Source of the DNA: Candidatus Latescibacterota bacterium
Lineage (GTDB): Bacteria > Latescibacterota > UBA2968
Length of the DNA: 64,000 nt
Assembly (NCBI GenBank): GCA_965204745.1
Contig: OZ242010.1
Span: 4,128,001 to 4,192,000, forward strand
Direction: 5' to 3'
Position 1 is the stretch's first letter, and each line of letters begins with the position of its first letter. Below the pieces are notes generated by a model. That model searched no databases. It saw only the letters and a list, made by a program, of their open reading frames with translations, and was not told the DNA's origin. This document shows positions 1 through 64,000 of this stretch, in pieces. The position numbers were made by a program, and so were the translations under genes.

Positions 1-1
1 T

Positions 2-3000
2 GATAGCGATACGGTTGCGCCGGAGGGCAAGCTGACCTCCGACTTACAATCGATCACGTCTGCGAGCGGCATCTATGCCAACTGGGACGATCTGACCATA
101 GATGCTTCGGGGACCAACGATGATGATCCCTGGACCTTTGGCACGACAAAGCAGTATCCGGTCTTGACGTTTGCCGGCCTGGACACCACGGCGCAGTACG
201 CTGCCCAACCCGTGAATTACGACACGGATAGCGATGGCCTCCTCGAGGTCTCGTCCTTGGCCCAACTGCATGCCATGCGCTGGGATATCAATGGCGATGG
301 TGCCATAGACTCAAGTGCCACGACCGCCGATACGACCGCCTACAACGCCGCCTTTCCCAACGGGAACTTGTCAGCGAGCAAGGGTTGCCCTTCCAGCGGT
401 TGCACTGGCTACGAACTGCTCGCCAACCTGGACTTTGACGAGAACAACGATGGCGCAATCACCCAAGCAGACGCCACCTACTGGAATAGCGGCCAAGGCT
501 GGATGCCCATCGGCTCCGACGCCAGCCCAGCGTTACGATACACAGGCGATTTCAAAGGCAACGGCTACACCGTCCAAAACCTGTTCATCAGCCGCAACAC
601 CGTTAGCTACCAAGCACTGTTCGGCGGCACCGGCACCAACTCCCGCATCGAGTCACTGGGCGTAACCGACGCCGATGTTACGGCAGACGACTTTAGTGGC
701 ATTCTGGTCGGCGGCAATCGCGGCGAAATCGTCGCCTGCTACACCACCGGTCGCATGACGGGCGACAATGTCGTCGGCGGTCTGGTCGGCTGGACCGGAG
801 GCTCCATTTCCACAAGCTACTCCCTCGCATCCGTCAGCGCAACTGAGAGGCTCGGCGGATTGGTAGGCTCAAAAGCCGCCGCCGGCTCCATAACAAACTC
901 CTACTCCACCGGCGCGGTCAGCCTCTCCAGCGGGTCGATGACATCTATCGGCGGGCTGTTGGGCGAGTCGAATGCCGGCACAGGCACGGTTAGCGGCAGC
1001 TACTGGGATACCCAAACCAGCGGGCGCACAACCAGCCTCGGCGGTAGCGGCGCGGCGGGCAAGACGACCAGCGATCTTCAGAGCCCCACCACCTACGGTG
1101 CCACCAGCAACGACACCTACTACGGTTGGAACGCCAACATAGACGGACAACCCGGCAACGACGATCCGTGGACCTTTGGCGCGATGGATCAGTATCCGGT
1201 CTTGAAGTATGCCGGCCTGGACACCACCGTGCAATTTCAGCTCCAACCCGCGGTCGTGACGTTGGCACTGACGCCCTCGTCGATCTCGGAAAACGGCGGG
1301 ATGAGCACTGTGACCGCGACGCTGGCATACCCATCGAGCGCGGCGACGACGATCACGGTGCGCCCTGTGGCGGGGGCTTACACGGTGGCGGCGGATTCGA
1401 CGATCACCATACCGGCCGGGAGCACTGCGAACGTGTCGGATACGGTGGTCATCACAGCGGTGGACAATACCCAAGACGCGCCTAATCGCGACGTGGACAT
1501 GTCCGTTGTGGCGGGCAACGCCCAAGGCGCGGGCAGTGTGACCGAGGCGACTTTAACGATCACAGACGACGACCCTGCACCGACAGCGACGTTGGCGGCG
1601 TCACCGGCGTCGATTTCGGAGAACGGCGCGGTTTCGACGGTCACGGCGTCGCTCTCGCGTCCATCGAGCACGGCGACGACGATCACGGTGCGTCCTGTGG
1701 CGGGTGCTTACACGGTGGGGGCGGATACGACGATCACCATCGCGGCCGGGGACACGATTAACGCGTCGGACACGGTGGTCATCACAGCGGTGAACAATAC
1801 CCAAGACGCGCCTAATCGCGACGTGACCGTGTCCGGTGTGTCGCGCAACGCCCAAGGCGCGGGCAGTGTGACCGGGGCGGCTTTGACGCTGACAGACGAC
1901 GACGCTGCGCCGGACGTGACGATGGTTTTGTCGCCTGCGTCGATTACAGAGAACGGCGGTGTCTCGACCGTGACAGCGAGGCTGTCTCACACGTCGAGCG
2001 ATCCGACGACGATTACGGTGACAGTGGCACCTGTGTCACCTGCGGTTATGACCGACTACACGATAAGTACGCCGGCCACGCTGACCGTCGCGGCGGGGCA
2101 AACGATGAGCACGGGCACCGTGACGATCACAGGGGTGAATAACGCCGATGCTACGGGGAACAAGACGGTGACCGTGTCGAGTACGCTAACCAACAGCGTA
2201 GGCACGGGATCGGTCACTGATGTGACGCTGACGCTTACCGATGACGACGTGCCGAACGTGACGTTGGTTTTGACTCCTTCGTCGATTACGGAGAATGCCC
2301 AGGTTTCCACGATCACGGCGACGCTGGATCGCATCACAAACATGGCGACGACGGTCACGGTTTCAGCGACCGCGGTGGCCCCTGCGGTTGCGGGCGATTT
2401 TACGCTATCGACCGAGACCACGCTGACCTTCGCGGCGAATGTGACGACGAGCACGGGCGCCGTGACGATCACCTCGGTGAACGACACGACCGATGCACCG
2501 GACAAGCGCGTGACCGTGTCTGCAACGGTGACGGGTGGCAATGGGGCGTCGCTATCGTCTGCCGTGACCCTGACGATCACAGACGATGAGGCCGCGCCGG
2601 ATGTGGCACTGACGCTGTCGCCCGCGTCGATTGCAGAGACCGGCGGTGTTTCGACGATCACGGCGACGCTGTCGCATGCGTCGAGCGCGGCAACGACGAT
2701 CACAGTGCGTCCGGTGGCGGGTGCTTACACGGTGGGGTCGGATTCGACGATCACCATCGCGGCAGGGAACACGGCGAACGCGTCGGACACAGTAGAGATC
2801 ACGGCCGTGGACAACGCGACCGATGCGCCCAACAACGATGTGACCGTGTCTGTTGTGGCGAACAACGACCAAGGCGCAGGCAGTGTGACCGGCATGGATT
2901 TGACGATCACAGACGATGACGCCGCGCCGAACGTGACACTAATGCTGTCGCCCGCGTCAATCTCGGAGAACGGCGGCGTGAGCACGGTGAGCGCGACGCT

Positions 3001-4675
3001 GACACACCCATCGAGCGCGGCGACAACGATCACGGTACGCCCGGTGGCGAATGCTTATACCGTAGGGTCGGATTCGACGATCACCATCGCGGCAGGGAAC
3101 ACGGCGAACGCGTCGGACACGGTGGCACTCACCGCCGTGGACAACGACATAGACGCATCAGACAACGCGGTGATGGTGCAGACCGCCGCTGTGGAGAACG
3201 ACCACGGCGCGGGCACCGTGCAGGCTGCGACGTTGACGATCACCGATGACGACGAGGCGGCGATTGACGTGTCGGCGATGACCACGACGACGGTCAGGCT
3301 CCACACGACAGAGTCGGGCAGGGCAGAGACCTTCACGGTCACGCTCGCCTCCGAGCCGACGGGGAACGTAGCCCTCTCGGTGGTCAGTTCAGACACGACG
3401 GAAGGCACTGTATCGCCCTCGGTGCTGACCTTCTCATCGACAACATGGCGCACGGCGCAAACCGTGACCGTGACCGGGCAGGACGATACTCCCGCCGCCG
3501 TCGATGGCAACCAGAACTATACGGTCACCCTTTCGGTGAACCAGACGGATACGCAGGACACCAACTACGACGCGCTCACCGCGATCAGCGTGTACATGGT
3601 CAACCGCGATAACGATTTCGGCTTGGACATCAGCGCGCTGACCGGGCAGGCGACAGAGGCCGGTGCCTCGGCGACCTTCACGGTGGCCCTGCTGACGCAA
3701 CCCACGGCGGCGGTGACGATTTCGGTGACGAGCCAAGACCCGAGCGAGGGGCGGGTTGAGCCTGCGATGCTGACCTTCACGACGTCAGGCTATAACACGG
3801 CACAAACCGTGACCGTGACCGGGCAAGACGACATCATCGACGACGGGAACGTCACCTGGACGGTGCGACTCGCCTCGTCAAGCGGCGATGCCAACTACAA
3901 CACCCTTTCGGACGAGGATGTTCCAGTGACGACGACCGACGATGAAGATGCGCCGACCGTGACGTTGGTGCTGATGCCCTCGTCCATCTCGGAAAACGGC
4001 GAGGTTTCCACGATCACGGCGACCCTATCGCACCCATCGAGCGCGATCACGACGATCACGGTCTCTGCTACGCCTGTGTCCCCTGCGACTGCGAGCGACT
4101 TCACGCTATCGAGTGCAGACACGCTGATCATCGCGGCGACGACCACAACGAGCACGGGCACCGTGACGATCACCGCAGAGGACAACAACGACCAGGCAGA
4201 CGAGAAGATGGTCAGGGTGTCTGCAACCGCAAACAACGCCCAAGGCATCACCGATCCTTCGCCCGTGACCCTGACCCTGACCGATGACGAAACACCGAGT
4301 GCCAACTTGGATGTGGATGGCGATGGCCGGGTGAGATTGTTCTCGGATATAATCCTGGTCATTCGATACGTCCTCTTCTTCCGGGAAGAGGCCCTCCTCA
4401 GAGGGAACGTCATCGAGCCAACTGCCACGCGCAAGACCGCTCAAGAAATTGAACCCTACCTCGACACTTTGGTCGGTCAGAACATTCTCGATGTGGATGG
4501 CGATGGCGATGTGAGGCTGTTCTCGGATATAATCCTGATCATTCGATACGTCCTCTTCTTCCGGAACGAGGCCCTCGTCAGAGGGAACGTCATCGAGCCA
4601 ACTGCTACGCGCACGACCGCTCAAGCCATTGAACCCTACATTCGAAGCCTCTATCCCGACTCCCACTTCCAATGA
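2..4675 (+). CDS. Giant surface protein/adhesin A (5'-truncated): GLUG-like tip, Calx-beta-like stalk repeats, tandem dockerin-like C-terminus
   Basis: Frame is open from position 2 and continues into ORF 164..4675; GGLVG motifs, ~110-aa repeats ending T(I/L)TDDD, two LDVDGDG..LFSDIIL.IRY repeats. Confidence 0.9.
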   Translation, partial: DSDTVAPEGKLTSDLQSITSASGIYANWDDLTIDASGTNDDDPWTFGTTKQYPVLTFAGLDTTAQYAAQPVNYDTDSDGLLEVSSLAQLHAMRWDINGDGAIDSSATTADTTAYNAAFPNGNLSASKGCPSSGCTGYELLANLDFDENNDGAITQADATYWNSGQGWMPIGSDASPALRYTGDFKGNGYTVQNLFISRNTVSYQALFGGTGTNSRIESLGVTDADVTADDFSGILVGGNRGEIVACYTTGRMTGDNVVGGLVGWTGGSISTSYSLASVSATERLGGLVGSKAAAGSITNSYSTGAVSLSSGSMTSIGGLLGESNAGTGTVSGSYWDTQTSGRTTSLGGSGAAGKTTSDLQSPTTYGATSNDTYYGWNANIDGQPGNDDPWTFGAMDQYPVLKYAGLDTTVQFQLQPAVVTLALTPSSISENGGMSTVTATLAYPSSAATTITVRPVAGAYTVAADSTITIPAGSTANVSDTVVITAVDNTQDAPNRDVDMSVVAGNAQGAGSVTEATLTITDDDPAPTATLAASPASISENGAVSTVTASLSRPSSTATTITVRPVAGAYTVGADTTITIAAGDTINASDTVVITAVNNTQDAPNRDVTVSGVSRNAQGAGSVTGAALTLTDDDAAPDVTMVLSPASITENGGVSTVTARLSHTSSDPTTITVTVAPVSPAVMTDYTISTPATLTVAAGQTMSTGTVTITGVNNADATGNKTVTVSSTLTNSVGTGSVTDVTLTLTDDDVPNVTLVLTPSSITENAQVSTITATLDRITNMATTVTVSATAVAPAVAGDFTLSTETTLTFAANVTTSTGAVTITSVNDTTDAPDKRVTVSATVTGGNGASLSSAVTLTITDDEAAPDVALTLSPASIAETGGVSTITATLSHASSAATTITVRPVAGAYTVGSDSTITIAAGNTANASDTVEITAVDNATDAPNNDVTVSVVANNDQGAGSVTGMDLTITDDDAAPNVTLMLSPASISENGGVSTVSATLTHPSSAATTITVRPVANAYTVGSDSTITIAAGNTANASDTVALTAVDNDIDASDNAVMVQTAAVENDHGAGTVQAATLTITDDDEAAIDVSAMTTTTVRLHTTESGRAETFTVTLASEPTGNVALSVVSSDTTEGTVSPSVLTFSSTTWRTAQTVTVTGQDDTPAAVDGNQNYTVTLSVNQTDTQDTNYDALTAISVYMVNRDNDFGLDISALTGQATEAGASATFTVALLTQPTAAVTISVTSQDPSEGRVEPAMLTFTTSGYNTAQTVTVTGQDDIIDDGNVTWTVRLASSSGDANYNTLSDEDVPVTTTDDEDAPTVTLVLMPSSISENGEVSTITATLSHPSSAITTITVSATPVSPATASDFTLSSADTLIIAATTTTSTGTVTITAEDNNDQADEKMVRVSATANNAQGITDPSPVTLTLTDDETPSANLDVDGDGRVRLFSDIILVIRYVLFFREEALLRGNVIEPTATRKTAQEIEPYLDTLVGQNILDVDGDGDVRLFSDIILIIRYVLFFRNEALVRGNVIEPTATRTTAQAIEPYIRSLYPDSHFQ

Positions 4676-4773
4676 AAGCCTGTTCCCTGACCGCCACAGA
4701 TAAAGATGGCGATGGCAAAATTGGATTCGACGATTTCCTCATCTCCGCCGCCGACTTTGGCTCGACAGGCTGA
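4672..4773 (+). pseudogene. Orphan/degenerate EF-hand dockerin-like anchor fragment (33 aa)
   Basis: MKACSLTATDKDGDGKIGFDDFLISAADFGSTG; ATGA overlap with stop of A; resembles 37656..37850 and the C-terminus of gene C. Confidence 0.65.
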
Positions 4774-4789
4774 ACGACAAAAAAAAACA

Positions 4790-4827
4790 AAAGCCCGGGT
4801 TCACAGTGAACTCAGGCTTTACTTTTT
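4790..4827 (+). terminator. Intrinsic terminator of gene A
   Basis: AAAGCCCGGGTTCAC-A-GTGAACTCAGGCTTT hairpin followed by ACTTTTT. Confidence 0.75.
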
Positions 4828-4831
4828 GGAA

Positions 4832-5130
4832 TTGGGACCTACCCCCTAGCCCCGTTACTCGCTACGCTTCGTTGTAGGCTACGCCTGTGCCTACGAGGAA
4901 AGGGGGAACTGTGAGCGGTTTTGCGAGGGGGACCTACCCCCTGGCCCCCTTCCTAAGAGGAAGGGGGAATGGCGAGAGGTTGTGCGAGGGATTGTGTGTA
5001 AGGGTTTTTGGATTTTCATGGCGTGATCCATTCGCCCAAAGCCATCAAAACAGCCCTGGATGCAAACCTTTAAGAAAGCCATGCGCTCCCCCTTTCCTTG
5101 TAGGAAAGGGGGCCGGGGGGTAGGTCCCAA
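4832..5130. repeat. MITE-like palindromic element (CCCCCT..AGGAAGGGGG family)
   Basis: 15-bp terminal inverted repeat TTGGGACCTACCCCC/GGGGGTAGGTCCCAA; core near-identical to 43387..43584 and similar to 55954..56393. Confidence 0.8.
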
Positions 5131-5189
5131 TGATGAACTGGCCCGATCCGTAGATTCGTAGATTCGTTTGTAGGCCGTGGGGAATCGCC

Positions 5190-6779
5190 ATGCGTGTTGA
5201 AACGGAATATGATGCGGTTGTGCTCGGCGCGGGGCACAACAGTTTGATTTTGCAGGCTTATTTGTGTCGTGCGGGGCTGAAGGTGGTTTGTCTCGAGCGA
5301 TCACACACACCCGGAGGCGGGTTGGCTACGGTTGAAGACCCCCGCTATCCGGGTTTTTTGCACAATACGCATTCCTTTTTTCACCGCGGTGTGACGCACA
5401 TGCCGTGGTTTGATGATTTGGACCTCGAGCGGTATGGCGCGGAGTATATCGAACCCGAACTGAATGTAGCCCTGGTGCTCAAAAATGGCGATGTGCTGAA
5501 ATGGTGGACGGATTTTGATCGCACGGCGGAGAGTTTTGCCCGATTCAGCAAACGGGATGCGCGCACGTTGCGGCGATGGCGCGATGCGTTTGTGCCCATT
5601 GTAGAAAATATCCTGTCCGCCGAGGCACAGGCCCCGCCGATGCCGCCCGGGTTGCGGCGAGAAATTTTGTCGCAGACCCGAGAGGGCAGGTTGTTGCTCG
5701 CTGTCAGTGCGTTGTCGCCCCTCGAGTTCGTGCATCGGGAGTTTGAGCATCCGGTCGTTCAGGCCGGGTTGTTGTTTTTCAATGGGTTGCGCGAGGTCGA
5801 TTTGCGTGCGTCAGGGTTTGGGCATCACATTCCCGCGCTGTTGGCGAGCAAGGGCAAGGCGCAGATGTGCAAGGGCGGGTCCGGGAATTTGGCGCGGGCA
5901 TTGGTCGCTGCGGTGCGCGATATGGGCGGCGAGATTTGGTTGCAAACCGAGCCGAAGCGCATTGTGGTGGAAGGCGAGCGCGTGCTGGGCGTGGAGACCG
6001 CAGGGGGCGAGTTCATCAAAGCACCCATCGTCGTTTCGGGCTTGAATCCGCACCAGACGTTTTTCGATTTGATGGACCGCGAGGTGTTGCCCGAGTCGTG
6101 GCAACAGCGGGTTGAGGAGTTTCAGTACAATGTGCTGGCGCCGCTGTTCGCGTTGCATGTGAATTTGGACGAGCCGCCGCATTATCGCGTAGCGCGAGAG
6201 CATCCGGACATCGAGGACGCGCTGATGGTCATTTTGGGGCTGGAACGTGCGGATCAGTTTTTGGATATTGTGGCGCACCACGAGCGGGGGACAATGCCGC
6301 CGATTGTGATGTGGGGCGCGTGCCCGACGCGCTTTGACCAAACGCAGGCCCCATCGGGAAAGCACGCGGCTTTTATGTGGCAGAAGTTGCCCTTTGATTT
6401 GGCGGGCGATGCGACAAACTGGGATCGACAACGCGATGCGGTGGGGCGGGATATGCTGGCGATGTGGACGGAGTACGCGCCCAATTTGCGGGATTGCATC
6501 ATCGATTCGTTTGTCCGCAGTCCCTTGGATGTGGCACGCGCATTGCCCAATATGCAGCGCGGCGATTTGCTCATCGGCGCGTTCACACATGGGCAGGTGG
6601 GCTACAACCGCCCCTTTCCCGGCGCGGGACACTACCGCGGGTGTTTTGATGGGCTGTACCTTTGCGGCTCGTGTTGCCACCCCGGCGGCAATGTGACCGG
6701 CCTGCCGGGCTACAACGCCGCACAGGTCATTCACAGCGATCTGGACATCGCCGCTTCATGGCTACCCGTGTGCGATTGA
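5190..6779 (+). CDS. Phytoene dehydrogenase-like FAD/NAD(P)-dependent oxidoreductase
   Basis: VVLGAGHNSL Rossmann motif; C-terminal GLYLCGSCCHPGGNVTGLPGYNAA. Confidence 0.85.
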   Translation: MRVETEYDAVVLGAGHNSLILQAYLCRAGLKVVCLERSHTPGGGLATVEDPRYPGFLHNTHSFFHRGVTHMPWFDDLDLERYGAEYIEPELNVALVLKNGDVLKWWTDFDRTAESFARFSKRDARTLRRWRDAFVPIVENILSAEAQAPPMPPGLRREILSQTREGRLLLAVSALSPLEFVHREFEHPVVQAGLLFFNGLREVDLRASGFGHHIPALLASKGKAQMCKGGSGNLARALVAAVRDMGGEIWLQTEPKRIVVEGERVLGVETAGGEFIKAPIVVSGLNPHQTFFDLMDREVLPESWQQRVEEFQYNVLAPLFALHVNLDEPPHYRVAREHPDIEDALMVILGLERADQFLDIVAHHERGTMPPIVMWGACPTRFDQTQAPSGKHAAFMWQKLPFDLAGDATNWDRQRDAVGRDMLAMWTEYAPNLRDCIIDSFVRSPLDVARALPNMQRGDLLIGAFTHGQVGYNRPFPGAGHYRGCFDGLYLCGSCCHPGGNVTGLPGYNAAQVIHSDLDIAASWLPVCD

Positions 6780-6835
6780 TGCAAAGGAGAGGGTGAACGC
6801 GGGGATTGGAGAGAATGGAGGAAGGGAGAAATTTT

Positions 6836-7030
6836 TCAAGACGCGTCGTTCCCATAAGAGCGACCGCCTTCGAGGATTTTGAGTTGTTCTGCGTTTGTGG
6901 GTTCGCATTTTGATTTGGGTCGTTCAAAATTTGTGATCAACACTTCTTTGTTGAGTTTGCGCGAGGTGTCGTGTTTTTTGACCCTCATCCCCGAGTAAGA
7001 TTGCACAAAAAAATGTTGTACCCGGCGTTT
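6836..7030 (-). pseudogene. Possible C-terminal relic of a Dam-type DNA adenine methyltransferase
   Basis: ...SRKLNKEVLITNF resembles the Dam-family C-terminal E(L/V)LITN(Y/F); AT-richer than flanks; no catalytic motifs remain. Confidence 0.35.
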
Positions 7031-7066
7031 TGAGTCATTGAATTTCCTCTTCGTTACCAAGAGGTG

Positions 7067-7891
7067 TCAAGACCAGAGAAAGTGAAAGTGGGTTGCGATA
7101 GAGAGGACGAAGCCGAGGAGGGTGAGCGTGAGGCAGAGGAGGGCGATGAGGATGGTGAGGCGGCCTTCGCGGTATTGCGCGTTGGAGATGAGGGCTTGCG
7201 CGGCGAGCCAGCCGCCGATGAAGCCGCCGAGGTGCGCCCAGTTGTTGACGCCGCTCATGAGGAAGCCCATGACAAAGAGCAGAATGGCCCATTGCCATAT
7301 CTGCCGGGTCATAAGGGCGGAGATGTGGGTTTTTTGGTTGCGACCGTACACGATGAGCGCGGCAAAGAGTCCGAAAATCGCGCCGGACGCGCCCACTGTG
7401 GGATAGCCGGAAACGAGGTTGGAGAGGATAAAACCGACCGCCCCTGCGACCGTGTAGATGATAAAATAGCGCGCGGGGCCAAAGAGATGCCCCACATCCG
7501 GGCCGAGTTGCCGAATCCAAATCACATTGAACAAGATGTGGAGGAGGCTACCGTGCAAGTAAGTCGCGGTCAATACGCTCCACCACGGCGCATCGCGATA
7601 TGTCATGCCGAGTACGACCAAGGGGCGTTGGCCCGGGCTGAGCATGCCGAAAAGCCCACCGGACATCGACAGCGCGGCTTTGAGGTCGAGCAACAGGCTG
7701 ATGGCGTACAGGGCAATGCAAGCGGTGGGGATCAAGGCGAGGACGTCGATGCGACCGCCGAACAGCCGGTTCAGCGCGGGGCCGAGTCCCCAAAGATTGG
7801 GCTGATACGCGCCGCAATGCGGGCAGCGTTTCTCGTCGGTGTTGATGAGATAGCCGCAACCCGGGCAGATCATGGAGGTGCGAGGAGGCAT
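7067..7891 (-). CDS. Rhomboid intramembrane serine protease with N-terminal Zn ribbon
   Basis: HGSLLHILFN, GASGAIFG, NNWAHLGG motifs; CPGC...CPHC; start reassigned to ATG 7891. Confidence 0.9.
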   Translation of the reverse strand: MPPRTSMICPGCGYLINTDEKRCPHCGAYQPNLWGLGPALNRLFGGRIDVLALIPTACIALYAISLLLDLKAALSMSGGLFGMLSPGQRPLVVLGMTYRDAPWWSVLTATYLHGSLLHILFNVIWIRQLGPDVGHLFGPARYFIIYTVAGAVGFILSNLVSGYPTVGASGAIFGLFAALIVYGRNQKTHISALMTRQIWQWAILLFVMGFLMSGVNNWAHLGGFIGGWLAAQALISNAQYREGRLTILIALLCLTLTLLGFVLSIATHFHFLWS

Positions 7892-7895
7892 GGGA

Positions 7896-9035
7896 TTACT
7901 CGAGTTGTGACCAGTTGGCGAGCAGGAGCGAGAGGCCCTTGAGCACGCGCTGCATGTCGCGTTCAGCCGTGTGCCCCATCGCCGCGATGCGGAAGGCGCG
8001 GTCTTTGGTGTCGCCATAGCCCGCGCCGAGTTGCACGTTGAGCAATGCCCGTGCTTTGGCGACGAAATCCGATCCGGGAATATGGCGCGGCAAATAGATG
8101 GCACTCACGGTCAGGCTCTCGTATCCCGGTTGGGCCATCAAGCGCAAACCATGCGCGGTGGCCCACTCGCGTTGCATCAGGGCGAGGTTGCGATGGCGTT
8201 GGAAGCGTTGGGCGCCCTCGCGCTTCATTTCTTCGAGGCGTGCGATCAGGCATTGCAAGGTCAGGTCCGCGACGGTCATCGGGGTTTGGGCCGTTTCCGC
8301 ACGCTCGCGCCATTCGATGAGGTCGAGGACATACCCGCGTTCTGGCGTTCTGGCGGCCACCTCAAAGGCGCGGTCAGATGCGATCATCACGGAGCCGATG
8401 GTCGGGCACGCAAAGTCTTTTTGCAAACTCCAAAAATAGTAATCCGGGCGCAGGGTTTTAATCGGCGTATCTACCGCGCCCGCACTGCTCACCGCGTCAA
8501 TGGCGATCAGGGTTTGGGGGGATATGTGCCGCACCGCGTCGCACATTCCTTGGATGGGCAACATCACGCCTGTGGAGGTTTCGTTGTGGGTCAGAAGGGC
8601 CAGGTCGTGGGATTTGGAAAGGGCGTCAGACCAAGTTTGGGCGTCAATACCTTTGCCCCAGTTGGCTTTTACGACGTCGATTTGACGCCCGCGACTTTGG
8701 AAGACCTGGGTCCATTTCTTGGAAAACGCGCCGATGTCCATGCCCAAGGTGGTGCGAGAACGCGGGGTATTGACCGCGACCATTTCCCAGTTGTAGCTAC
8801 CGGTGTGACCAAAGATGAGCGGGGTAAAGCCGGGGGGGATGTGAAAGACTTCGCGCAACAGGGCCGCGGCTTTTTGATAGCGGGCTTTGAAGGCAGTGGA
8901 CCGGTGCGAATAGGTCGCCCGATACGTTTGCAAAACGCGGCGAACCGCCGGGGTGAGCATGTGCGGGCCGGGTGCCCAAAGCGCGAGATTGGGCAGGCGT
9001 AGGTCCGCGATTTCTCGGACAAGGGCAGGGGACAA
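7896..9035 (-). CDS. Class V PLP aminotransferase (alanine-glyoxylate/serine-pyruvate type)
   Basis: PGP, HNETSTGV, IDAVSS, SLQK, FRIAAMG motifs. Confidence 0.85.
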   Translation of the reverse strand: MSPALVREIADLRLPNLALWAPGPHMLTPAVRRVLQTYRATYSHRSTAFKARYQKAAALLREVFHIPPGFTPLIFGHTGSYNWEMVAVNTPRSRTTLGMDIGAFSKKWTQVFQSRGRQIDVVKANWGKGIDAQTWSDALSKSHDLALLTHNETSTGVMLPIQGMCDAVRHISPQTLIAIDAVSSAGAVDTPIKTLRPDYYFWSLQKDFACPTIGSVMIASDRAFEVAARTPERGYVLDLIEWRERAETAQTPMTVADLTLQCLIARLEEMKREGAQRFQRHRNLALMQREWATAHGLRLMAQPGYESLTVSAIYLPRHIPGSDFVAKARALLNVQLGAGYGDTKDRAFRIAAMGHTAERDMQRVLKGLSLLLANWSQLE

Positions 9036-9049
9036 GCGGTTTGCTCCAT

Positions 9050-9082
9050 AAAAAAAACCCGTTAAATTAACGGGTTAAAAAA
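9050..9082 (-). terminator. Intrinsic terminator after tRNA-Gly
   Basis: AACCCGTTAA/TTAACGGGTT hairpin followed by a T-run on the minus strand. Confidence 0.8.
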
Positions 9083-9159
9083 TGGAGCGGGAAACGGGAT
9101 TCGAACCCGCGACCTTCTGCATGGCAAGCAGATGCTCTAGCCAGCTGAGCTATTCCCGC
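9083..9159 (-). tRNA. tRNA-Gly (GCC)
   Basis: GCGGGAATAGCTCAG...TCTGC-TTGCCAT-GCAGA...GGTTCGAATCCC...CCGCTCCA; encoded CCA. Confidence 0.97.
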
Positions 9160-9172
9160 TCGTTCAATGCTA

Positions 9173-9201
9173 AACCTACACAAAGGGCTGTGGCTTGTCA
9201 A
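9173..9201 (-). promoter_or_regulatory. Sigma-70 promoter of tRNA-Gly
   Basis: TTGACA-17 nt-TAGGTT. Confidence 0.7.
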
Positions 9202-9223
9202 GGTCAATTTTTCGGGAGATGTG

Positions 9224-9252
9224 TTGATAAAGGACGGGTTCTTTGTTATATT
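9224..9252 (+). promoter_or_regulatory. Divergent sigma-70 promoter for the scaffold gene
   Basis: TTGATA-17 nt-TATATT with TGn extension. Confidence 0.65.
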
Positions 9253-9362
9253 GGGGTTGCAATGGAGGCAAGAGGGGAGCCGGAAGAGGCGAGAAACGGC
9301 TCCAAGTGGTCAGTGGTCAGTCCACCCAACCCCAAAAGCGGATCGCGGATGAAATGCGAAAT

Positions 9363-9388
9363 GTAGGGACAGGCCCCTGTGCTCGCCC
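9363..9388. repeat. GTAG-type REP palindrome (other copies ~12220, ~16180, ~16238, ~29910)
   Basis: GTAGGGACAGGCCCCTGTGCTCGCCC: GTAG head plus imperfect palindrome, intergenic. Confidence 0.65.
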
Positions 9389-9435
9389 GAAGATACAAGG
9401 GGAGAGGTCATCATTTTATTTGGAGGTATGGTTTG

Positions 9436-12183
9436 ATGCGAAATGGGCTTTTTGTTCTGATGATGAGTTTTTGTTTGTCCAGCGCGGTGTGGGCGCAGGC
9501 GCAACGTATATCGGTATCGGCTGATTTTGATGGCAATGGCGCGGTTGATTTCCGCGATTTCTCGAAGTTGATGAACCACTTGGGGCAGGCGGAACTCGAC
9601 CGCGGTTTTGATCCTGCGGTGGATTTGAACAACGATGCCAAGATAGATGGTGAAGATGCGTTCGTATTTGCCGATGTGTTTTCAGTCGACGCCTCCGAGG
9701 CGTTTTTGACGACCCGTGATGGGGAAAACGCCCAGGCCAAGTTGCGCCTGGATCCAGATGGCAATGGTTATTTGATCTCTTTGGAAGATACCGTTCACAT
9801 TGGTGGGTATCGCATTGTCTTTTCCATGCCCGCAGGGGTTTCCGTCAGCAAGGTACACGATCTCATAGGCATTGGGCTGTTGCCGGTGCGCCGGACAAGT
9901 GATGGCGTGGAGATCGTCGGATTGACCTTGGGCAACAAGCCCATCGCGCATTCGGGGTTGATCGCAAAAGTGACCTTCAAGGGCGATATAACGGGTATTG
10001 ACATTGAATCCGCGCATTTGCGCGGCACTCGGTACAAACAGCTCAACCACGAATACATCGGCGAGCGCAATGAAATCGCGAGCGGCGACATCAGCAAGGT
10101 GATCGCGCTTGGAGATGTGGAGGTTTCGCACCGAATTTTCGATTTCGGCCATCTCGCACTTGGCGAAGCAGTCTCGGACACCTTTTCGATTAAGAATACA
10201 TTTGATACGCAACAAGTGCCGCCCGGCACGACGCGCAAACTCTCATTTGAGTTGACGACATCGGGGCAGGAAATAGCCGTTTCCCCCCGAAGCGTAGGGG
10301 TGCTGACCGACTCGACCAAGGGCCTGAGTGCGGGCAGGATGCAAACGATTAAGTTGACTGTCACCCCCATGCAACCGGGGGGTTTTTCGGGTTATGTCGA
10401 CGTGAAGACCAATCGGAAAGAACGCGAAATTATCCGCATACACGTTATGGCGCGCGTGCGGGAGGGCGATGAAGCATTGACGCGCGTTATCGCGGATTTT
10501 GATACCAATGGCACGGTGGATTACGGCGATTTTGACCAGTTGATCACGCGGTTCGGGCAAACGCTCAGGTCGAGCAAGTACGATTTGGACCGCGATGGGG
10601 TTGTGGATGCAGACGACGCTTTTCTGCTCGCCGATGTGCTCGGCGGCGGGGTTGGCCTCGCGTATCTCGACTGGGTAGATGTGATTTCCGGCATCAATGG
10701 GCACGCGGCTGTGCGGGTGCAGGGCGAGGGCGAGGAGTTGAAAATTTTTGCGCGCGAACTCGAGCGATTGGGCGGGTATCGGATCGTTTTGAAGTACAAT
10801 CCGAATGATGTGGATTTGCGCTGGGCGCGGGATCGCACGGGCGGCGGGATCTTGCCCATTCACAAAACGAGCACCGGCGCGGAAATTGTGGGGATGGGAT
10901 TTGGCGCGTTGGTAAATACCCCCGATTATTTGGATCTGGCTGAAATCAGTGTGCGGCCCCTCAAAGGGCAATCCAATGTGCAATCCCTAATTTCGATAGG
11001 CGATGTGACCTTGCGCGGCAGTCGCGGAGAACGCGATTCTATCGAGGCAGAGCGCATTGGGGCGAACGGCCTTGACGCCATTCCCCGGGCAATTGATTTT
11101 GGCACGCTGCGCCAGGGCACGACTGTGGAAGACACTGTGCATGTTTTTAATATGAGCGATGAGAAGGCCGGTTTTATGGCTGTTTCGTCAGACTCGACAG
11201 TGCTGACAAACAGACCGCGTGCAGTCGGCCATTTGAACCCCGGCCGCGGGTGGGCTGTGCGCGTGACTTATACGGCGACTGGGATTGGCCCGTTTTCTGG
11301 CACCCTGACGATTGCCTCGAATACCGACGACCCGACGCCCGTTGTGGTGCAAATTCGGGCTTCTGTGACGGGCATCGTCCGGGCCATGCCCGATTCGCTC
11401 GCGTTTGGCGAGGTTCTGTTGGGACAAAGCGATTCTCTGTCCGTGCGCGTGACCAATCCCAATGCGGATGCCCTGCGGATCAGCGCGATTGATTTTGCGC
11501 GTTCCGATAGCAATTTTGTAACCGATGTGGCATTGCCCCTCACTGTTGCAGGGCGCGATAGCGCGGCGATAGGGGTGCGCTTCAATCCGCGCCTGCGGGG
11601 TATGATTCGCGATACGTTGCGAATCGCTACCGGGGATACGACGTTCTCGATTCCACTTTCCGGGCGCGGCACTCAATCGCTGCCCAGGGTGGATTACGAC
11701 GAGCTCGATTTCGGAACGGTCAGGCAGGGCAGAGACAGCTTGCAAACCGTGACGGTTTCCAACGATGGGAATATCGCGCTAATCATTTCTAACGTGATGG
11801 TGACGGGCGATGGATTCGCGCTCGCATCTGCGGCCGAATTGCCCGATATAGCGTTGCCCGATACGCTGAACGCGGGAGACACGCACGCCATTCGCGTTCG
11901 ATTCGCGCCGGATATGGCGGGCGATCACCAAGGCACGTTGCGGATTTTGCTGATGTCCGAAACGCTCGAAATTGGCTTGTCTGGCACGGGTCGCGTTTCC
12001 AATCCCGATTTTGATGGCGATGGGGAAGTTGACTTCGACGATTTTATTTTGTTTGCAAGGGCGTTTGGCACGTCATCGAATGATGAACAATTCGATCCGC
12101 GCTACGATCTCGATGGCGATGGGGAAGTCGGCTTTGCCGATTTTATCGCCTTTGCCGAGAAATTCGGGCAACGGGTCGGGTAA
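9436..12183 (+). CDS. Secreted scaffold-like protein: (dockerin-like + cohesin-like + ASH/Ig) x2, further ASH/Ig domains, C-terminal dockerin-like domain
   Basis: Signal peptide ending VWA/QAQ; GGAGG RBS; three paired DFDG.G.VDF.DF EF-hand units; GGYRIV(F/L) segments; DFG...VTVSN.G repeats. Confidence 0.8.
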   Translation: MRNGLFVLMMSFCLSSAVWAQAQRISVSADFDGNGAVDFRDFSKLMNHLGQAELDRGFDPAVDLNNDAKIDGEDAFVFADVFSVDASEAFLTTRDGENAQAKLRLDPDGNGYLISLEDTVHIGGYRIVFSMPAGVSVSKVHDLIGIGLLPVRRTSDGVEIVGLTLGNKPIAHSGLIAKVTFKGDITGIDIESAHLRGTRYKQLNHEYIGERNEIASGDISKVIALGDVEVSHRIFDFGHLALGEAVSDTFSIKNTFDTQQVPPGTTRKLSFELTTSGQEIAVSPRSVGVLTDSTKGLSAGRMQTIKLTVTPMQPGGFSGYVDVKTNRKEREIIRIHVMARVREGDEALTRVIADFDTNGTVDYGDFDQLITRFGQTLRSSKYDLDRDGVVDADDAFLLADVLGGGVGLAYLDWVDVISGINGHAAVRVQGEGEELKIFARELERLGGYRIVLKYNPNDVDLRWARDRTGGGILPIHKTSTGAEIVGMGFGALVNTPDYLDLAEISVRPLKGQSNVQSLISIGDVTLRGSRGERDSIEAERIGANGLDAIPRAIDFGTLRQGTTVEDTVHVFNMSDEKAGFMAVSSDSTVLTNRPRAVGHLNPGRGWAVRVTYTATGIGPFSGTLTIASNTDDPTPVVVQIRASVTGIVRAMPDSLAFGEVLLGQSDSLSVRVTNPNADALRISAIDFARSDSNFVTDVALPLTVAGRDSAAIGVRFNPRLRGMIRDTLRIATGDTTFSIPLSGRGTQSLPRVDYDELDFGTVRQGRDSLQTVTVSNDGNIALIISNVMVTGDGFALASAAELPDIALPDTLNAGDTHAIRVRFAPDMAGDHQGTLRILLMSETLEIGLSGTGRVSNPDFDGDGEVDFDDFILFARAFGTSSNDEQFDPRYDLDGDGEVGFADFIAFAEKFGQRVG

Positions 12184-12351
12184 GGCGCGAAATACAACCG
12201 CATAAGAACACATGAGAATGTAGGGCCGTGGCCCCTGTGTCCGGCCAAAAGTACGAGAAGCGAAGGTTAAGCGGTCTGCCCTACTCTTGTCTCGCGTTTC
12301 CGGCGGGTTTTTTTTGGGCAGACGCGCTTTGTTTTTTGGGGGCATCTTACA

Positions 12352-14424
12352 ATGGGCGATAAGACGCTGGCGATAGATATCGGGGGCACGTTCACGGATG
12401 TGGTGTTGCGGGATCGGGCTTCGGGGGCGTTGTCCGTGGCAAAGGTGTTGACGCGCTATCCCGATCCGTCCGTGGGTGTGTTGGAGGGCGCAAAAAAGGT
12501 GCTCAAGGATGTGTCGCCCGATGAGATTTCCCGAGCGGTTCACGGTACGACGCTGGTGACAAACGCGCTGATCGAGCGCAGGGGCGCGAAGACCGGGTTG
12601 ATTACCACAGCGGGTTTTCGAGACGCGCTGGAAATTGGGCGCGAGGGTCGCTACGATATTTACGATTTGTTCCTCAAATTGCCCGAACCCTTGGTTGAAC
12701 GGCGGTTGCGCTTGGAGGTGCGCGAGCGGGTGTACGCGCGTGGCGACGTGATGTTGCCGCTGAATGAGGAAGATGTGGTCAAGGCGTGCGACGGGTTGCG
12801 CGAGGCCGAGGTGCGTGCAGTTGCCATTGTGTTTTTGCACGCTTATGTCAATCCCGACCACGAGCGGCGCGCCGCAGAAATTGTGCGCCGCGAGTTGCCG
12901 GAGGTGGCGATTTCGGTTTCGCACAGGGTCGCCGCCGAGTTGCGGGAATTTGAGCGCGCCTCCACCACTGTGGCAAATGCGTACGTGCAACCCTTGGTAG
13001 AGAAATACCTGTCGCGCTTGGCGCGGGGATTAAAAGCCCTCGGCATTGCGGCACCGTTGCACATTATGCTCTCAAACGGCGGGTCGTGTTCCGTGCAAAT
13101 AGCTGCGGAGTTTCCGGCGCGCCTCGTAGAGTCTGGGCCGTGCGGGGGCGCGCTCGCTGCGGCGCATTGCGGGAATCGGGCCGGGTATCAACGGGTGCTC
13201 GCATTTGACATGGGAGGCACAACGGCAAAGGCCATTTTGAGCGACAAGGGCGCGTTTCCCATTACGACCGAGTCCGAGGTGGCGCGGGTGTACCGGTTCA
13301 AGCGCGGCAGTGGCTTGCCCTTGCTCATGCCGGTGCTCGACATGATAGAAATCGGCGCGGGCGGGGGTAGCATCGCGCATGCGAGTGAACTCGGCCTGCC
13401 CGCGGTGGGGCCCGAGAGCGCGGGGGCAGAGCCCGGCCCGGCGTGTTATGCCCGCGGGGGACGCTTGCCCACGGTGACGGATGCGGATATCTTGCTCGGG
13501 TATTTGAATGCCGAATATTTTTTGGGCGGGCAGATGGCGTTGGATGTGGATCGGGCCGCGCAGGCAGTTGATGAATTTGCCCAATCCGCAGGACTAAATC
13601 GCATGCGCGCCGCACAGGGCATTTGCGAACTCGTAAATGAAAACATGGCGAATGCCGCGCGCGTCCACGCCGCAGAGCGCGGGGTCGATCTGACGGGATA
13701 CGCACTCGTCGCCACCGGGGGCGCAGGGCCCGTTCACGCCTGTGGCGTTGCGACTCGCTTGGGCATTGACCGGGTGATCGTGCCGCCGGCAGCGGGCGTG
13801 GGGTCCGCGTGTGGCTTGATGCTCGCGCCCATTGCGTTTGATTATGTGCGGAGTTTTGTGTCGCGCATCGAGGGATTGGATTTCGATATCGTGAACGCGC
13901 TCTACGTGGAGATGGAAACCGAGGGTCGCGCGTTGATGCGAGAAGCAGGAGTGGCGGAATCCGAGATCAGCATCGTGCGAACAGCGGATACGCGCTATGT
14001 GGGACAGGGCCATGAGATCAGCGTGCCCGTGCCTTTGGGCACACTCACGGAAGAATCCGATGCGATGCTCCAAAAGGCGTTTGATGCGTCCTATCGCAAA
14101 ATATACGGACGGATATGCGAGGGCGTGCCGGTTGAAGCCATCCATTGGCGCGTGACGGTTTCGGGGGCGAAACCCGAGATTTGCGATCCCCGGCCCGAAA
14201 GAGAACCCGATGTTGGGCATCTGTCTGTGGAACGGCGAAAAGTGCTTTTTGATCAACGCGAACGAGAAGTTGCGGTTCACAAGCGGCAAACCCTTGCGGG
14301 AGGCATGGTTTTGCCAGGGCCTGTGATTGTCGAAGAAGTCGAATCCACGACGGTTGTGCCGCCCGGTTGGGTGTTGCGCGTGGATGACATGGGCAATCTC
14401 ATTCTCGGCAGGGAGGGCACATGA
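12352..14424 (+). CDS. Hydantoinase A/oxoprolinase family subunit
   Basis: DIGGTFTD, HGTTLVTNA, FDMGGTT, EIGAGGGS. Confidence 0.93.
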   Translation: MGDKTLAIDIGGTFTDVVLRDRASGALSVAKVLTRYPDPSVGVLEGAKKVLKDVSPDEISRAVHGTTLVTNALIERRGAKTGLITTAGFRDALEIGREGRYDIYDLFLKLPEPLVERRLRLEVRERVYARGDVMLPLNEEDVVKACDGLREAEVRAVAIVFLHAYVNPDHERRAAEIVRRELPEVAISVSHRVAAELREFERASTTVANAYVQPLVEKYLSRLARGLKALGIAAPLHIMLSNGGSCSVQIAAEFPARLVESGPCGGALAAAHCGNRAGYQRVLAFDMGGTTAKAILSDKGAFPITTESEVARVYRFKRGSGLPLLMPVLDMIEIGAGGGSIAHASELGLPAVGPESAGAEPGPACYARGGRLPTVTDADILLGYLNAEYFLGGQMALDVDRAAQAVDEFAQSAGLNRMRAAQGICELVNENMANAARVHAAERGVDLTGYALVATGGAGPVHACGVATRLGIDRVIVPPAAGVGSACGLMLAPIAFDYVRSFVSRIEGLDFDIVNALYVEMETEGRALMREAGVAESEISIVRTADTRYVGQGHEISVPVPLGTLTEESDAMLQKAFDASYRKIYGRICEGVPVEAIHWRVTVSGAKPEICDPRPEREPDVGHLSVERRKVLFDQREREVAVHKRQTLAGGMVLPGPVIVEEVESTTVVPPGWVLRVDDMGNLILGREGT

Positions 14425-16163
14425 GCGGACGTGCGATTGATGCGGTTGAATTGGAAGTCCTGTGGAACAGGCTCATCTCCATTGTCAATGAACAAGCCGC
14501 GGCTTTGATGCACGCTTCTTTTACCACAGTGGTGCGCGAGGCCGGGGACTTGTCTGCCGGGGTGTTTGACCGCGCGGGCAACATGTTGGCCCAAGCCGTG
14601 ACCGGAACGCCTGGGCACATCAATACGATGGCGAATTGCGTGCGGCACTTTGTCAAACAACATCCGATTGATACGCTGAAGCCGGGGGATAGTTTGCTGA
14701 CCAATGACCCGTGGCTGGGATCCGGGCACTTGCACGATATCACCGTGGTCACGCCGGTTTTTTATCGGGGCAAGGGCGTGGGGTGGTTTGCCAATACCTG
14801 TCATGCGATGGATATCGGCGGGCGCACCTTGGGCGCGGGCGCGCGGCAGGTGTACGAGGAGGGGTTGAATATCCCGATTATGAAGTTGTTCCGCGGAGGT
14901 GCGATCAACCGGGATTTGATCGCGATTGTGCGGGCGAATGTGCGCGTGCCGGATCAGGTCGTTGGCGATCTGTACGCGCAACAGGCCGGCAATGACGTGG
15001 GCGCGGTCAAGCTGATTCAGGCACTTGGGGATTACGATCTCGCGGATTTAGAGGAGCTGTCGGCGCGAATTTTGGACCGCTCGGAAGCGGCGACCCGTGC
15101 GGCCATAGCGGAAATCGCAAATGGCGTTTATGAAGACGAGGTGGCACTCGACGGGTACGACGCGCCGCTCATTATCCGCGCAAAAATCACGGTGGAGGAC
15201 GACAGCCTGATCGTGGATTACGCGGGCACGTCGCCCCAAGTGGGACGCGGGATCAATGTGGTGTACAATTACACGCACGCCTATACGACCTATCCCCTCA
15301 AATGCGCGATCAGCCCGCACATTCCCAACAACGAGGGCAGTTTTCGGCCCATCGCGGTCACCGCGCCGGAGGGGTGTATCCTAAACGCGCAATTCCCATG
15401 CGCGGTGGGCGCGCGGCACTTGGTCGGGCACTTTCTGTCGCAACCCCTGTTTGGCGCGCTGGCTCAGGCGATTCCGGACCGCGTGATCGCCGATGGATCG
15501 GCCGGGCTTTGGAACACGCAGTTGGAGGGCATCGACCGCCAGGGCGAACGCTTTGCGTACATCTTTTTTTCCGCAGGGGGCATGGGCGCGCGGCCCAATG
15601 ACGATGGCATTTCCGCGACTGCGTTCCCCAGCGGGATCAGGGGCGTGCCCGCCGAGGCGATTGAGTCTGTTTCGCCGGTGATCATGCACAAGCGCGCTCT
15701 GATTCCCGATTCGGGCGGCGCGGGCGCGTTTCGCGGGGGCTTGGGGCAAGAGATGGTTTTGTCGGTCGATTCCGATCATCCCGCGCTGCATTCGTGCATG
15801 TACGACCGCACGCACTACGCACCGCGCGGCTTTTTGGGCGGGCGCGACGGGATGTGCGGAGAACTCTTTTTGTCGGATGGCTCACGCCTGCCGCCCAAGG
15901 GGCGTTACGAACTCCAACCCGGGCAATGCGTGACCCTGCGTATCCCGGGCGGCGGCGGCTATGGCTCGCCCTTTGAACGCGATCCACAAAAGGTGCTAAA
16001 AGACGTCAACCAAGGCCGCGTGTCCCAAGCGGTTGCGCGCACGGATTACGGCGTGGCGATCTCGGCAGATGGACAGGTGGATGCCGAAGCCACAGAGCGG
16101 TTGCGAAAAAAGCAACCACCTAAGAACAAGGCAAAGAGGCAAGAGGTAAGACGGGAGAGGTGA
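14421..16163 (+). CDS. Hydantoinase B/oxoprolinase family subunit
   Basis: NDPWLGSGHLHD, DSGGAGAFRGG, PGGGGYG; ATGA overlap with upstream gene. Confidence 0.93.
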   Translation: MSGRAIDAVELEVLWNRLISIVNEQAAALMHASFTTVVREAGDLSAGVFDRAGNMLAQAVTGTPGHINTMANCVRHFVKQHPIDTLKPGDSLLTNDPWLGSGHLHDITVVTPVFYRGKGVGWFANTCHAMDIGGRTLGAGARQVYEEGLNIPIMKLFRGGAINRDLIAIVRANVRVPDQVVGDLYAQQAGNDVGAVKLIQALGDYDLADLEELSARILDRSEAATRAAIAEIANGVYEDEVALDGYDAPLIIRAKITVEDDSLIVDYAGTSPQVGRGINVVYNYTHAYTTYPLKCAISPHIPNNEGSFRPIAVTAPEGCILNAQFPCAVGARHLVGHFLSQPLFGALAQAIPDRVIADGSAGLWNTQLEGIDRQGERFAYIFFSAGGMGARPNDDGISATAFPSGIRGVPAEAIESVSPVIMHKRALIPDSGGAGAFRGGLGQEMVLSVDSDHPALHSCMYDRTHYAPRGFLGGRDGMCGELFLSDGSRLPPKGRYELQPGQCVTLRIPGGGGYGSPFERDPQKVLKDVNQGRVSQAVARTDYGVAISADGQVDAEATERLRKKQPPKNKAKRQEVRRER

Positions 16164-16280
16164 GACCGCTCCGCCACCCGTAGGAACAGGCCCCTGTGCC
16201 TGTCCTCAGTCAGTGGTCAGTCCGCCCAACCCCCTTCGTAAGGGCGTTGCCCCCGTGCTCGCCTTTTGTGTTTTTGTGCT

Positions 16281-16316
16281 TTTGAACTGGCTGTCGCCAG
16301 TTGTACCCCGCTCGTG
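16281..16316. repeat. 36-bp dispersed hairpin repeat (copies 21681..21716, 36535..36570, 36582..36617)
   Basis: TTTGAACTGGCTGTCGCCAGTTGTACCCCGCTCGTG. Confidence 0.85.
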
Positions 16317-16363
16317 GCTAAACTTCCATCTTACGTCTCACTTGCGGAAGGGCGGTGCGGGGA

Positions 16364-16400
16364 CTGACAACTGACAACTGACAACTGACAACTGACAACT
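16364..16400. repeat. Heptamer tandem repeat (CTGACAA)n
   Basis: About 5 copies; same family as arrays at 43781..43807 and 44992..45036. Confidence 0.9.
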
Positions 16401-16465
16401 TGGGGTGGCTGGGCGGCCCTCTCCCGTCTTCCCTCTAACGTCTCACTTTTTTTAGGAGTTATTCG

Positions 16466-17365
16466 ATGGACAAAATTGGATTTGTCGGGCTGGGAATTAT
16501 GGGCAAGCCGATGTGTCACAACTTGCTGAAGGCCGGGTTTGACGTGACATTTTATGCGCGAAAAGCCGATGTTGTAACCGAGATGAAACGCGCAGGGGCA
16601 ACTTACGCGCCGTCGTCGCGGGCCGTGGGCGAGGCAACGGATATCGTCATTACGATAGTGACGGCCGATCCCGAAGTGCGCGAGGTCATTTTGGGGAAAG
16701 AGGGCGTTTTGGAGGGGGTGTCCGAAGGCGATCTGATTGTGGATATGAGCACGATTTCCCCCCTGACCATTCGGGAGGTGGCAGTGCGTGCCGCGCAAAA
16801 AGGGGTTCGCGTGATGGACGCGCCGGTCAGCGGCGGGGATATCGGGGCGATCAACGGTACGCTGACCATTATCGCGGGTGGGGAACGGGTGGATTTTGAT
16901 CGCTGTGAGGGTCTGTTTGACGCGATGGGCAATAGCGACAATGTGTTTCACGTAGGCGCTGTCGGCGTGGGGCAAACCGTGAAGATCGTCAATCAGTTGC
17001 TCGGCGGCATCGCGATGGTGGCGATTTCCGAAGCCCTCACTTTGGGCATTAAAGCAGGCGCGGATCCGGACGTGATGCGGCAGGTGATCGGCGTGAGTTC
17101 GGGCAATTCATCAACTTTTCAGTCGCGCGTTGCAGACTTTTTGCTCAAGGGCCAGTTCGCGCCGGGGTTTATGCTCGATTTGATGAAAAAGGACGTCGGC
17201 ATCGGCGTGGAGATGGGACGCGCCCTGAACGTGCCCGTGCCTTTGGGCGCTGTGGCCTATCAATTGTACGCTGCGGCGAGCAACTCGGGCGCGGGCGAAC
17301 TTGATTTTTCAGCCGTGGCCAAAGCCATCGAGACCTTGTCCGGCGTTCGGATCAGCGAGGCATGA
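16466..17365 (+). CDS. Beta-hydroxyacid dehydrogenase (2-hydroxy-3-oxopropionate reductase/3-hydroxyisobutyrate DH family)
   Basis: GFVGLGIMGKPM, DAPVSGG, KIVNQ, MKKD. Confidence 0.9.
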   Translation: MDKIGFVGLGIMGKPMCHNLLKAGFDVTFYARKADVVTEMKRAGATYAPSSRAVGEATDIVITIVTADPEVREVILGKEGVLEGVSEGDLIVDMSTISPLTIREVAVRAAQKGVRVMDAPVSGGDIGAINGTLTIIAGGERVDFDRCEGLFDAMGNSDNVFHVGAVGVGQTVKIVNQLLGGIAMVAISEALTLGIKAGADPDVMRQVIGVSSGNSSTFQSRVADFLLKGQFAPGFMLDLMKKDVGIGVEMGRALNVPVPLGAVAYQLYAAASNSGAGELDFSAVAKAIETLSGVRISEA

Positions 17366-17564
17366 GAGCTATGGGCCATCCACTTTCAGCGGTCAGCCAC
17401 CTCGGCGACTTGCTTTGCTAACCGCTTGGACTGCGCGATTGGGCGGGGAATAATTAAAACTGGACAACGCGGTTTTTCTGCGTTATTTTTTGTCGAATCA
17501 AAAGATGAACGCCACCTTGCGGACTATTGGGGTTGGCAGAGAAGGGAAGTGAAGAGAGGTCGTT

Positions 17565-18551
17565 TTGCCTAAAATCACGCAGACCGTTTCAAGACTTATC
17601 CAAAGAGCACTCACCTTCGTCAAAGAAGTGATCTGGCATATTTTGTTTTTCGTTGTGGTGGTCATCGGCTTTGGATTCCTTTATACCCGATTCACCCCAA
17701 CGGGTCACGGCATTGGGCAAAATCTCAAGCCTCTTTCCGACATTACACTTTTCACAGGCATATACTTTAGTATTATCACGATCTCTTCTTTGGGGTACGG
17801 CGACATGCATCCGATGGGCTTTTCTAAGGCCCTCATTTGCGTCGAAGTTCTCCTGGGACTGGGAGTGATAGGTAGCATGATCGCCAAAGTAACTTCGCGC
17901 CGCCTGTCATACCATGTTTCGCGTCTCTTCAGTTTTGATGCCCAAAAACGACTTGAAGATTTCGCCACGCAATTCGATACCGTTCGGGGAGATCTCGATG
18001 CAATTATGCAGAAACTTACGACAGCTTATCAGAGTACGCCCCGTCAGATACCTCCGCCTGCCGAGGATAAGAGGGCATTGATCTCAGACTTCCAAAAAAT
18101 TATCAGTGATTTAAAATTAAAATGTATCGAGTTGCGAGATTATTTTTTGGACGAGATTGCACAGGAAAAAAAATATTTTCAGATTGCTCCATCTAGCGCA
18201 ATGGTGCGGGTAGGTAATGCTGTTGATGACACATTTTTTTCTTTGGGTCAACTCATCACAAGCATGTCGCCACAAGCGAGAGCCGAAACACTTGATCAGC
18301 ACAATAGACAGGGAATTTCAGAGGCGATTGACTCACAGAAACAGGTGTGTAACTCGGTTGATCAAAATGCGACTGATAAGGAGACTCGAGTAGTGTTCCA
18401 GCGCATTGAGGAGACTTGCAAAGGGATTACAGCAAGCTACTTTTCAGTTCCGGAAGTTCCGGGAGAATCGCAACCGGACCAAGTTCTACAAGGTGCTGAC
18501 GAACCACAACAATTTTCAGGAGTGGACAATGAGCATACGGATTCCTCATAG
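17565..18551 (+). CDS. Two-TM potassium-channel pore domain protein with long helical C-terminus
   Basis: YFSIITISSLGYGDMHP pore/selectivity filter between two TM helices; AT-richer than flanks. Confidence 0.8.
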   Translation: MPKITQTVSRLIQRALTFVKEVIWHILFFVVVVIGFGFLYTRFTPTGHGIGQNLKPLSDITLFTGIYFSIITISSLGYGDMHPMGFSKALICVEVLLGLGVIGSMIAKVTSRRLSYHVSRLFSFDAQKRLEDFATQFDTVRGDLDAIMQKLTTAYQSTPRQIPPPAEDKRALISDFQKIISDLKLKCIELRDYFLDEIAQEKKYFQIAPSSAMVRVGNAVDDTFFSLGQLITSMSPQARAETLDQHNRQGISEAIDSQKQVCNSVDQNATDKETRVVFQRIEETCKGITASYFSVPEVPGESQPDQVLQGADEPQQFSGVDNEHTDSS

Positions 18552-18918
18552 ACACGCACAATCGCTACGCCTTAACTGGACACAGTGCTATGGCGATGTC
18601 TGGTGCAAGCTCAATTTCGTAAATTTGGACCACGAGCATTTCGACAATGAACCCCGTGGTGTTTATATCATTTGGCACGGGGGGCCAAATCCCGCGGTTG
18701 TGTACATTGGGCAAGGGAATATCAAGGAACGCATCGCTGAACACCGGAAGAATCCGGAGATACAGCAATACGAGTATCTGGATCTCTATGTAACTTGGGC
18801 AGTAGTACATGAGTATGACCGAGATGGTGTGGAAGCATATTTGGCTGATGTTTGGAAACCGATTGTCGGCACGCACCACCCCCAAGCCCCTCCCATAGAA
18901 GTAAATCCCCCGTGGTAG
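18529..18918 (+). CDS. GIY-YIG-like small nuclease
   Basis: GVYII...VVYIGQG.IKERIAEH...VEAYL; AGGAG RBS; overlaps upstream gene by 23 nt. Confidence 0.7.
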   Translation: MSIRIPHRHAQSLRLNWTQCYGDVWCKLNFVNLDHEHFDNEPRGVYIIWHGGPNPAVVYIGQGNIKERIAEHRKNPEIQQYEYLDLYVTWAVVHEYDRDGVEAYLADVWKPIVGTHHPQAPPIEVNPPW

Positions 18919-19067
18919 TTATTTTGCAAAAGCGGGATAGTCGAAACGCGTATCATTCACCTGCCGACAGAGGGACAGACGCCGGCCAAATATCTGTCCG
19001 AAGAATTTCTCATGCCGCGAAACTGACAGAGGGCCTTGCACTCAAAGACGCCCGGAGAAACAACGCC

Positions 19068-19292
19068 ATGCAATTCACGATTACCATAGATAGAGATGAG
19101 GATGGAGTTTGGGTTGCCGAATGTCCATCTATCCCGGGTTGCGTGAGCCAAGGGCAAACAAAAGAGGAAGCCCTTGCCAATATTGAGGAAGCGATCCAAC
19201 TGTGTTTGGAAGTCAGAGCCGAGCGCGGTATGCCTTTCTCAAACCGGGATTTGTCATTTCATGCTTCACTTCACTTAAACCCGTGTTTTTGA
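19068..19292 (+). CDS. hicB: HicB-family antitoxin (orphan; C-terminus probably replaced)
   Basis: DEDGVWVAECPSIPGCVSQGQTKEEALANIEEAI. Confidence 0.8.
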   Translation: MQFTITIDRDEDGVWVAECPSIPGCVSQGQTKEEALANIEEAIQLCLEVRAERGMPFSNRDLSFHASLHLNPCF

Positions 19293-19313
19293 CACACACT
19301 TCAAGGAGGAAGA

Positions 19314-21620
19314 ATGGCGATACAACAGGAAGATTATTTGGGCATTGCGGATTACAAGGTCGTGGGGACGCGGCCCGTGCGGCACGATGGCACGGACAAG
19401 GTGACGGGCAGGGCGATTTACGGCACGGACCTCAACTTGCCCGACATGCTCTATGCCAAAGTCTTGCGAAGCCCGCATGCACATGCGCGGATCGCGTCTA
19501 TCGACACGCGCAAAGCCGAAGCCCTGGACGGGGTGCGCGCCGTGGTCACGGGCCAGGATTTGGCGCGAAATGCCGAAGAGCAGTTGGCCGATTTGGGCGA
19601 AGAGGTGGTGCGGATTAAGGATTTGTGCGCGGCGGTGCTGGCACGCGAAAAGGAGAAGGTGCTCTATCAGGGCTATCCGGTCGCGGCGGTCGCGGCGGCC
19701 AATGTCCACATCGCCGAAGAAGCCTTGGACTTGATCGAGGTCGAATACGAGGTGTTGCCCCATGTGCTGGATGTGCAGGAGGCGATGAAGGATGACGCGC
19801 CGCTGGTACACGAAGATCAAAAGACCAAATCGATGGGCGAAACGAGCGATAAGCCCAGCAATATCGCGTCTCATTTTCGCACGGAATTGGGCGATGTCGC
19901 GCAGGGGTTTGCCGAGGCCGATGTGATTGTCGAGCGCGAATTTCGCACGGATATGGTGCATCAGGGCTATATCGAACCGCAAAATGCCACGGTCTTGTGG
20001 AATGCCGATGGGATGGTGACGATTTGGTGCAGCAACCAGGGCGCGTTTGGGGTGCGGGATCAGACCGCGAAAATTTTGGGCATTCCGGTGTCGCAGATCA
20101 AGGTCGTCCCCCTGGAAATTGGCGGGGGCTTTGGGGGCAAGATCAAGGCGTATTTGGAACCCATCGCCGCGCTGTTGTCGCGGAAAACCGGGCATCCGGT
20201 CAAAATGATCATGACCCGCACCGAGGTCTTGCAGGCCACAGGCCCCACGTCCGGGTCTTGGATTCGCGTGAAAATGGGCGCGACCCAAGATGGCAAACTC
20301 GTCGCCGCAGAAAGCGAACTCGTCTATGAGTCCGGGGCCTTTTCGGGAAGCCCGGTGAGCGCGGGCGCGCGCAATATGCTGGCGCCCTACGTCATCCCAC
20401 ACGTCTTGGTGGATGGGTATGACGTGGTGGTCAACAAACCCTCGACATCGGCCTATCGCGCGCCGGGCACGACCAATGCGGCGTTTGCCGTTGAAACCGC
20501 GGTGGATGAACTGGCCGAGAAATTGGACCTCGATCCCCTAACTTTTCGGCTGGACAATTCCGCAAAAGAAGGCACGCGCCGCGCCGATGGCCCGATGAAC
20601 AAACGCATTGGACACGAGGAATGCGTGCGTGCGGCGGCCTCTTCCGACCACTATCTGACCGCGCTCAATGGCAAATACCGCGGGCGCGGTGTGGCGTCTG
20701 GTTTTTGGGGCAATGGGGGCGGTGTTTCGAGCGCGGCGGCGAGTGTGAATGACGATGGCACGATCAATTTGGTGGAGGGGTCAACCGATATTGGCGGCAC
20801 GCGCACGTCGGTCGCCATGCAGATGGCTGAGGTCTTGGGCATTTCCGAACAGCAGATCCGCCCGCAGGTCGGCGATACGGATTCGATTGGCTACACGGGC
20901 GTGACCGGCGGGTCGCGCACGACCTTTGCCACGGGTTGGGCCGCTTACAAGTGCGCGCAAGACATCAAAGAGCAGATGATGGCGCGCGCCGCGATCATGT
21001 GGGAGATTTCAGAGGACGATATCGAGTTTGACCAAGGGGTGTTTCGGTCGAAGTCCGATCCGTCCAAGTCGATCACCTTTAAGGACTTGGCGGCGCGGCT
21101 CGATTCCACGGGCGGCCCCGTGATGGGGCGCGCCACGGCAAAGCCCACGGGCGTTGGCGGGGCGTACGCGGTGTCGATAGTGGATGTGGAAGTCGATCCG
21201 GAAACCGGCAAAGTCGATATTTTGCGCGCGTCCATTTTCCAAGATGCGGGCAAGGCGATTTATCCGCCTTATGTGGAAGGGCAGATGCAGGGCGGCGTGG
21301 CGCAGGCGATAGGCTGGGCACTCAACGAAGAGTACGTCTATGACGACAACGGCATTTTGCGGAACGACAGTTTGTTGGATTACCGCATGCCGACGTGCCT
21401 GGACTTGCCGATGATCGACGCGCACATCGTCGAAGTGCCCAATCCCGGACACCCCTACGGCGTGCGCGGCGTGGGCGAGGTGCCGATTGTGCCCCCCACC
21501 GCAGCGGTTGCCAATGCCATTTATGACGCGGTTGGCCTGCGCCTGACCGAGTTGCCCATGTCACCTCCGCGCGTGTTGCGTGCCCTGTGGCAGAAAAACG
21601 GCGGCAATGGCGCAGGGTAA
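19314..21620 (+). CDS. Xanthine dehydrogenase family molybdopterin-binding large subunit
   Basis: LRSPHAHARI, GGGFGGK, AYRAPG, GQMQGG, GVRGVGEVP. Confidence 0.92.
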   Translation: MAIQQEDYLGIADYKVVGTRPVRHDGTDKVTGRAIYGTDLNLPDMLYAKVLRSPHAHARIASIDTRKAEALDGVRAVVTGQDLARNAEEQLADLGEEVVRIKDLCAAVLAREKEKVLYQGYPVAAVAAANVHIAEEALDLIEVEYEVLPHVLDVQEAMKDDAPLVHEDQKTKSMGETSDKPSNIASHFRTELGDVAQGFAEADVIVEREFRTDMVHQGYIEPQNATVLWNADGMVTIWCSNQGAFGVRDQTAKILGIPVSQIKVVPLEIGGGFGGKIKAYLEPIAALLSRKTGHPVKMIMTRTEVLQATGPTSGSWIRVKMGATQDGKLVAAESELVYESGAFSGSPVSAGARNMLAPYVIPHVLVDGYDVVVNKPSTSAYRAPGTTNAAFAVETAVDELAEKLDLDPLTFRLDNSAKEGTRRADGPMNKRIGHEECVRAAASSDHYLTALNGKYRGRGVASGFWGNGGGVSSAAASVNDDGTINLVEGSTDIGGTRTSVAMQMAEVLGISEQQIRPQVGDTDSIGYTGVTGGSRTTFATGWAAYKCAQDIKEQMMARAAIMWEISEDDIEFDQGVFRSKSDPSKSITFKDLAARLDSTGGPVMGRATAKPTGVGGAYAVSIVDVEVDPETGKVDILRASIFQDAGKAIYPPYVEGQMQGGVAQAIGWALNEEYVYDDNGILRNDSLLDYRMPTCLDLPMIDAHIVEVPNPGHPYGVRGVGEVPIVPPTAAVANAIYDAVGLRLTELPMSPPRVLRALWQKNGGNGAG

Positions 21621-21832
21621 GCGGTTGGGGGCCTTCTCCCCTCTTGTATCTTTGGGCGAGGAGCATCGTCACTGCTCACCTTTGAACTAGCTGTCGCTAG
21701 TTGTACCCCGCTCGTGCCTTTTGTGCCTTTTGTGCCTTTTGTGGCTAATAAACTCCCATCTCCATCTTACGTCTCACCTCTTGCTTGCTGGCAGGCAACT
21801 GACAACTGATCCTCGAAACAGGAGTTATAGAC

Positions 21833-22114
21833 ATGCCCGAAGTGTGGATTCCGTCGCTGATGCGTAAATTGACCAATGGCCGGGAAAAGGTGATCGTGGA
21901 AGGGCAGACCCTGCGCGAGGTGATCGAGAATTTGGACGCGCAATTTCCCGGCGTCAAAGATCGGGTGATTTACGAAGATTACCGGATCGCACCGGGGTTG
22001 GCGGTCGCCATCGATGGCGTTGTCACCGAGGAAGGCTTGCGAACCCGAGTGCCGCCCAATAGCGAGGTGCATTTTGTGACCTCCATTGCAGGCGGGTCAG
22101 GTGCTCGGCATTGA
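21833..22114 (+). CDS. MoaD/ThiS family sulfur carrier
   Basis: Ubiquitin-like size; near-terminal SIAGG followed by SGARH. Confidence 0.8.
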   Translation: MPEVWIPSLMRKLTNGREKVIVEGQTLREVIENLDAQFPGVKDRVIYEDYRIAPGLAVAIDGVVTEEGLRTRVPPNSEVHFVTSIAGGSGARH

Positions 22115-22179
22115 CCACGTGCCCGTATAGATCGGCGAACCCACGAGGAAACCACGTGCCCGTATAGATCGCACATGAG

Positions 22180-22216
22180 AACGGCCCCGCGATAGAGCAA
22201 TCGCGGGGCCGTTTTG
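22180..22216 (+). terminator. Intrinsic terminator between convergent genes
   Basis: AACGGCCCCGCGAT...ATCGCGGGGCCGTTTT. Confidence 0.75.
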
Positions 22217-22229
22217 TTGGGGTGTGGAT

Positions 22230-23861
22230 TTATCGCGCATTCCGCAACCGCTTTCTCAGAGTTTCAATTTTCAAGCCATCCTCTGATAGCTCGGATGTCG
22301 GTATCATCTCTAAAATGCGACGCGCTTTTGTCGGTTGGTTTTTGTCGATCAATGCTTCGGCATAGACCACATAGGGTTGGGCGGTTTCGGTTTTTGCGGG
22401 TTGGGCATCAAATCGCATCAGAACGCGCTGGGCAGTTTCGAGGTCATCCGTCGTCATCAGGTAGTTTATGAGTTGGCTCGCCAACGCGCCCGAATTGGGC
22501 AGGGCCTCAAAAGCCATCGCCAAGTGTGACAATGCTGCTCGCCGGTCGCCGGTCGACCACAGCAACGCGCTTTCGCGCACCGCATGGATCACCCTGTGGC
22601 GCGGATGGGCGAGCAGGGTGACGCGAAAATAGGTGCGCCCCTCATCGTAGTCGAATTGGGGTTCTGGCGATCCGTTTTCAGCCATGCGCCTGCGGATTTT
22701 GGGCAACCCGGTTCCGCGGCCTTCGGCCAGTCTCAATTCTTTCAAAAATTCGCCTATCCGCCGATTGCGTGCAGGGACAGGGGGCACGACACTGCCCGGC
22801 GCGAAATGGCGCGCCTCAATGCCGTGAAGGGGCCCCGGATAACTGATGATTTCCAGGCGATCCGGATACACGTATATTTTTGTGGGCTCGAGCAGATTAT
22901 CATAAGAACGGTGATACACGGCGTTGACCACCGCTTCCTCTATCGCCTCGTAGGGATAGGCGACCACGCGCTCTACTTCGGCCTTTCGCGGTTGCTTTTT
23001 CAGGATGACCTCGGTGAGTGAATTGAGGTGAGCCAAGGTGTGGCTGACCTGATCGTTGAGCGGGCCCGCAATCGTTCGCTCGGCGATTAAATCGCCGCCT
23101 GCGTGGTCCGCAAATTGCACGATCTCGATTTGCGCGCCGGGAAAGAAACGCTCCGGGGTCTCGCTGAAGAACAGAAGGGCTGCGTTGCGCGGGGCAAAGT
23201 GATCATTGATCTGGACGACAATTCGCATTCGCCGATACAGGTCGCTGTCTGCGATGTTCGTTTCGGGCGGTATCAGGTCGCTTTGCACCTGGGAAAGGAA
23301 TCGGCGAACCAACGTCGGAGAGATGGCATCGACTGTGGCGCGCAGGTTGCGGCGGTCGTCGAACGGTATTCGCGCGGTTTGCGCGATGAGTTGCGTGCGT
23401 ATTTCCCCTCGCGCTTCAACAGTGCTAGAGCCTTGCCGCACGTAGTATTCCCGTTCGCCACCGCGGCCGCGTTTTGGGGCTTGATAGGGCCGGTTATCGC
23501 CGCCGGGTGCCCAGATAATCAGGATGGTTTTATCGCAGTGCGTTTCGGGAAACACGAGCGGTTGGTACATGGGATCGATGCGGTTGCACTGCCCGCGGAT
23601 CTCGCATTGAAGCTGATCGAGGTCGAGATGCCCGAGGCCGCACGGCGGCAGGATGGGCAGGCCGCGTTCATCGGTGTCAATGCCCAAGATGATGTACCCG
23701 CCGTTCAGGTTGTGCAAGTCATTGGCAAATGCACATACGCTCCGAACAACCGATTCTTTTACCGCGTCATTCCAAGTCGCCTTGAATTCGCGGCGGTTGT
23801 CTTCCACTGATCTGGCGTGGATCAGATTGTCGATGTTGATTGGCGAGTTCTGCATGGGCAT
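22230..23861 (-). CDS. Schlafen/AlbA_2 + HATPase_c_4-like protein with TPR-like tail
   Basis: REFKATW..VCAFAN..GGYIILGI; EEAVVNAVYHRSY; RNRRIGEFLKEL..EGRGTG. Confidence 0.85.
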   Translation of the reverse strand: MPMQNSPINIDNLIHARSVEDNRREFKATWNDAVKESVVRSVCAFANDLHNLNGGYIILGIDTDERGLPILPPCGLGHLDLDQLQCEIRGQCNRIDPMYQPLVFPETHCDKTILIIWAPGGDNRPYQAPKRGRGGEREYYVRQGSSTVEARGEIRTQLIAQTARIPFDDRRNLRATVDAISPTLVRRFLSQVQSDLIPPETNIADSDLYRRMRIVVQINDHFAPRNAALLFFSETPERFFPGAQIEIVQFADHAGGDLIAERTIAGPLNDQVSHTLAHLNSLTEVILKKQPRKAEVERVVAYPYEAIEEAVVNAVYHRSYDNLLEPTKIYVYPDRLEIISYPGPLHGIEARHFAPGSVVPPVPARNRRIGEFLKELRLAEGRGTGLPKIRRRMAENGSPEPQFDYDEGRTYFRVTLLAHPRHRVIHAVRESALLWSTGDRRAALSHLAMAFEALPNSGALASQLINYLMTTDDLETAQRVLMRFDAQPAKTETAQPYVVYAEALIDKNQPTKARRILEMIPTSELSEDGLKIETLRKRLRNAR

Positions 23862-23884
23862 CCCAACCGGGCATTAGGTGATCG

Positions 23885-24997
23885 CTAAGTGCAAAACCGG
23901 CGCACCAGTTCCGAAAAGGTTTCGACAGCGCGGTGGAGTTGGTCGATTTCGATCCATTCGTCGATGGTGTGGGCTTGTTGGATGTTGCCGGGGCCGAGGA
24001 CGACGAGTTCCATTGTTTTGCCGAAGATCATGCCATCCGTGCCATAAGCCACGGTTTTGGGCGCGCGCGTTTGCGTGACACCAAGGGCTTCGCGCACGAT
24101 GCGGGAATCCACTGGCGTGGCGAGTGGGAAGAGGTCGTCATGGATTTCGATGTCGATGCCATGGGTTTGCGCGAGGGATCTGATTTTGTCGAGCACGGGG
24201 TCGAAATTTTGCCCGGGCATCGGGCGCATGTTGATGGTTGCCCCGGCTTCTGGCGCGGTGATGTTAGACGCTCGTTCCCCCCCGTGAATGACGATGTTGA
24301 GCGTGGCGTGCGGCGGCGTGAACGCGGGGTTGAGGTACTCTGCGTCGGTTTGGAGCGTGCGGTCAATGGCGAGCATGGCGTTGAGAAACGGGATCAACTT
24401 GTGATTGGCGTTGACGCCTTGGCCCGTGCTGCTGTGCGCGGCTTTGCCCGTGGCCGCAATGCTGATTTTGACCGAGCCTTTGTGCGCGTGTACCACCTCG
24501 AGCAGGGTCGGCTCGCCAATAATGCCGTAGCGCGCATTAGAGGTTTTTAAGACCTCTGATTTTTCGGCGACGACCGCGGCCCCGCCGCAGTTGATTTCCT
24601 CGTCTGCGGTGACGACCACGTAGATGGGGTGCGCGAGTTCGCTTTCGGTGAAACGATTCGCGGTGGCGATCATGCACGCGACCGAGCCTTTCATGTCCGC
24701 GACGCCGCGGCCGTAGATTTTCGATCCCTTTTGCACGACCTGAAAGGGATCCCACGCCCACCCCTCGGCGGGCACTGTGTCGTTGTGACCCATCAGGGCA
24801 AGCCCGCCTGTGCCGCGGCCTTTTTTGCCCACGAGGTTCAACTTGGGAATGCCATTGGGGTCCGCGTATGGAATGCGTTCAACAGCCAGGCCGGCCTCGC
24901 GCATTTTTGTTGCCATGGCATTTGAACAATCGACATTGCTCAAAGAACTGGCCGAGTTGAAGGAAACAAATTCTCGCGTGAGTTGTACGGGGTCCAT
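23885..24997 (-). CDS. argE: M20 peptidase, acetylornithine deacetylase-like
   Basis: GHNDTVP, GRGVADMKG, ADEE, GEPT, AHTIDE. Confidence 0.8.
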   Translation of the reverse strand: MDPVQLTREFVSFNSASSLSNVDCSNAMATKMREAGLAVERIPYADPNGIPKLNLVGKKGRGTGGLALMGHNDTVPAEGWAWDPFQVVQKGSKIYGRGVADMKGSVACMIATANRFTESELAHPIYVVVTADEEINCGGAAVVAEKSEVLKTSNARYGIIGEPTLLEVVHAHKGSVKISIAATGKAAHSSTGQGVNANHKLIPFLNAMLAIDRTLQTDAEYLNPAFTPPHATLNIVIHGGERASNITAPEAGATINMRPMPGQNFDPVLDKIRSLAQTHGIDIEIHDDLFPLATPVDSRIVREALGVTQTRAPKTVAYGTDGMIFGKTMELVVLGPGNIQQAHTIDEWIEIDQLHRAVETFSELVRRFCT

Positions 24998-25182
24998 AAA
25001 ATCCCTTTCTCAGAACAAGTGGGAATGCGGCGATGAACGGGATTGAGCGCGGGCAATATACGTCGGTGTGGCGAATGGGGCAATCAATTCCCCAATGGAT
25101 GGTTAGACGCTGTGGTTGTCAATTTTGCCGGTCGGACTTAGATTGTGGCGTCAATACAAACCCTCTAACCGAGAATCCTACT

Positions 25183-26811
25183 ATGGCTTTTTCATCACAT
25201 GGCATAACACACAGATCCACGGTGACGGGCACGCGCGGGATGGTGGCTTGCGCGCATCCATTGGCCGCGCTATCGGGGGTGCGAATCTTGCTCGACGGGG
25301 GCAATGCGTTTGACGCTGCGGTCGCGGTTGCCGCCGCGCTCAATGTGGTCGAACCGTATATGTCCGGCATTGCGGGCGTGGGCTATGCCATGCTCTACGA
25401 CGCGAAAAATGACCGCGTGCGCGTGTTGGATTACTGCGGGCGAACGCCTTATGAAGCGCGTGCCGAGTTGTTTGACGCGATGGCGGACAAAGATGCCGGG
25501 CCGCGCTCGTGCCTGACGCCTGGCGCGTGTGCCGGGTGGTTGGCACTGTTGGAACGCCACGGCACGATGTCGCCTGCACGGGTTTTCGCGCCTGCGATTG
25601 AATTGGCAGAGCAAGGCTTTGCCCTGACCGTGAAGAACAGCGCGTTTATGGGCAACAGCGGCGGGCGGCTGAACGAAAATGCCGCACAGGTGATTTTATC
25701 GCGTGGTCGCGCGCCATTGCCGGGCGAAGTGCTCGTCCAAAAGGATTTGGCGCGCACGTTTCGGCGGGTCGCCGAGGGCGGCGCAGAGGTGTTTTATCGC
25801 GGGGATTTGGCCAGGGAGATGGCGGCGTGGGTTCAAGCCCAAGGCGGGTGGTTGTCCGAGCGCGATTTTGCGGCGTTTGAACCGGACTGGGTCGATCCCA
25901 TCGCCACGCCCTATCGGGGCTATGCGGTGATGTGCCCGCCGCCGCCGAGTGCGGGGTTTCAGATTCTCGAAACGCTCAATATGCTCGAGGGCTATGACCT
26001 CGCGGAGATGGGCCATCACTCGGAACTCGGCCTTCATGTGTTCATCGAAGCCGTGCGCTTGGGCAATGCGGATCGGATAGAATACGCCGCCGCAGCGCGT
26101 CCCCCCATTCGGGGCTTGCTGTCCAAAGGCTATGCCGCAGAACGCCGAAAGCAGATTGGAAACCGCGCGGGGGTGCATCGGGGCGAGTGGTATCCAGAGA
26201 CCAAATTGCCGGATGAAATCGCGCCGGGAGATCCCACGGCTTGGATCGACGAATGTACCACGCACTTTGACGTGGTCGATGCCGAGGGCAATGCCGTGGC
26301 GATCACGCAGAGCTTGGGGTCGGGTTTTGGATCCGGGATGATGATGGGCGATACGGGCATGTTTTTGAACAATTTTATTCGGTGGGGCGATCTCGTTCCG
26401 CACAGCCCGAATTGCATTGCGCCGCACAAAAAATTGGATATGTGCTTGTCGCCGCTGTTGGTGTTTCGAGACGGCGCGCTCTTTTCCGCGCTGGGCACGC
26501 CGGGCAGTTGGGGCATTCAACAGACGTCCGTGCAATTTTTGACCCATGTGTTGGATTACGGAATGAACATTCAGGCGGCGATAGAAGCCCCGCGGTTCCG
26601 CATCGAAGGCGCGGGCACACAAGTGTCCATTGAACGGCGCGTGCCGCGATCTGTTCGGCGCGCGCTGATGGCGCGAGGGCACGACGTGAAGGTGTTGCCC
26701 GAGTACTCCCCAGTTTGCGGCGGCGCGCAGGGGATTGTGGTCGATAGCGAAACCGGCGCGCTGATGGGCGGCGCAGATCCGAGGCGCGATGGGTACGCGA
26801 TTGGGATTTGA
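25183..26811 (+). CDS. ggt: Gamma-glutamyltransferase
   Basis: GGNAFDAA, TTHFDVVD.EGNAV nucleophile, GADPRRDG. Confidence 0.9.
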   Translation: MAFSSHGITHRSTVTGTRGMVACAHPLAALSGVRILLDGGNAFDAAVAVAAALNVVEPYMSGIAGVGYAMLYDAKNDRVRVLDYCGRTPYEARAELFDAMADKDAGPRSCLTPGACAGWLALLERHGTMSPARVFAPAIELAEQGFALTVKNSAFMGNSGGRLNENAAQVILSRGRAPLPGEVLVQKDLARTFRRVAEGGAEVFYRGDLAREMAAWVQAQGGWLSERDFAAFEPDWVDPIATPYRGYAVMCPPPPSAGFQILETLNMLEGYDLAEMGHHSELGLHVFIEAVRLGNADRIEYAAAARPPIRGLLSKGYAAERRKQIGNRAGVHRGEWYPETKLPDEIAPGDPTAWIDECTTHFDVVDAEGNAVAITQSLGSGFGSGMMMGDTGMFLNNFIRWGDLVPHSPNCIAPHKKLDMCLSPLLVFRDGALFSALGTPGSWGIQQTSVQFLTHVLDYGMNIQAAIEAPRFRIEGAGTQVSIERRVPRSVRRALMARGHDVKVLPEYSPVCGGAQGIVVDSETGALMGGADPRRDGYAIGI

Positions 26812-26911
26812 GGGACAGTTCCGGCCTCGCCATCCCAAAGGCGGATGGAACGTAGAGCCGATGCCCCCGCGCTCGGTCAAAGCGTGGTCGCTTTTGAATC
26901 GAGGAGAAGAT

Positions 26912-28087
26912 ATGGCAGATTTCGATCTTGCGGTTGAGCAGATCACATTCGGTCCCAAACATCACTTTTTTGGATACATAGGCCAATCGCAGACCATCCC
27001 TTGGAATCAAAGTGGTCGCTATATCGTGGCGTTGCAAAGCGCGTTTCAGGATCACATGCCCGGGCCTGGCGAGGCCGCGGATGTGATTTTGATCGATGTG
27101 GAAAATGACCATGGGATCCGCGTGGTCGATCAGTCGCAGGGGTGGAATCCACAGCAGGGCACGATGTTTTACTGGAATCCGGAATCGCCCGAGACGCAGT
27201 TCTTTTTTAATGACCGCGACCCCGACACGCAGAAGGTTTTCACGGTGTTGTTCGACATTGCAAGGGGCGAGCGCGTCCGCGAGTATCGGTATGCGGATAC
27301 GCCGTTTGGCAACAGCGGCGTGGCGCAAAATGGCGGGTATTTTTTGGGCTTGAATTACGCGCGGATGGCGAGGTTGCGCCCGGTGACCGGCTATCTCGGC
27401 GCCGCGGATTGGACCGAGGGCGTGGCGCATCCGGAGGACGATGGGATTTTTAAGGTCGATGTGCGTACGGGCGAAAAGGCGTTGATCGCGTCGTTTGCCC
27501 AACTGCGGGATGCCCTGCGGGACGATCATCCGGGGGTGGAAGACAAGCATCTGTTTATCAACCACACCCTTTGGAGTCGGGATGATGATCGGATTTATTT
27601 TTACGCACGGGGCAATTTCAACAGACGTGCGGAGCGGCTCAACGTGCCTTTTACAGTGCATCCCGATGGCAGTGGCTTGACGATTCAAGAGGTGTTTATC
27701 GGGGGGCATCCCGAATGGTTGGAAGGCCACGAGATGCTCGGGCACAATGCGGATGAGTTGGTGGTGTACGACGCGGATCAACAACGCATTGTGAGGACCT
27801 TGGGGGACCGCTCTGTTTTTCCCGATCCAGGCGGCGACAATGCGTTTTCCCCAGATGGAAAATGGATCGTCAATGGTTCGGGGCCAAAAGGCGGCACGAT
27901 TTACGTTATGTATCGCATGGGCGATGGCGCGTGGGCACGAACCGAGCGATACGATCAAGGGGCGTGGCTATCGGGCGATTTGCGGAGCGACCCCGCGCCC
28001 TGCTGGAATCGCACGAGCGATCAGGTGTTGTTCCCATCTGTTTCCAGCGATGGCACGCGCCAGTTATTCGTCATGACCCGGCAATAG
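26912..28087 (+). CDS. Hypothetical beta-propeller protein (TolB/oligogalacturonate lyase-like)
   Basis: GAGGAG RBS; HHFFGY, FSPDGKW, DPAPCW repeats. Confidence 0.65.
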   Translation: MADFDLAVEQITFGPKHHFFGYIGQSQTIPWNQSGRYIVALQSAFQDHMPGPGEAADVILIDVENDHGIRVVDQSQGWNPQQGTMFYWNPESPETQFFFNDRDPDTQKVFTVLFDIARGERVREYRYADTPFGNSGVAQNGGYFLGLNYARMARLRPVTGYLGAADWTEGVAHPEDDGIFKVDVRTGEKALIASFAQLRDALRDDHPGVEDKHLFINHTLWSRDDDRIYFYARGNFNRRAERLNVPFTVHPDGSGLTIQEVFIGGHPEWLEGHEMLGHNADELVVYDADQQRIVRTLGDRSVFPDPGGDNAFSPDGKWIVNGSGPKGGTIYVMYRMGDGAWARTERYDQGAWLSGDLRSDPAPCWNRTSDQVLFPSVSSDGTRQLFVMTRQ

Positions 28088-28097
28088 GAAGGACATT

Positions 28098-29132
28098 ATG
28101 AACAAAAGCGAATCGCGTTGTTTTGCGGGATTGGACATCGGCGGGACGAGTGTGAAATCCCTGCTCGTAGATGCGTCTGGCAATCGGTTGGGCGAGATGG
28201 TGGAAGTGTCCAGCCGCGTCAAGGAGGGGTACGCGGCCACGTTTGACCAACTCGAAAAAGCCCTGGCGTTGCTGACAGAGCAAGCCGGGCGCAGGCGGTC
28301 TGATATCGCGGGAATCGGCTTGGATGTGCCCGCGCCGAGCAGTGGGGGCATCATTCGGGTGCAGGCCAACTTGGGCGGGGATTGGGTGGGTGTGAATATC
28401 CGCGAGTCATTTGCCGCGCGCGTGGCCGCGCCCGTGTACATGACGAATGATGGCAATGCAGCGGCAGCAGGGGAATACGCGGCCCGACCGGATACCGAGG
28501 ATGGCTTGTTGCTCATCGCGCCCGGCACGGGCCTAGGCGGGGGATTGGTCTTGCCCGGCGGGCAGATTTACGAAGGTGCGAATGGTCTCGCGCTAGAGGT
28601 GGGCCATGCGTCTGTGCCATTTCGGGAAGCCGATGGCGCGTTGCCAGTGTGCTCGTGCGGCCTAAAGGGCTGCGCGGAGACCTGGGTTTCCCTGATGGCG
28701 TTGCGGCGGCGATTGGGCATTGAATTGACCAAGGACAACTGGCGAGGCCACGCGCTGAACACCTCGTCCGCGTCCATTGAAGAGAAGGCGTATCAACTCC
28801 GCGATTACGCCGAACGGGGCGACGCGCTCGCCATGTCGCTCTTTTTGGAGCAGGCGTTCATTCTCGGGCATGCCATCGCCAGTTGGGTGCGCCTGTTCGA
28901 TCCGGGGCTCGTGGTGCTCGGCGGGGGCCTTGCCGAGACGTCTTTCCGCGACCGGTATATGGCGCGGGTGATCGAGGGATTCGAGGATGGAAGTTGGCCG
29001 ATCTACCTCACCAGTCCCTCTGATTCACAGGCCATTGCAACGCGATTTGAATGGGCACGCGAAGGAGATTCCGCCGCCGCGCTGGGCATGGCATTTGTCG
29101 CACGCGCGGTGTTTGGAGAAAAACTCGTCTGA
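28098..29132 (+). other. ROK family sugar kinase
   Basis: GLDIGGT, NDGNAAAAGE, GTGLGGG, EVGH, CSCG..GCAE. Confidence 0.9.
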
Positions 29133-29287
29133 ATCGCGGATTTGGGGATTGCGCGGATTACCCGCTACCCCGCATCTGCTACATTCTTTTTTTAGCCATC
29201 AAAACATCGCCCCATCCGAGGTCGCCTAAGCGATTTCAGATGGGGCTTTTTCTTCTCTATCCGCATTGCCTACGGGGATGGTAAGGC

Positions 29288-29833
29288 TCAAAAGAAGAAT
29301 TTGAGGCCCGCATAGACGCGGTCGATGTCTGTGGTGCGGTTGTCGGAGAAGACGAAATCGTGCTTGTAGTCGAGTCCGATACGCACCCTTTCGTGCAGGA
29401 TGATGTCGATGCCCGCGCCTGGGGCCAGGCCGAAGTTGCGGTCGCCCTGTTCGGGTGCGTACAGCCCGGCGTTGAGGGAGACGTGGTACACAAATGGGTC
29501 GAACACGTACGCAAAGCGCGAGCCGAGGCTGATGATGGACATGTTGCGGTCAGAGAGGTACGCATATCCCGCTTGAATGCCGAGCCATTCGTCCATTTCA
29601 ACACCGAGTTCGGCCCCGTAGAGAAACCCCGTGCGCGTGTTGTTGAGGTCCGTTTTGTCGAAAAAGCCAGAGCCAAAGGCCGTGTTGAGATAGAAGCGAT
29701 GGCGTTGCTCGCCGAAGGGATAGCCTCCTTGGCCAAATTCGCTTTCTTCTGCTCCATCCGTGCGCCCCGTTTGCGCGCTGGCTCCGCCCGTCAACAGCAG
29801 GGCGATAGCGAGTGTGAAAAGCATGCGTTTCAT
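29288..29833 (-). CDS. Outer-membrane beta-barrel protein
   Basis: Signal peptide, amphipathic strands, terminal Phe. Confidence 0.8.
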   Translation of the reverse strand: MKRMLFTLAIALLLTGGASAQTGRTDGAEESEFGQGGYPFGEQRHRFYLNTAFGSGFFDKTDLNNTRTGFLYGAELGVEMDEWLGIQAGYAYLSDRNMSIISLGSRFAYVFDPFVYHVSLNAGLYAPEQGDRNFGLAPGAGIDIILHERVRIGLDYKHDFVFSDNRTTDIDRVYAGLKFFF

Positions 29834-29976
29834 GGTGTTGCTCCTTTCCGGAATGGCGTTGTGCCAAGCCTGTGCCCGTTTGGGTGTCAGGCTTTTTGAT
29901 TTGTGTTTCGGGCGATCACGGGAGCATCGCCCCTACGGTTTTGATCTACGGCCAGCCGCGAGCCTTTGGGCGGCCT

Positions 29977-30041
29977 TCTCACCTCTCCCGTCTCACCTCT
30001 CCCGTCTCACCTCTCCCGTCTCACCTCTCCCGTCTCACCTC
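29977..30041. repeat. 14-bp tandem repeat (TCTCACCTCTCCCG) x4.6
   Basis: Read directly; related fragments near 16148, 16420, 21765. Confidence 0.9.
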
Positions 30042-30042
30042 A

Positions 30043-30630
30043 TCACAACCCAATGCTGCGTTTTTTGTACGCTTTGCGGATTTCCTTTTCGTCTGTCCAG
30101 ATGATTTCAGACGTGACCAAGTCCGTCAGTTGGAAGGTGGCTTTGTAGTACACCAACTTTTCCTTGCCGACTTCCTGCACGTTCGCGCTAAGCGTGCCGG
30201 TCAAAATCATGTCTGACCCGGTCTGTTTGCCGGGGGCTTTGGCCTGCGCGGGATCCACATAGCCAGACTGCTGATACTCGTATTCCGAGGCGATGTCTCG
30301 GCGGTTGGTCACATCGACAAAGCGCACTTTGCCGCTCTGGATCAATGCGGTTTTGATTTTGTCAGACAGGGCCACCATGTCGATGTGTTCGGTGGTGCGA
30401 TTCCGCATTTTGCCGATCATGATGGCGGGTTGCTCCCCCTTCAGCGGAGCCGTGAGGATCGAGTTGACGACCTTTTTGGCGATGAGTTGCATGTCGTTTT
30501 CGTTGAACCGGTCGTCCAGCAAGGCGATGGTTTTGGGATCTTCGTACGTCCCTTTGGTAAAGGCCCTGGGCCCAGCGCATCCGGTTGCGATGCCGAACAG
30601 GGCAATGGCGGTCCAAATGGTGAATTTCAT
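30043..30630 (-). CDS. lpoB: Penicillin-binding protein activator LpoB-like lipoprotein
   Basis: Lipobox ATGC; NRTTEHID, SGKVRFV, EIIWTDEKEIRK. Confidence 0.8.
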   Translation of the reverse strand: MKFTIWTAIALFGIATGCAGPRAFTKGTYEDPKTIALLDDRFNENDMQLIAKKVVNSILTAPLKGEQPAIMIGKMRNRTTEHIDMVALSDKIKTALIQSGKVRFVDVTNRRDIASEYEYQQSGYVDPAQAKAPGKQTGSDMILTGTLSANVQEVGKEKLVYYKATFQLTDLVTSEIIWTDEKEIRKAYKKRSIGL

Positions 30631-30821
30631 GGCGTGTCTCCTCGTTGAAAAGTGGGGTTGATGAACGGTCTTAGAAGCGGTTTGATGACCCGCCCCGATA
30701 GCTCGGTGTGTTTTGCTCCCCCGCCTCGTGGGAAGGGTATAAGGTCGAGCGGATCAAGCGGTCACAAGGCGATGTGTTTTGCTCCCCTTCCTCGTAGGAA
30801 GGGGCCGGGGGTAGGTCCGAC

Positions 30822-31700
30822 TCACCGCCACTCGCATTCCATGCGCGCAGCGTTCATGTGCCATTTGTCGGGCAACATCACGTCTTGCTTGTAGCGGATG
30901 TACGCGCGGCAGTCTTGAATGGGGGAACTGACTGGGTAGTGCATGGCGTACGTTTGAACGCGGCCGAGGTCTGTTTTGGGTATCTCGTGGATGCGATAGA
31001 CGCCCGGGCGCGAAGAGGTGAAAATCCGAACGGTTTTGTCGCCGTGCGTTTTGAGGGGCACGGTGCCCGAAAAGGTGACGCGCCGGATTTTTCTCGGCAA
31101 CAAGGGATCGGTCGCGTCGATCAACGCATCCCGTTGCCACTGCCCGGCGAGCACGGTGTTCAAGTCCGCGGTGAAGACGCGCTCGATCTCGCCGTCTGGA
31201 ATGATGACGTAGAGAAAGCGATGGCGCGCGGTTTGGGACGTGCCATCAAAAGTCAAATAGACCGTGAAGGTGAGCGACTGGTTGGGCGCGAGCGCGTGTT
31301 TGGAAATGGCTTGGATGACCACGGGCGCGAGCCCGGCTCTTTTCAGCGCGATCAGACCTTCGGCAGACGCGTCGCCCGCGTACCGCCGCTCGGAGATCAT
31401 CAGCGCGATTTGATCGGGTTCAAAGCCGCTTTGCACCAGTTGCAACACGTCCTCGCGGGTGAAGGGGAGTTGCGCCGTGCGTTCATAGACCGCGGGCAAT
31501 TCTCCGCCATCCCATTCGACGAGGTTGACGACAATGCCCCGCGTGGGCGGCAAGTTCGCGTGTTCCGCGTCCGCGGTGGCAACGGATCGGGCCGTGCCCG
31601 ACATGACAACTCTGCGGAGGGGAGACTCCGCGCTCGCTGTAGAAACGATCAGCAAGCCAAAAAGGACGACCCACACCGGGTACTGATGTGAACCTTGCAT
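30822..31700 (-). CDS. Hypothetical exported protein
   Basis: GGAGG RBS and signal peptide ASA/ES; alternative start at 31766. Confidence 0.65.
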   Translation of the reverse strand: MQGSHQYPVWVVLFGLLIVSTASAESPLRRVVMSGTARSVATADAEHANLPPTRGIVVNLVEWDGGELPAVYERTAQLPFTREDVLQLVQSGFEPDQIALMISERRYAGDASAEGLIALKRAGLAPVVIQAISKHALAPNQSLTFTVYLTFDGTSQTARHRFLYVIIPDGEIERVFTADLNTVLAGQWQRDALIDATDPLLPRKIRRVTFSGTVPLKTHGDKTVRIFTSSRPGVYRIHEIPKTDLGRVQTYAMHYPVSSPIQDCRAYIRYKQDVMLPDKWHMNAARMECEWR

Positions 31701-31786
31701 GCGTTCCTCCTTGTGGATTGGGGTGAAAACTCTCCGATTCGAGACGAGGTGGATGATGCGTTTCATTGTGATTCCTCCATCCGCGT

Positions 31787-33136
31787 TCATTGATAGACCC
31801 TGTGATTCAAGAACGTGCGCTGGCCGGGGTGGATTTCGACAGTGCTAAATGTCTCGATTTCGATGATCCGACCGTTGGCGTCAAGGGCTTCGAGGGTGAT
31901 GGCGTGCGTGCCCGGCGGCAGTTCGATGCGGCCGATTTGGATGTTGTGCGGGAGGGAGACCCAACTGCGCGTGTCCGCGATTTCAGTGGCGACATTGAGC
32001 AAGTTGGCAAAAAAACCGAGCACTTTGTCTTTTTTATCCGCCTCGCGGTAAGCCAGATATTTGACGAACCCCCGCGCGATGGTTCTGACCATAATTTTCG
32101 GATAGTTGTCTTTGAGCGAGGCTTTTGCAATCGCGGCGTAGTTTTGCGCGATCTGCGTTTGAACGACGCGGTCGCCTACGCGAATGCGAACGCGCTGCGT
32201 GCGCGGAATGGAGGATTCGTATTTGGGCAGGGCCACGCGCAACCAGTATTCGACATCGCCGATGGGACGCACGCGATAGCGGCGACGCGATATATCGACG
32301 GCGATTTTGTTGGCCTCCTCGTCGCGTTTGAGGTCGTCTTCGTACAGGGGCAGGTCGATTTCCTCTTCCACTTTGCGGGGGATGAAGCCGATTTCCAAAA
32401 AGAGCACGAGTTCGCCATTGCCCGCGGACTTCATATCCGGCATGCTATTGAACGAGACGAGGCGCGTGTCTGTTCCCTCGCCATCGAGCACTGCGGCCAT
32501 GTGTTCGAGGTCCGTCGCGACGGTTTGCGGCGGGGCGATGTCGAACGTCTTTTCGTAGTGCGAATACGCGTCTCGCGCGTGTTGGTAGGAAACGTAAGCG
32601 TCGTTGAGTTCGCCGGTGGCTTCGTAAAACAAGCCGGTGATGTAGTGGATGAACGCGTCGTTTTTGTAACTCGCCTGCCCGTTGTGAATGGCGTATTGGT
32701 CGAGTTTTAGATTGGCTTTGCGGCATTCGACAAGCGCGTCTTCCGGCAGGCCCAAATACCAGTAATTCAACGCCCGGTAGTAGTGGACCGCGACCATCTC
32801 AAAGCTGTCGCCCCGGTACTTGCGGATGGCGTCATTGGTCACGAGGGCCGCGGCTTCGCGGGAAATAGAGCGCGTGAAGAGTTTGTCCGAGAGCCGCTCC
32901 GCGGCTGCGAAATACCGGTTGGACATCGCGTAGTGCCCCTCGTAGTGGGCGAGGAGCCCTTTTTCGAGGTGGTAGAGCAATTCATTCCCGCGTTTGGGGG
33001 CCTTTTCAATTGTTGCATTGGCCGCTTCGTAATTGCGCGTGCGAAGGCTGGTGCGGTAATCACCCGAAAAGTGAGAATAGGTGGCGCAACCTTGCAACGC
33101 GATGCCCAGCAACAATGTGAGGAAAATGGTTTTCAT
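31787..33136 (-). CDS. COG3014-like TPR lipoprotein
   Basis: Lipobox LQGC; LLYHLEKG, ALVECRK, ADTRSWVSLP; upstream of lpoB. Confidence 0.8.
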   Translation of the reverse strand: MKTIFLTLLLGIALQGCATYSHFSGDYRTSLRTRNYEAANATIEKAPKRGNELLYHLEKGLLAHYEGHYAMSNRYFAAAERLSDKLFTRSISREAAALVTNDAIRKYRGDSFEMVAVHYYRALNYWYLGLPEDALVECRKANLKLDQYAIHNGQASYKNDAFIHYITGLFYEATGELNDAYVSYQHARDAYSHYEKTFDIAPPQTVATDLEHMAAVLDGEGTDTRLVSFNSMPDMKSAGNGELVLFLEIGFIPRKVEEEIDLPLYEDDLKRDEEANKIAVDISRRRYRVRPIGDVEYWLRVALPKYESSIPRTQRVRIRVGDRVVQTQIAQNYAAIAKASLKDNYPKIMVRTIARGFVKYLAYREADKKDKVLGFFANLLNVATEIADTRSWVSLPHNIQIGRIELPPGTHAITLEALDANGRIIEIETFSTVEIHPGQRTFLNHRVYQ

Positions 33137-33180
33137 CTCGTTTGTCCCGGTTGGGAGTTTTTGATGCTGTCATGTATTAA

Positions 33181-33196
33181 CGCAAAAGCCGTGCCA
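33181..33196 (-). promoter_or_regulatory. Sigma-54 promoter (-24/-12)
   Basis: TGGCACGGCTTTTGCG ~45 nt upstream of start; AT-rich upstream region with TGTGACAATTTTGCACA dyad. Confidence 0.8.
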
Positions 33197-33708
33197 ATGT
33201 GCCCGATTTTTTTAAGCTGTTGAATTTTAGGAAGATGTGACTAAAAAAAGAAATTGAGATGTGTGACAATTTTGCACAGGTGTGAATTTTGACAACAGCC
33301 GGAGAAGCAAAAAGCAGCCACGGAACGCGATGAACATGTCCGAAATTGAGCAAAAAAGTCTTCAAGTTCCAAGTTCAAGACATGGCGACGGTTTTTATCG
33401 ACAGAAGCATAAAAAAAGATATTCAACATATAGCGACATTTTTTTGCATCCGCGTCAAAAATAAAAATGACGGGAAAACGCAGGGAAGTCAACGAGAAAT
33501 TGCCAAATCAAGAGCGTACTCATTGACTACGCCGAGAATGGCACACTAGATCCTATCACCCGGAGATGTGCATATAGATGAAATCCAGCGTATTTTTGAG
33601 CGACTAGGTCTCGATAAACCCGTAGCAGATTTGGCGCCAATTAGGGCGGCCTAACTGTTTTGTGAACTGTTGGTGTGGATAACCCCATCGCTGTGATGCG
33701 ATTCCGCC

Positions 33709-33737
33709 TTGACCTTTGGCGTAAAATATACTATTCT
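33709..33737 (+). promoter_or_regulatory. Sigma-70 promoter for DUF5131 gene
   Basis: TTGACC-17 nt-TATTCT. Confidence 0.6.
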
Positions 33738-33824
33738 TATGTGCAGTAATTGGTTGCGGACTCAACTGAATCTGCGTACCATCCGTTAGTCAGAAATGGC
33801 AGAATGCACACGGGAGCCGACGGC

Positions 33825-34661
33825 ATGTCTCGCAAAAGCACCATTGAATGGACCAACAGCACTTGGAATCCGGTCACGGGTTGCACAAAAGTGAGCGCGG
33901 GATGTGACCATTGTTATGCCGAACGCCTTTCCGAGCGTTTTCGCGGCGTCAAGGGCCATCCTTTCGAGGGTGGCTTTGATCTTACCCTGCGGTCCGAGCG
34001 TCTCGAGCAACCGTTGCGCTGGCGGCAGCGACAACTCATCTTCGTCAATTCGATGAGCGATCTTTTTCACAAGGACATTCCCACCGAGTACATCGCCCGC
34101 GTATTCGACACGATGGAACGTGCGGACTGGCATACCTATCAGGTGCTCACCAAGCGCAGTTCCCCGATGCGCGATTTCATCCATCAGCACTACTCGGGTC
34201 AACTGGCGCCCCCGCATATCTGGCTCGGCGTCTCTATCGAAAATGCCGCGGCCATGACGCGCTTGCGACACTTGAAACAGACCAACTCCTCTGTGCGCTT
34301 TGTCTCATTCGAGCCGCTGATCGGCCCTCTCGGCGCGGTGAATTTGGAGGGCGTTCACTGGGTCATCGCCGGGGGCGAGAGTGGGCCGGGCGCGCGTCCG
34401 ATGCATAAGGAATGGGTGCGATCCTTGCGCGACCAGTGCCAAGCCCAGCGCGTGGCCTTCTTCTTCAAGCAATGGGGCGGGCGCACCCCCAAAGCGGGCG
34501 GCAACACGCTCGACGGACGCCAATGGCTGGAATATCCACAAATGGAATCCGAGCAACAACTCGGCATGCCATTACAAGTGGCTGGCGCACCAACAGACGA
34601 CAGGAACGACCTGCCCGACGTGGGGCCTTGGGCACAGGAGAAACTAATGTGTCTCCGCTGA
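33825..34661 (+). CDS. DUF5131 (phage Gp37/Gp68-like, three-Cys motif) protein running into a truncated TcmP-like N-terminus
   Basis: IEWT..TWNPVTGCTKVSAGCDHCYA, FVNSMSDLFH, GGESG, FFFKQWGG; tail LPDVGPWAQEKL. Confidence 0.85.
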   Translation: MSRKSTIEWTNSTWNPVTGCTKVSAGCDHCYAERLSERFRGVKGHPFEGGFDLTLRSERLEQPLRWRQRQLIFVNSMSDLFHKDIPTEYIARVFDTMERADWHTYQVLTKRSSPMRDFIHQHYSGQLAPPHIWLGVSIENAAAMTRLRHLKQTNSSVRFVSFEPLIGPLGAVNLEGVHWVIAGGESGPGARPMHKEWVRSLRDQCQAQRVAFFFKQWGGRTPKAGGNTLDGRQWLEYPQMESEQQLGMPLQVAGAPTDDRNDLPDVGPWAQEKLMCLR

Positions 34662-34719
34662 TGTGTTGAAACAAGGCGCGAGACGCATTCAATAAAAGCA
34701 AGCGCGATTGGTTTTGCTA

Positions 34720-34929
34720 GGTTCTGTTAACATTTTATTTTTTTGACGTATGCACAGAGTAGCAACTGTGTTGCTTGCTCATTTAAGGCGTTTGGTCCTA
34801 CAGCCTCGTTGGTTGCCTCCGATGCCTTCGGCGACTTACTTTTTTTTAACAGCAAAAAAAAGTAAGCAAAAAATGCCGCTCTCAAACGCCGAGGGGCTTG
34901 CACAGCGCAAAGCGCTTTTGTAACAGAAC
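34720..34929. mobile_element. Possible MITE/IS remnant
   Basis: GTTCTGTTA/TAACAGAAC ends; left end matches 43697..43713 (inverted) at 16/17. Confidence 0.4.
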
Positions 34930-35265
34930 GATATGCGCCAGCCTGCAAGGTGGGTTGCATAATGGATGTTGGTTGCGAGACGGCCTTGCGCGCTGTGCGT
35001 GATGGCTTTAGCTGATGGTCTTTTGCGAGAGCACTTATTGGGATGCCTTCTTTGAACTGCGGAACGTCCGTGAATACGATGAGCGTGGTAGCAAAAACGA
35101 GAAAACTGAAGGATCAACTGTTCCAGTTTCTCAAACCGAGAGCATATTCTGCGATAGGGCTTGATTTTCCCGATAAACCGCTCAAGCTAGTTGCAGTGCT
35201 CGTAAATGTCAACACAACCTAACCGCCAAAGGGGTTGGGCGGACTGACCACTGACCACTGACCAC

Positions 35266-35763
35266 TTGTTTTCCTGCCTCCCGATGCTTCCCAACCTAAC
35301 CATACATCCCCCTCGCGCTTCTGATGGCGAAGCACTCCACGCCTTGGTGCGGGCGATTGGGGCGCGATGTGTGGTCGATGTGTGGGCCGAGCGCGTGTCC
35401 ATATCCCTCGGGCAGACGCTCATCGCGGTGCAGGGCGAGGAATGGATTGGGTTTGTCGCGTGGCAACAGGATGAGATGCAAGCCGTGATTGTGGGATTGG
35501 GGGTGCGTGCGAATCACCGGCGTTTTGGCGTGGCGACGGCGTTGGTCAATGCGTTGGCAGAACACTTGCGAGCCGCGGGTTCGCGCTTGGTGGAAGCGGT
35601 TGTGCCATGCGACAGAATGGTCGCGACAGGCGTGTTTGAAGCGGCCGGCTTTCGGCACATCGGCACGCACGCCAAGGGCGATGCGATTTTTGAACGCAGA
35701 TTGGGCAGGCAACGGGCAGATGGATTTGGAAAAGGAGACGAAAAATTATGGCAACGGCGTTGA
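35266..35763 (+). CDS. GNAT acetyltransferase
   Basis: LGV..NHRRFGVATALV; FEAAGF. Confidence 0.7.
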   Translation: MFSCLPMLPNLTIHPPRASDGEALHALVRAIGARCVVDVWAERVSISLGQTLIAVQGEEWIGFVAWQQDEMQAVIVGLGVRANHRRFGVATALVNALAEHLRAAGSRLVEAVVPCDRMVATGVFEAAGFRHIGTHAKGDAIFERRLGRQRADGFGKGDEKLWQRR

Positions 35764-36527
35764 TTACGGGGGCGTCAAGTGGGATTGGGTTGGCGTTGGC
35801 ACGGGTGTTTGCGGCCGATGGGGTGGATGTGATTTTGTCGGCGCGGTCAGAGGATAGGTTGCGCGAGTTGGCAAACGAGGTGCGGGAAACATATCGCGTC
35901 AAGGCGCGGGTGATCCCGGCGGATTTGTCGCGGCCGGGCCAGGCCCAGAAAATTTATGATCGCGTGGTGGCAACCGGGTGGCAGGTGGATTGCCTGGTGA
36001 ACAATGCCGGGTTTGGGGTGTACGGGGATTTTGCAGAGACGGATTGGATGGCAGAGGCGGCGATGGTGCAGGTGAATATCGTCGCGCTGACGCAGTTGAC
36101 CAAATTGTTTTTGCCGGAGATGATCGCCCGAGGCAGGGGAAAAATTTTGAATGTGGCTTCGACTGCGGCTTTTCAACCCGGCCCGATGATGGCCGTGTAT
36201 TTTGCGACCAAGGCGTATGTGTTGTCGTTTTCAGAGGCGATAGCCCATGAATTAAGGGGCACGGGCGTGCATGTGACCGCGTTGTGTCCTGGCGCGACAG
36301 AGACGGGTTTTCAACGCTCGGCAGGGGCGACGGGCTCGCGCGTATTTGATTCGCGCAAGTTGCCCACGGGCGCGGATGTCGCAAGGTATGGGTACAAGGT
36401 GTTGCAAAGGCAGAAGCGCGTGGCGGTTCACGGGGCGATCAACAAAATGCTGGCATTCGGCACGCGCCTCTTGCCCAGACGCGCCGTGGTGGCAATTACA
36501 AAAATGCTGATTGCCAGAAGTGAATAA
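35748..36527 (+). CDS. Short-chain dehydrogenase/reductase
   Basis: TGASSGIG, NNAG, YFATK. Confidence 0.92.
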   Translation: MATALITGASSGIGLALARVFAADGVDVILSARSEDRLRELANEVRETYRVKARVIPADLSRPGQAQKIYDRVVATGWQVDCLVNNAGFGVYGDFAETDWMAEAAMVQVNIVALTQLTKLFLPEMIARGRGKILNVASTAAFQPGPMMAVYFATKAYVLSFSEAIAHELRGTGVHVTALCPGATETGFQRSAGATGSRVFDSRKLPTGADVARYGYKVLQRQKRVAVHGAINKMLAFGTRLLPRRAVVAITKMLIARSE

Positions 36528-36725
36528 AGATAGCCACGAGCGGGGTACAACTGGCGACAGCCAGTTCAAAGGCACAAAAGTCACGAGCGGGGTACAACTG
36601 GCGACAGCCAGTTCAAAGGCACAGAATGGATTTTGCCCTTTTTGTGTTTCTGTGCCTCTTGTGGCTATTTTGCGTCTTGCGTCCCGATCTATTCAGGAGC
36701 CACAACAGGCACAAAGGGGAGAGAA

Positions 36726-37253
36726 ATGTTGATGCAAAGCGAGATTGCCGGCATGGGACGTCGCTTGTTGGCGACGGCGTTGGATTTTGTGATTTTGATG
36801 GTGGCCCTGCCCGTGATGACGCGCAATGTGCCATTGTCGCATCCGGCACTTTGGTGGGCGCTGGTTTTTGCGGTTGCTGTGGTGTATTCCGCGCTCTTTG
36901 GCGTGCTGATGGGCCGAACCCCGGGCAAGATGGTGTTGGGGTTGCGCGTGATCGATGCTCAGGGGCGGGGATTGAATTACGTGCAGATGTTCCTGCGTGC
37001 GGTGCTGAAGTGGTCGTTGTTTTTCGCGCTGTTTTTCGCCATGTCCCTGTTGACGCCTGCGGAATTGTACCAGCATCCCGCAGATGGCGAGGAAATCGCT
37101 ACAGTGGAGACAGGCCCCGCGCTCGCCTTGTCGGCTGTGATGGTGATCGGCACTTTGGGCTGGTTGATATTGATCCATCTCGCACGCCGGCATCCGGATG
37201 GACAAGGGTTGCACGACCGCGCAGCGGAAACGTATGTGATTAAGACGGGATGA
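36726..37253 (+). CDS. RDD family membrane protein
   Basis: RRLLATALD, GRTPGK..LGLRV, QGLHDRAAET.V. Confidence 0.88.
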   Translation: MLMQSEIAGMGRRLLATALDFVILMVALPVMTRNVPLSHPALWWALVFAVAVVYSALFGVLMGRTPGKMVLGLRVIDAQGRGLNYVQMFLRAVLKWSLFFALFFAMSLLTPAELYQHPADGEEIATVETGPALALSAVMVIGTLGWLILIHLARRHPDGQGLHDRAAETYVIKTG

Positions 37254-37348
37254 AAGAGCAGTTGAACGCGAAAAACATATCGCCTCTCAATCTAATGAAC
37301 ACAAAAAGCCGCCGATAGCTAGGGTACCGGCGGCTCTGGGTTAGTGGT

Positions 37349-37417
37349 CAATGCGAATTAAGAGTAGAAAGCGAGTAAGAAGCAAGCCGCAACCCATCAT
37401 CCAAAGACATGAACGAG
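37349..37417 (+). repeat. 69-bp inverted repeat, left arm
   Basis: 68/69 identical to reverse complement of 43713..43781. Confidence 0.9.
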
Positions 37418-37589
37418 TCATCCATTATAGAATCGCCCTTGAACTTGTCTTAAAACGAACGATGGATGCCCCTCCTCCGGCTCTTTCCCGCAACGGAGAG
37501 ATGTTATTCCCCCTTGTATCTTCCTCGCAGGCACAGGCGTAGCCTACAACGGAGCGTAGCGAGTAACGGGGGCCAGGGGGTAGGTCTCA

Positions 37590-37630
37590 AAAAGTAAAGC
37601 CCGAGTTCACTGGGAACCCGGGCTTTACTT
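37590..37630 (-). terminator. Intrinsic terminator of gene B (homologous to that of gene A)
   Basis: AAAGCCCGGGTTCCCAGTGAACTCGGGCTTTACTTTTT on minus strand. Confidence 0.75.
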
Positions 37631-37655
37631 TTCCCTTTCACGTCTTTCGCATTTG

Positions 37656-37850
37656 TCAGCCTGTCGAACCAAAGTTATCGGCGAAGATGAAGAAATCGGC
37701 AGAGTCAATTTGACCATCGCCATCGCATCGGGGGTCATATCGCTCCTGACCGAGCCGCGATCCAAACTTATCCGCAAAGGTCAAGAAGTCGGCGAAATTC
37801 ACATCGCCATCGCCATCGCTGTCTGTGGCGGTCAGGGAACAGGCTTTCAT
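37656..37850 (-). CDS. Orphan EF-hand dockerin-like anchor (64 aa)
   Basis: Near-identical to last ~55 aa of gene C; ATGA overlap with stop of B. Confidence 0.65.
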   Translation of the reverse strand: MKACSLTATDSDGDGDVNFADFLTFADKFGSRLGQERYDPRCDGDGQIDSADFFIFADNFGSTG

Positions 37851-40800
37851 TGGAAGTGGGAGGCGGGATAGAGGCTTCGGATGTAGGGTTCAATGGCTTG
37901 AGAGGTCGTGCGCGTAGCATTTTGCTCGATGACGTTCCCTCTGACGAGGGCCTCGTTCCGGAAGAAGAGGACGTATCGAATGATCAGGATTATATCCGAG
38001 AACAGCCTCACATCGCCATCGCCATCCACATCGAGAATGTTCTGATTGACCAACGTGTCGAGGTAGGGTTCAATTTCTTGAGCGGTCGTGCGCGTGGCAG
38101 TTGGCTCGATGACGTTCCCTCTGAGGAGGGCCTCGTTCCGGAAGAAGAGGACATATCGAATGACCAGGATTATATCCGAGAACAATCTCACCCGGCCATC
38201 GCCATCCACATCCAAGTTGGCACTCGAGGTTTCGTCATCGATAATCGTCCCTGTGCCTTGCGCCGTGCTTATGGTCGCATTGGTCGCACTGCTCAGCGTC
38301 ACGATCACGGTCTCGTTCTGCTCATCATCCGAGTCGTCGGTCACAGAAACAGCGATAGTCTGGCTGGTCGCGCCTATCGCGAAGGTCAGGGTTCCTGCGG
38401 TAAGCGCGGTGTAATCCGTCCCCGAAGTCGCGGTGCCCGTGCCCGCGTCTGCATACGCCACCGTCACCTGTGCCGTGTGCATCGGGCTTAGGTACACCTG
38501 AAAGGTCAGGGTCGCACCGGTCGCGCCTTCAATCACGCTTGGCGAACCGATACTCAGCGCAGGCATGCCATCGTCATCGATAATCGTCCCTGTGCCTTGC
38601 GCCGTGCTTATGGTCGCATTGGTCGCACTGCTCAGCGTCACGATCACGGTCTCGTTCGGCTCATTATCCGTGTCGCCGGTCACAGTAACAGCGATGGTCT
38701 GGCTGGTCGTGCCTGCCGCGAAGGTCAGGGTCCCTGCGGTAAGTGCGGTGTAATCCGTCCCCGAAGTCGCGGTGCCCGTGCCCGCGTCTGCATACGCCAC
38801 CGTCACCTCTTTGCCGCTCACCGCATTCAATCTAACGGTGAACGTCAGGGCAGTGCCCTCAACCGCACTCGGCGAACTAATCGAGAGCCTCGGCGGCGCG
38901 TCATCATCTGTGATCGTCAGGGTCTCGGAAGATGATAGCACCGCCATATTGCCACCCGTCACCGTTGCAGACACGGTCACTTCCTTGTCAGGCGCATCGG
39001 TCGTATCGTTCACCGAGGTGATCGTCACGCTGCCCGTGCTCGTCGTCACATTCGCCGCGAAGGTCAGCGTGGTCGTGGTCGATAGCGTAAAATCGCCCGC
39101 AACCGCAGGCGACACAGCCATCGCTGAAACCGTGACCGTCGCCGCCGTGGTTGCAACGCGATCTAGCGTCGCCGTGATCGTGGAAACCTGGGCATTCTCC
39201 GTAATCGACGCAGGAGTCAAAACCAACGTCACGTTCGGCACGTCGTCATCGACAAGCGTCAGCGTCACATCAGTGACCGATCCCGTGCCTACGCTGTTGG
39301 TTAGCGTACTCGACACGGTCACCGTCTTGTTCCCCGTAGCATCGGCGTTATTCACCCCTGTGATCGTCACGGTGCCCGCGCTCATCGTTTGCTCCGCCGC
39401 GACGGTCAGCGTGGCCTGCGTGCTTATCGTGTAGTCGCCCGCAACCGCAGGTGACACAGGTGCCACTGTCACCGTAATCGTCGTCGGATCGCTTGACGTG
39501 TGAGACAGGGTCGCGGTCACGGTCGAGATACCGCCGTTCTCTGAAATCGACGCAGGCGATACAACCATCGTCACGTCCGGCGGGTCGTCGTCGTCCTCCA
39601 GCGTTATAGTGCCGGTCACACTACCCGCGCCTTGGGTGTTGCGCGACACACCGGACAGGTCCACGACGCGATTAGGCTCGTCTCGGGTGTTGTCCACCGA
39701 TGTGATGACCACCGTATCCGACGCGTTTATCGTGTCCCCGGCCGCGATGGTGATCGTCGAATCCGTCGCCGACACCTCGTAAGCACCGGCCAACGGGCGC
39801 ACCGTGATCGTCGTCGCCTCGTTCGATGGGCGCGATAGCGACGCCATCACTGTCGAAACCGCGCCGTTCTCCGAAATCGACGCGGGATTCGGCGTCAGCG
39901 TCACCATCGGCGCAAGGTCGTCGTCGGTGATCGTCAAAGTTGCCCCGGCCACCCTGCCCGCGACTTGGCTGTTGTGCATCACTGCGGACATGGTCACGTC
40001 GCGATTAGGCTCGTCTTGGGTGTTGTTCACCGCGGTGATGACCACCGTGTCCGAAGCGTTCGCGGTTTGCCCGGCCGGTATGGTGATCGTCGAATCCGCC
40101 GGCACCGTGTAAGCATCCGCCATCGGGCGCACCGTGATCGTCGTCGCCGCGCTCAACGACCGTGCCAGCGTCGCGGTCACAGTGCTCATCCCGCCGTTTT
40201 CCGAGATCGACGAGGGCGTCAGTGCCAACGTCACGACCACGGGTTGGAGGTTAAATTGCACGGTGGTGTCCATGCCGGCATACTTCAAGGCCGGATACTG
40301 ATTCGTCGCGCCAAAGTACCACGGATCGTCGTTGCCGGCTTGTCCGTCGATGTTGGCGTTCCAACTGGAGTAGATGCCGATGTAGTCGTTGGGGCGCTGG
40401 AGGTCGGCGGTGGCGTAGCCCGTGCCGCCTGCGCTGGTGTTATGGTAGCTGAGGAAGGTGTCCCAGTAGCTGTTGGACACGCTGCCCGGGGAAACAACGT
40501 TGCCTATTAGCCCACCGACATTGCTTCCTGTGCCGCTGACCCTGCCTGTGGAATACGAGTTTGTTATAGAACCGCCAAACCGAGCTCCCACCAGACCGCC
40601 AGTATTGCTCTCTCCGCTGAGGGAGGCATTGGAGTAGCTAGTGGAGATGGTAAGACTCCATTATACAGGTAGCCTACCAATCCGCCGCTGGAAGTGCCGG
40701 TGGCGCTGACCTTGCCTGTGGTGTAACAGGCGACGACTTCGCCGCGCATGGTGCCTACCAGAATGCCGACCCATTTCCACGCCGCAACGTCGCCATCGAT

Positions 40801-43080
40801 TACGCCCAAGGATTCGATGCGGGAGGTGTTGGAGATTGCGCCGAACAGCCCGACGTCGGTGACGCCGCTACGGCTGATGAGCAGGTTGCTGATGGTAAAG
40901 CCGTTGCCCTTGAAATCGGCTGTGTAATTGTTGCCGGAGTCGTCGCCGATTGGCTCCCAGCCTTGGCCGCTGTTCCAGTAGGTGGCGTCTGCTGAGGTGA
41001 TTGCGCCATCGTTGTTCTCGTCAAAGTCCAAGTTGGCGAGCAGTTCGTAGCCGGTGCATCCCGAGAGGCAGCCCATGCGGGCACTGCTGCTGGTGTCGCG
41101 GCCGGGAAAGGCAGCGTCATAATCGGCGTGGGTAGCGTCGCCATTGCCGTTTAGGTCGTGGCGAATGGCGTTGAGTTGCGCCAGCGTGGTGATAGCGATG
41201 AGGCCATCGCCATCGGTATCGTAATTGGTGAGGCCTGTAGCACCTATGACCTCGACCGAGGATCCATCGCGGGCACCGGTCTTGGTGGCAAGGACACGCA
41301 CTGTGTAGGTCGTCCCCGTCGTCAAGGGAATCTTGTAGCGCGTAGCCGTGGTGGTGGCTTGACGCGCGGCGTCGTAGCTTTGCATGCCGGATTTCCACTG
41401 CACGGTGTATCCCGTCGCACGACTCGCCGCACGCCAGCCCACGTACAAAGTGTCCGCATTGGACGTCACTGCCACACGCGTCGGTATGCCCGGTTGCAAC
41501 GCAAGTTGCGCGGTGGTGTCCAGGCCGGCATACTTCAACACGGGGTACTGATTCGTCGCGCCAAAGTACCACGGATCGTCGTTGCCCGTTTGCCCGTCCA
41601 GATTTTGGTTCCAGTTGGCGTAGATGCTGCCGGTATAGCCGGTGGGGCTTTGGAGTGCGCTGGTGGTTTGAGCTCCCGTGGTGCTGCTGCTGGTGCCAGC
41701 GGTGGTGCTCTGCCCGGAGGTTTGGGTGTCCCAGTAGCTGTTGGTCATCGGGTTGGCTGAACCCGTCTGTTGTCCCGCCAAGCCGCCGGTGGCTGTGGTG
41801 CCGGTGCTGGTGTTGGAAACAGCGCCGATAGCATAGACGGCGCTTATCGAGTTGGCGTTAGTGACCTGCACTTGACCTATCAGGCCGCCCGCTTTGACGC
41901 CGGAGCCGGTGCCGGAAACGTTCCCTGTTGCGTAGCTGGAGCGCAGGTATTCGCCACTACCGAGATCCATCGATCCGATCAGGCCGCCCATTCTGAGGCT
42001 TTGGAGGTTGGTGGAACCGTCACCGGTGCCGTTGCCGGAAACGTTCCCGGTCGCGTAGTTGGCGTAGCTGGGACCCTGCATAAAACCTATCAGGCCGCCC
42101 ACTTGGCCGTTGCCGGTGCCGGTGACATTCCCGGTCGCGTAGCTGACGCTGACCCGGCCAGAGACCTGACCGATCAGGCCACCGACGAGGCCGGCACCGG
42201 AGCCGGTTTGGGTGACCGTTCCAGTGGCGTAGGTGGAGTCGACGCTACCGTCGGTTCCACCGATCAGGCCGCCTAAGAAAATCGTGTTGTCGCTCGCTCC
42301 GGTCACATTGCAGGTGGCGTGGCTATCGCTGACGGGCGCAGAGGCGTAGCCCAACAGACAGCCGAGATAGCCGATATTGCCACTGCTGGTGGTGTGGGTT
42401 ACGGAGCCGCCGGCGACGTAGCTCCCGCGCACCGCGCCGCCGCTGAGGCGACCCGCCAGAGCACCGGTTCGACCATAGTTTAAACCGGAGGTGGGAATGA
42501 AAGTGCGAGTGTTGGTGATATTCACGTCCAACAAGCCCACATCTCTAATCGTGCCGCTGACATCGCCGAACAGACCGACGAAACCGCCGCCGGTGGCAGT
42601 GCTGGTGTTGGAATTGATAAACAAGTTGGAAATGGTGTTGTCATTGCCGTCAAAGGTGGCGGTGAAGACGGTTGCAGCACCGGTGGCCGCAACACCGATG
42701 GGCGTCCAGCCGGCGCCGCTGTTCCAGTAGGTGGCGTCTGCTGAGGTGATCTGGTCATCGTTGTTCTCGTCAAAGTCCAGGTTGTTCATCAACTCGTAGC
42801 CGGTGCAGTTCCCGGAAGGGCAACCCATGCGGGTGCTACTGCTGGTGGAGCGGCCGGAAAAAGCGGCGTTGTAGGCAGTCGTATCGGCGGTCGAGGCACT
42901 TGCGTCTATGGCACCATCGCCGTTGAGGTCCCAGCGAATGGCATTCAGTTGCGCCAAGGTGGTGATGTCAATCAGGTTGTCGTTGTCCGTATCGTAGTCG
43001 GTTTGGGCAAAAGCCGGCCCTGATGCCACCAGCATGCCCAACGCGACCAGGGCCAAAAAATGAGCGGATCGGGAGGTCAT
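37847..43080 (-). pseudogene. Giant surface protein/adhesin B, split by a 1-nt frameshift near 40655
   Basis: ORFs 40564..43308 and 37847..40591 join as GGLVGYLYNG/SLTISTSYS..GGLVGARF; signal peptide after GGAGGAG RBS; two tips, FN3-like domain, stalk, Calx-beta x2, dockerin-like x2. Confidence 0.85.
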
Positions 43081-43097
43081 TTTGTCGCTCCTCCCGA

Positions 43098-43120
43098 GGG
43101 GGGGGGGGGGGGGGGGGGGG
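43098..43120. repeat. G23 homopolymer
   Basis: Counted directly; paralogous site in C (55688..55692) has G5. Confidence 0.85.
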
Positions 43121-43347
43121 TACACTGTACTGATCATCCTAACAGATTGTTTTGCAATAAAATAGAACCACACGCCAAGATGAGAATGGGCGACATGAAC
43201 CCCTCTTTTTTTTGGAGAACGGTGGCCTCCAAACAGGTTTGAACAACGTTGAAAAATGGCGGTCAACATACAAAACCTCCTAAAAAATATAACGAGTTGT
43301 GCAGGCATGGCTTTTGCCTGCGGGCAAAAAATAACGACGGTGGAGAC

Positions 43348-43377
43348 AAGTTAAGGTACCACATTGTTTTTTGTCAA
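43348..43377 (-). promoter_or_regulatory. Putative sigma-70 promoter of gene B, conserved upstream of gene C (~55918..55947)
   Basis: TTGACA (TTGCAA in C) followed by conserved GTGGTACCTTAACTT. Confidence 0.55.
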
Positions 43378-43386
43378 GGAAATTTT

Positions 43387-43584
43387 GGACCTACCCCTGG
43401 CCCCGTTACTCGCAGGAAGGAGGGAATGGCGACAGGGTGTGCGAGGGATTGTGTGTAAGGGTTTTTGGATTTTCATGGCGTGATCCATTCGCCCAAAGCC
43501 ATCAAAACAGCCCTGGATGCAAACCTTTAAGAAAGCCATGCGCTCCCCCTTTCCTTGTAGGAAAGGGGGCCGGGGGGATAGGTC
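43387..43584. repeat. MITE-like palindromic element copy
   Basis: Core near-identical to 4931..5127. Confidence 0.85.
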
Positions 43585-43607
43585 TATGGCGGTAGGGCGG
43601 TGGGGGG

Positions 43608-43652
43608 TAATCCGCGCAATCCCCTAATCCGTTTAATCCGCGATTCAGACAC
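43608..43652. repeat. AATCC(G/C) 9-nt periodic repeat ending GATTCAGAC (copies ~56417..56462 and inverted ~29127..29160)
   Basis: Direct comparison. Confidence 0.7.
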
Positions 43653-43712
43653 GGGCAACGGGGTGGAGCGGATGGGCACGCTCATCGCTCTAAAACAAAA
43701 TGTCAACAGAAC

Positions 43713-43781
43713 CTCGTTCATGTCTTTGGATGATGGGTTGCGGCTTGCTTCTTACTCGCTTTCTACTCTCAATTCGCATTG
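43713..43781 (-). repeat. 69-bp inverted repeat, right arm
   Basis: Pairs with 37349..37417. Confidence 0.9.
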
Positions 43782-43807
43782 TCAGTAGTCAGTAGTCAGT
43801 AGTCAGT

Positions 43808-44991
43808 GGCGTTGTTGCATAAATGTTGTCGTGGCAAAGTTCGTCCCTTTCCCGCGAGATTTAAGCCCCTCTTTCTCTGGGATAGGACACGGGTTTCGCG
43901 ATCCTCATCATGCGATTGAGCACCGCACATCCCAACCGCGCTTCCGTTTCTTGGTTCTCCTGATTTCGCGCACGCAACTGCCGCCCAATGCGTTGTTTGT
44001 AGCGGCATAGTTGGGTTTCAACGACCGAGCGACGATGATAGCCACGGGTGCGTTTCCACTGTCGGCGGCCTTGACGCCGGATGGCTCGGATGATTTCATC
44101 GCGGGCGAGGCGGGGCGCCTTCCTGTTTCCGTGTTGTTCAATTTTCGCGTCATGGCGCGGGGGAATCAGAGGTCGGATGGGGGCTCTTTGTTTGGGGGAA
44201 GCCAAGAGGTTGAAGACCTTGCGTTTGTCATAGCCGCCATCTGCGCCCATCATATCACAGGGGCCAGGACTTGATCGAGCAAGGGTTTGACCTGCGAAGC
44301 GTCATCAACGCTTGCCGAAGTCAGGGTCTGTGCGACAAGCTCGCCGGTGGCCTCATCGACGCCGATGTGCAATTTGCGCCAAGTCCGGCGCTTGCAAAAG
44401 CCGTGTTGACGCACCTTCCATTCCCCTTCGCCATACCCTTTCAGGCCGGTAGAATCCACCACGAAGTGGATCGGCGCATGATGGGATTGGACAGGTAAAT
44501 CCACATTCAAATCGCCCTGTCGCCGGCAGAGGGTCGTATGATCGGGCACACGCAAAGCCACCCCCATCAATGCCAGGATGGACTTGAGAAACCCCTCGGT
44601 TTGACGCAGGGGCAAGGCATAGACCAAGCGCACCATCAATGCCGTTTGAATAGCCAAATCTGAAAAGGTGTTTTGCCGCCCCCGTTGCGTTGGCCCTTGA
44701 TGGTACCACCCCCGAAGGGCTTGCGGCGTGATCCAAAACGTCAGACTGCCCCGCTGCTTGAGACCGGCCTCGTAGGCCGCCCAGTTCCGGATCCGATAGA
44801 CAGGCGCACAGCGCGGGCGACGCGGGCGACGCGGGGACTTGACGGCGGGTTTGGAAGCGGTTATCTTGGGCATGACAGGTTCCTGGTGAGAAAGGGTGAG
44901 TTGTTTTGGTGATCTATATGCCCAATCTACGAAGGAGCCTGTCTTTTTGCAATCCCAACTTGCAGGAAATTGCTATTTATGCAACAACGCC
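43808..44991 (-). mobile_element. IS5 family, IS903-group insertion sequence
   Basis: 17-bp perfect TIR GGCGTTGTTGCATAAAT; transposase motifs YEAGLKQRGSLTFW, DSTGLK..GEGEW, WRKLH, ADGGYD, GYHRRSVVET. Confidence 0.93.
43861..44873 (-). pseudogene. IS903-like transposase, frameshifted near 44250
   Basis: Split into ORFs 44250..44873 and 43861..44253 just before the second catalytic Asp. Confidence 0.85.
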
Positions 44992-45036
44992 GTTGTCAGT
45001 TGTCAGTTGTCAGTTGTCAGTTGTCAGTTGTCAGTT
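44992..45036. repeat. Heptamer tandem repeat (GTTGTCA)n
   Basis: About 6 copies abutting the IS right end. Confidence 0.9.
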
Positions 45037-45289
45037 GACTAATTCTAACGAACATAGCGGTGGGGAGCGAGCGGGGACTGACCACTGACTACTTGGGTGG
45101 TAGGGTCAGGTGGGGGCTGACCACTGACTACTGTCAGTTGTCAGTCCACCCCGCTCCATCAGGCCCCCGTGCTTGTCCTCTTATCCGGCAATGGAAACTG
45201 ACTGCTCCTTCTCCTTGACTTCCCGCATCCAAATCCCTACCATGCTGACCGCGATGCCAGTGCCGAATCCTCGAGTCTCGTCTTTTGCT

Positions 45290-46018
45290 ATGACTACCGT
45301 TCTGCGTCTCAACATCTGGAGCGGCCCTCGAAACGTCTCGACCGCGCTCATGTATGCCTTCGCGCAACGGGCTGACACCTGCGTCATCGACGAACCCCTC
45401 TACGGTCACTACTTGCGCGTGTCTGGTGCCAAACACCCGGGCGCACGCGAAGTCATGGCGCACATGGACTGCGACGGGGAAAACGTCATTCGCAACATCG
45501 TACTCGGCCCATCACCTCGTCCGGTGCTCTTCATGAAACAGATGGCCCATCACCTCGTCGAAATTGACCGCGACTTCTTCAACCACACGCACAACATCCT
45601 GCTCACGCGCGACCCCATCGACATGTTGCCCTCACTCGCCAACCAACTCGCCACGCCCACCTTGCGCGACACCGGCTACAAAATGCAGGCCGAACTCTTG
45701 CAAACCTTTCGCGCCATCGGTCAAAATTACCCGGTCCTCGACGCCCGCGAACTACTCAAAAATCCGCAACGCGTACTCGCAAAACTCTGCGATGCCCTGA
45801 ACCTGCCCTTTGACCCGGCCATGCTCACATGGCAGGCAGGCCCTCGGCCCGAAGACGGTATTTGGGCAAAACACTGGTATCACAATGTCCACAAATCCAC
45901 GCGCTTTCAGCCCTATCGCCCCAAACCCGACCCCTTCCCCGAGCACCTGCGCCCGCTCCTCAATATCTGCCAACCCCATTACGACCAACTCTACGCCCAT
46001 GCCATCAAAGCGGAATAA
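45290..46018 (+). CDS. Sulfotransferase-like protein
   Basis: WSGPRNVSTALMY.F, DEPLY, EDGIWAKHWY. Confidence 0.8.
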   Translation: MTTVLRLNIWSGPRNVSTALMYAFAQRADTCVIDEPLYGHYLRVSGAKHPGAREVMAHMDCDGENVIRNIVLGPSPRPVLFMKQMAHHLVEIDRDFFNHTHNILLTRDPIDMLPSLANQLATPTLRDTGYKMQAELLQTFRAIGQNYPVLDARELLKNPQRVLAKLCDALNLPFDPAMLTWQAGPRPEDGIWAKHWYHNVHKSTRFQPYRPKPDPFPEHLRPLLNICQPHYDQLYAHAIKAE

Positions 46019-46025
46019 TCGTCTC

Positions 46026-46934
46026 ATGTCCCTCCAACTGCCCGACCCGCGCAACGAAAACATCCTCATCCATGTCGGCGGTGAATTGTTGCCGCGGGAA
46101 GACGCCAAAATATCGGTCTTTGACAGCGCGGTTCAAGGCGGCGACGCGGTTTGGGAAGGCTTGCGCGTGTACGAGGGCAAAATTTTTCAACTCGACGCGC
46201 ACCTCGACCGGCTCTGCGATTCGGCCAAAGCCATGGCATTTTCGGACATCCCCTCCCGCGCCGCGATCAAAACCGCGATCTTTGACACCCTCAAAGCCAA
46301 TGCCATGCGCGATCAAGTGCATATTCGGCTCACCCTCACCCGGGGCAAAAAAACCACATCCGGCATGAGTCCGCACTTTAACCAATCCGGTTCTTGCCTC
46401 ATCGTGCTCGCAGAATGGAAACCGCCGGTTTATGCCGCTGAGGGCATCCGCCTGATCACGGCCTCTGTGCGCCGCAATCCGCCGATGTGCATCGATTCCA
46501 AAATCCACCACAACAATTTGATCAACAACATCCTCGCCAAAATCGAGGCCAATGTCGCGGGCGTTGACGACGCGATCATGCTCGACATTTTTGGGTATGT
46601 TTCCGAAACCAATGCCACCAACATCTTCATCGCCAAAAACAACGCGCTGATAACCCCCCATGCGGATTCCTGCTTGCCCGGCATCACGCGCCGCGTCACA
46701 ATCGACATCGCACGCGCCGCGGGCATCGACGTCACCGAGCGCAATGTGTCCCTCTCCGAGGTCCATACAGCCGACGAGGGCTTCACCACAGGCACGATGG
46801 GAGAACTCTCGCCCATCCTCAAAGTTGACGGGCGCCCCATCGGCACTGGCAAACCGGGCCCCATCACCAACCACCTCCGCCAACAATACGCCGAACACAC
46901 CGCCACCCAAGGCGACCCCATCCCGTTTTTTTGA
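46026..46934 (+). CDS. Class IV aminotransferase (BCAT/ADC lyase-like)
   Basis: GDAVWEGLR, SKIHHNN, ETNATNIF, LPGITR, TGTMGE. Confidence 0.88.
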   Translation: MSLQLPDPRNENILIHVGGELLPREDAKISVFDSAVQGGDAVWEGLRVYEGKIFQLDAHLDRLCDSAKAMAFSDIPSRAAIKTAIFDTLKANAMRDQVHIRLTLTRGKKTTSGMSPHFNQSGSCLIVLAEWKPPVYAAEGIRLITASVRRNPPMCIDSKIHHNNLINNILAKIEANVAGVDDAIMLDIFGYVSETNATNIFIAKNNALITPHADSCLPGITRRVTIDIARAAGIDVTERNVSLSEVHTADEGFTTGTMGELSPILKVDGRPIGTGKPGPITNHLRQQYAEHTATQGDPIPFF

Positions 46935-47012
46935 ACTCGCTATCGACTGATTTCTACACTTTTGGGCGACCACGCCCTAATTTTGTCGTTCCGTCCATAC
47001 AAATTATGCCCA

Positions 47013-47056
47013 TAAAAAGCCCTCCTGTTTTTCGCAGGAGGGCTTTTATTTTTTTA
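47013..47056. terminator. Bidirectional intrinsic terminator
   Basis: AAAAGCCCTCCTG...CAGGAGGGCTTTT with A/T runs on both sides. Confidence 0.8.
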
Positions 47057-47101
47057 TTTCCGGCCCTTGCCTTTGGTTCTCGCTTTCGCATCTTTCGTCG
47101 T

Positions 47102-50100
47102 TCAACCTGATGAGCCAAAGTTATCGGCGAAGATGAAGAAATCGGCAGAGTCAATCTGACCATCGCCATTGAGATCGCACCGGGCGTCGTATCGCTCCTG
47201 ACCGAGCCGCGAGCCGAACTTGCTGGCAAAGATCAAGAAGTCGGCGAAATTCACATTGCCATCGCCATCGAGATCGGGCGAGGGGAGCGAGACTTCGAGC
47301 GTGAAGGGCAACGAGGCCACATCGCCATCGACGTCCAACGCGCTCAAGGTGTAGGTCGCCTGGGCCTTCGCCTCACTCGGCAGACCGGAAAGGGTGCGCG
47401 TGGTCAGGTCAAAATTCAGACCATCAGGGAGGAACGGTAGCAGGATATAGACCAACATACCATCGCCACTGCTCGCTTGCGGGAGCATGAGGGACGCGAT
47501 CTCTTGGTTGACGAGATAGCTTTGTGCGGCGATAGTCGTATCGCCAAAGGTGGGCATCAGATCCGGGACTGCAAGGGTGAACGTGAAATGCGCCTCATCG
47601 CCATTGCCATCTGTGGCGGTCAGCGTGTAGGTCGTCTCGTCCATCGCCTTGATCGGTGTGCCAGACACGATGAGCGTTTCGGCATCAAAGGTCAAGCCAT
47701 CGGGCAACGCGGGGGACAATGCGTAGGTCAGCGGTTCATCGCCACCGGTCGCTTGCGGCAGCGTCAAGGACGCGATCTCTCGATGTTGCATATAGACCTG
47801 TGCGGCGACGGTCGTATCGCCGAAGGTCGGTATCGGATCGGTCGTCACAGAGAGGGTGAACATCAGGGTGGCCTCGTCGCCATCGCTGTCTGTGGCGGTC
47901 AGGGTATAGGTCGTTTCGGCTATCGCCTCGAGCGGTGTGCCAGACAACACTCGGGTCTCGGCATCGAAGTTCAAGCCCTCGGGCAGAACCGGGGTCAGTG
48001 CGTAGGTCAGCGGGGCATCGCCACCGGTCACTTGCGGAAGCGTCAAGGACATGATCTCTTGCTTCCGCGTATAGGCTTGGGCGGTCACACTCGCATCGCC
48101 AAAGGAGGGCGCCACGTTCGCAACGACGGTGAGGAAGAAACTCAGGGTGTTCTCATCGCCATCTTCATCTGTGGCGGTCAGGGTGTAGATCGCTTTTTCT
48201 ATCGCCGTGGTCGGCGTGCCAGATAGCTCCCGCGTCTCGGCGTCAAAGGTCAACCCCTCGGGCAGACCCGTCAGGCTGTAGGTTAGGTCCCCATTGCCAT
48301 CTATTGCCACGGGCAAGGTCAGCGGTTCAATGGCCTTGTCTTGCCGATAGCTTTGCGGATCAACCGCCTCGGTGAAGGTCGGCTCCGTATCCGGATCCGG
48401 CTCTGGCTCTGGATCCGTCGGATCTGTGGGCGCCTGGTCGTCGTTGGTGATCGTCCCGGTGCCGGTCGTCACAGCCAAGGCCGCGTTGACCGCGTTGCTC
48501 AGCGTCACAACCACGGTCTCATCCGGTTCTACCGCCGCATCGCCGATGACCGAGATGTCGATGGTCTTGCTGGTTTCGCCAACCGCGAAGGTCAGGGTCC
48601 CTGCGGCGAGCGCGTCGTAGTCCGTCCCCGAAGTCGCGGTGCCCGTGCCCGCGTCTGCATACGCCACCGTCACTTGTGACCCACTCGCAGAACTCAGCGA
48701 AACCGTGAAGCGGAGGGTGGGGGTCGTCCCTGCCGCGCCCTCGGCCACGCTGGGCGAATCGATGCTTAGCATGACCGCGTCATCGTCGATGATCGTACCG
48801 GTGCCGGTGAGGGTCGCGGCACTGCCGTAGAAGATGGCGCCGTTCGGGTTGCTCAGGCGCACGGCCACGGTCTCATTGGGTTCATCCATTGAATCGTCGA
48901 GCACGGAAACGTCAAAGGTCTGGCTGGTCACGCCTGCCGCAAAGGTCAGGGTCCCTGCGGTAAGCGCGGTGTAATCCATCCCCGAAGTCGCACTACCCGT
49001 GCCCGCGTCTGCATACGCCACCGTCACCTCTGCCGTGTGCGCCGGGATTAGGTACACCCGAAAGGTCAGGGTCGCGCTGGTCGCGCCTTCAATCACGCTG
49101 GACGAACCGATACTCAGCGCAGGCATGCCATCGTCGTCGATAATCGTCCCGGTGCCGGTGAGGCTCGTAGCACCGCCATCAAAGGTGGCATTGACCGGGT
49201 TGCTCAAAGTCACCACCACGGTCTCGTTCGGCTCATCATCCCCGTCGTCGCTCACAGAAACAGCGATAGTCCGGCTGGTCACGCCTGCCGCAAAGGTCAG
49301 GGTTCCTGCGGTGAGCGCGGTGTAATCCGTCCCCGAAGTCGCGCTACCCGTGCCCGCGTCTGCATACGCCACCGTCACCACCTTGCCGCTTTCTGCATTC
49401 AATCTGACGGTGAACATCAGGTCATTGTCCTCAGCCACACTCGGCGAACTGATCGAGAGCATCGGCGGCGCGTCATCATCGGTGATCGTTACCGACGCCC
49501 CGGTCACGCTCCCGGTGCCTTGGCTGTTGGTCATTGCGCCCGTCACCGTCACCGTATTGTCCGCCGCGTCTATGTCGTTGTCCACGCCGGTGATCGTCAC
49601 CGCATCCGTGTTCGTCGTCGCGTCCGCCGCGATGACGATGGTGTTGTCCGAACCCACCGTATAGACGTTTGCCACCGCCGCCACTGTGATCGTCGTCGCC
49701 GCGCTCGATGGATGCGACAGGGTCGCGCTCACCATCGCCACGCCGCCGTTCTCCGAAAAGGACTGCGGCGACGCGCTCAGGGTCACGTCCGGCGGATCGT
49801 CGTCGTCTGTCAGCGTCACAGTGCCGGTCACATTGCCCACGCCTTGGGTGTTGCGCGCCACACCGGACACGGTCACGTCGCGATTAGGCTCGTCTCGGGG
49901 GTTGTCCACCGCTGTGATGACCACCGTGTCCGACGCGTTCGCCGTGCTCCCTGCCGCGATGGTTATCGTCGAATCCGAACCCACGGTATAAGCACCCGCC
50001 ACCGGGCGCACCGTGATTGTCGTGATCGCGCTCGACTTGTGAGACAGCGTCGCCGTCACCGTCGAAACCGCGCCGTTCTCTGAAATCGACGCGGGATTCG

Positions 50101-53100
50101 ACGTCAACGTCACCGTCGGCGCGGCCTCATCATCGGTGATCGTCAGCGTCACGTTAGACGATAGCGACGCCATATTGCCACCCGTCACCGTTGCAGACAC
50201 GGTCACGCTCTTGTCCGGCGCGTCAGTCGTGTCGTTCACCGATGTGATCGTCACGGTGCCCGTGCTCGTCGTCGCACTCGCCGCGAAGGTCAGCGTGGTC
50301 GTGGTCGATAGCGTAAAATCGCCCGCAACCGCAGGCGACACAGCCATCGCTGAAACCGTGACCGTCGCCGCCGTGCTTGCGGTGCGATCCAGCGTCGCCG
50401 TGATCGTCGAAACCTGGGCATTCTCCGTAATCGACGCCGGAGTCAAAACCAACGTCACCTGCGCCACGTCGTCATCGGTAATCGTCAGTGTCGCAGCAGT
50501 GACCAATCCCACGCCCACGCTGTTGGTTAGCGTACTCGACACGGTCACCGTCTTATTCCCCGTAGCCACGTTGTTGTTCACCGTCGTGATCGTCACGGTG
50601 CCCGTGCTCATCGTTTGCCCCGCCGCGACGGTCAGCGTGGCCGGCGTACTCAGCGAGTAGTCGCCCGCAACCGCAGGTAATACAGGCGTATGTGAAACCG
50701 TAATCGTCGTCGCCTCGCTCGACGCGTGAGACAGGGTCGCTGTCACGGTCGAGATACCGCCGTTCTCTGAAATCGACGCAGGCGACAAAACCATCGTCAC
50801 GTCCGGCGCGGCCTCATCCTCTGTGATCGTCAAAGCCGTGCCGGTCACACTGCCCGCGCCTTGGTCGTTGCTCACCGCAACGGACACGGACACATCGTTG
50901 TTCGGCGCATGGATCGGGTTGTCCACGGCCGTGATCTCTACAGTGTCCGCCGCGTTCGCCGTGCTCCCGGCCGCGATGGTGATCGTCGAATCCGAACCCA
51001 CTGTGTAAGCACCCGCCACCGGGCGCACTGTAATCGTCGTGATCGCGCTCGACGAATGCGATAGGGTCGCCGTGATCGTCGAAACACCACCGTTCTCTGC
51101 AATCGACGTGGGTGCCAGCGTCAGGGCCACTGTCGGCGCATCCTCATCGTCGGTGATCGTCAGGGTCACATCAGCCGGGGCCGACGCCATATTGCCACCC
51201 GTCACCGTTGCAGACACGGTCACGCGCTTGTCCGGCGCATCAGTCGTGTCGTTCACCGATGTGATCGTCACGGTGCCCGTGCTCGTCGTCGCACTCGCCG
51301 AGACGGTCAGCGTGGTCGTGCCCGATAGCGTAAAATCGCCCGCAACCGCAGGGGCCACCTCGGTCGCTGAAACCGTGATCGTCGTCGCCATGGTTGCGGC
51401 GCGATCTAGCGTCGCCGTGATCGTGGAAACCTCGGCATTCTCCGAAATTGACGCCGGAGTCAAAACCAACGTCACCAGCGGCACGTCGTCATCGGTAATC
51501 GTCAGCGTCGCAGCAGTGACCGATCCCGCGCCCACGCTGTTGCCCACCGTGCTCGACACGGTCACCGTCTTGTTGCTCCCCAAAACCACGGCGTTGTCCA
51601 CCGTCGTGATCGTCACAGTGCCCGTGCTCGTCGTTTGCCCCGCCGCGACGGTCAGCGTGGCCGGCGTGCTCAGCGTGTAGTCGGCCGCAACCGCAGGTAA
51701 CACAGGCGTAGGGTCAACCGTAATCGTCGTCGGATCGCTCGACGTGTGAGACAGCCTCGCGGTCACGGTCGAGACACCGCCGTTCTCTGCAATCGACGCA
51801 TCAGACAAAATCATCGTCACGGTCGGCGGATCGTCGTTGTCTGTCAGCGTCACAGTGCCGGTCACACTGCCCACGCCTTGGTCGTTGCGCGCCACACCGG
51901 ACACGGACACGTCGCGATCAGGCGCGTCTCGGGTATTGTCCACCGCTGTGATGACCACCGTGTCCGACGCGTCCGCCGTGCTCCCGGCCGCGATGGTAAT
52001 CGTCGAATTCGAACCTACGGTATAAGCACCCGCCACTGGGCGCACCGTAATCGTCGTGATCGCGCTCGACTTGTGAGACAGCGTCGCCGTCACCGTCGAA
52101 ACCCCGACGTTCTCTGAAATCGACGCGGGATTCGGCGTCAACGTCACCGTCGGCGCGGCCTCATCATCGGTGATCGTCAGCGTCACGTTAGACGATAGCA
52201 CCGCCATATTGCCACCCGTCACCGTTGCAGACACGGTCACGCGCTTGTCAGGTGCGTCAGTCGTGTCGTTCACCGATGTGATCGTCACAGTGCCCGTGCT
52301 CGTCGTCACATTCGCCGCGAAGGTCAGCGTGGTCGCGGTCGATAGCGTAAAATCGCCCGTAACCGCAGGGGCCACAGGGGTCGCTGCAACCGTGACCGTC
52401 GCCGCCACGGTTGCGGTGCGATCTAGCGTCGCCGTGATCGTGGAAACCTGGGCATTCTCCGCAATCGACGCAGGAGACAAAACCAACGTCACCAGCGGCA
52501 GGTCGTCATCGGTAATCGTCAGCGTCGCATCAGTGACCGATCCCGTGCCCACGCTGTTGGCCACTGTGCTCGACACGGTCACTGTCTTGTTCCCCGTAGC
52601 CTGGGCGTTATTCACCGCCGTGATCGTCACGGTGCCCGTGCTCATCGTTTGCCCCGCCGCGACGGTCAGCGTGGTCGCCGCGCTCAGCGAGTAGTCGGTT
52701 GCAACCGCAGGTGACACAGGCGCCACTGTCACCGTAATCGTCGTCGCCTCGCTCGACGTGCGATTCAGGGTCGCGGTCACGGTCGAGACACCGCCGTTCT
52801 CTGCAATCGACGCAGGCGCCACAACCATCGTCACGGTCGGCGCAGCGTCGTCGTCCGTCAGCGTCAAAGTGCCGGTCACACTGCCCGCGCCTTGGTCGTT
52901 GTTCGCCACACTGGACAAGGTCACGTCGCGATCAGGCGCGTCTCGGGGATTGTCCACCGCTGTGATGACCACATTGTCCGACGCGTTCGCCGTACTCCCG
53001 GCCGCGATGGTAATCGTCGAATCCGAACCTACGGTATAAGCACCGGTCACCGGGCGCACCGTAATCGTCGTGATCGCGCTCGACTTGTGAGACAGTGTCG

Positions 53101-55672
53101 CTGTCACCGTCGAAAGCGCGCCGTTCTCTGAAATCGACGCGGGATTCGGCGTCAACGTCACGTCCGGCGCGGCCTCATCATCTGTGATCGTCAGGGTCTC
53201 GGAAGACAATAGCGACGCCAGATTGCCACCCGCCACCGTTGCAGACACGGTCACTTCCTTGTCAGGCGCATCGGTCGTATCGTTCACCGATGTGATCGTC
53301 ACGGTGCCCGTGCTCGTCGTCATACTCGTCGCGACGGTCAGCGTGGTCGTGCCCGATAGCGTGAAGTCACCCGCAACCGCAGGCGACACAGCCATCGCTG
53401 AAACCGTGATCGTCGTCGCCGCGGTTGCGGGGCGATCCAGAATCGCCGTGATCGTGGAAACCTCGGCATTCTCCGTAATCGACGCAGGAGACAAAACCAA
53501 CGTCACCAGTGCCACTTCGTCATCGACAATCGTCAGCGTCGCAGGAGTGACCGACCCCGTGCCCACGCTGTTGGATGGCGTGCTCCCCACGGTCACCGTC
53601 TTGTTCCCCGTAGCCACGGCGTTATTCACCGTCGTGATCGTCACGGTGCCCGTGCTCATCGTTTGCCCCGCCGCGACGGTCAGCGTGGCCGGCGTGCTTA
53701 GCGTGTAGTCGCCCGCAGCCGCAGGTGACACAGGCGTCACTGACACCGTGATCGTCGTCGCCGCGCTCGACGTGTGAGACAGAGTCGCCGTCACGGTCGA
53801 AACCTCAACCGTCTCAAAAATCGACGCCGGGGACACAATCATCGTCACGGTCGGCGCATCGTCGTCGTCTGCCAGCGTCAAAGTGCCGGTCACACTACCC
53901 ACGCCTTGGTCGTTGTGCGCCACACTGGACATGGGCACGTTGCGATCAGGCTCGTCTCGGGTGTTGTTCACCGCTCTGATGACCACCCAGTCCCACACGG
54001 GCGTCGTGGCTCCGGCGAAGATGGTGATCGTCGAATCCGTAACACCCGGAGATTGGGATTGGGTTATAACCGTGTAAGCACCCGCCACCGGGCGCACCGT
54101 AATCGTCGTCCACGCGCTCGATGGACGCGATAGTGACGCCGTGACCGTCGAAACCGCGCCCTCCGAAATCGACATGGGATTCGGCGTCAGCGTCACCGTC
54201 GGTTCAGGGTCGTCGTCCGTCAGCGTCAAAGTCACATAGGTCAGAATGCCCTCGACTTGGCTGTTGCGCGCCACACCGGCTATGGGCACGTTGCGATCAG
54301 GCTCGTCTTTGGTGTTGTCCACCGATGTGATGACCACCGTATCCGTCGCGTTCGCCGTGCTCCCGGCCGCGATGGTGATCGTCGAATCCGAACCCACGGT
54401 ATAAGCACCCGCCACCGGGCGCACCGTGATCGTCGTCGCCGTGCTCAACGACCGTACCAGCGTCGCGGTCACGGTACTCATCGCACCGGTTTCCGAGATC
54501 GTCGAGGGCATCAGTGCCAACGGCACTATCGAGGGTTGGGTATTAAATTGCTCGGTGGAGTCCATGTCGGCATACTTCAAGACCGGGTACTGATTCGTCG
54601 CGCCAAAGGCCCACGGATTGTCGTTGCCGGGTTGTCCGTCGAGGTCGCTGTTCCAGTTGGCGTAGATGCCGGTGTAGCCGGTGGGGCGTTGTAGATCGCT
54701 GGTGGAGTGGCCCGTGCCGGCGGCGCTGATCCTCTGTCCGCTGGTTGAGGTGTCCCAGTAGCTGTCGGTTACGCTACCGCTACCGGTGCTGCTCGTGGCC
54801 CCTACTAATCCGCCGATTTGGATGGCTCTGGTGTTGGTTGTGATGACCCTACCGATGGCGTAGGAGTTTATTACATCGCCCCCAGACCTATTGCCCAGCA
54901 GTCCGCCGACCGCGCCGTGCCTACTCGTTCCGACGACTTGGGCAGTGGAGTAGCTGGAGTAGATACCTATACTGAGTCTTTCTCCGGATTCTTGTTCGCC
55001 GATTAGTCCCCCAGTATTATTTCCACCCTCCACCTTTCCAGTGGTATAACAGGCGACAAGTTTGCCAGATAAATTGTAGCCGACCAGAATGCCGGTCCGG
55101 GTTCCTCCCCTGACATTGGCGTTGGTCACGCCCAGGGTTTCGATGACACCCTCATAGATTGTGCCGAACAGACCGGTAAATTGGGTGCTACGGTTGATGA
55201 ACAGGTTGTTGATGGTATGTCCGTTGCCCTTGAAATTGCCTAGGTAAACAAAAGTTCTAAGAGAGCCGATGGGGATCCAGCCGGCGCCGCTGTTCCAGTA
55301 GTTGCCGCTGTGGTCGTTGGCGTCCACATCGCCGTCGCTGTCGCTGTCAAAGTCCAGATCGTTGAGCAGTTCGTAGCCGATGCAGGTCCCGGAAGGGCAA
55401 CCCATCCGGCCGGTGCTGGTGGTGTCGTGGTTGGGAAAGGCGGCTTTGTAATGTGTGGTATCGGCAAGGGTTACGGCCTGGAAAATGAACGTTACGATAC
55501 CATCGCCGTTGAGGTCGTAGCGAATGGCGTTGAGTTGGGCGAGGTTGGTTACATCGATGTAGCCGTCATTGTCCATGTCGTAGTCGATGATGGTTTGGGC
55601 AAAAGCCGGCCCCGATGCCACCAGCATGCCCAGCACGATCAGGGCCAACAAGCGAGCGTAGCGGGGCATCAT
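47102..55672 (-). CDS. Giant surface protein/adhesin C: tip, 15 stalk repeats, Calx-beta x3, PT/PE linker, putative-Ig x4, EF-hand dockerin-like anchor
   Basis: AGAGGAG RBS then signal peptide ending AFA/Q; in-frame upstream ATG at 55879. Confidence 0.92.
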   Translation of the reverse strand: MMPRYARLLALIVLGMLVASGPAFAQTIIDYDMDNDGYIDVTNLAQLNAIRYDLNGDGIVTFIFQAVTLADTTHYKAAFPNHDTTSTGRMGCPSGTCIGYELLNDLDFDSDSDGDVDANDHSGNYWNSGAGWIPIGSLRTFVYLGNFKGNGHTINNLFINRSTQFTGLFGTIYEGVIETLGVTNANVRGGTRTGILVGYNLSGKLVACYTTGKVEGGNNTGGLIGEQESGERLSIGIYSSYSTAQVVGTSRHGAVGGLLGNRSGGDVINSYAIGRVITTNTRAIQIGGLVGATSSTGSGSVTDSYWDTSTSGQRISAAGTGHSTSDLQRPTGYTGIYANWNSDLDGQPGNDNPWAFGATNQYPVLKYADMDSTEQFNTQPSIVPLALMPSTISETGAMSTVTATLVRSLSTATTITVRPVAGAYTVGSDSTITIAAGSTANATDTVVITSVDNTKDEPDRNVPIAGVARNSQVEGILTYVTLTLTDDDPEPTVTLTPNPMSISEGAVSTVTASLSRPSSAWTTITVRPVAGAYTVITQSQSPGVTDSTITIFAGATTPVWDWVVIRAVNNTRDEPDRNVPMSSVAHNDQGVGSVTGTLTLADDDDAPTVTMIVSPASIFETVEVSTVTATLSHTSSAATTITVSVTPVSPAAAGDYTLSTPATLTVAAGQTMSTGTVTITTVNNAVATGNKTVTVGSTPSNSVGTGSVTPATLTIVDDEVALVTLVLSPASITENAEVSTITAILDRPATAATTITVSAMAVSPAVAGDFTLSGTTTLTVATSMTTSTGTVTITSVNDTTDAPDKEVTVSATVAGGNLASLLSSETLTITDDEAAPDVTLTPNPASISENGALSTVTATLSHKSSAITTITVRPVTGAYTVGSDSTITIAAGSTANASDNVVITAVDNPRDAPDRDVTLSSVANNDQGAGSVTGTLTLTDDDAAPTVTMVVAPASIAENGGVSTVTATLNRTSSEATTITVTVAPVSPAVATDYSLSAATTLTVAAGQTMSTGTVTITAVNNAQATGNKTVTVSSTVANSVGTGSVTDATLTITDDDLPLVTLVLSPASIAENAQVSTITATLDRTATVAATVTVAATPVAPAVTGDFTLSTATTLTFAANVTTSTGTVTITSVNDTTDAPDKRVTVSATVTGGNMAVLSSNVTLTITDDEAAPTVTLTPNPASISENVGVSTVTATLSHKSSAITTITVRPVAGAYTVGSNSTITIAAGSTADASDTVVITAVDNTRDAPDRDVSVSGVARNDQGVGSVTGTVTLTDNDDPPTVTMILSDASIAENGGVSTVTARLSHTSSDPTTITVDPTPVLPAVAADYTLSTPATLTVAAGQTTSTGTVTITTVDNAVVLGSNKTVTVSSTVGNSVGAGSVTAATLTITDDDVPLVTLVLTPASISENAEVSTITATLDRAATMATTITVSATEVAPAVAGDFTLSGTTTLTVSASATTSTGTVTITSVNDTTDAPDKRVTVSATVTGGNMASAPADVTLTITDDEDAPTVALTLAPTSIAENGGVSTITATLSHSSSAITTITVRPVAGAYTVGSDSTITIAAGSTANAADTVEITAVDNPIHAPNNDVSVSVAVSNDQGAGSVTGTALTITEDEAAPDVTMVLSPASISENGGISTVTATLSHASSEATTITVSHTPVLPAVAGDYSLSTPATLTVAAGQTMSTGTVTITTVNNNVATGNKTVTVSSTLTNSVGVGLVTAATLTITDDDVAQVTLVLTPASITENAQVSTITATLDRTASTAATVTVSAMAVSPAVAGDFTLSTTTTLTFAASATTSTGTVTITSVNDTTDAPDKSVTVSATVTGGNMASLSSNVTLTITDDEAAPTVTLTSNPASISENGAVSTVTATLSHKSSAITTITVRPVAGAYTVGSDSTITIAAGSTANASDTVVITAVDNPRDEPNRDVTVSGVARNTQGVGNVTGTVTLTDDDDPPDVTLSASPQSFSENGGVAMVSATLSHPSSAATTITVAAVANVYTVGSDNTIVIAADATTNTDAVTITGVDNDIDAADNTVTVTGAMTNSQGTGSVTGASVTITDDDAPPMLSISSPSVAEDNDLMFTVRLNAESGKVVTVAYADAGTGSATSGTDYTALTAGTLTFAAGVTSRTIAVSVSDDGDDEPNETVVVTLSNPVNATFDGGATSLTGTGTIIDDDGMPALSIGSSSVIEGATSATLTFRVYLIPAHTAEVTVAYADAGTGSATSGMDYTALTAGTLTFAAGVTSQTFDVSVLDDSMDEPNETVAVRLSNPNGAIFYGSAATLTGTGTIIDDDAVMLSIDSPSVAEGAAGTTPTLRFTVSLSSASGSQVTVAYADAGTGTATSGTDYDALAAGTLTFAVGETSKTIDISVIGDAAVEPDETVVVTLSNAVNAALAVTTGTGTITNDDQAPTDPTDPEPEPDPDTEPTFTEAVDPQSYRQDKAIEPLTLPVAIDGNGDLTYSLTGLPEGLTFDAETRELSGTPTTAIEKAIYTLTATDEDGDENTLSFFLTVVANVAPSFGDASVTAQAYTRKQEIMSLTLPQVTGGDAPLTYALTPVLPEGLNFDAETRVLSGTPLEAIAETTYTLTATDSDGDEATLMFTLSVTTDPIPTFGDTTVAAQVYMQHREIASLTLPQATGGDEPLTYALSPALPDGLTFDAETLIVSGTPIKAMDETTYTLTATDGNGDEAHFTFTLAVPDLMPTFGDTTIAAQSYLVNQEIASLMLPQASSGDGMLVYILLPFLPDGLNFDLTTRTLSGLPSEAKAQATYTLSALDVDGDVASLPFTLEVSLPSPDLDGDGNVNFADFLIFASKFGSRLGQERYDARCDLNGDGQIDSADFFIFADNFGSSG

Positions 55673-55953
55673 TTTGTCTCCTCTCGAGGGGGACACTGTA
55701 TTGATCATCCTAATTGACTGCTTTGCAATGAAATAGAACCACACCCAAAGACGAGGATGGGCGATATGAACGCCACTTTTCGCAGGGGAATAGGAGCTTC
55801 CAAACAGGTTTGAACAACGTCGAAAAATGGCGGTGATCATCTGAAGCCTCCCAAAAAATAGAACGAGTTGTACAGGCATGGCTTTCGCCTGCGGGTGCCA
55901 AATAACGATGGCGGAGACAAGTTAAGGTACCACGTCGTTTCTTGCAAGGGGAA

Positions 55954-56393
55954 TTGGGACCTACCCCCTAACCCCCTTCCTGCGAGGAAGGGGGAACTGT
56001 GAGCGGTTTTGCGAGGGGAATGGCGAGCGGTTTTTTGGGGTTCATGGCATTATCCATTCGCGCAAAGCCATCAAAACAGCCAGGGAGACAAACCTTTAAG
56101 AAAGCCATGCGCTCCCCCTTTCCTCGTAGGAAAGGGGGCCGGGGGGATAGGTCCTGCGAGGTGGGACCTACCCCCTAACCCCCTTCCTGCGAGGAAGGGG
56201 GAACTGTGAGCGGTTTTGCGAGGGGAATGGCGATAGGTTTTTTGGGGGTTCATGGCATTATCCATTCGCGCAAAGCCATCAAAGCAGCTAGGGATACAAC
56301 CCTTCAAGAAAGCCATGCGCTCCCCCTTTCCTCGTAGGCACAGGCGTAGCCTACAATGAGCGAAGCGAATAACGGGGGCTGGGGGGATAGGTC
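55954..56393. repeat. Two tandem MITE-like palindromic elements
   Basis: 55954..56154 and 56163..56393; same family as 4832..5130. Confidence 0.85.
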
Positions 56394-56551
56394 TATGGCG
56401 GCGGGGCGGTGTGGGGTAATCCGCGTAATCCCCTAATCCGTTTAATCCGCGATTCAGACACGGATGGGCGGAGCGGAAGGGCACGCACGGGCGGTTGAGT
56501 AAAAAAAAAGAATATTCTGCGATAGGGCTTGATTTTCCCGATAAACAGCGA

Positions 56552-58492
56552 TTACCGAACATCCGGATTTTTGCCAATGGCGAGGAGGATGATTGGAATG
56601 GCGATCAGGCCGAGGGCGAGGCCCATCCAGCCCGGGTAAAGCAGGGAAGAACCCAGATAGCCCACAATGCCCGCGACGCTCATCGTTGTAAGCGCGTAAG
56701 GAAGTTGTGTTTTGACGTGATCTATGTGGTCGCACGACGACGCGATGCTCGCCATCACCGTCGTATCGCTGATGGGCGAGCAGTGGTCGCCAAAGATCGC
56801 GCCATCGAGCACGGCTGCGGCGGCCAAAATGGTCAGGGGCAATCCCCCCAACGCATGCGCCAAGGGAACCACCGTCGGGATGAGAATCGCCATCGTCGTC
56901 CAAGATGTGCCAATGGAAAACGCGACAAGGGCGGCGAGGAGAAAGATCAACAGCGGCAGCAGGCCGGGGGAAACGAACGGGGAAAGAGCCGCGGTGAGAT
57001 AGGTCGACGTGCCCGCGGTCGCGCAAACTTCTTTGATCGCCCAGGCGAGAATGAGAATGACTATCGCATACCACACCCCCACGATCCCGCGTGCCCACGT
57101 CGAAACCGCATCGCCCAAAGAAATAGCGCGCCTGCCCGTCTCGACATGCGTGCGCGTAATCGCAATGGCTATGGCGAGCGCGGAGCCGAGCATCGCCGCG
57201 ACAAAGAGCACCTGCGAGGTCTGGGCATTGGAAAAACACGCACTCCAAAACGCATTGCTCATCAGGCCATGATCGCGCCGCGCAGCAATGACATCCGCAT
57301 GATCCCACGTATCGACAGCCATGCCCCCAATCACGGTCGCAATAACGAGCAACACCGGCAACACCGCGGCCCACCAAACCGGACGCACGCCTTGGGCAGG
57401 CCCGACCTGCGCCCGGCCCGTCATCGGCGCGGCACCGGGGCGGATCACCTGACCCGTCGTCTGCGCGCGGCGTTCTGCGGAAAGCATCGGCCCGTAATCG
57501 CGGCGCAGACACGCAGACAGGAGAACAAAGACCAGGGTGAGCAGGCAATAGAAGCGCAGGGGCAGGGCCGCAAAAAAGAGTTGGTACCCGGACAATCCCG
57601 TGTCGAGTTCGGTCATCAGATCCTGAAACAGGCTGACCTCGTATCCGATCCAAGTGCTGATGATCGCAACCCCCGCAATCGGCGCGGCGGTCGAATCGAC
57701 AATGTACGCGAGTTTTTCGCGCGAAACCCTGAACCGATCCGCAATGGGCCGCAGGGTGGAGCCGACCACGATGGAATTGGCATAGTCGTCAAAGAAAATG
57801 GCGAGGCCCATAAAAAATGCCGCGACGCGCGTTGCGCGGGCGCCCTCTGCGCGCCGAGAGAGCATATCGGCAATGCCGCGATTGCCACCCGAAAGCGTGG
57901 TCACGCGCACCATCCCAATCAGGCCTGCGGTGAACGCGAGAATGTACAGTTGAAACGCGCTCGACAACGGCATCCAAACATAGTCCACCAGAGATTTTTG
58001 CACCGCGATCACGGGCCACAAATGCAGGGGTTCGCCCAACGACGCGAGAAACCCACCCGCGAGAATCGCCAGCGACAACCCGAGAATCAACCGCCCGCTG
58101 ACAATCGCCACCACAATCGCAGCAACGGGCGGAAAAACGCTCCAAGCCGTGACCCGCGCGATCACCTCTTCGCACTGCTTTGACCCGCGCACGGCGATGA
58201 GGTGATACCCCGCAGATGTCGCCGCGCCGCGCAACGCTATCGCCTGCCCGGAATCCGGCACAGCGGATCGGCGTTTCCGCGCTTCGGCAAAGGCGTTCTG
58301 CAAAACGCGATCCGCATCGGGCGACAAGGTCCACGGATGCGCCCCGAGTTGCCCTGCCAATTTGGGAATGGCCTTCAACAATTGCTCGTGCAAAACGCCT
58401 TCCCGATTGGCCGGCAAAACAGCGATGAACACCGCCGCGAGCGCGATCCCAAAAACCACACGCACAATCGGATTTTGTGAAAATATCGACAT
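56552..58492 (-). CDS. Na+/H+ antiporter NhaC-family transporter
   Basis: FFDDYAN, SREKLAYIVDSTAAP, GTSWTT, GDHCSPISDTT. Confidence 0.9.
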   Translation of the reverse strand: MSIFSQNPIVRVVFGIALAAVFIAVLPANREGVLHEQLLKAIPKLAGQLGAHPWTLSPDADRVLQNAFAEARKRRSAVPDSGQAIALRGAATSAGYHLIAVRGSKQCEEVIARVTAWSVFPPVAAIVVAIVSGRLILGLSLAILAGGFLASLGEPLHLWPVIAVQKSLVDYVWMPLSSAFQLYILAFTAGLIGMVRVTTLSGGNRGIADMLSRRAEGARATRVAAFFMGLAIFFDDYANSIVVGSTLRPIADRFRVSREKLAYIVDSTAAPIAGVAIISTWIGYEVSLFQDLMTELDTGLSGYQLFFAALPLRFYCLLTLVFVLLSACLRRDYGPMLSAERRAQTTGQVIRPGAAPMTGRAQVGPAQGVRPVWWAAVLPVLLVIATVIGGMAVDTWDHADVIAARRDHGLMSNAFWSACFSNAQTSQVLFVAAMLGSALAIAIAITRTHVETGRRAISLGDAVSTWARGIVGVWYAIVILILAWAIKEVCATAGTSTYLTAALSPFVSPGLLPLLIFLLAALVAFSIGTSWTTMAILIPTVVPLAHALGGLPLTILAAAAVLDGAIFGDHCSPISDTTVMASIASSCDHIDHVKTQLPYALTTMSVAGIVGYLGSSLLYPGWMGLALGLIAIPIILLAIGKNPDVR

Positions 58493-58976
58493 CCAAACAT
58501 CTCCTCTCGTTTAGCCACGAGGAGCAAAAAAGCGAGCGATACTCCCGTGCTCGCTCGCCTCACGTTATTCTCCTCAATCGCTACTGCGCGTTTCGAGTTC
58601 AAACCCCGAGCGGCTTCCACTCAGACACGCCTAAACTCGCTACAAATATCGGGAATGCGAATACTGCCCCAGCAGTTTTGGGTCAACTCAGCAGACTCTG
58701 GCGGAAACGCGCCATGTGTAATGGACTCATTGGTCGGATCACGGAGCACGGCACTCATCCTAACTTTGAAAAAATAAATACAGGGACACCTGAAGGCATC
58801 CCTGTAAAAAAATGATAATAATCGAGCTACCGTTAATCCTGTCTGCCAGGCGGTATCTCGATGGGTTTTAATATAAAACAGTAACTAATCCTCCTATATT
58901 TGTCAACAACTAATCCTCCTGCGTTTGTCACCATCCCATCGGGTAATTTTTCTTTGATTGTACGCTGCGTTGTAGG

Positions 58977-59861
58977 CTACGCCTGTGCGCGCTTTTTGTC
59001 GCGTATGGTAAAAAAGTGTTGCATCGATTTTATTCGCATTTCTGCTGCCTCGTAGTATTCTCGTTCCACTTCGATGCCGATGAATTTTCTACCGACTTCG
59101 AGCGCGGCGATACCCGTAGAACCAACGCCCATGAACGGGTCGAACACCGTGTCATTTTTATCGGTGGCGATGTCGATCAGGTGCTTTAATAGTTTGATGG
59201 GCTTTTGCGTTGGGTGCTTGGGATGCGCGAGTCTTTCCGGCCCCATACATATCGGCGATTCAAAAAAATTGTGCATTTCGCTTTGTTTGCCAAAATTCCA
59301 TACATGTCCCTTGTTCCACATACAAACGATGAGCTCACAACTGTTCAAAAAGCCCGCCTTTCTAAACTTGGGAACGGGATTGGTTTTATGCCAAACAAAA
59401 AACTGAAAGGTATCAAAAATGGGATCGAATATTTCATGCCATCTGCCGATCAAATTATACGAGCAGAATGCAAAGATATTTCCCGTCGGTTTTAGAATCC
59501 GCACGAAGTCGTCTTTCAGATCGGCCGGGTCAAAGTTTTTATCCCACTCGGCGAGGTCATTGTTTATATCAGATCGCCAATCGAATTTGATATTTCCCGT
59601 CGAATACGGACTCAAGTTATAGGGCGGATCTGTCAAAATAAAATCGACGGAATTATCGGGCATGTCTTTCATCGCATGGAAGCTGTCTGCATGGATCAAT
59701 TTATAGGTGCCGTCGGGGTCATCGACTTGACCTACGTGACGCGCTTCAAACCCCGTCGCGTATGCTTCAACGGAACTCCGCACGATTTGACGGACGGACT
59801 TTTGGGCATCAACTGTTCTCATCTGTTCTCTCCGCAATACTCGCTTGACCGAATCCGCCAA
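58977..59861 (-). CDS. Beta-class N4/N6 DNA methyltransferase with unrelated N-terminal segment
   Basis: TDPPYN, HPTQKP, DPFMGVGST; start uncertain. Confidence 0.88.
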   Translation of the reverse strand: MADSVKRVLRREQMRTVDAQKSVRQIVRSSVEAYATGFEARHVGQVDDPDGTYKLIHADSFHAMKDMPDNSVDFILTDPPYNLSPYSTGNIKFDWRSDINNDLAEWDKNFDPADLKDDFVRILKPTGNIFAFCSYNLIGRWHEIFDPIFDTFQFFVWHKTNPVPKFRKAGFLNSCELIVCMWNKGHVWNFGKQSEMHNFFESPICMGPERLAHPKHPTQKPIKLLKHLIDIATDKNDTVFDPFMGVGSTGIAALEVGRKFIGIEVEREYYEAAEMRIKSMQHFFTIRDKKRAQA

Positions 59862-59914
59862 GTGTCCGTCAACTCCAACGCCACAATCGACACCTTCGCC
59901 ACGTTATTCTCCTC

Positions 59915-60124
59915 TCACCGCTCCCATTCGATATGGTCGTTGATACCGTACTTCTCGTAGAGATTCAAAACATCCGTGCAAAAATCCATTATTTTTGCGT
60001 CTCCCTCTGCTTTCGCAACCTCGTATAAACGGATAAACATTCTCTTGGCGGTCTCTGTCTGGTCGAGAAATTCTTGGCTGAAATCACGCGAAGTACGCTC
60101 GGTTTGTTCATTTTTAATCCACAT
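59915..60124 (-). CDS. Small hypothetical protein
   Basis: AGGAGG RBS, 69 aa. Confidence 0.55.
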   Translation of the reverse strand: MWIKNEQTERTSRDFSQEFLDQTETAKRMFIRLYEVAKAEGDAKIMDFCTDVLNLYEKYGINDHIEWER

Positions 60125-60176
60125 GGCTTGCTACCTCCTTTGTGTTTATCCAAGGGTGTTGGCGATTTTCATAGGA

Positions 60177-60866
60177 CTACTGGCTTTCGCCTATGAGTTG
60201 CTTGAAATCCTCAATGAAATGCTCAAACAGTTTGACTTTATCGCTTTCCTCAATGTCTGCCTCTGTTAGCACATAACTACCATCGAGGTCAACCTCTACA
60301 ATAGCTCTTCCCTTTTTTGCAGGAAATTTACTCGTCAAAGTTCCATCTTCATCAGGGGTGATAAAATAGACCTTGATGTGTTTCGTAAATTCATCTGCCA
60401 GAAGTTTGAGTTTCCAATATCCCGTTTGGGCAATTCGCTCTCGCAATGTAACTTTGATTGAGAGGAGAGCGATTATCCTCTGGTTTTTAGGATTGTAAAC
60501 GGCGATATCAACATCGGGTAGATGTAACCCAAATTCGTTGAAATCAACGGCCAAATTTCGCTTAACTCGCTTCAGGTCTTGCGGCAGGTTTTTCCGTCTC
60601 TCCAAGTGATTGCCATTAATCACCTTCATGCCGAGGGCTTCAATGGAATCTGTGATAATATGTTGGATCAATTTTTCAAAATTCTTTCCCTTAAAAGCAC
60701 GCCAACTCTGTTCATGATCACCATAGGGTTTATCTTCCAAAAAATCCTGCTTATGACGCTCTTTGGCATCCCGTAAAAGTTGGGAAACCGATTTGTAGGC
60801 TTTCGCCCCCTCCATCACCAGCGTCTGCCTGTACATATCTCTTAAATCCGAAAAATCCATGGTCAT
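60177..60866 (-). CDS. BsaWI-like type II restriction endonuclease
   Basis: QSWRAFKGKNFEKLI, PDVD...SIKVTLRERIAQTGYWK. Confidence 0.8.
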   Translation of the reverse strand: MTMDFSDLRDMYRQTLVMEGAKAYKSVSQLLRDAKERHKQDFLEDKPYGDHEQSWRAFKGKNFEKLIQHIITDSIEALGMKVINGNHLERRKNLPQDLKRVKRNLAVDFNEFGLHLPDVDIAVYNPKNQRIIALLSIKVTLRERIAQTGYWKLKLLADEFTKHIKVYFITPDEDGTLTSKFPAKKGRAIVEVDLDGSYVLTEADIEESDKVKLFEHFIEDFKQLIGESQ

Positions 60867-62207
60867 CTACTCCTTTAAGCCGATAACGATATACTCCGTT
60901 GGATACGCTTCTGAATTTGCCTTATCGTTGCTCGCAAATCTACCCGTTTTTTTATCGCGTTTCTGTGGGAGTATCTTGAGAGGAATTTCCCGTTTTATGA
61001 GCCGATCCAGTTTGAAGCCCGAGTGTTGCAGGGACTCGGCAAATGCTTCGGCATTGCGTATATCAACGCCCTTTAGCTTCGTATTCCCGATGACATAGCA
61101 ACACCTACCTCCCGGTTTCAAGATTCTAAAACTCTCATCGAAGACCTCCTGCATATCTATAAAAAAGGCTTCAATTTCTTTTGCCTTTTTTTTGTTTTTA
61201 GACACCATTTCGTCGACAATGTCAGAGGCAATCTGACTGGATAGCGACTTGGATTCGTACTGTTTATAGGATGTCCCAATGAACTGTTTTCTGTACTCTT
61301 TTAGATCATCAGCTAAATCTAGCCAGAGTGTTGAAAGTTGATGGAGGTCTGCATATTCGTAACTCGTCACATAAGGGCTTGAACTGACAATTAAATCGAC
61401 GCTGTCAGCGGGAACTGCTTGGGCCTTGGCTGAACTTATTTGGACGTTTAGGTAATGCTCCAGATTCTCTTTTATAGGAGATGGAACGACTTCGTAGAAA
61501 TAGGCATTTCCTTTTAGCATTTTTGACAGATGCCTTTTAATCGCATCAGCGGGAGGCGTGGGCCGCTTCTTCATATCCCTTGTCGGTTTCGTACTGCTCT
61601 GGCTCCAAATTGAACATGTTTTGAGAACGTGACTCAACGCGACTAAAAAGAAAGACCGAATGGCTCGGTCAGGTTCATCGAAAATTAAGACGAGAATTTT
61701 CCCTATTTTATTCCGCGCTTCTTCCGTGAACCAGTAGTCAATTCGTTCTAAGTGTTTTTCTGGAATTTGAGGTTGTATTTCATTTTGAAAAAAAAGGCAA
61801 CCTTGATCGTCATCGCGGAACTCACAAATTTTTGACAGAAACAGTTTCGCTTTTTTTTCTAAATAGTCGGGCTTGATAGGCGTTGCTTTCGCTTTGGTTA
61901 CCAAATGGGCGACTTTATTTATATCTGTGCCACTAGCGTGGAGACCTCTTGATATCGCGCTGACAATCGTCGTTCCAGACCCCATGAATGGGTCGTTTAT
62001 GCTCGCCGACCCATTGGTGATATAGCAATCCATCAGTTGCTCTACCAACTGCGGAATAAACTTGGCGGGATACCGGTGGTAGCCATGCGTCCATTTCCCG
62101 GTGTCTGATGGCTTGCATCCGTTGAACGACCAAGCCTTATCAACGGGGGTCTGGTTAAACCATTCGAGAATCTCATTGGGAGACATAAATGAACCTCCAT
62201 TGCTCAA
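60867..62207 (-). CDS. Alpha-class N4-cytosine-type DNA methyltransferase
   Basis: HGYHRYPAKFIPQL, DPFMGSGTT, motif IV variant SSPY. Confidence 0.85.
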   Translation of the reverse strand: MSNGGSFMSPNEILEWFNQTPVDKAWSFNGCKPSDTGKWTHGYHRYPAKFIPQLVEQLMDCYITNGSASINDPFMGSGTTIVSAISRGLHASGTDINKVAHLVTKAKATPIKPDYLEKKAKLFLSKICEFRDDDQGCLFFQNEIQPQIPEKHLERIDYWFTEEARNKIGKILVLIFDEPDRAIRSFFLVALSHVLKTCSIWSQSSTKPTRDMKKRPTPPADAIKRHLSKMLKGNAYFYEVVPSPIKENLEHYLNVQISSAKAQAVPADSVDLIVSSSPYVTSYEYADLHQLSTLWLDLADDLKEYRKQFIGTSYKQYESKSLSSQIASDIVDEMVSKNKKKAKEIEAFFIDMQEVFDESFRILKPGGRCCYVIGNTKLKGVDIRNAEAFAESLQHSGFKLDRLIKREIPLKILPQKRDKKTGRFASNDKANSEAYPTEYIVIGLKE

Positions 62208-62227
62208 AGCGGTTTATGTGCTACAAA

Positions 62228-62890
62228 CTATTGCAGGTCCTCTGTAATCCGTTCAAGTCTTCGGAGATTGTGTTGCTCAACAAAATTTTCGCGCAGAATA
62301 TATGCGACATCCAATTCGTGCAACACAATGGCTTTGCTCTTGTCGATTTTCTCATTTTCTAAGGTCTTGTCTTTATCAGGCGTGAGAAAGAACATTTTGA
62401 TGTGTCGCGTAACAGGGCAGGAACGCAACCTTAACTTCCAATATGCGGTTTGGGCAATGCGCTCGCGTAGCGATATCTTACAGGAAATAATGGCTTTTAC
62501 GGAGGCATCAGAAGGATCGTACACGACGATATCAGCATCCGGCATGTGGCACCCATAAATGCCTAAATCAACTAAAATATTGCGCTTAACTTTACAAAGT
62601 ATTGTGTCATTTTGTTGTTTTTCAAGAATTGAGCCTCGAATCAACTCGAGCGGGATCCCTGCATCGTCGATCAGTCTCGAGAGAATGTGGATCATGAGCT
62701 TCTCGAAATTCTGACCATTCCACGAACGCCACGATTGACCCATGTCACCTTTGAAATCATCTTTCTCCTTTTCCCGCACGTACAATTTTTCGACTTTCTC
62801 CAAAAAGGTGGGCAGATTTTCGTAGGCTTTTGGATTGCGTTTGACCTCTTCGTCGTAGAGATCCTGAAGGTCTTCAAATTTAAATGGCAT
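62228..62890 (-). CDS. Second BsaWI-like restriction endonuclease
   Basis: QSWRSWNGQNFEKL, PDAD...SCKISLRERIAQTAYWK. Confidence 0.78.
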   Translation of the reverse strand: MPFKFEDLQDLYDEEVKRNPKAYENLPTFLEKVEKLYVREKEKDDFKGDMGQSWRSWNGQNFEKLMIHILSRLIDDAGIPLELIRGSILEKQQNDTILCKVKRNILVDLGIYGCHMPDADIVVYDPSDASVKAIISCKISLRERIAQTAYWKLRLRSCPVTRHIKMFFLTPDKDKTLENEKIDKSKAIVLHELDVAYILRENFVEQHNLRRLERITEDLQ

Positions 62891-62906
62891 TTAGGTAACT
62901 CCTTTG

Positions 62907-63170
62907 TCATTTCGTCAAGGATGGCGAAGTATCCCCGCGCTTGTCATTGGATTCTTCTGCGCGGAGTTTTTTTAGAAGATCAATCCAAACTGCAGCCTTG
63001 ATCACTGTTTCCAGTACATGATCTACGATGATCCATTTTTGTATAACCTCGCTCCAATACGCTCTTACATTGGGAGTGGTAGCCTCTTGAATCTGTATGC
63101 GTACCCAATCTATATCTGTTGCCAGTGATCTCCGGTACTCCTTAAGGTCAATTATTACTTTTTTATTCAT
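62907..63170 (-). CDS. Small hypothetical protein
   Basis: AGGAGG RBS, 87 aa. Confidence 0.55.
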   Translation of the reverse strand: MNKKVIIDLKEYRRSLATDIDWVRIQIQEATTPNVRAYWSEVIQKWIIVDHVLETVIKAAVWIDLLKKLRAEESNDKRGDTSPSLTK

Positions 63171-63326
63171 CTACGCCTCCTTTTGAACTGTTGCCACAAT
63201 ATCACTACAAGAGATATCAAAGTCAATTATTGTTTTGCGATTCATCAACGCCTTGACGAGACGGCTATCCTCGCCATATCCCAGGGTATCATTGAGAATA
63301 TTCTCATTTCCTACGGGAGAGTACAT
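63171..63326 (-). CDS. 51-aa hypothetical protein not in the ORF track
   Basis: AGGAGG RBS; MYSPVGNE...VQKEA; stop abuts the next ATG. Confidence 0.4.
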   Translation of the reverse strand: MYSPVGNENILNDTLGYGEDSRLVKALMNRKTIIDFDISCSDIVATVQKEA

Positions 63327-63411
63327 ATCATCCTCCTAAAATGTCGCGCTTAACGTTGCAAAGCACAGCGCGGGATTTCGGTATTGCAGCCATCCGCCGA
63401 TCCTCTCTCAT

Positions 63412-64000
<589 letters not shown>

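Follow-up and report, generated by a model that had tools for sequence, protein, structure and literature searches.

The opa genes of Neisseria, the bab/sab genes of Helicobacter pylori, and the tpr genes of Treponema pallidum are contingency multigene families of host-associated bacteria, in which many surface-protein paralogs carry their own expression signals. In these families, a simple-sequence repeat at the 5' end sets the expression of each gene, and gene conversion between the paralogs results in mosaic copies. Long homopolymer runs are unstable through slipped-strand mispairing. In the sap locus of Campylobacter fetus, a single promoter is located on an invertible segment, while the silent cassettes are promoterless, and the products are S-layer proteins that are exported without a signal peptide. 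The recombination of these homologous genes, some of which are opposite in orientation, requires no dedicated recombinase. A further type of surface protein is represented by the giant fibrillar adhesins stiffened by Ca, such as LapA, SiiE, MpIBP, and the Bap-type proteins, which combine a stalk of tandem beta-sandwich domains and acidic linkers (TITDDD) with a distal binding region.

The window analyzed here, the whole 64,000-nucleotide stretch at positions 4,128,001 to 4,192,000 of contig OZ242010.1, is derived from a Latescibacterota bacterium that is sponge-associated, according to the labels of the sequencing runs. It includes three predicted giant fiber genes, A, B, and C, which are three of the approximately 46 members of a single family, the variation of which would probably arise from the recombination of paralogs and the slippage of poly-C tracts. 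The local arrangement of the three genes has no special role. The family resembles opa, bab/sab, and tpr in its many surface-protein paralogs with their own expression signals, in its mosaic copies, and in its 5' repeat, which would set the expression of each gene. It differs from them in belonging to an uncultured, sponge-associated candidate phylum, in encoding modular fibers with genes of 4–21 kb, rather than beta-barrel or small proteins, in its unusually long tracts (15–25 C), and in the placement of the tract as the last part of a conserved upstream open reading frame (ORF), the stop codon of which can coincide partly with the start of the main gene.

Gene A enters the window with its 3' 1,557 codons (2..4675, forward strand). 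The open frame has 2,567 codons, and its 5' part extends some 3 kb beyond the edge of the window, where the leader carries a tract of 19 C (window positions -3010..-2992). The last of its GLUG-type beta-helix heads (212..1246, forward) begins with the Ca-loop/helix motif DYDxDxDGLIxIxxLAQLNAIRxDLNGDG, and is followed by six divergent Calx-beta-like stalk modules of 109–115 aa in the order a-a-b-c-a-a' (1244..3253, forward), by two "X" modules with no Pfam match at E <= 0.01 (3254..3946, forward), and by a module c' (3947..4291, forward), whose DNA is 100% identical to that of a module of paralog F10, at 1.587 Mb in the genome. The terminal module, anchor1 (4292..4672, forward), has a duplicated DVDGDGxVRLFSDIILxIRYVLFFR unit, which is dockerin-like and below the Pfam cut-off. 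Directly past the stop codon, half of a type-I dockerin survives as a relic in another frame (4699..4772, forward), followed by a terminator-like hairpin with a T run (4791..4819, forward), and an array of REP-like palindromes (4830..5130), with more than 250 copies genome-wide. The "orphan ORF" (4887-5123), which the original prediction considered to be shared by A and B, is located on these palindromes.

Gene B (37847..43308, reverse strand) is read as two overlapping ORFs of 914 codons each (43308..40564 and 40591..37847), given that its frame is broken by five extra bases (40652..40656, reverse). These bases are lacking in paralog F21 and in every covering contig of three sequencing runs, contigs which may derive from a paralog that is 98.6% identical. 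The protein has two heads separated by an FN3 domain (41272..41484, reverse; Pfam), and then the stalk modules a-a-b-c (38900..40246, reverse; module HMM), two canonical Calx-beta domains (38231..38893, reverse; Pfam and module HMM), and anchor1 (37850..38230, reverse). Directly past its stop codon is a complete C-type dockerin relic, which is out of frame by +2 (37656..37844, reverse). Gene C is intact (47102..55879, reverse), with its main ATG at 55672 and the ATG of the upstream ORF at 55840. It encodes a single GLUG beta-helix head, recognized by a fold match (54500..55600, reverse), a stalk of fifteen modules in the order a-(abc)4-a-a' (49472..54538, reverse; module HMM), three canonical Calx-beta domains (48437..49468, reverse; Pfam and module HMM), four He_PIG Ig-like domains (47291..48385, reverse; Pfam), and a type-I dockerin, anchor2 (47138..47275, reverse; Pfam). 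Pfam and the module HMM agree with the architectures predicted originally for all three genes, and the inverted orientation of A relative to B and C is also borne out. Annotation may easily mis-call the fiber genes, as well as the ORFs upstream of them and the dead dockerins past their stop codons.

The model of the C head (pLDDT 85.5) has a predicted structural match to BACOVA_03286 (PDB 3N6Z; E 7.8e-8), and also matches the N-domains of the streptococcal IgA1 proteases (6XJB, 7UVK), with a TM of 0.53–0.57 across these structures, with which it shares its fold and GGLxG repeats. The sequence identity, however, is 15–20%, no protease domain follows the heads, and a dockerin-like Ca-loop pair is found ahead of each head. 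The GLUG family (PF07581) is present on the homologs of the head, while the proteins of the window itself have no match to PF07581 at E <= 0.01, and a PDB sequence search with the head returned no hits. The stalk modules a, b, and c have no Pfam match, and align with canonical Calx-beta at an hhalign probability of 95.9% (E 6e-9). For the canonical Calx-beta domains (PF03160), the profile scores are 83.3 bits with B and 123.8 bits with C.

The tail of C is a type-I dockerin (PF00404) with 28.5 bits, over the curated cut-off of 22.9 bits, whereas anchor1 reaches 17.9 bits in B and has no match to this profile in A. Its matches to the PDB sequences are weak, and involve dockerin-bearing chains (E 0.11–0.16). 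Anchor1 is dockerin-like only. It is the terminal module of 36 genes, and most members of the family have this divergent anchor1 with a dead dockerin behind it. Up to 98 dockerin loci were recovered by tblastn, compared with three cohesin matches (PF00963) in the genome, one of which is on a protein with a Por_Secre_tail, the sorting tail of the T9SS. The resemblance to the cellulosome lies in the type-I dockerin of C and the three encoded cohesin modules, its putative partners; unlike the cellulosome, no glycoside hydrolases are involved here. When anchor1 was modeled in complex with a cohesin, the N-terminal one of a protein of 1,917 aa, the score was 0.02, which counts neither for nor against binding.

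A tblastn census of the 5.48-Mb genome recovered 48 family loci of at least 3 kb, with a total of 381,708 bp, or 7% of the genomic DNA. These loci correspond to approximately 46 genes, with two pairs of loci being single frames of 4,663 and 5,826 aa. The members of the family have a Sec signal peptide, one to several GLUG beta-helix heads, a Calx-beta-like stalk, and a dockerin or dockerin-like tail, with canonical Calx-beta, FN3, and He_PIG domains as optional extras. They share their stalk, acidic linkers, and distal binding region with the LapA, SiiE, MpIBP, and Bap-type adhesins, and differ from them in the N-terminal position of the heads, the dockerin-like tail, the export from a Sec signal peptide, where those adhesins have a C-terminal type I signal, and the dozens of paralogs found in a single genome. 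The matches to the GLUG head number 107 in this genome, 34 in the congener G018, and 2–5 in four other congeners, while 15 of the 20 congeners have no head match at all. The family is lineage-specific, and nearly missing from most of the sister species.

The original prediction described A, B, and C as a kit of three genes. This kit is not a closed one, given the 48 loci found genome-wide, and the members of the trio are never specially related. A comparison of each of these genes with the family over windows of 300 bp almost always gives a distant paralog as the best match, and this partner changes every few hundred bases along the gene. The painting of A against its paralogs recovered 23 segments from 14 donors, and that of B, 15 segments from 10 donors. 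The 66 segments recovered for C do not represent 66 events, and are largely model noise at 92–95% identity. The read mis-assignment that may occur during polishing could exaggerate identical tracts. In pairwise comparisons, A is 99.2%, 84.5%, and 96.8% identical to paralog F01 in three segments, and 92.1%, 97.1%, and 100% (over 1,177 nt) identical to F10, while the identity of B falls from 98.4% to 87.1% along F21, and rises from 72.1% to 95.5% along F02. Every gene of the family is pieced together from tracts that are 96–100% identical to different distant copies, and exact repeats reach 1.3 kb. These profiles indicate that recombination or gene conversion acts among all the paralogs.

The modules of the trio are alike in their DNA, as had been proposed, although their same-type identity of 83–94% falls short of near identity. 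Of the 26 stalk modules of the trio, 21 have their nearest relative in a gene other than these three, and a single one has it in another gene of the trio. The supposed switching at the TITDD linkers applies to the architectures, which change at domain borders as they necessarily must, and does not extend to the DNA, where 5 of the 26 donor switches are found at a distance of up to 25 nt from a module border, compared with an expectation of 3.9 (P = 0.35).

Each scorable gene of the family comes with a conserved leader, an upstream ORF, a Shine-Dalgarno site, and a signal peptide of its own. In B, the upstream ORF starts at 43269 (reverse), behind an AGGAGG at 43281, and ends in a poly-C tract of 23 C on the coding strand (43098..43120, reverse), 17 nt before the main ATG at 43080. 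Tracts of C15–C25 are found in the same position, 16–17 nt before the ATG and at the end of the conserved upstream ORF, in 23 genes of the family, always with C on the coding strand. In the trio, B has C23 and A has C19, and the intact gene C has only C5 (55688-55692, reverse), where its paralogs have C15–25; about half of the family lacks a long tract. The upstream ORF is open in all 12 genes in which its start was located, while a codon-position test of this frame had only 22 ungapped columns available. The scan for sigma-70 promoters upstream of B and C found no sites, and a conserved CTTGACAAA approximately 110 nt ahead of the upstream ORF is a candidate only. No Rfam family exceeded the threshold in the leader of C, where the sub-threshold miRNA-like hits are a REP hairpin.

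Based on its position and variability, the poly-C tract most likely functions as a slipped-strand on/off switch. The 5.48-Mb genome has 40 C/G runs of 9 nt or longer, and 27 of 15 nt or longer; in both cases, 23 of the runs lie in the leaders of the family. A/T runs reach 12 nt at most. Almost all the long homopolymers of this genome thus stand before mosaic fiber genes. The tracts vary from 15 to 25 nt and differ between nearly all the copies, and the upstream ORF of the 14 scorable genes is found in three states, being fused with the main frame in five, overlapping it through ATGA in five, and overrunning it in four, although this split is soft, given that the tract lengths may be off by a base in a long-read assembly. 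In the congeners, three of the four tracts examined in G018 (C16, C17, and C24) and the only one examined in G016 (C17) stand in the same context at the head of family genes.

The most substantial alternative is that the family represents an ordinary recent expansion of paralogs with incidental gene conversion that contributes nothing to variation, in which the poly-C run, rather than being a switch, would be a conserved element of the 5'-UTR, a promoter spacer, or a hitch-hiker of the duplicated leader. As the leader is duplicated together with its gene, the 23 tracts do not constitute 23 independent events, and recombination would be rampant in any case in a genome that is full of insertion sequence (IS) copies and scrambled in comparison with its congeners. 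Against this, the tract varies in length across nearly all the copies, with all three frames represented, and retains its position in species whose heads are only 41–57% identical, while runs of this length, which are prone to slippage, are otherwise almost missing from the genome. On balance, this explanation is rather unlikely.

In the preferred reading, of recombination between paralogs combined with poly-C slippage, the paralogs recombine or convert one another to form mosaic genes, and the gain, loss, and recombination of genes also occur at places specific to the lineage. Slipped-strand changes would alter the length of the 15–25-nt tract, and this length would determine whether the upstream ORF continues into the gene in the same frame, ends at the ATGA overlap, or runs past the start in another frame. 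By means of its own tract, each fiber gene would be switched on or off independently, and the likely outcome is a cell population that displays different subsets and versions of the fibers.

An extended version of this reading can be offered only tentatively, and is somewhat doubtful as a whole. It proposes that a mutualistic sponge symbiont may practice the surface variation of pathogens on a very large scale, with at least two dozen fiber genes, each gated by a hypermutable poly-C tract of its own through a three-state upstream ORF that includes the ATGA overlap. In this scenario, the heads, stalk modules, and tails would be exchanged continuously by gene conversion, the dockerin-type tails would dock the fibers on a few T9SS-anchored cohesin scaffolds, and every cell would present a different set of fibers to the phagocytes of the host or to phages. 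The persistence of symbionts within sponges, animals that feed on bacteria, has yet to be explained, and a variable surface display is a little-explored candidate answer. If the tracts do switch, a mutualist from a candidate phylum would share the contingency-locus strategy of pathogens, on far larger genes. The literature search brought up nothing in print on this subject, and no paper that connects phase variation with the symbionts of sponges; in the passages searched of one paper on sponge Latescibacterota, the terms Calx, dockerin, and adhes do not occur.

It is highly improbable that the trio is a local kit dedicated to variation as in sap, in which RecA-type crossovers between the inverted A and B (or C) would flip the 5–37 kb segment and exchange the 3' halves of the genes. 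This idea is favored by the inverted orientation of A, by the exact tracts that A has in common with B (up to 125 nt) and with C (up to 65 nt), and by the distinct GC skew (+0.12) of the 5–38 kb segment, whose borders coincide with the 3' ends of A and B. The resemblance to sap lies in several homologous surface-protein genes with shared conserved DNA, some of them inverted, which need no dedicated recombinase to recombine. The analogy fails in other respects, as the single movable promoter of sap is replaced here by a leader and Sec signal peptide in each gene, the copies are scattered across the chromosome, and a comparison of the assembly with three congeners revealed no inversion. Neighboring family loci form inverted pairs in 25 of 47 cases, which is the chance level. 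The specific links within the trio are equally unremarkable, given that the leader that B was thought to share with C is also present in A, that the B-C 5' identity of 78.9% ranks 12th of 26 (12–20 of 26 for the leaders of the trio), and that the anchor1 of B, attributed to A, is 96.4% identical to it, a rank of 23–27 of 35. The mutual donation within the trio detected by the painting amounts to 64 and 95 nt only.

The synteny also argues against a local inversion switch. The housekeeping block between A and B (5190..33300), with genes for an amine oxidase, hydantoinase A/B, a molybdopterin oxidoreductase, GGT, and others, is collinear with G016 and G018, and partly with G001, in the ancestral orientation. 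Relative to its ancestral left neighbor, the block has the same orientation in this genome as in these three congeners. The assembly contains only this orientation of the A-B segment, and the contigs could not reveal a minority form. The step in GC skew was considered as a possible scar of inversion and rejected, since the ancestral left neighbor is equally positive, and an insertion of approximately 38 kb explains the step. Genome-wide, the skew switches are enriched neither at the family loci (5 of 39, against 4.4 expected) nor at the IS copies.

The contigs of four of the 16 runs listed (X10, X12, X1, and X5; Logan) were compared with positions 37000-56999. The cassette of C, which includes the gene, its leader, and a REP-like flank (9,496 bp; 47054..56549, reverse), is skipped by the contigs of X10 and X12, which join 47053 to 56550, and the two genes that flank C are adjacent in G016, where the cassette is absent. 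These observations indicate that C is a 9.5-kb insertion. Other apparent rearrangements in the contigs, including joints between modules of B and C, a 1,014-nt skip within the (abc) array of C, and skips across the IS (43650 to 44998 and 43712 to 45039), have sides of only 20–25 letters, are unreadable in a repeat family, and carry no information on inversion or copy number. The Logan contigs break at the poly-C tract of B (43087-43129), and provide no evidence either way on its length.

Both G016 and G018 retain an ancestral junction between the conserved small ORF at 45134-45463 (orf45134) and its neighbor, X. In the genome analyzed here, this junction is split: the orf45134 side adjoins the 5' end of B, and the X side adjoins the 3' flank of F28, a paralog located 790 kb from B, so that the two paralogs now flank one broken ancestral junction. 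A simple reciprocal exchange between B and F28 was rejected, as G016 and G018 have different neighbors on the far side of the RDD gene, neither of which corresponds to the upstream flank of F28. Taken together, the orientation shared with the congeners, the insertion of C, and the ancestral junction split between B and a paralog leave the local inversion switch unsupported, and support recombination between paralogs, the part of the predicted shuffling that stands, as it also agrees with the mosaic identity profiles.

It is scarcely credible that the mosaics and the frameshift of B are artefacts of the assembly or polishing of a repeat-rich metagenome-assembled genome, as the contigs lacking the five extra bases and the exact repeats of up to 1.3 kb might suggest, given that the assembly is a single 5.48-Mb contig that resolves approximately 48 copies of a 1.36-kb IS, that the identical tracts are far below the typical length of long reads, that the head of C recurs in the contigs of three studies with 3–4 differences per 559 nt, and that G018 and G016 are independent assemblies with the same family and tracts.

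An IS5-like insertion sequence (43650..44998, reverse), with its transposase in two ORFs (44873..43861) and 17–19 copies in the genome, is located between the leader of B and orf45134. To the left of the window, from -37 to -3 kb, the chromosome is a patchwork of pieces of 1–3 kb, which correspond to at least seven different places in the genomes of G016 and G018.

The genome of the window (G000) is a single contig of 5,482,115 bp, in which the window occupies G000:C1:4128001-4192000, and the sequencing runs that hold the window DNA are labelled as sponge or marine metagenomes. Three giant surface-protein genes lie in the window: gene A (2..4675, plus strand), which is truncated at the window edge and has a whole frame of 2,567 codons beginning approximately 3 kb upstream, and the very large ORFs of genes B (43308..37847, minus strand) and C (55879..47102, minus strand; 2,925 aa). 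The domain architectures described for these genes in the original prediction are correct, and the proposed confinement of the system to three genes gives way to a much larger set. A tblastn search of the genome, using pieces of A and C as queries, recovered 48 loci of at least 3 kb with shared leader, heads, modules, and tails, covering 381,708 bp (7.0% of the genome). As two pairs of these loci each form one continuous frame (4,663 and 5,826 aa), the number of genes is approximately 46, while six loci (F04, F14, F31, B, F38, and F45) are split into long ORFs. The family is specific to the lineage: matches to the head number 107 in this genome and 34 in its congener G018, with 2–5 each in G016, G014, G006, and G031, and none at E <= 1e-10 in 15 of the 20 congeners. 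The real feature is this family, with approximately 46 mosaic genes for giant fibres, the majority preceded by a probable poly-C switch.

The mosaicism is apparent along the whole length of the genes. In 300-bp windows of A, B, and C, a distant paralog is the best match nearly throughout, and the partner switches every few hundred bases. The nearest DNA relative of the stalk modules of the trio, among 281 modules, lies outside the trio in 21 of 26 cases, in the same gene in four (the internal repeats of C), and in another trio gene in only one. Painting under a copying model resolved A into 23 segments from 14 donors, and B into 15 segments from 10 donors, with exchange inside the trio amounting to 64 nt from B to A and 95 nt from A to C. 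Identity to a single paralog jumps along the gene, from 99.2% to 84.5% and 96.8% between A and F01, for example, from 92.1% to 97.1% and 100% (1,177 nt) between A and F10, from 98.4% to 87.1% between B and F21, and from 72.1% to 95.5% between B and F02, so that no single tree fits, which identifies recombination among paralogs as the source of the A and B mosaics. Gene C is more diverged, mostly 92–95% identical to its best donors and closest overall to F11, and its painting (66 segments) is largely noise.

The features thought to be shared specifically within the trio are family-wide. The 480 nt up to the signal-peptide cleavage site, proposed as a leader common to B and C, are 78.9% identical, which ranks 12th among 26 comparators, and the best partner of the B leader is F06 (88.7%). 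The anchor1 tails of A and B are 96.4% identical, ranking 23rd and 27th of 35 in a set of 36 tails that are 96–100% alike, and downstream of the genes the two share 59% over a stretch of 170 nt (rank 16 for one and rank 22 for the other, of 35). The orphan ORF (4887-5123) lies on REP-like palindromes with more than 250 genomic copies. The location of the switches at the linker holds for the architecture, which changes at domain borders because other products would not fold, but not for the DNA exchange itself: 26 donor switches inside stalk modules were retained from 39 painted loci (each flanked on both sides by segments no shorter than 150 nt and no less than 96% identical), and five of these lay 25 nt or less from a module border, where 3.9 would be expected (P = 0.35), with flat phases. 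The substrate for crossovers between A and B or A and C is present and modest, with longest exact tracts of 125 nt (A–B), 65 nt (A–C), and 98 nt (B–C). Overall, recombination among paralogs is supported, and a dedicated three-gene inversion kit is not. The known systems used for comparison were sap, opa, bab, and tpr.

Between 5 and 38 kb the GC skew is +0.12, compared with approximately -0.02 on either side, and the borders of this region are the 3' ends of A and B. Evidence against an inversion scar as the source of this step comes from the skew switches of the whole genome, the synteny of the congeners, and the skew of a piece to the left. The 39 skew sign switches in the genome show no enrichment at family loci (5 versus 4.4 expected) or IS copies (3 versus 4.5). 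The block at 4–33 kb is collinear in G016, G018, and G001, where its amine-oxidase end adjoins the homolog of a 1.6-kb piece whose order and orientation match those in G000; in the latter, the piece stands 36 kb to the left of the window, and has a positive skew there too. This collinearity and the skew of the piece indicate that an insertion of approximately 38 kb accounts for the step, and the matching order and orientation that the present orientation of the block is ancestral. The inserted DNA contains A and another family gene, amid a patchwork from at least seven other ancestral places, and no family genes were found in the 120-kb orthologous regions of the three congeners. There is thus no sign of the local inversion suggested for the segment between A and B, although a rare, reversible flip may occur. 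The synteny with these congeners is interrupted every 1–30 kb, with a GC skew broken up into 75 segments, an extraordinary degree of rearrangement for species with proteins that are 80–90% identical.

Gain and REARRANGEMENT were observed at family genes, at the C and B loci. Contigs from the runs X10 and X12 link position 47053, the terminator behind an aminotransferase gene, straight to 56550, the stop codon of a Na+/H+ antiporter gene, with sides of 30 and 32 letters, and in G016 the two genes are convergent neighbours approximately 160 nt apart. Contigs that skip C, and genes that are adjacent in G016, identify C and its leader as a 9,496-bp insertion, which is probably still polymorphic. 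The empty site in G016 carries one REP-like palindrome. These palindromes (GGGACCTACCCCC...CCCCCTTCC-loop-GGAAGGGGG), which have more than 250 copies genome-wide, occur on both flanks of the family genes, in the window at 4830-5130, 37300-37650, 43309-43650, and 55900-56500.

At B, an IS5-like element and then the 5' end of the gene come after a small ORF (45134-45463), while in G016 and G018 the ORF precedes a region that begins, in G000, at 3,377,492, approximately 540 nt past the stop codon of F28. One ancestral junction is thus now split: one of its sides abuts the 5' end of B, and the other the 3' end of a different family gene (F28). A crossover between a gene inserted at the ancestral junction and a second paralog would leave such a split; the reciprocal side of the B/F28 exchange was not confirmed. 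The IS5-like element (43650-44998) has its transposase in two ORFs and is one of 17–19 copies, another IS has approximately 48 copies, and 102 IS-like repeat intervals were counted in all. Outside the window, at 3,377,560-3,377,600, a GACAACT heptamer array separates the 3' flank of F28 from the gene that follows.

The alignment of the 5' regions of 27 family genes gave a leader consensus with a conserved order: a CTTGACAAA box, AGGAGG and the ATG of an upstream ORF, a C run, TCGGAGAGGGGGACAAA, and the ATG of the gene, with a TACAGT/TACAAT hexamer 3 nt upstream of the tract. The upstream ORF, of approximately 50–65 codons (M(I/L)TAIFxRCxNL...FYFIAKQSVRMISTVY), reads the C run as prolines, and is uninterrupted from start to tract in all 12 genes in which the start was found. 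In the 14 genes in which both ORFs could be placed, and allowing for a possible error of one base in the tract lengths of the assembly, the upstream ORF shares the frame of the gene in five, has a stop that overlaps the start codon (ATGA) in five, and passes the start by 110–119 nt in another frame in four. C/G runs of 9 nt or more number 40 in the genome, and 23 of them, all of 15–25 nt, stand in the family leader context, with C on the coding strand every time. Runs that reach 15 nt total 27, so that four lie elsewhere, two of them ahead of other giant secreted proteins. No A/T run exceeds 12 nt. The tract is C19 in A (just outside the window), C23 in B (43098-43120), and only C5 in C, while a C12 run in the same context precedes a smaller dockerin protein.

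Runs of C15 are numerous in only one of the 20 other genomes of the genus, G018, the second with an expanded family, and are absent from 13. Of eight tracts checked in five other genomes, four lie at family genes in a GTACAATGTA-Cn-GAGAGG..AAAATG context, three in G018 and one in G016 (C16, C17, C24, and C17), and four in a second context, ACTTA-Cn-GAAAAAT. Slipped-strand phase variation is typically marked by a long, length-variable homopolymer at a fixed place before surface-protein genes, kept across species, and the poly-C tract is, on this sequence evidence, a probable slipped-strand switch, which may act on either translation or transcription. Tracts of the second context are found at 1833000 in G000, and at G018:286618, G032:2975917, G010:4774232, and G009:3220740; the two with a readable ORF (the first and second) lie upstream of the gene for another secreted protein. 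At 732472 in G000, a long poly-C in a differing context precedes a giant secreted protein.

Gene B is cut into two 914-codon ORFs by five extra bases (40652-40656), without which it reads on through a normal GLUG turn. The break may mark a recently formed pseudogene, variation among strains, or an error in the assembly. Every contig covering the site in the runs X10, X1, and X5 is without the five bases, but so is F21, which is 98.6% identical to B in this stretch, and these contigs may thus derive from F21.

Pfam domains comprise FN3 and two Calx-beta in B, and three Calx-beta, four He_PIG, and a type-I dockerin in C, with no Pfam match to the heads and a/b/c stalk modules of A, B, and C. A profile of 20 modules from the window aligned with that of five canonical Calx-beta copies with an hhalign probability of 95.9% over 100 columns, which marks the stalk modules as divergent Calx-beta domains. 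The AlphaFold model of the C head (pLDDT 85.5, from a 38-row alignment) matched PDB 3N6Z (E 7.8e-8) and the N-terminal domain of IgA1 proteases, and PF07581 (GLUG) was found on many of 1,990 database homologs; the head is thus a beta-helix. Each head opens with a Ca-loop/helix motif, past a Sec-type signal peptide of 26 aa (M(M)PRYAxLLALxALGMLVASGPAFA, followed by Q). Anchor1 is a duplicated DVDGDG-helix unit that scores 17.9 bits, under the dockerin cut-off, with weak PDB matches.

All 36 anchor1 genes end in TGA, and under a strict pattern no fewer than 14 of them have, right after the stop in the +2 frame, an apparently intact type-I dockerin resembling that of C; downstream of B it is complete (37656-37844), and downstream of A half of it is deleted (4699-4772). 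Anchor1, together with its stop codon, thus stands ahead of an older dockerin tail. This dead dockerin may be a relic that gene conversion keeps renewing, or recoding may give access to it; even between diverged copies, its residues conform to the dockerin consensus. Three cohesin modules are encoded in the genome: the first belongs to a protein of 1,075 aa with a sorting tail for type IX secretion (T9SS), the second is N-terminal in a lamin-tail-domain protein of 1,917 aa, and the third belongs to a 425-aa protein that also has a dockerin. We infer that the fibres dock on cohesin scaffolds. The cohesin-bearing proteins at 1964304-1967531 and 3220773-3226526, outside the window, have type IX secretion sorting-type domains at their ends, and one has seven lamin-tail domains.

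Eukaryotic-like repeat proteins have been reported in sponge Latescibacterota genomes (PMC12993501), and in a term search of that paper Calx, dockerin, adhes, cadherin, and transposase gave no match. Among the articles listed for sponge symbionts together with Calx-beta, adhesins, or family expansion, none concerned the present family, and searches on sponge symbionts with phase variation, homopolymeric, or contingency loci likewise gave nothing.

Other genes of the window include a 934-aa protein (9379-12183) with an N-terminal dockerin, ASH/HYDIN-type Ig domains, and an EF-hand, which is kept beside the same genes in the congeners and has a tRNA gene (9086-9159, minus strand) just upstream. 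A HicB-like antitoxin gene (18852-19292) has no obvious HicA partner called. Two tandem pairs of genes for an N6/N4 DNA methylase and a BsaWI-like restriction endonuclease occupy 58977-62890, a stretch low in GC (0.43–0.50 versus approximately 0.58).
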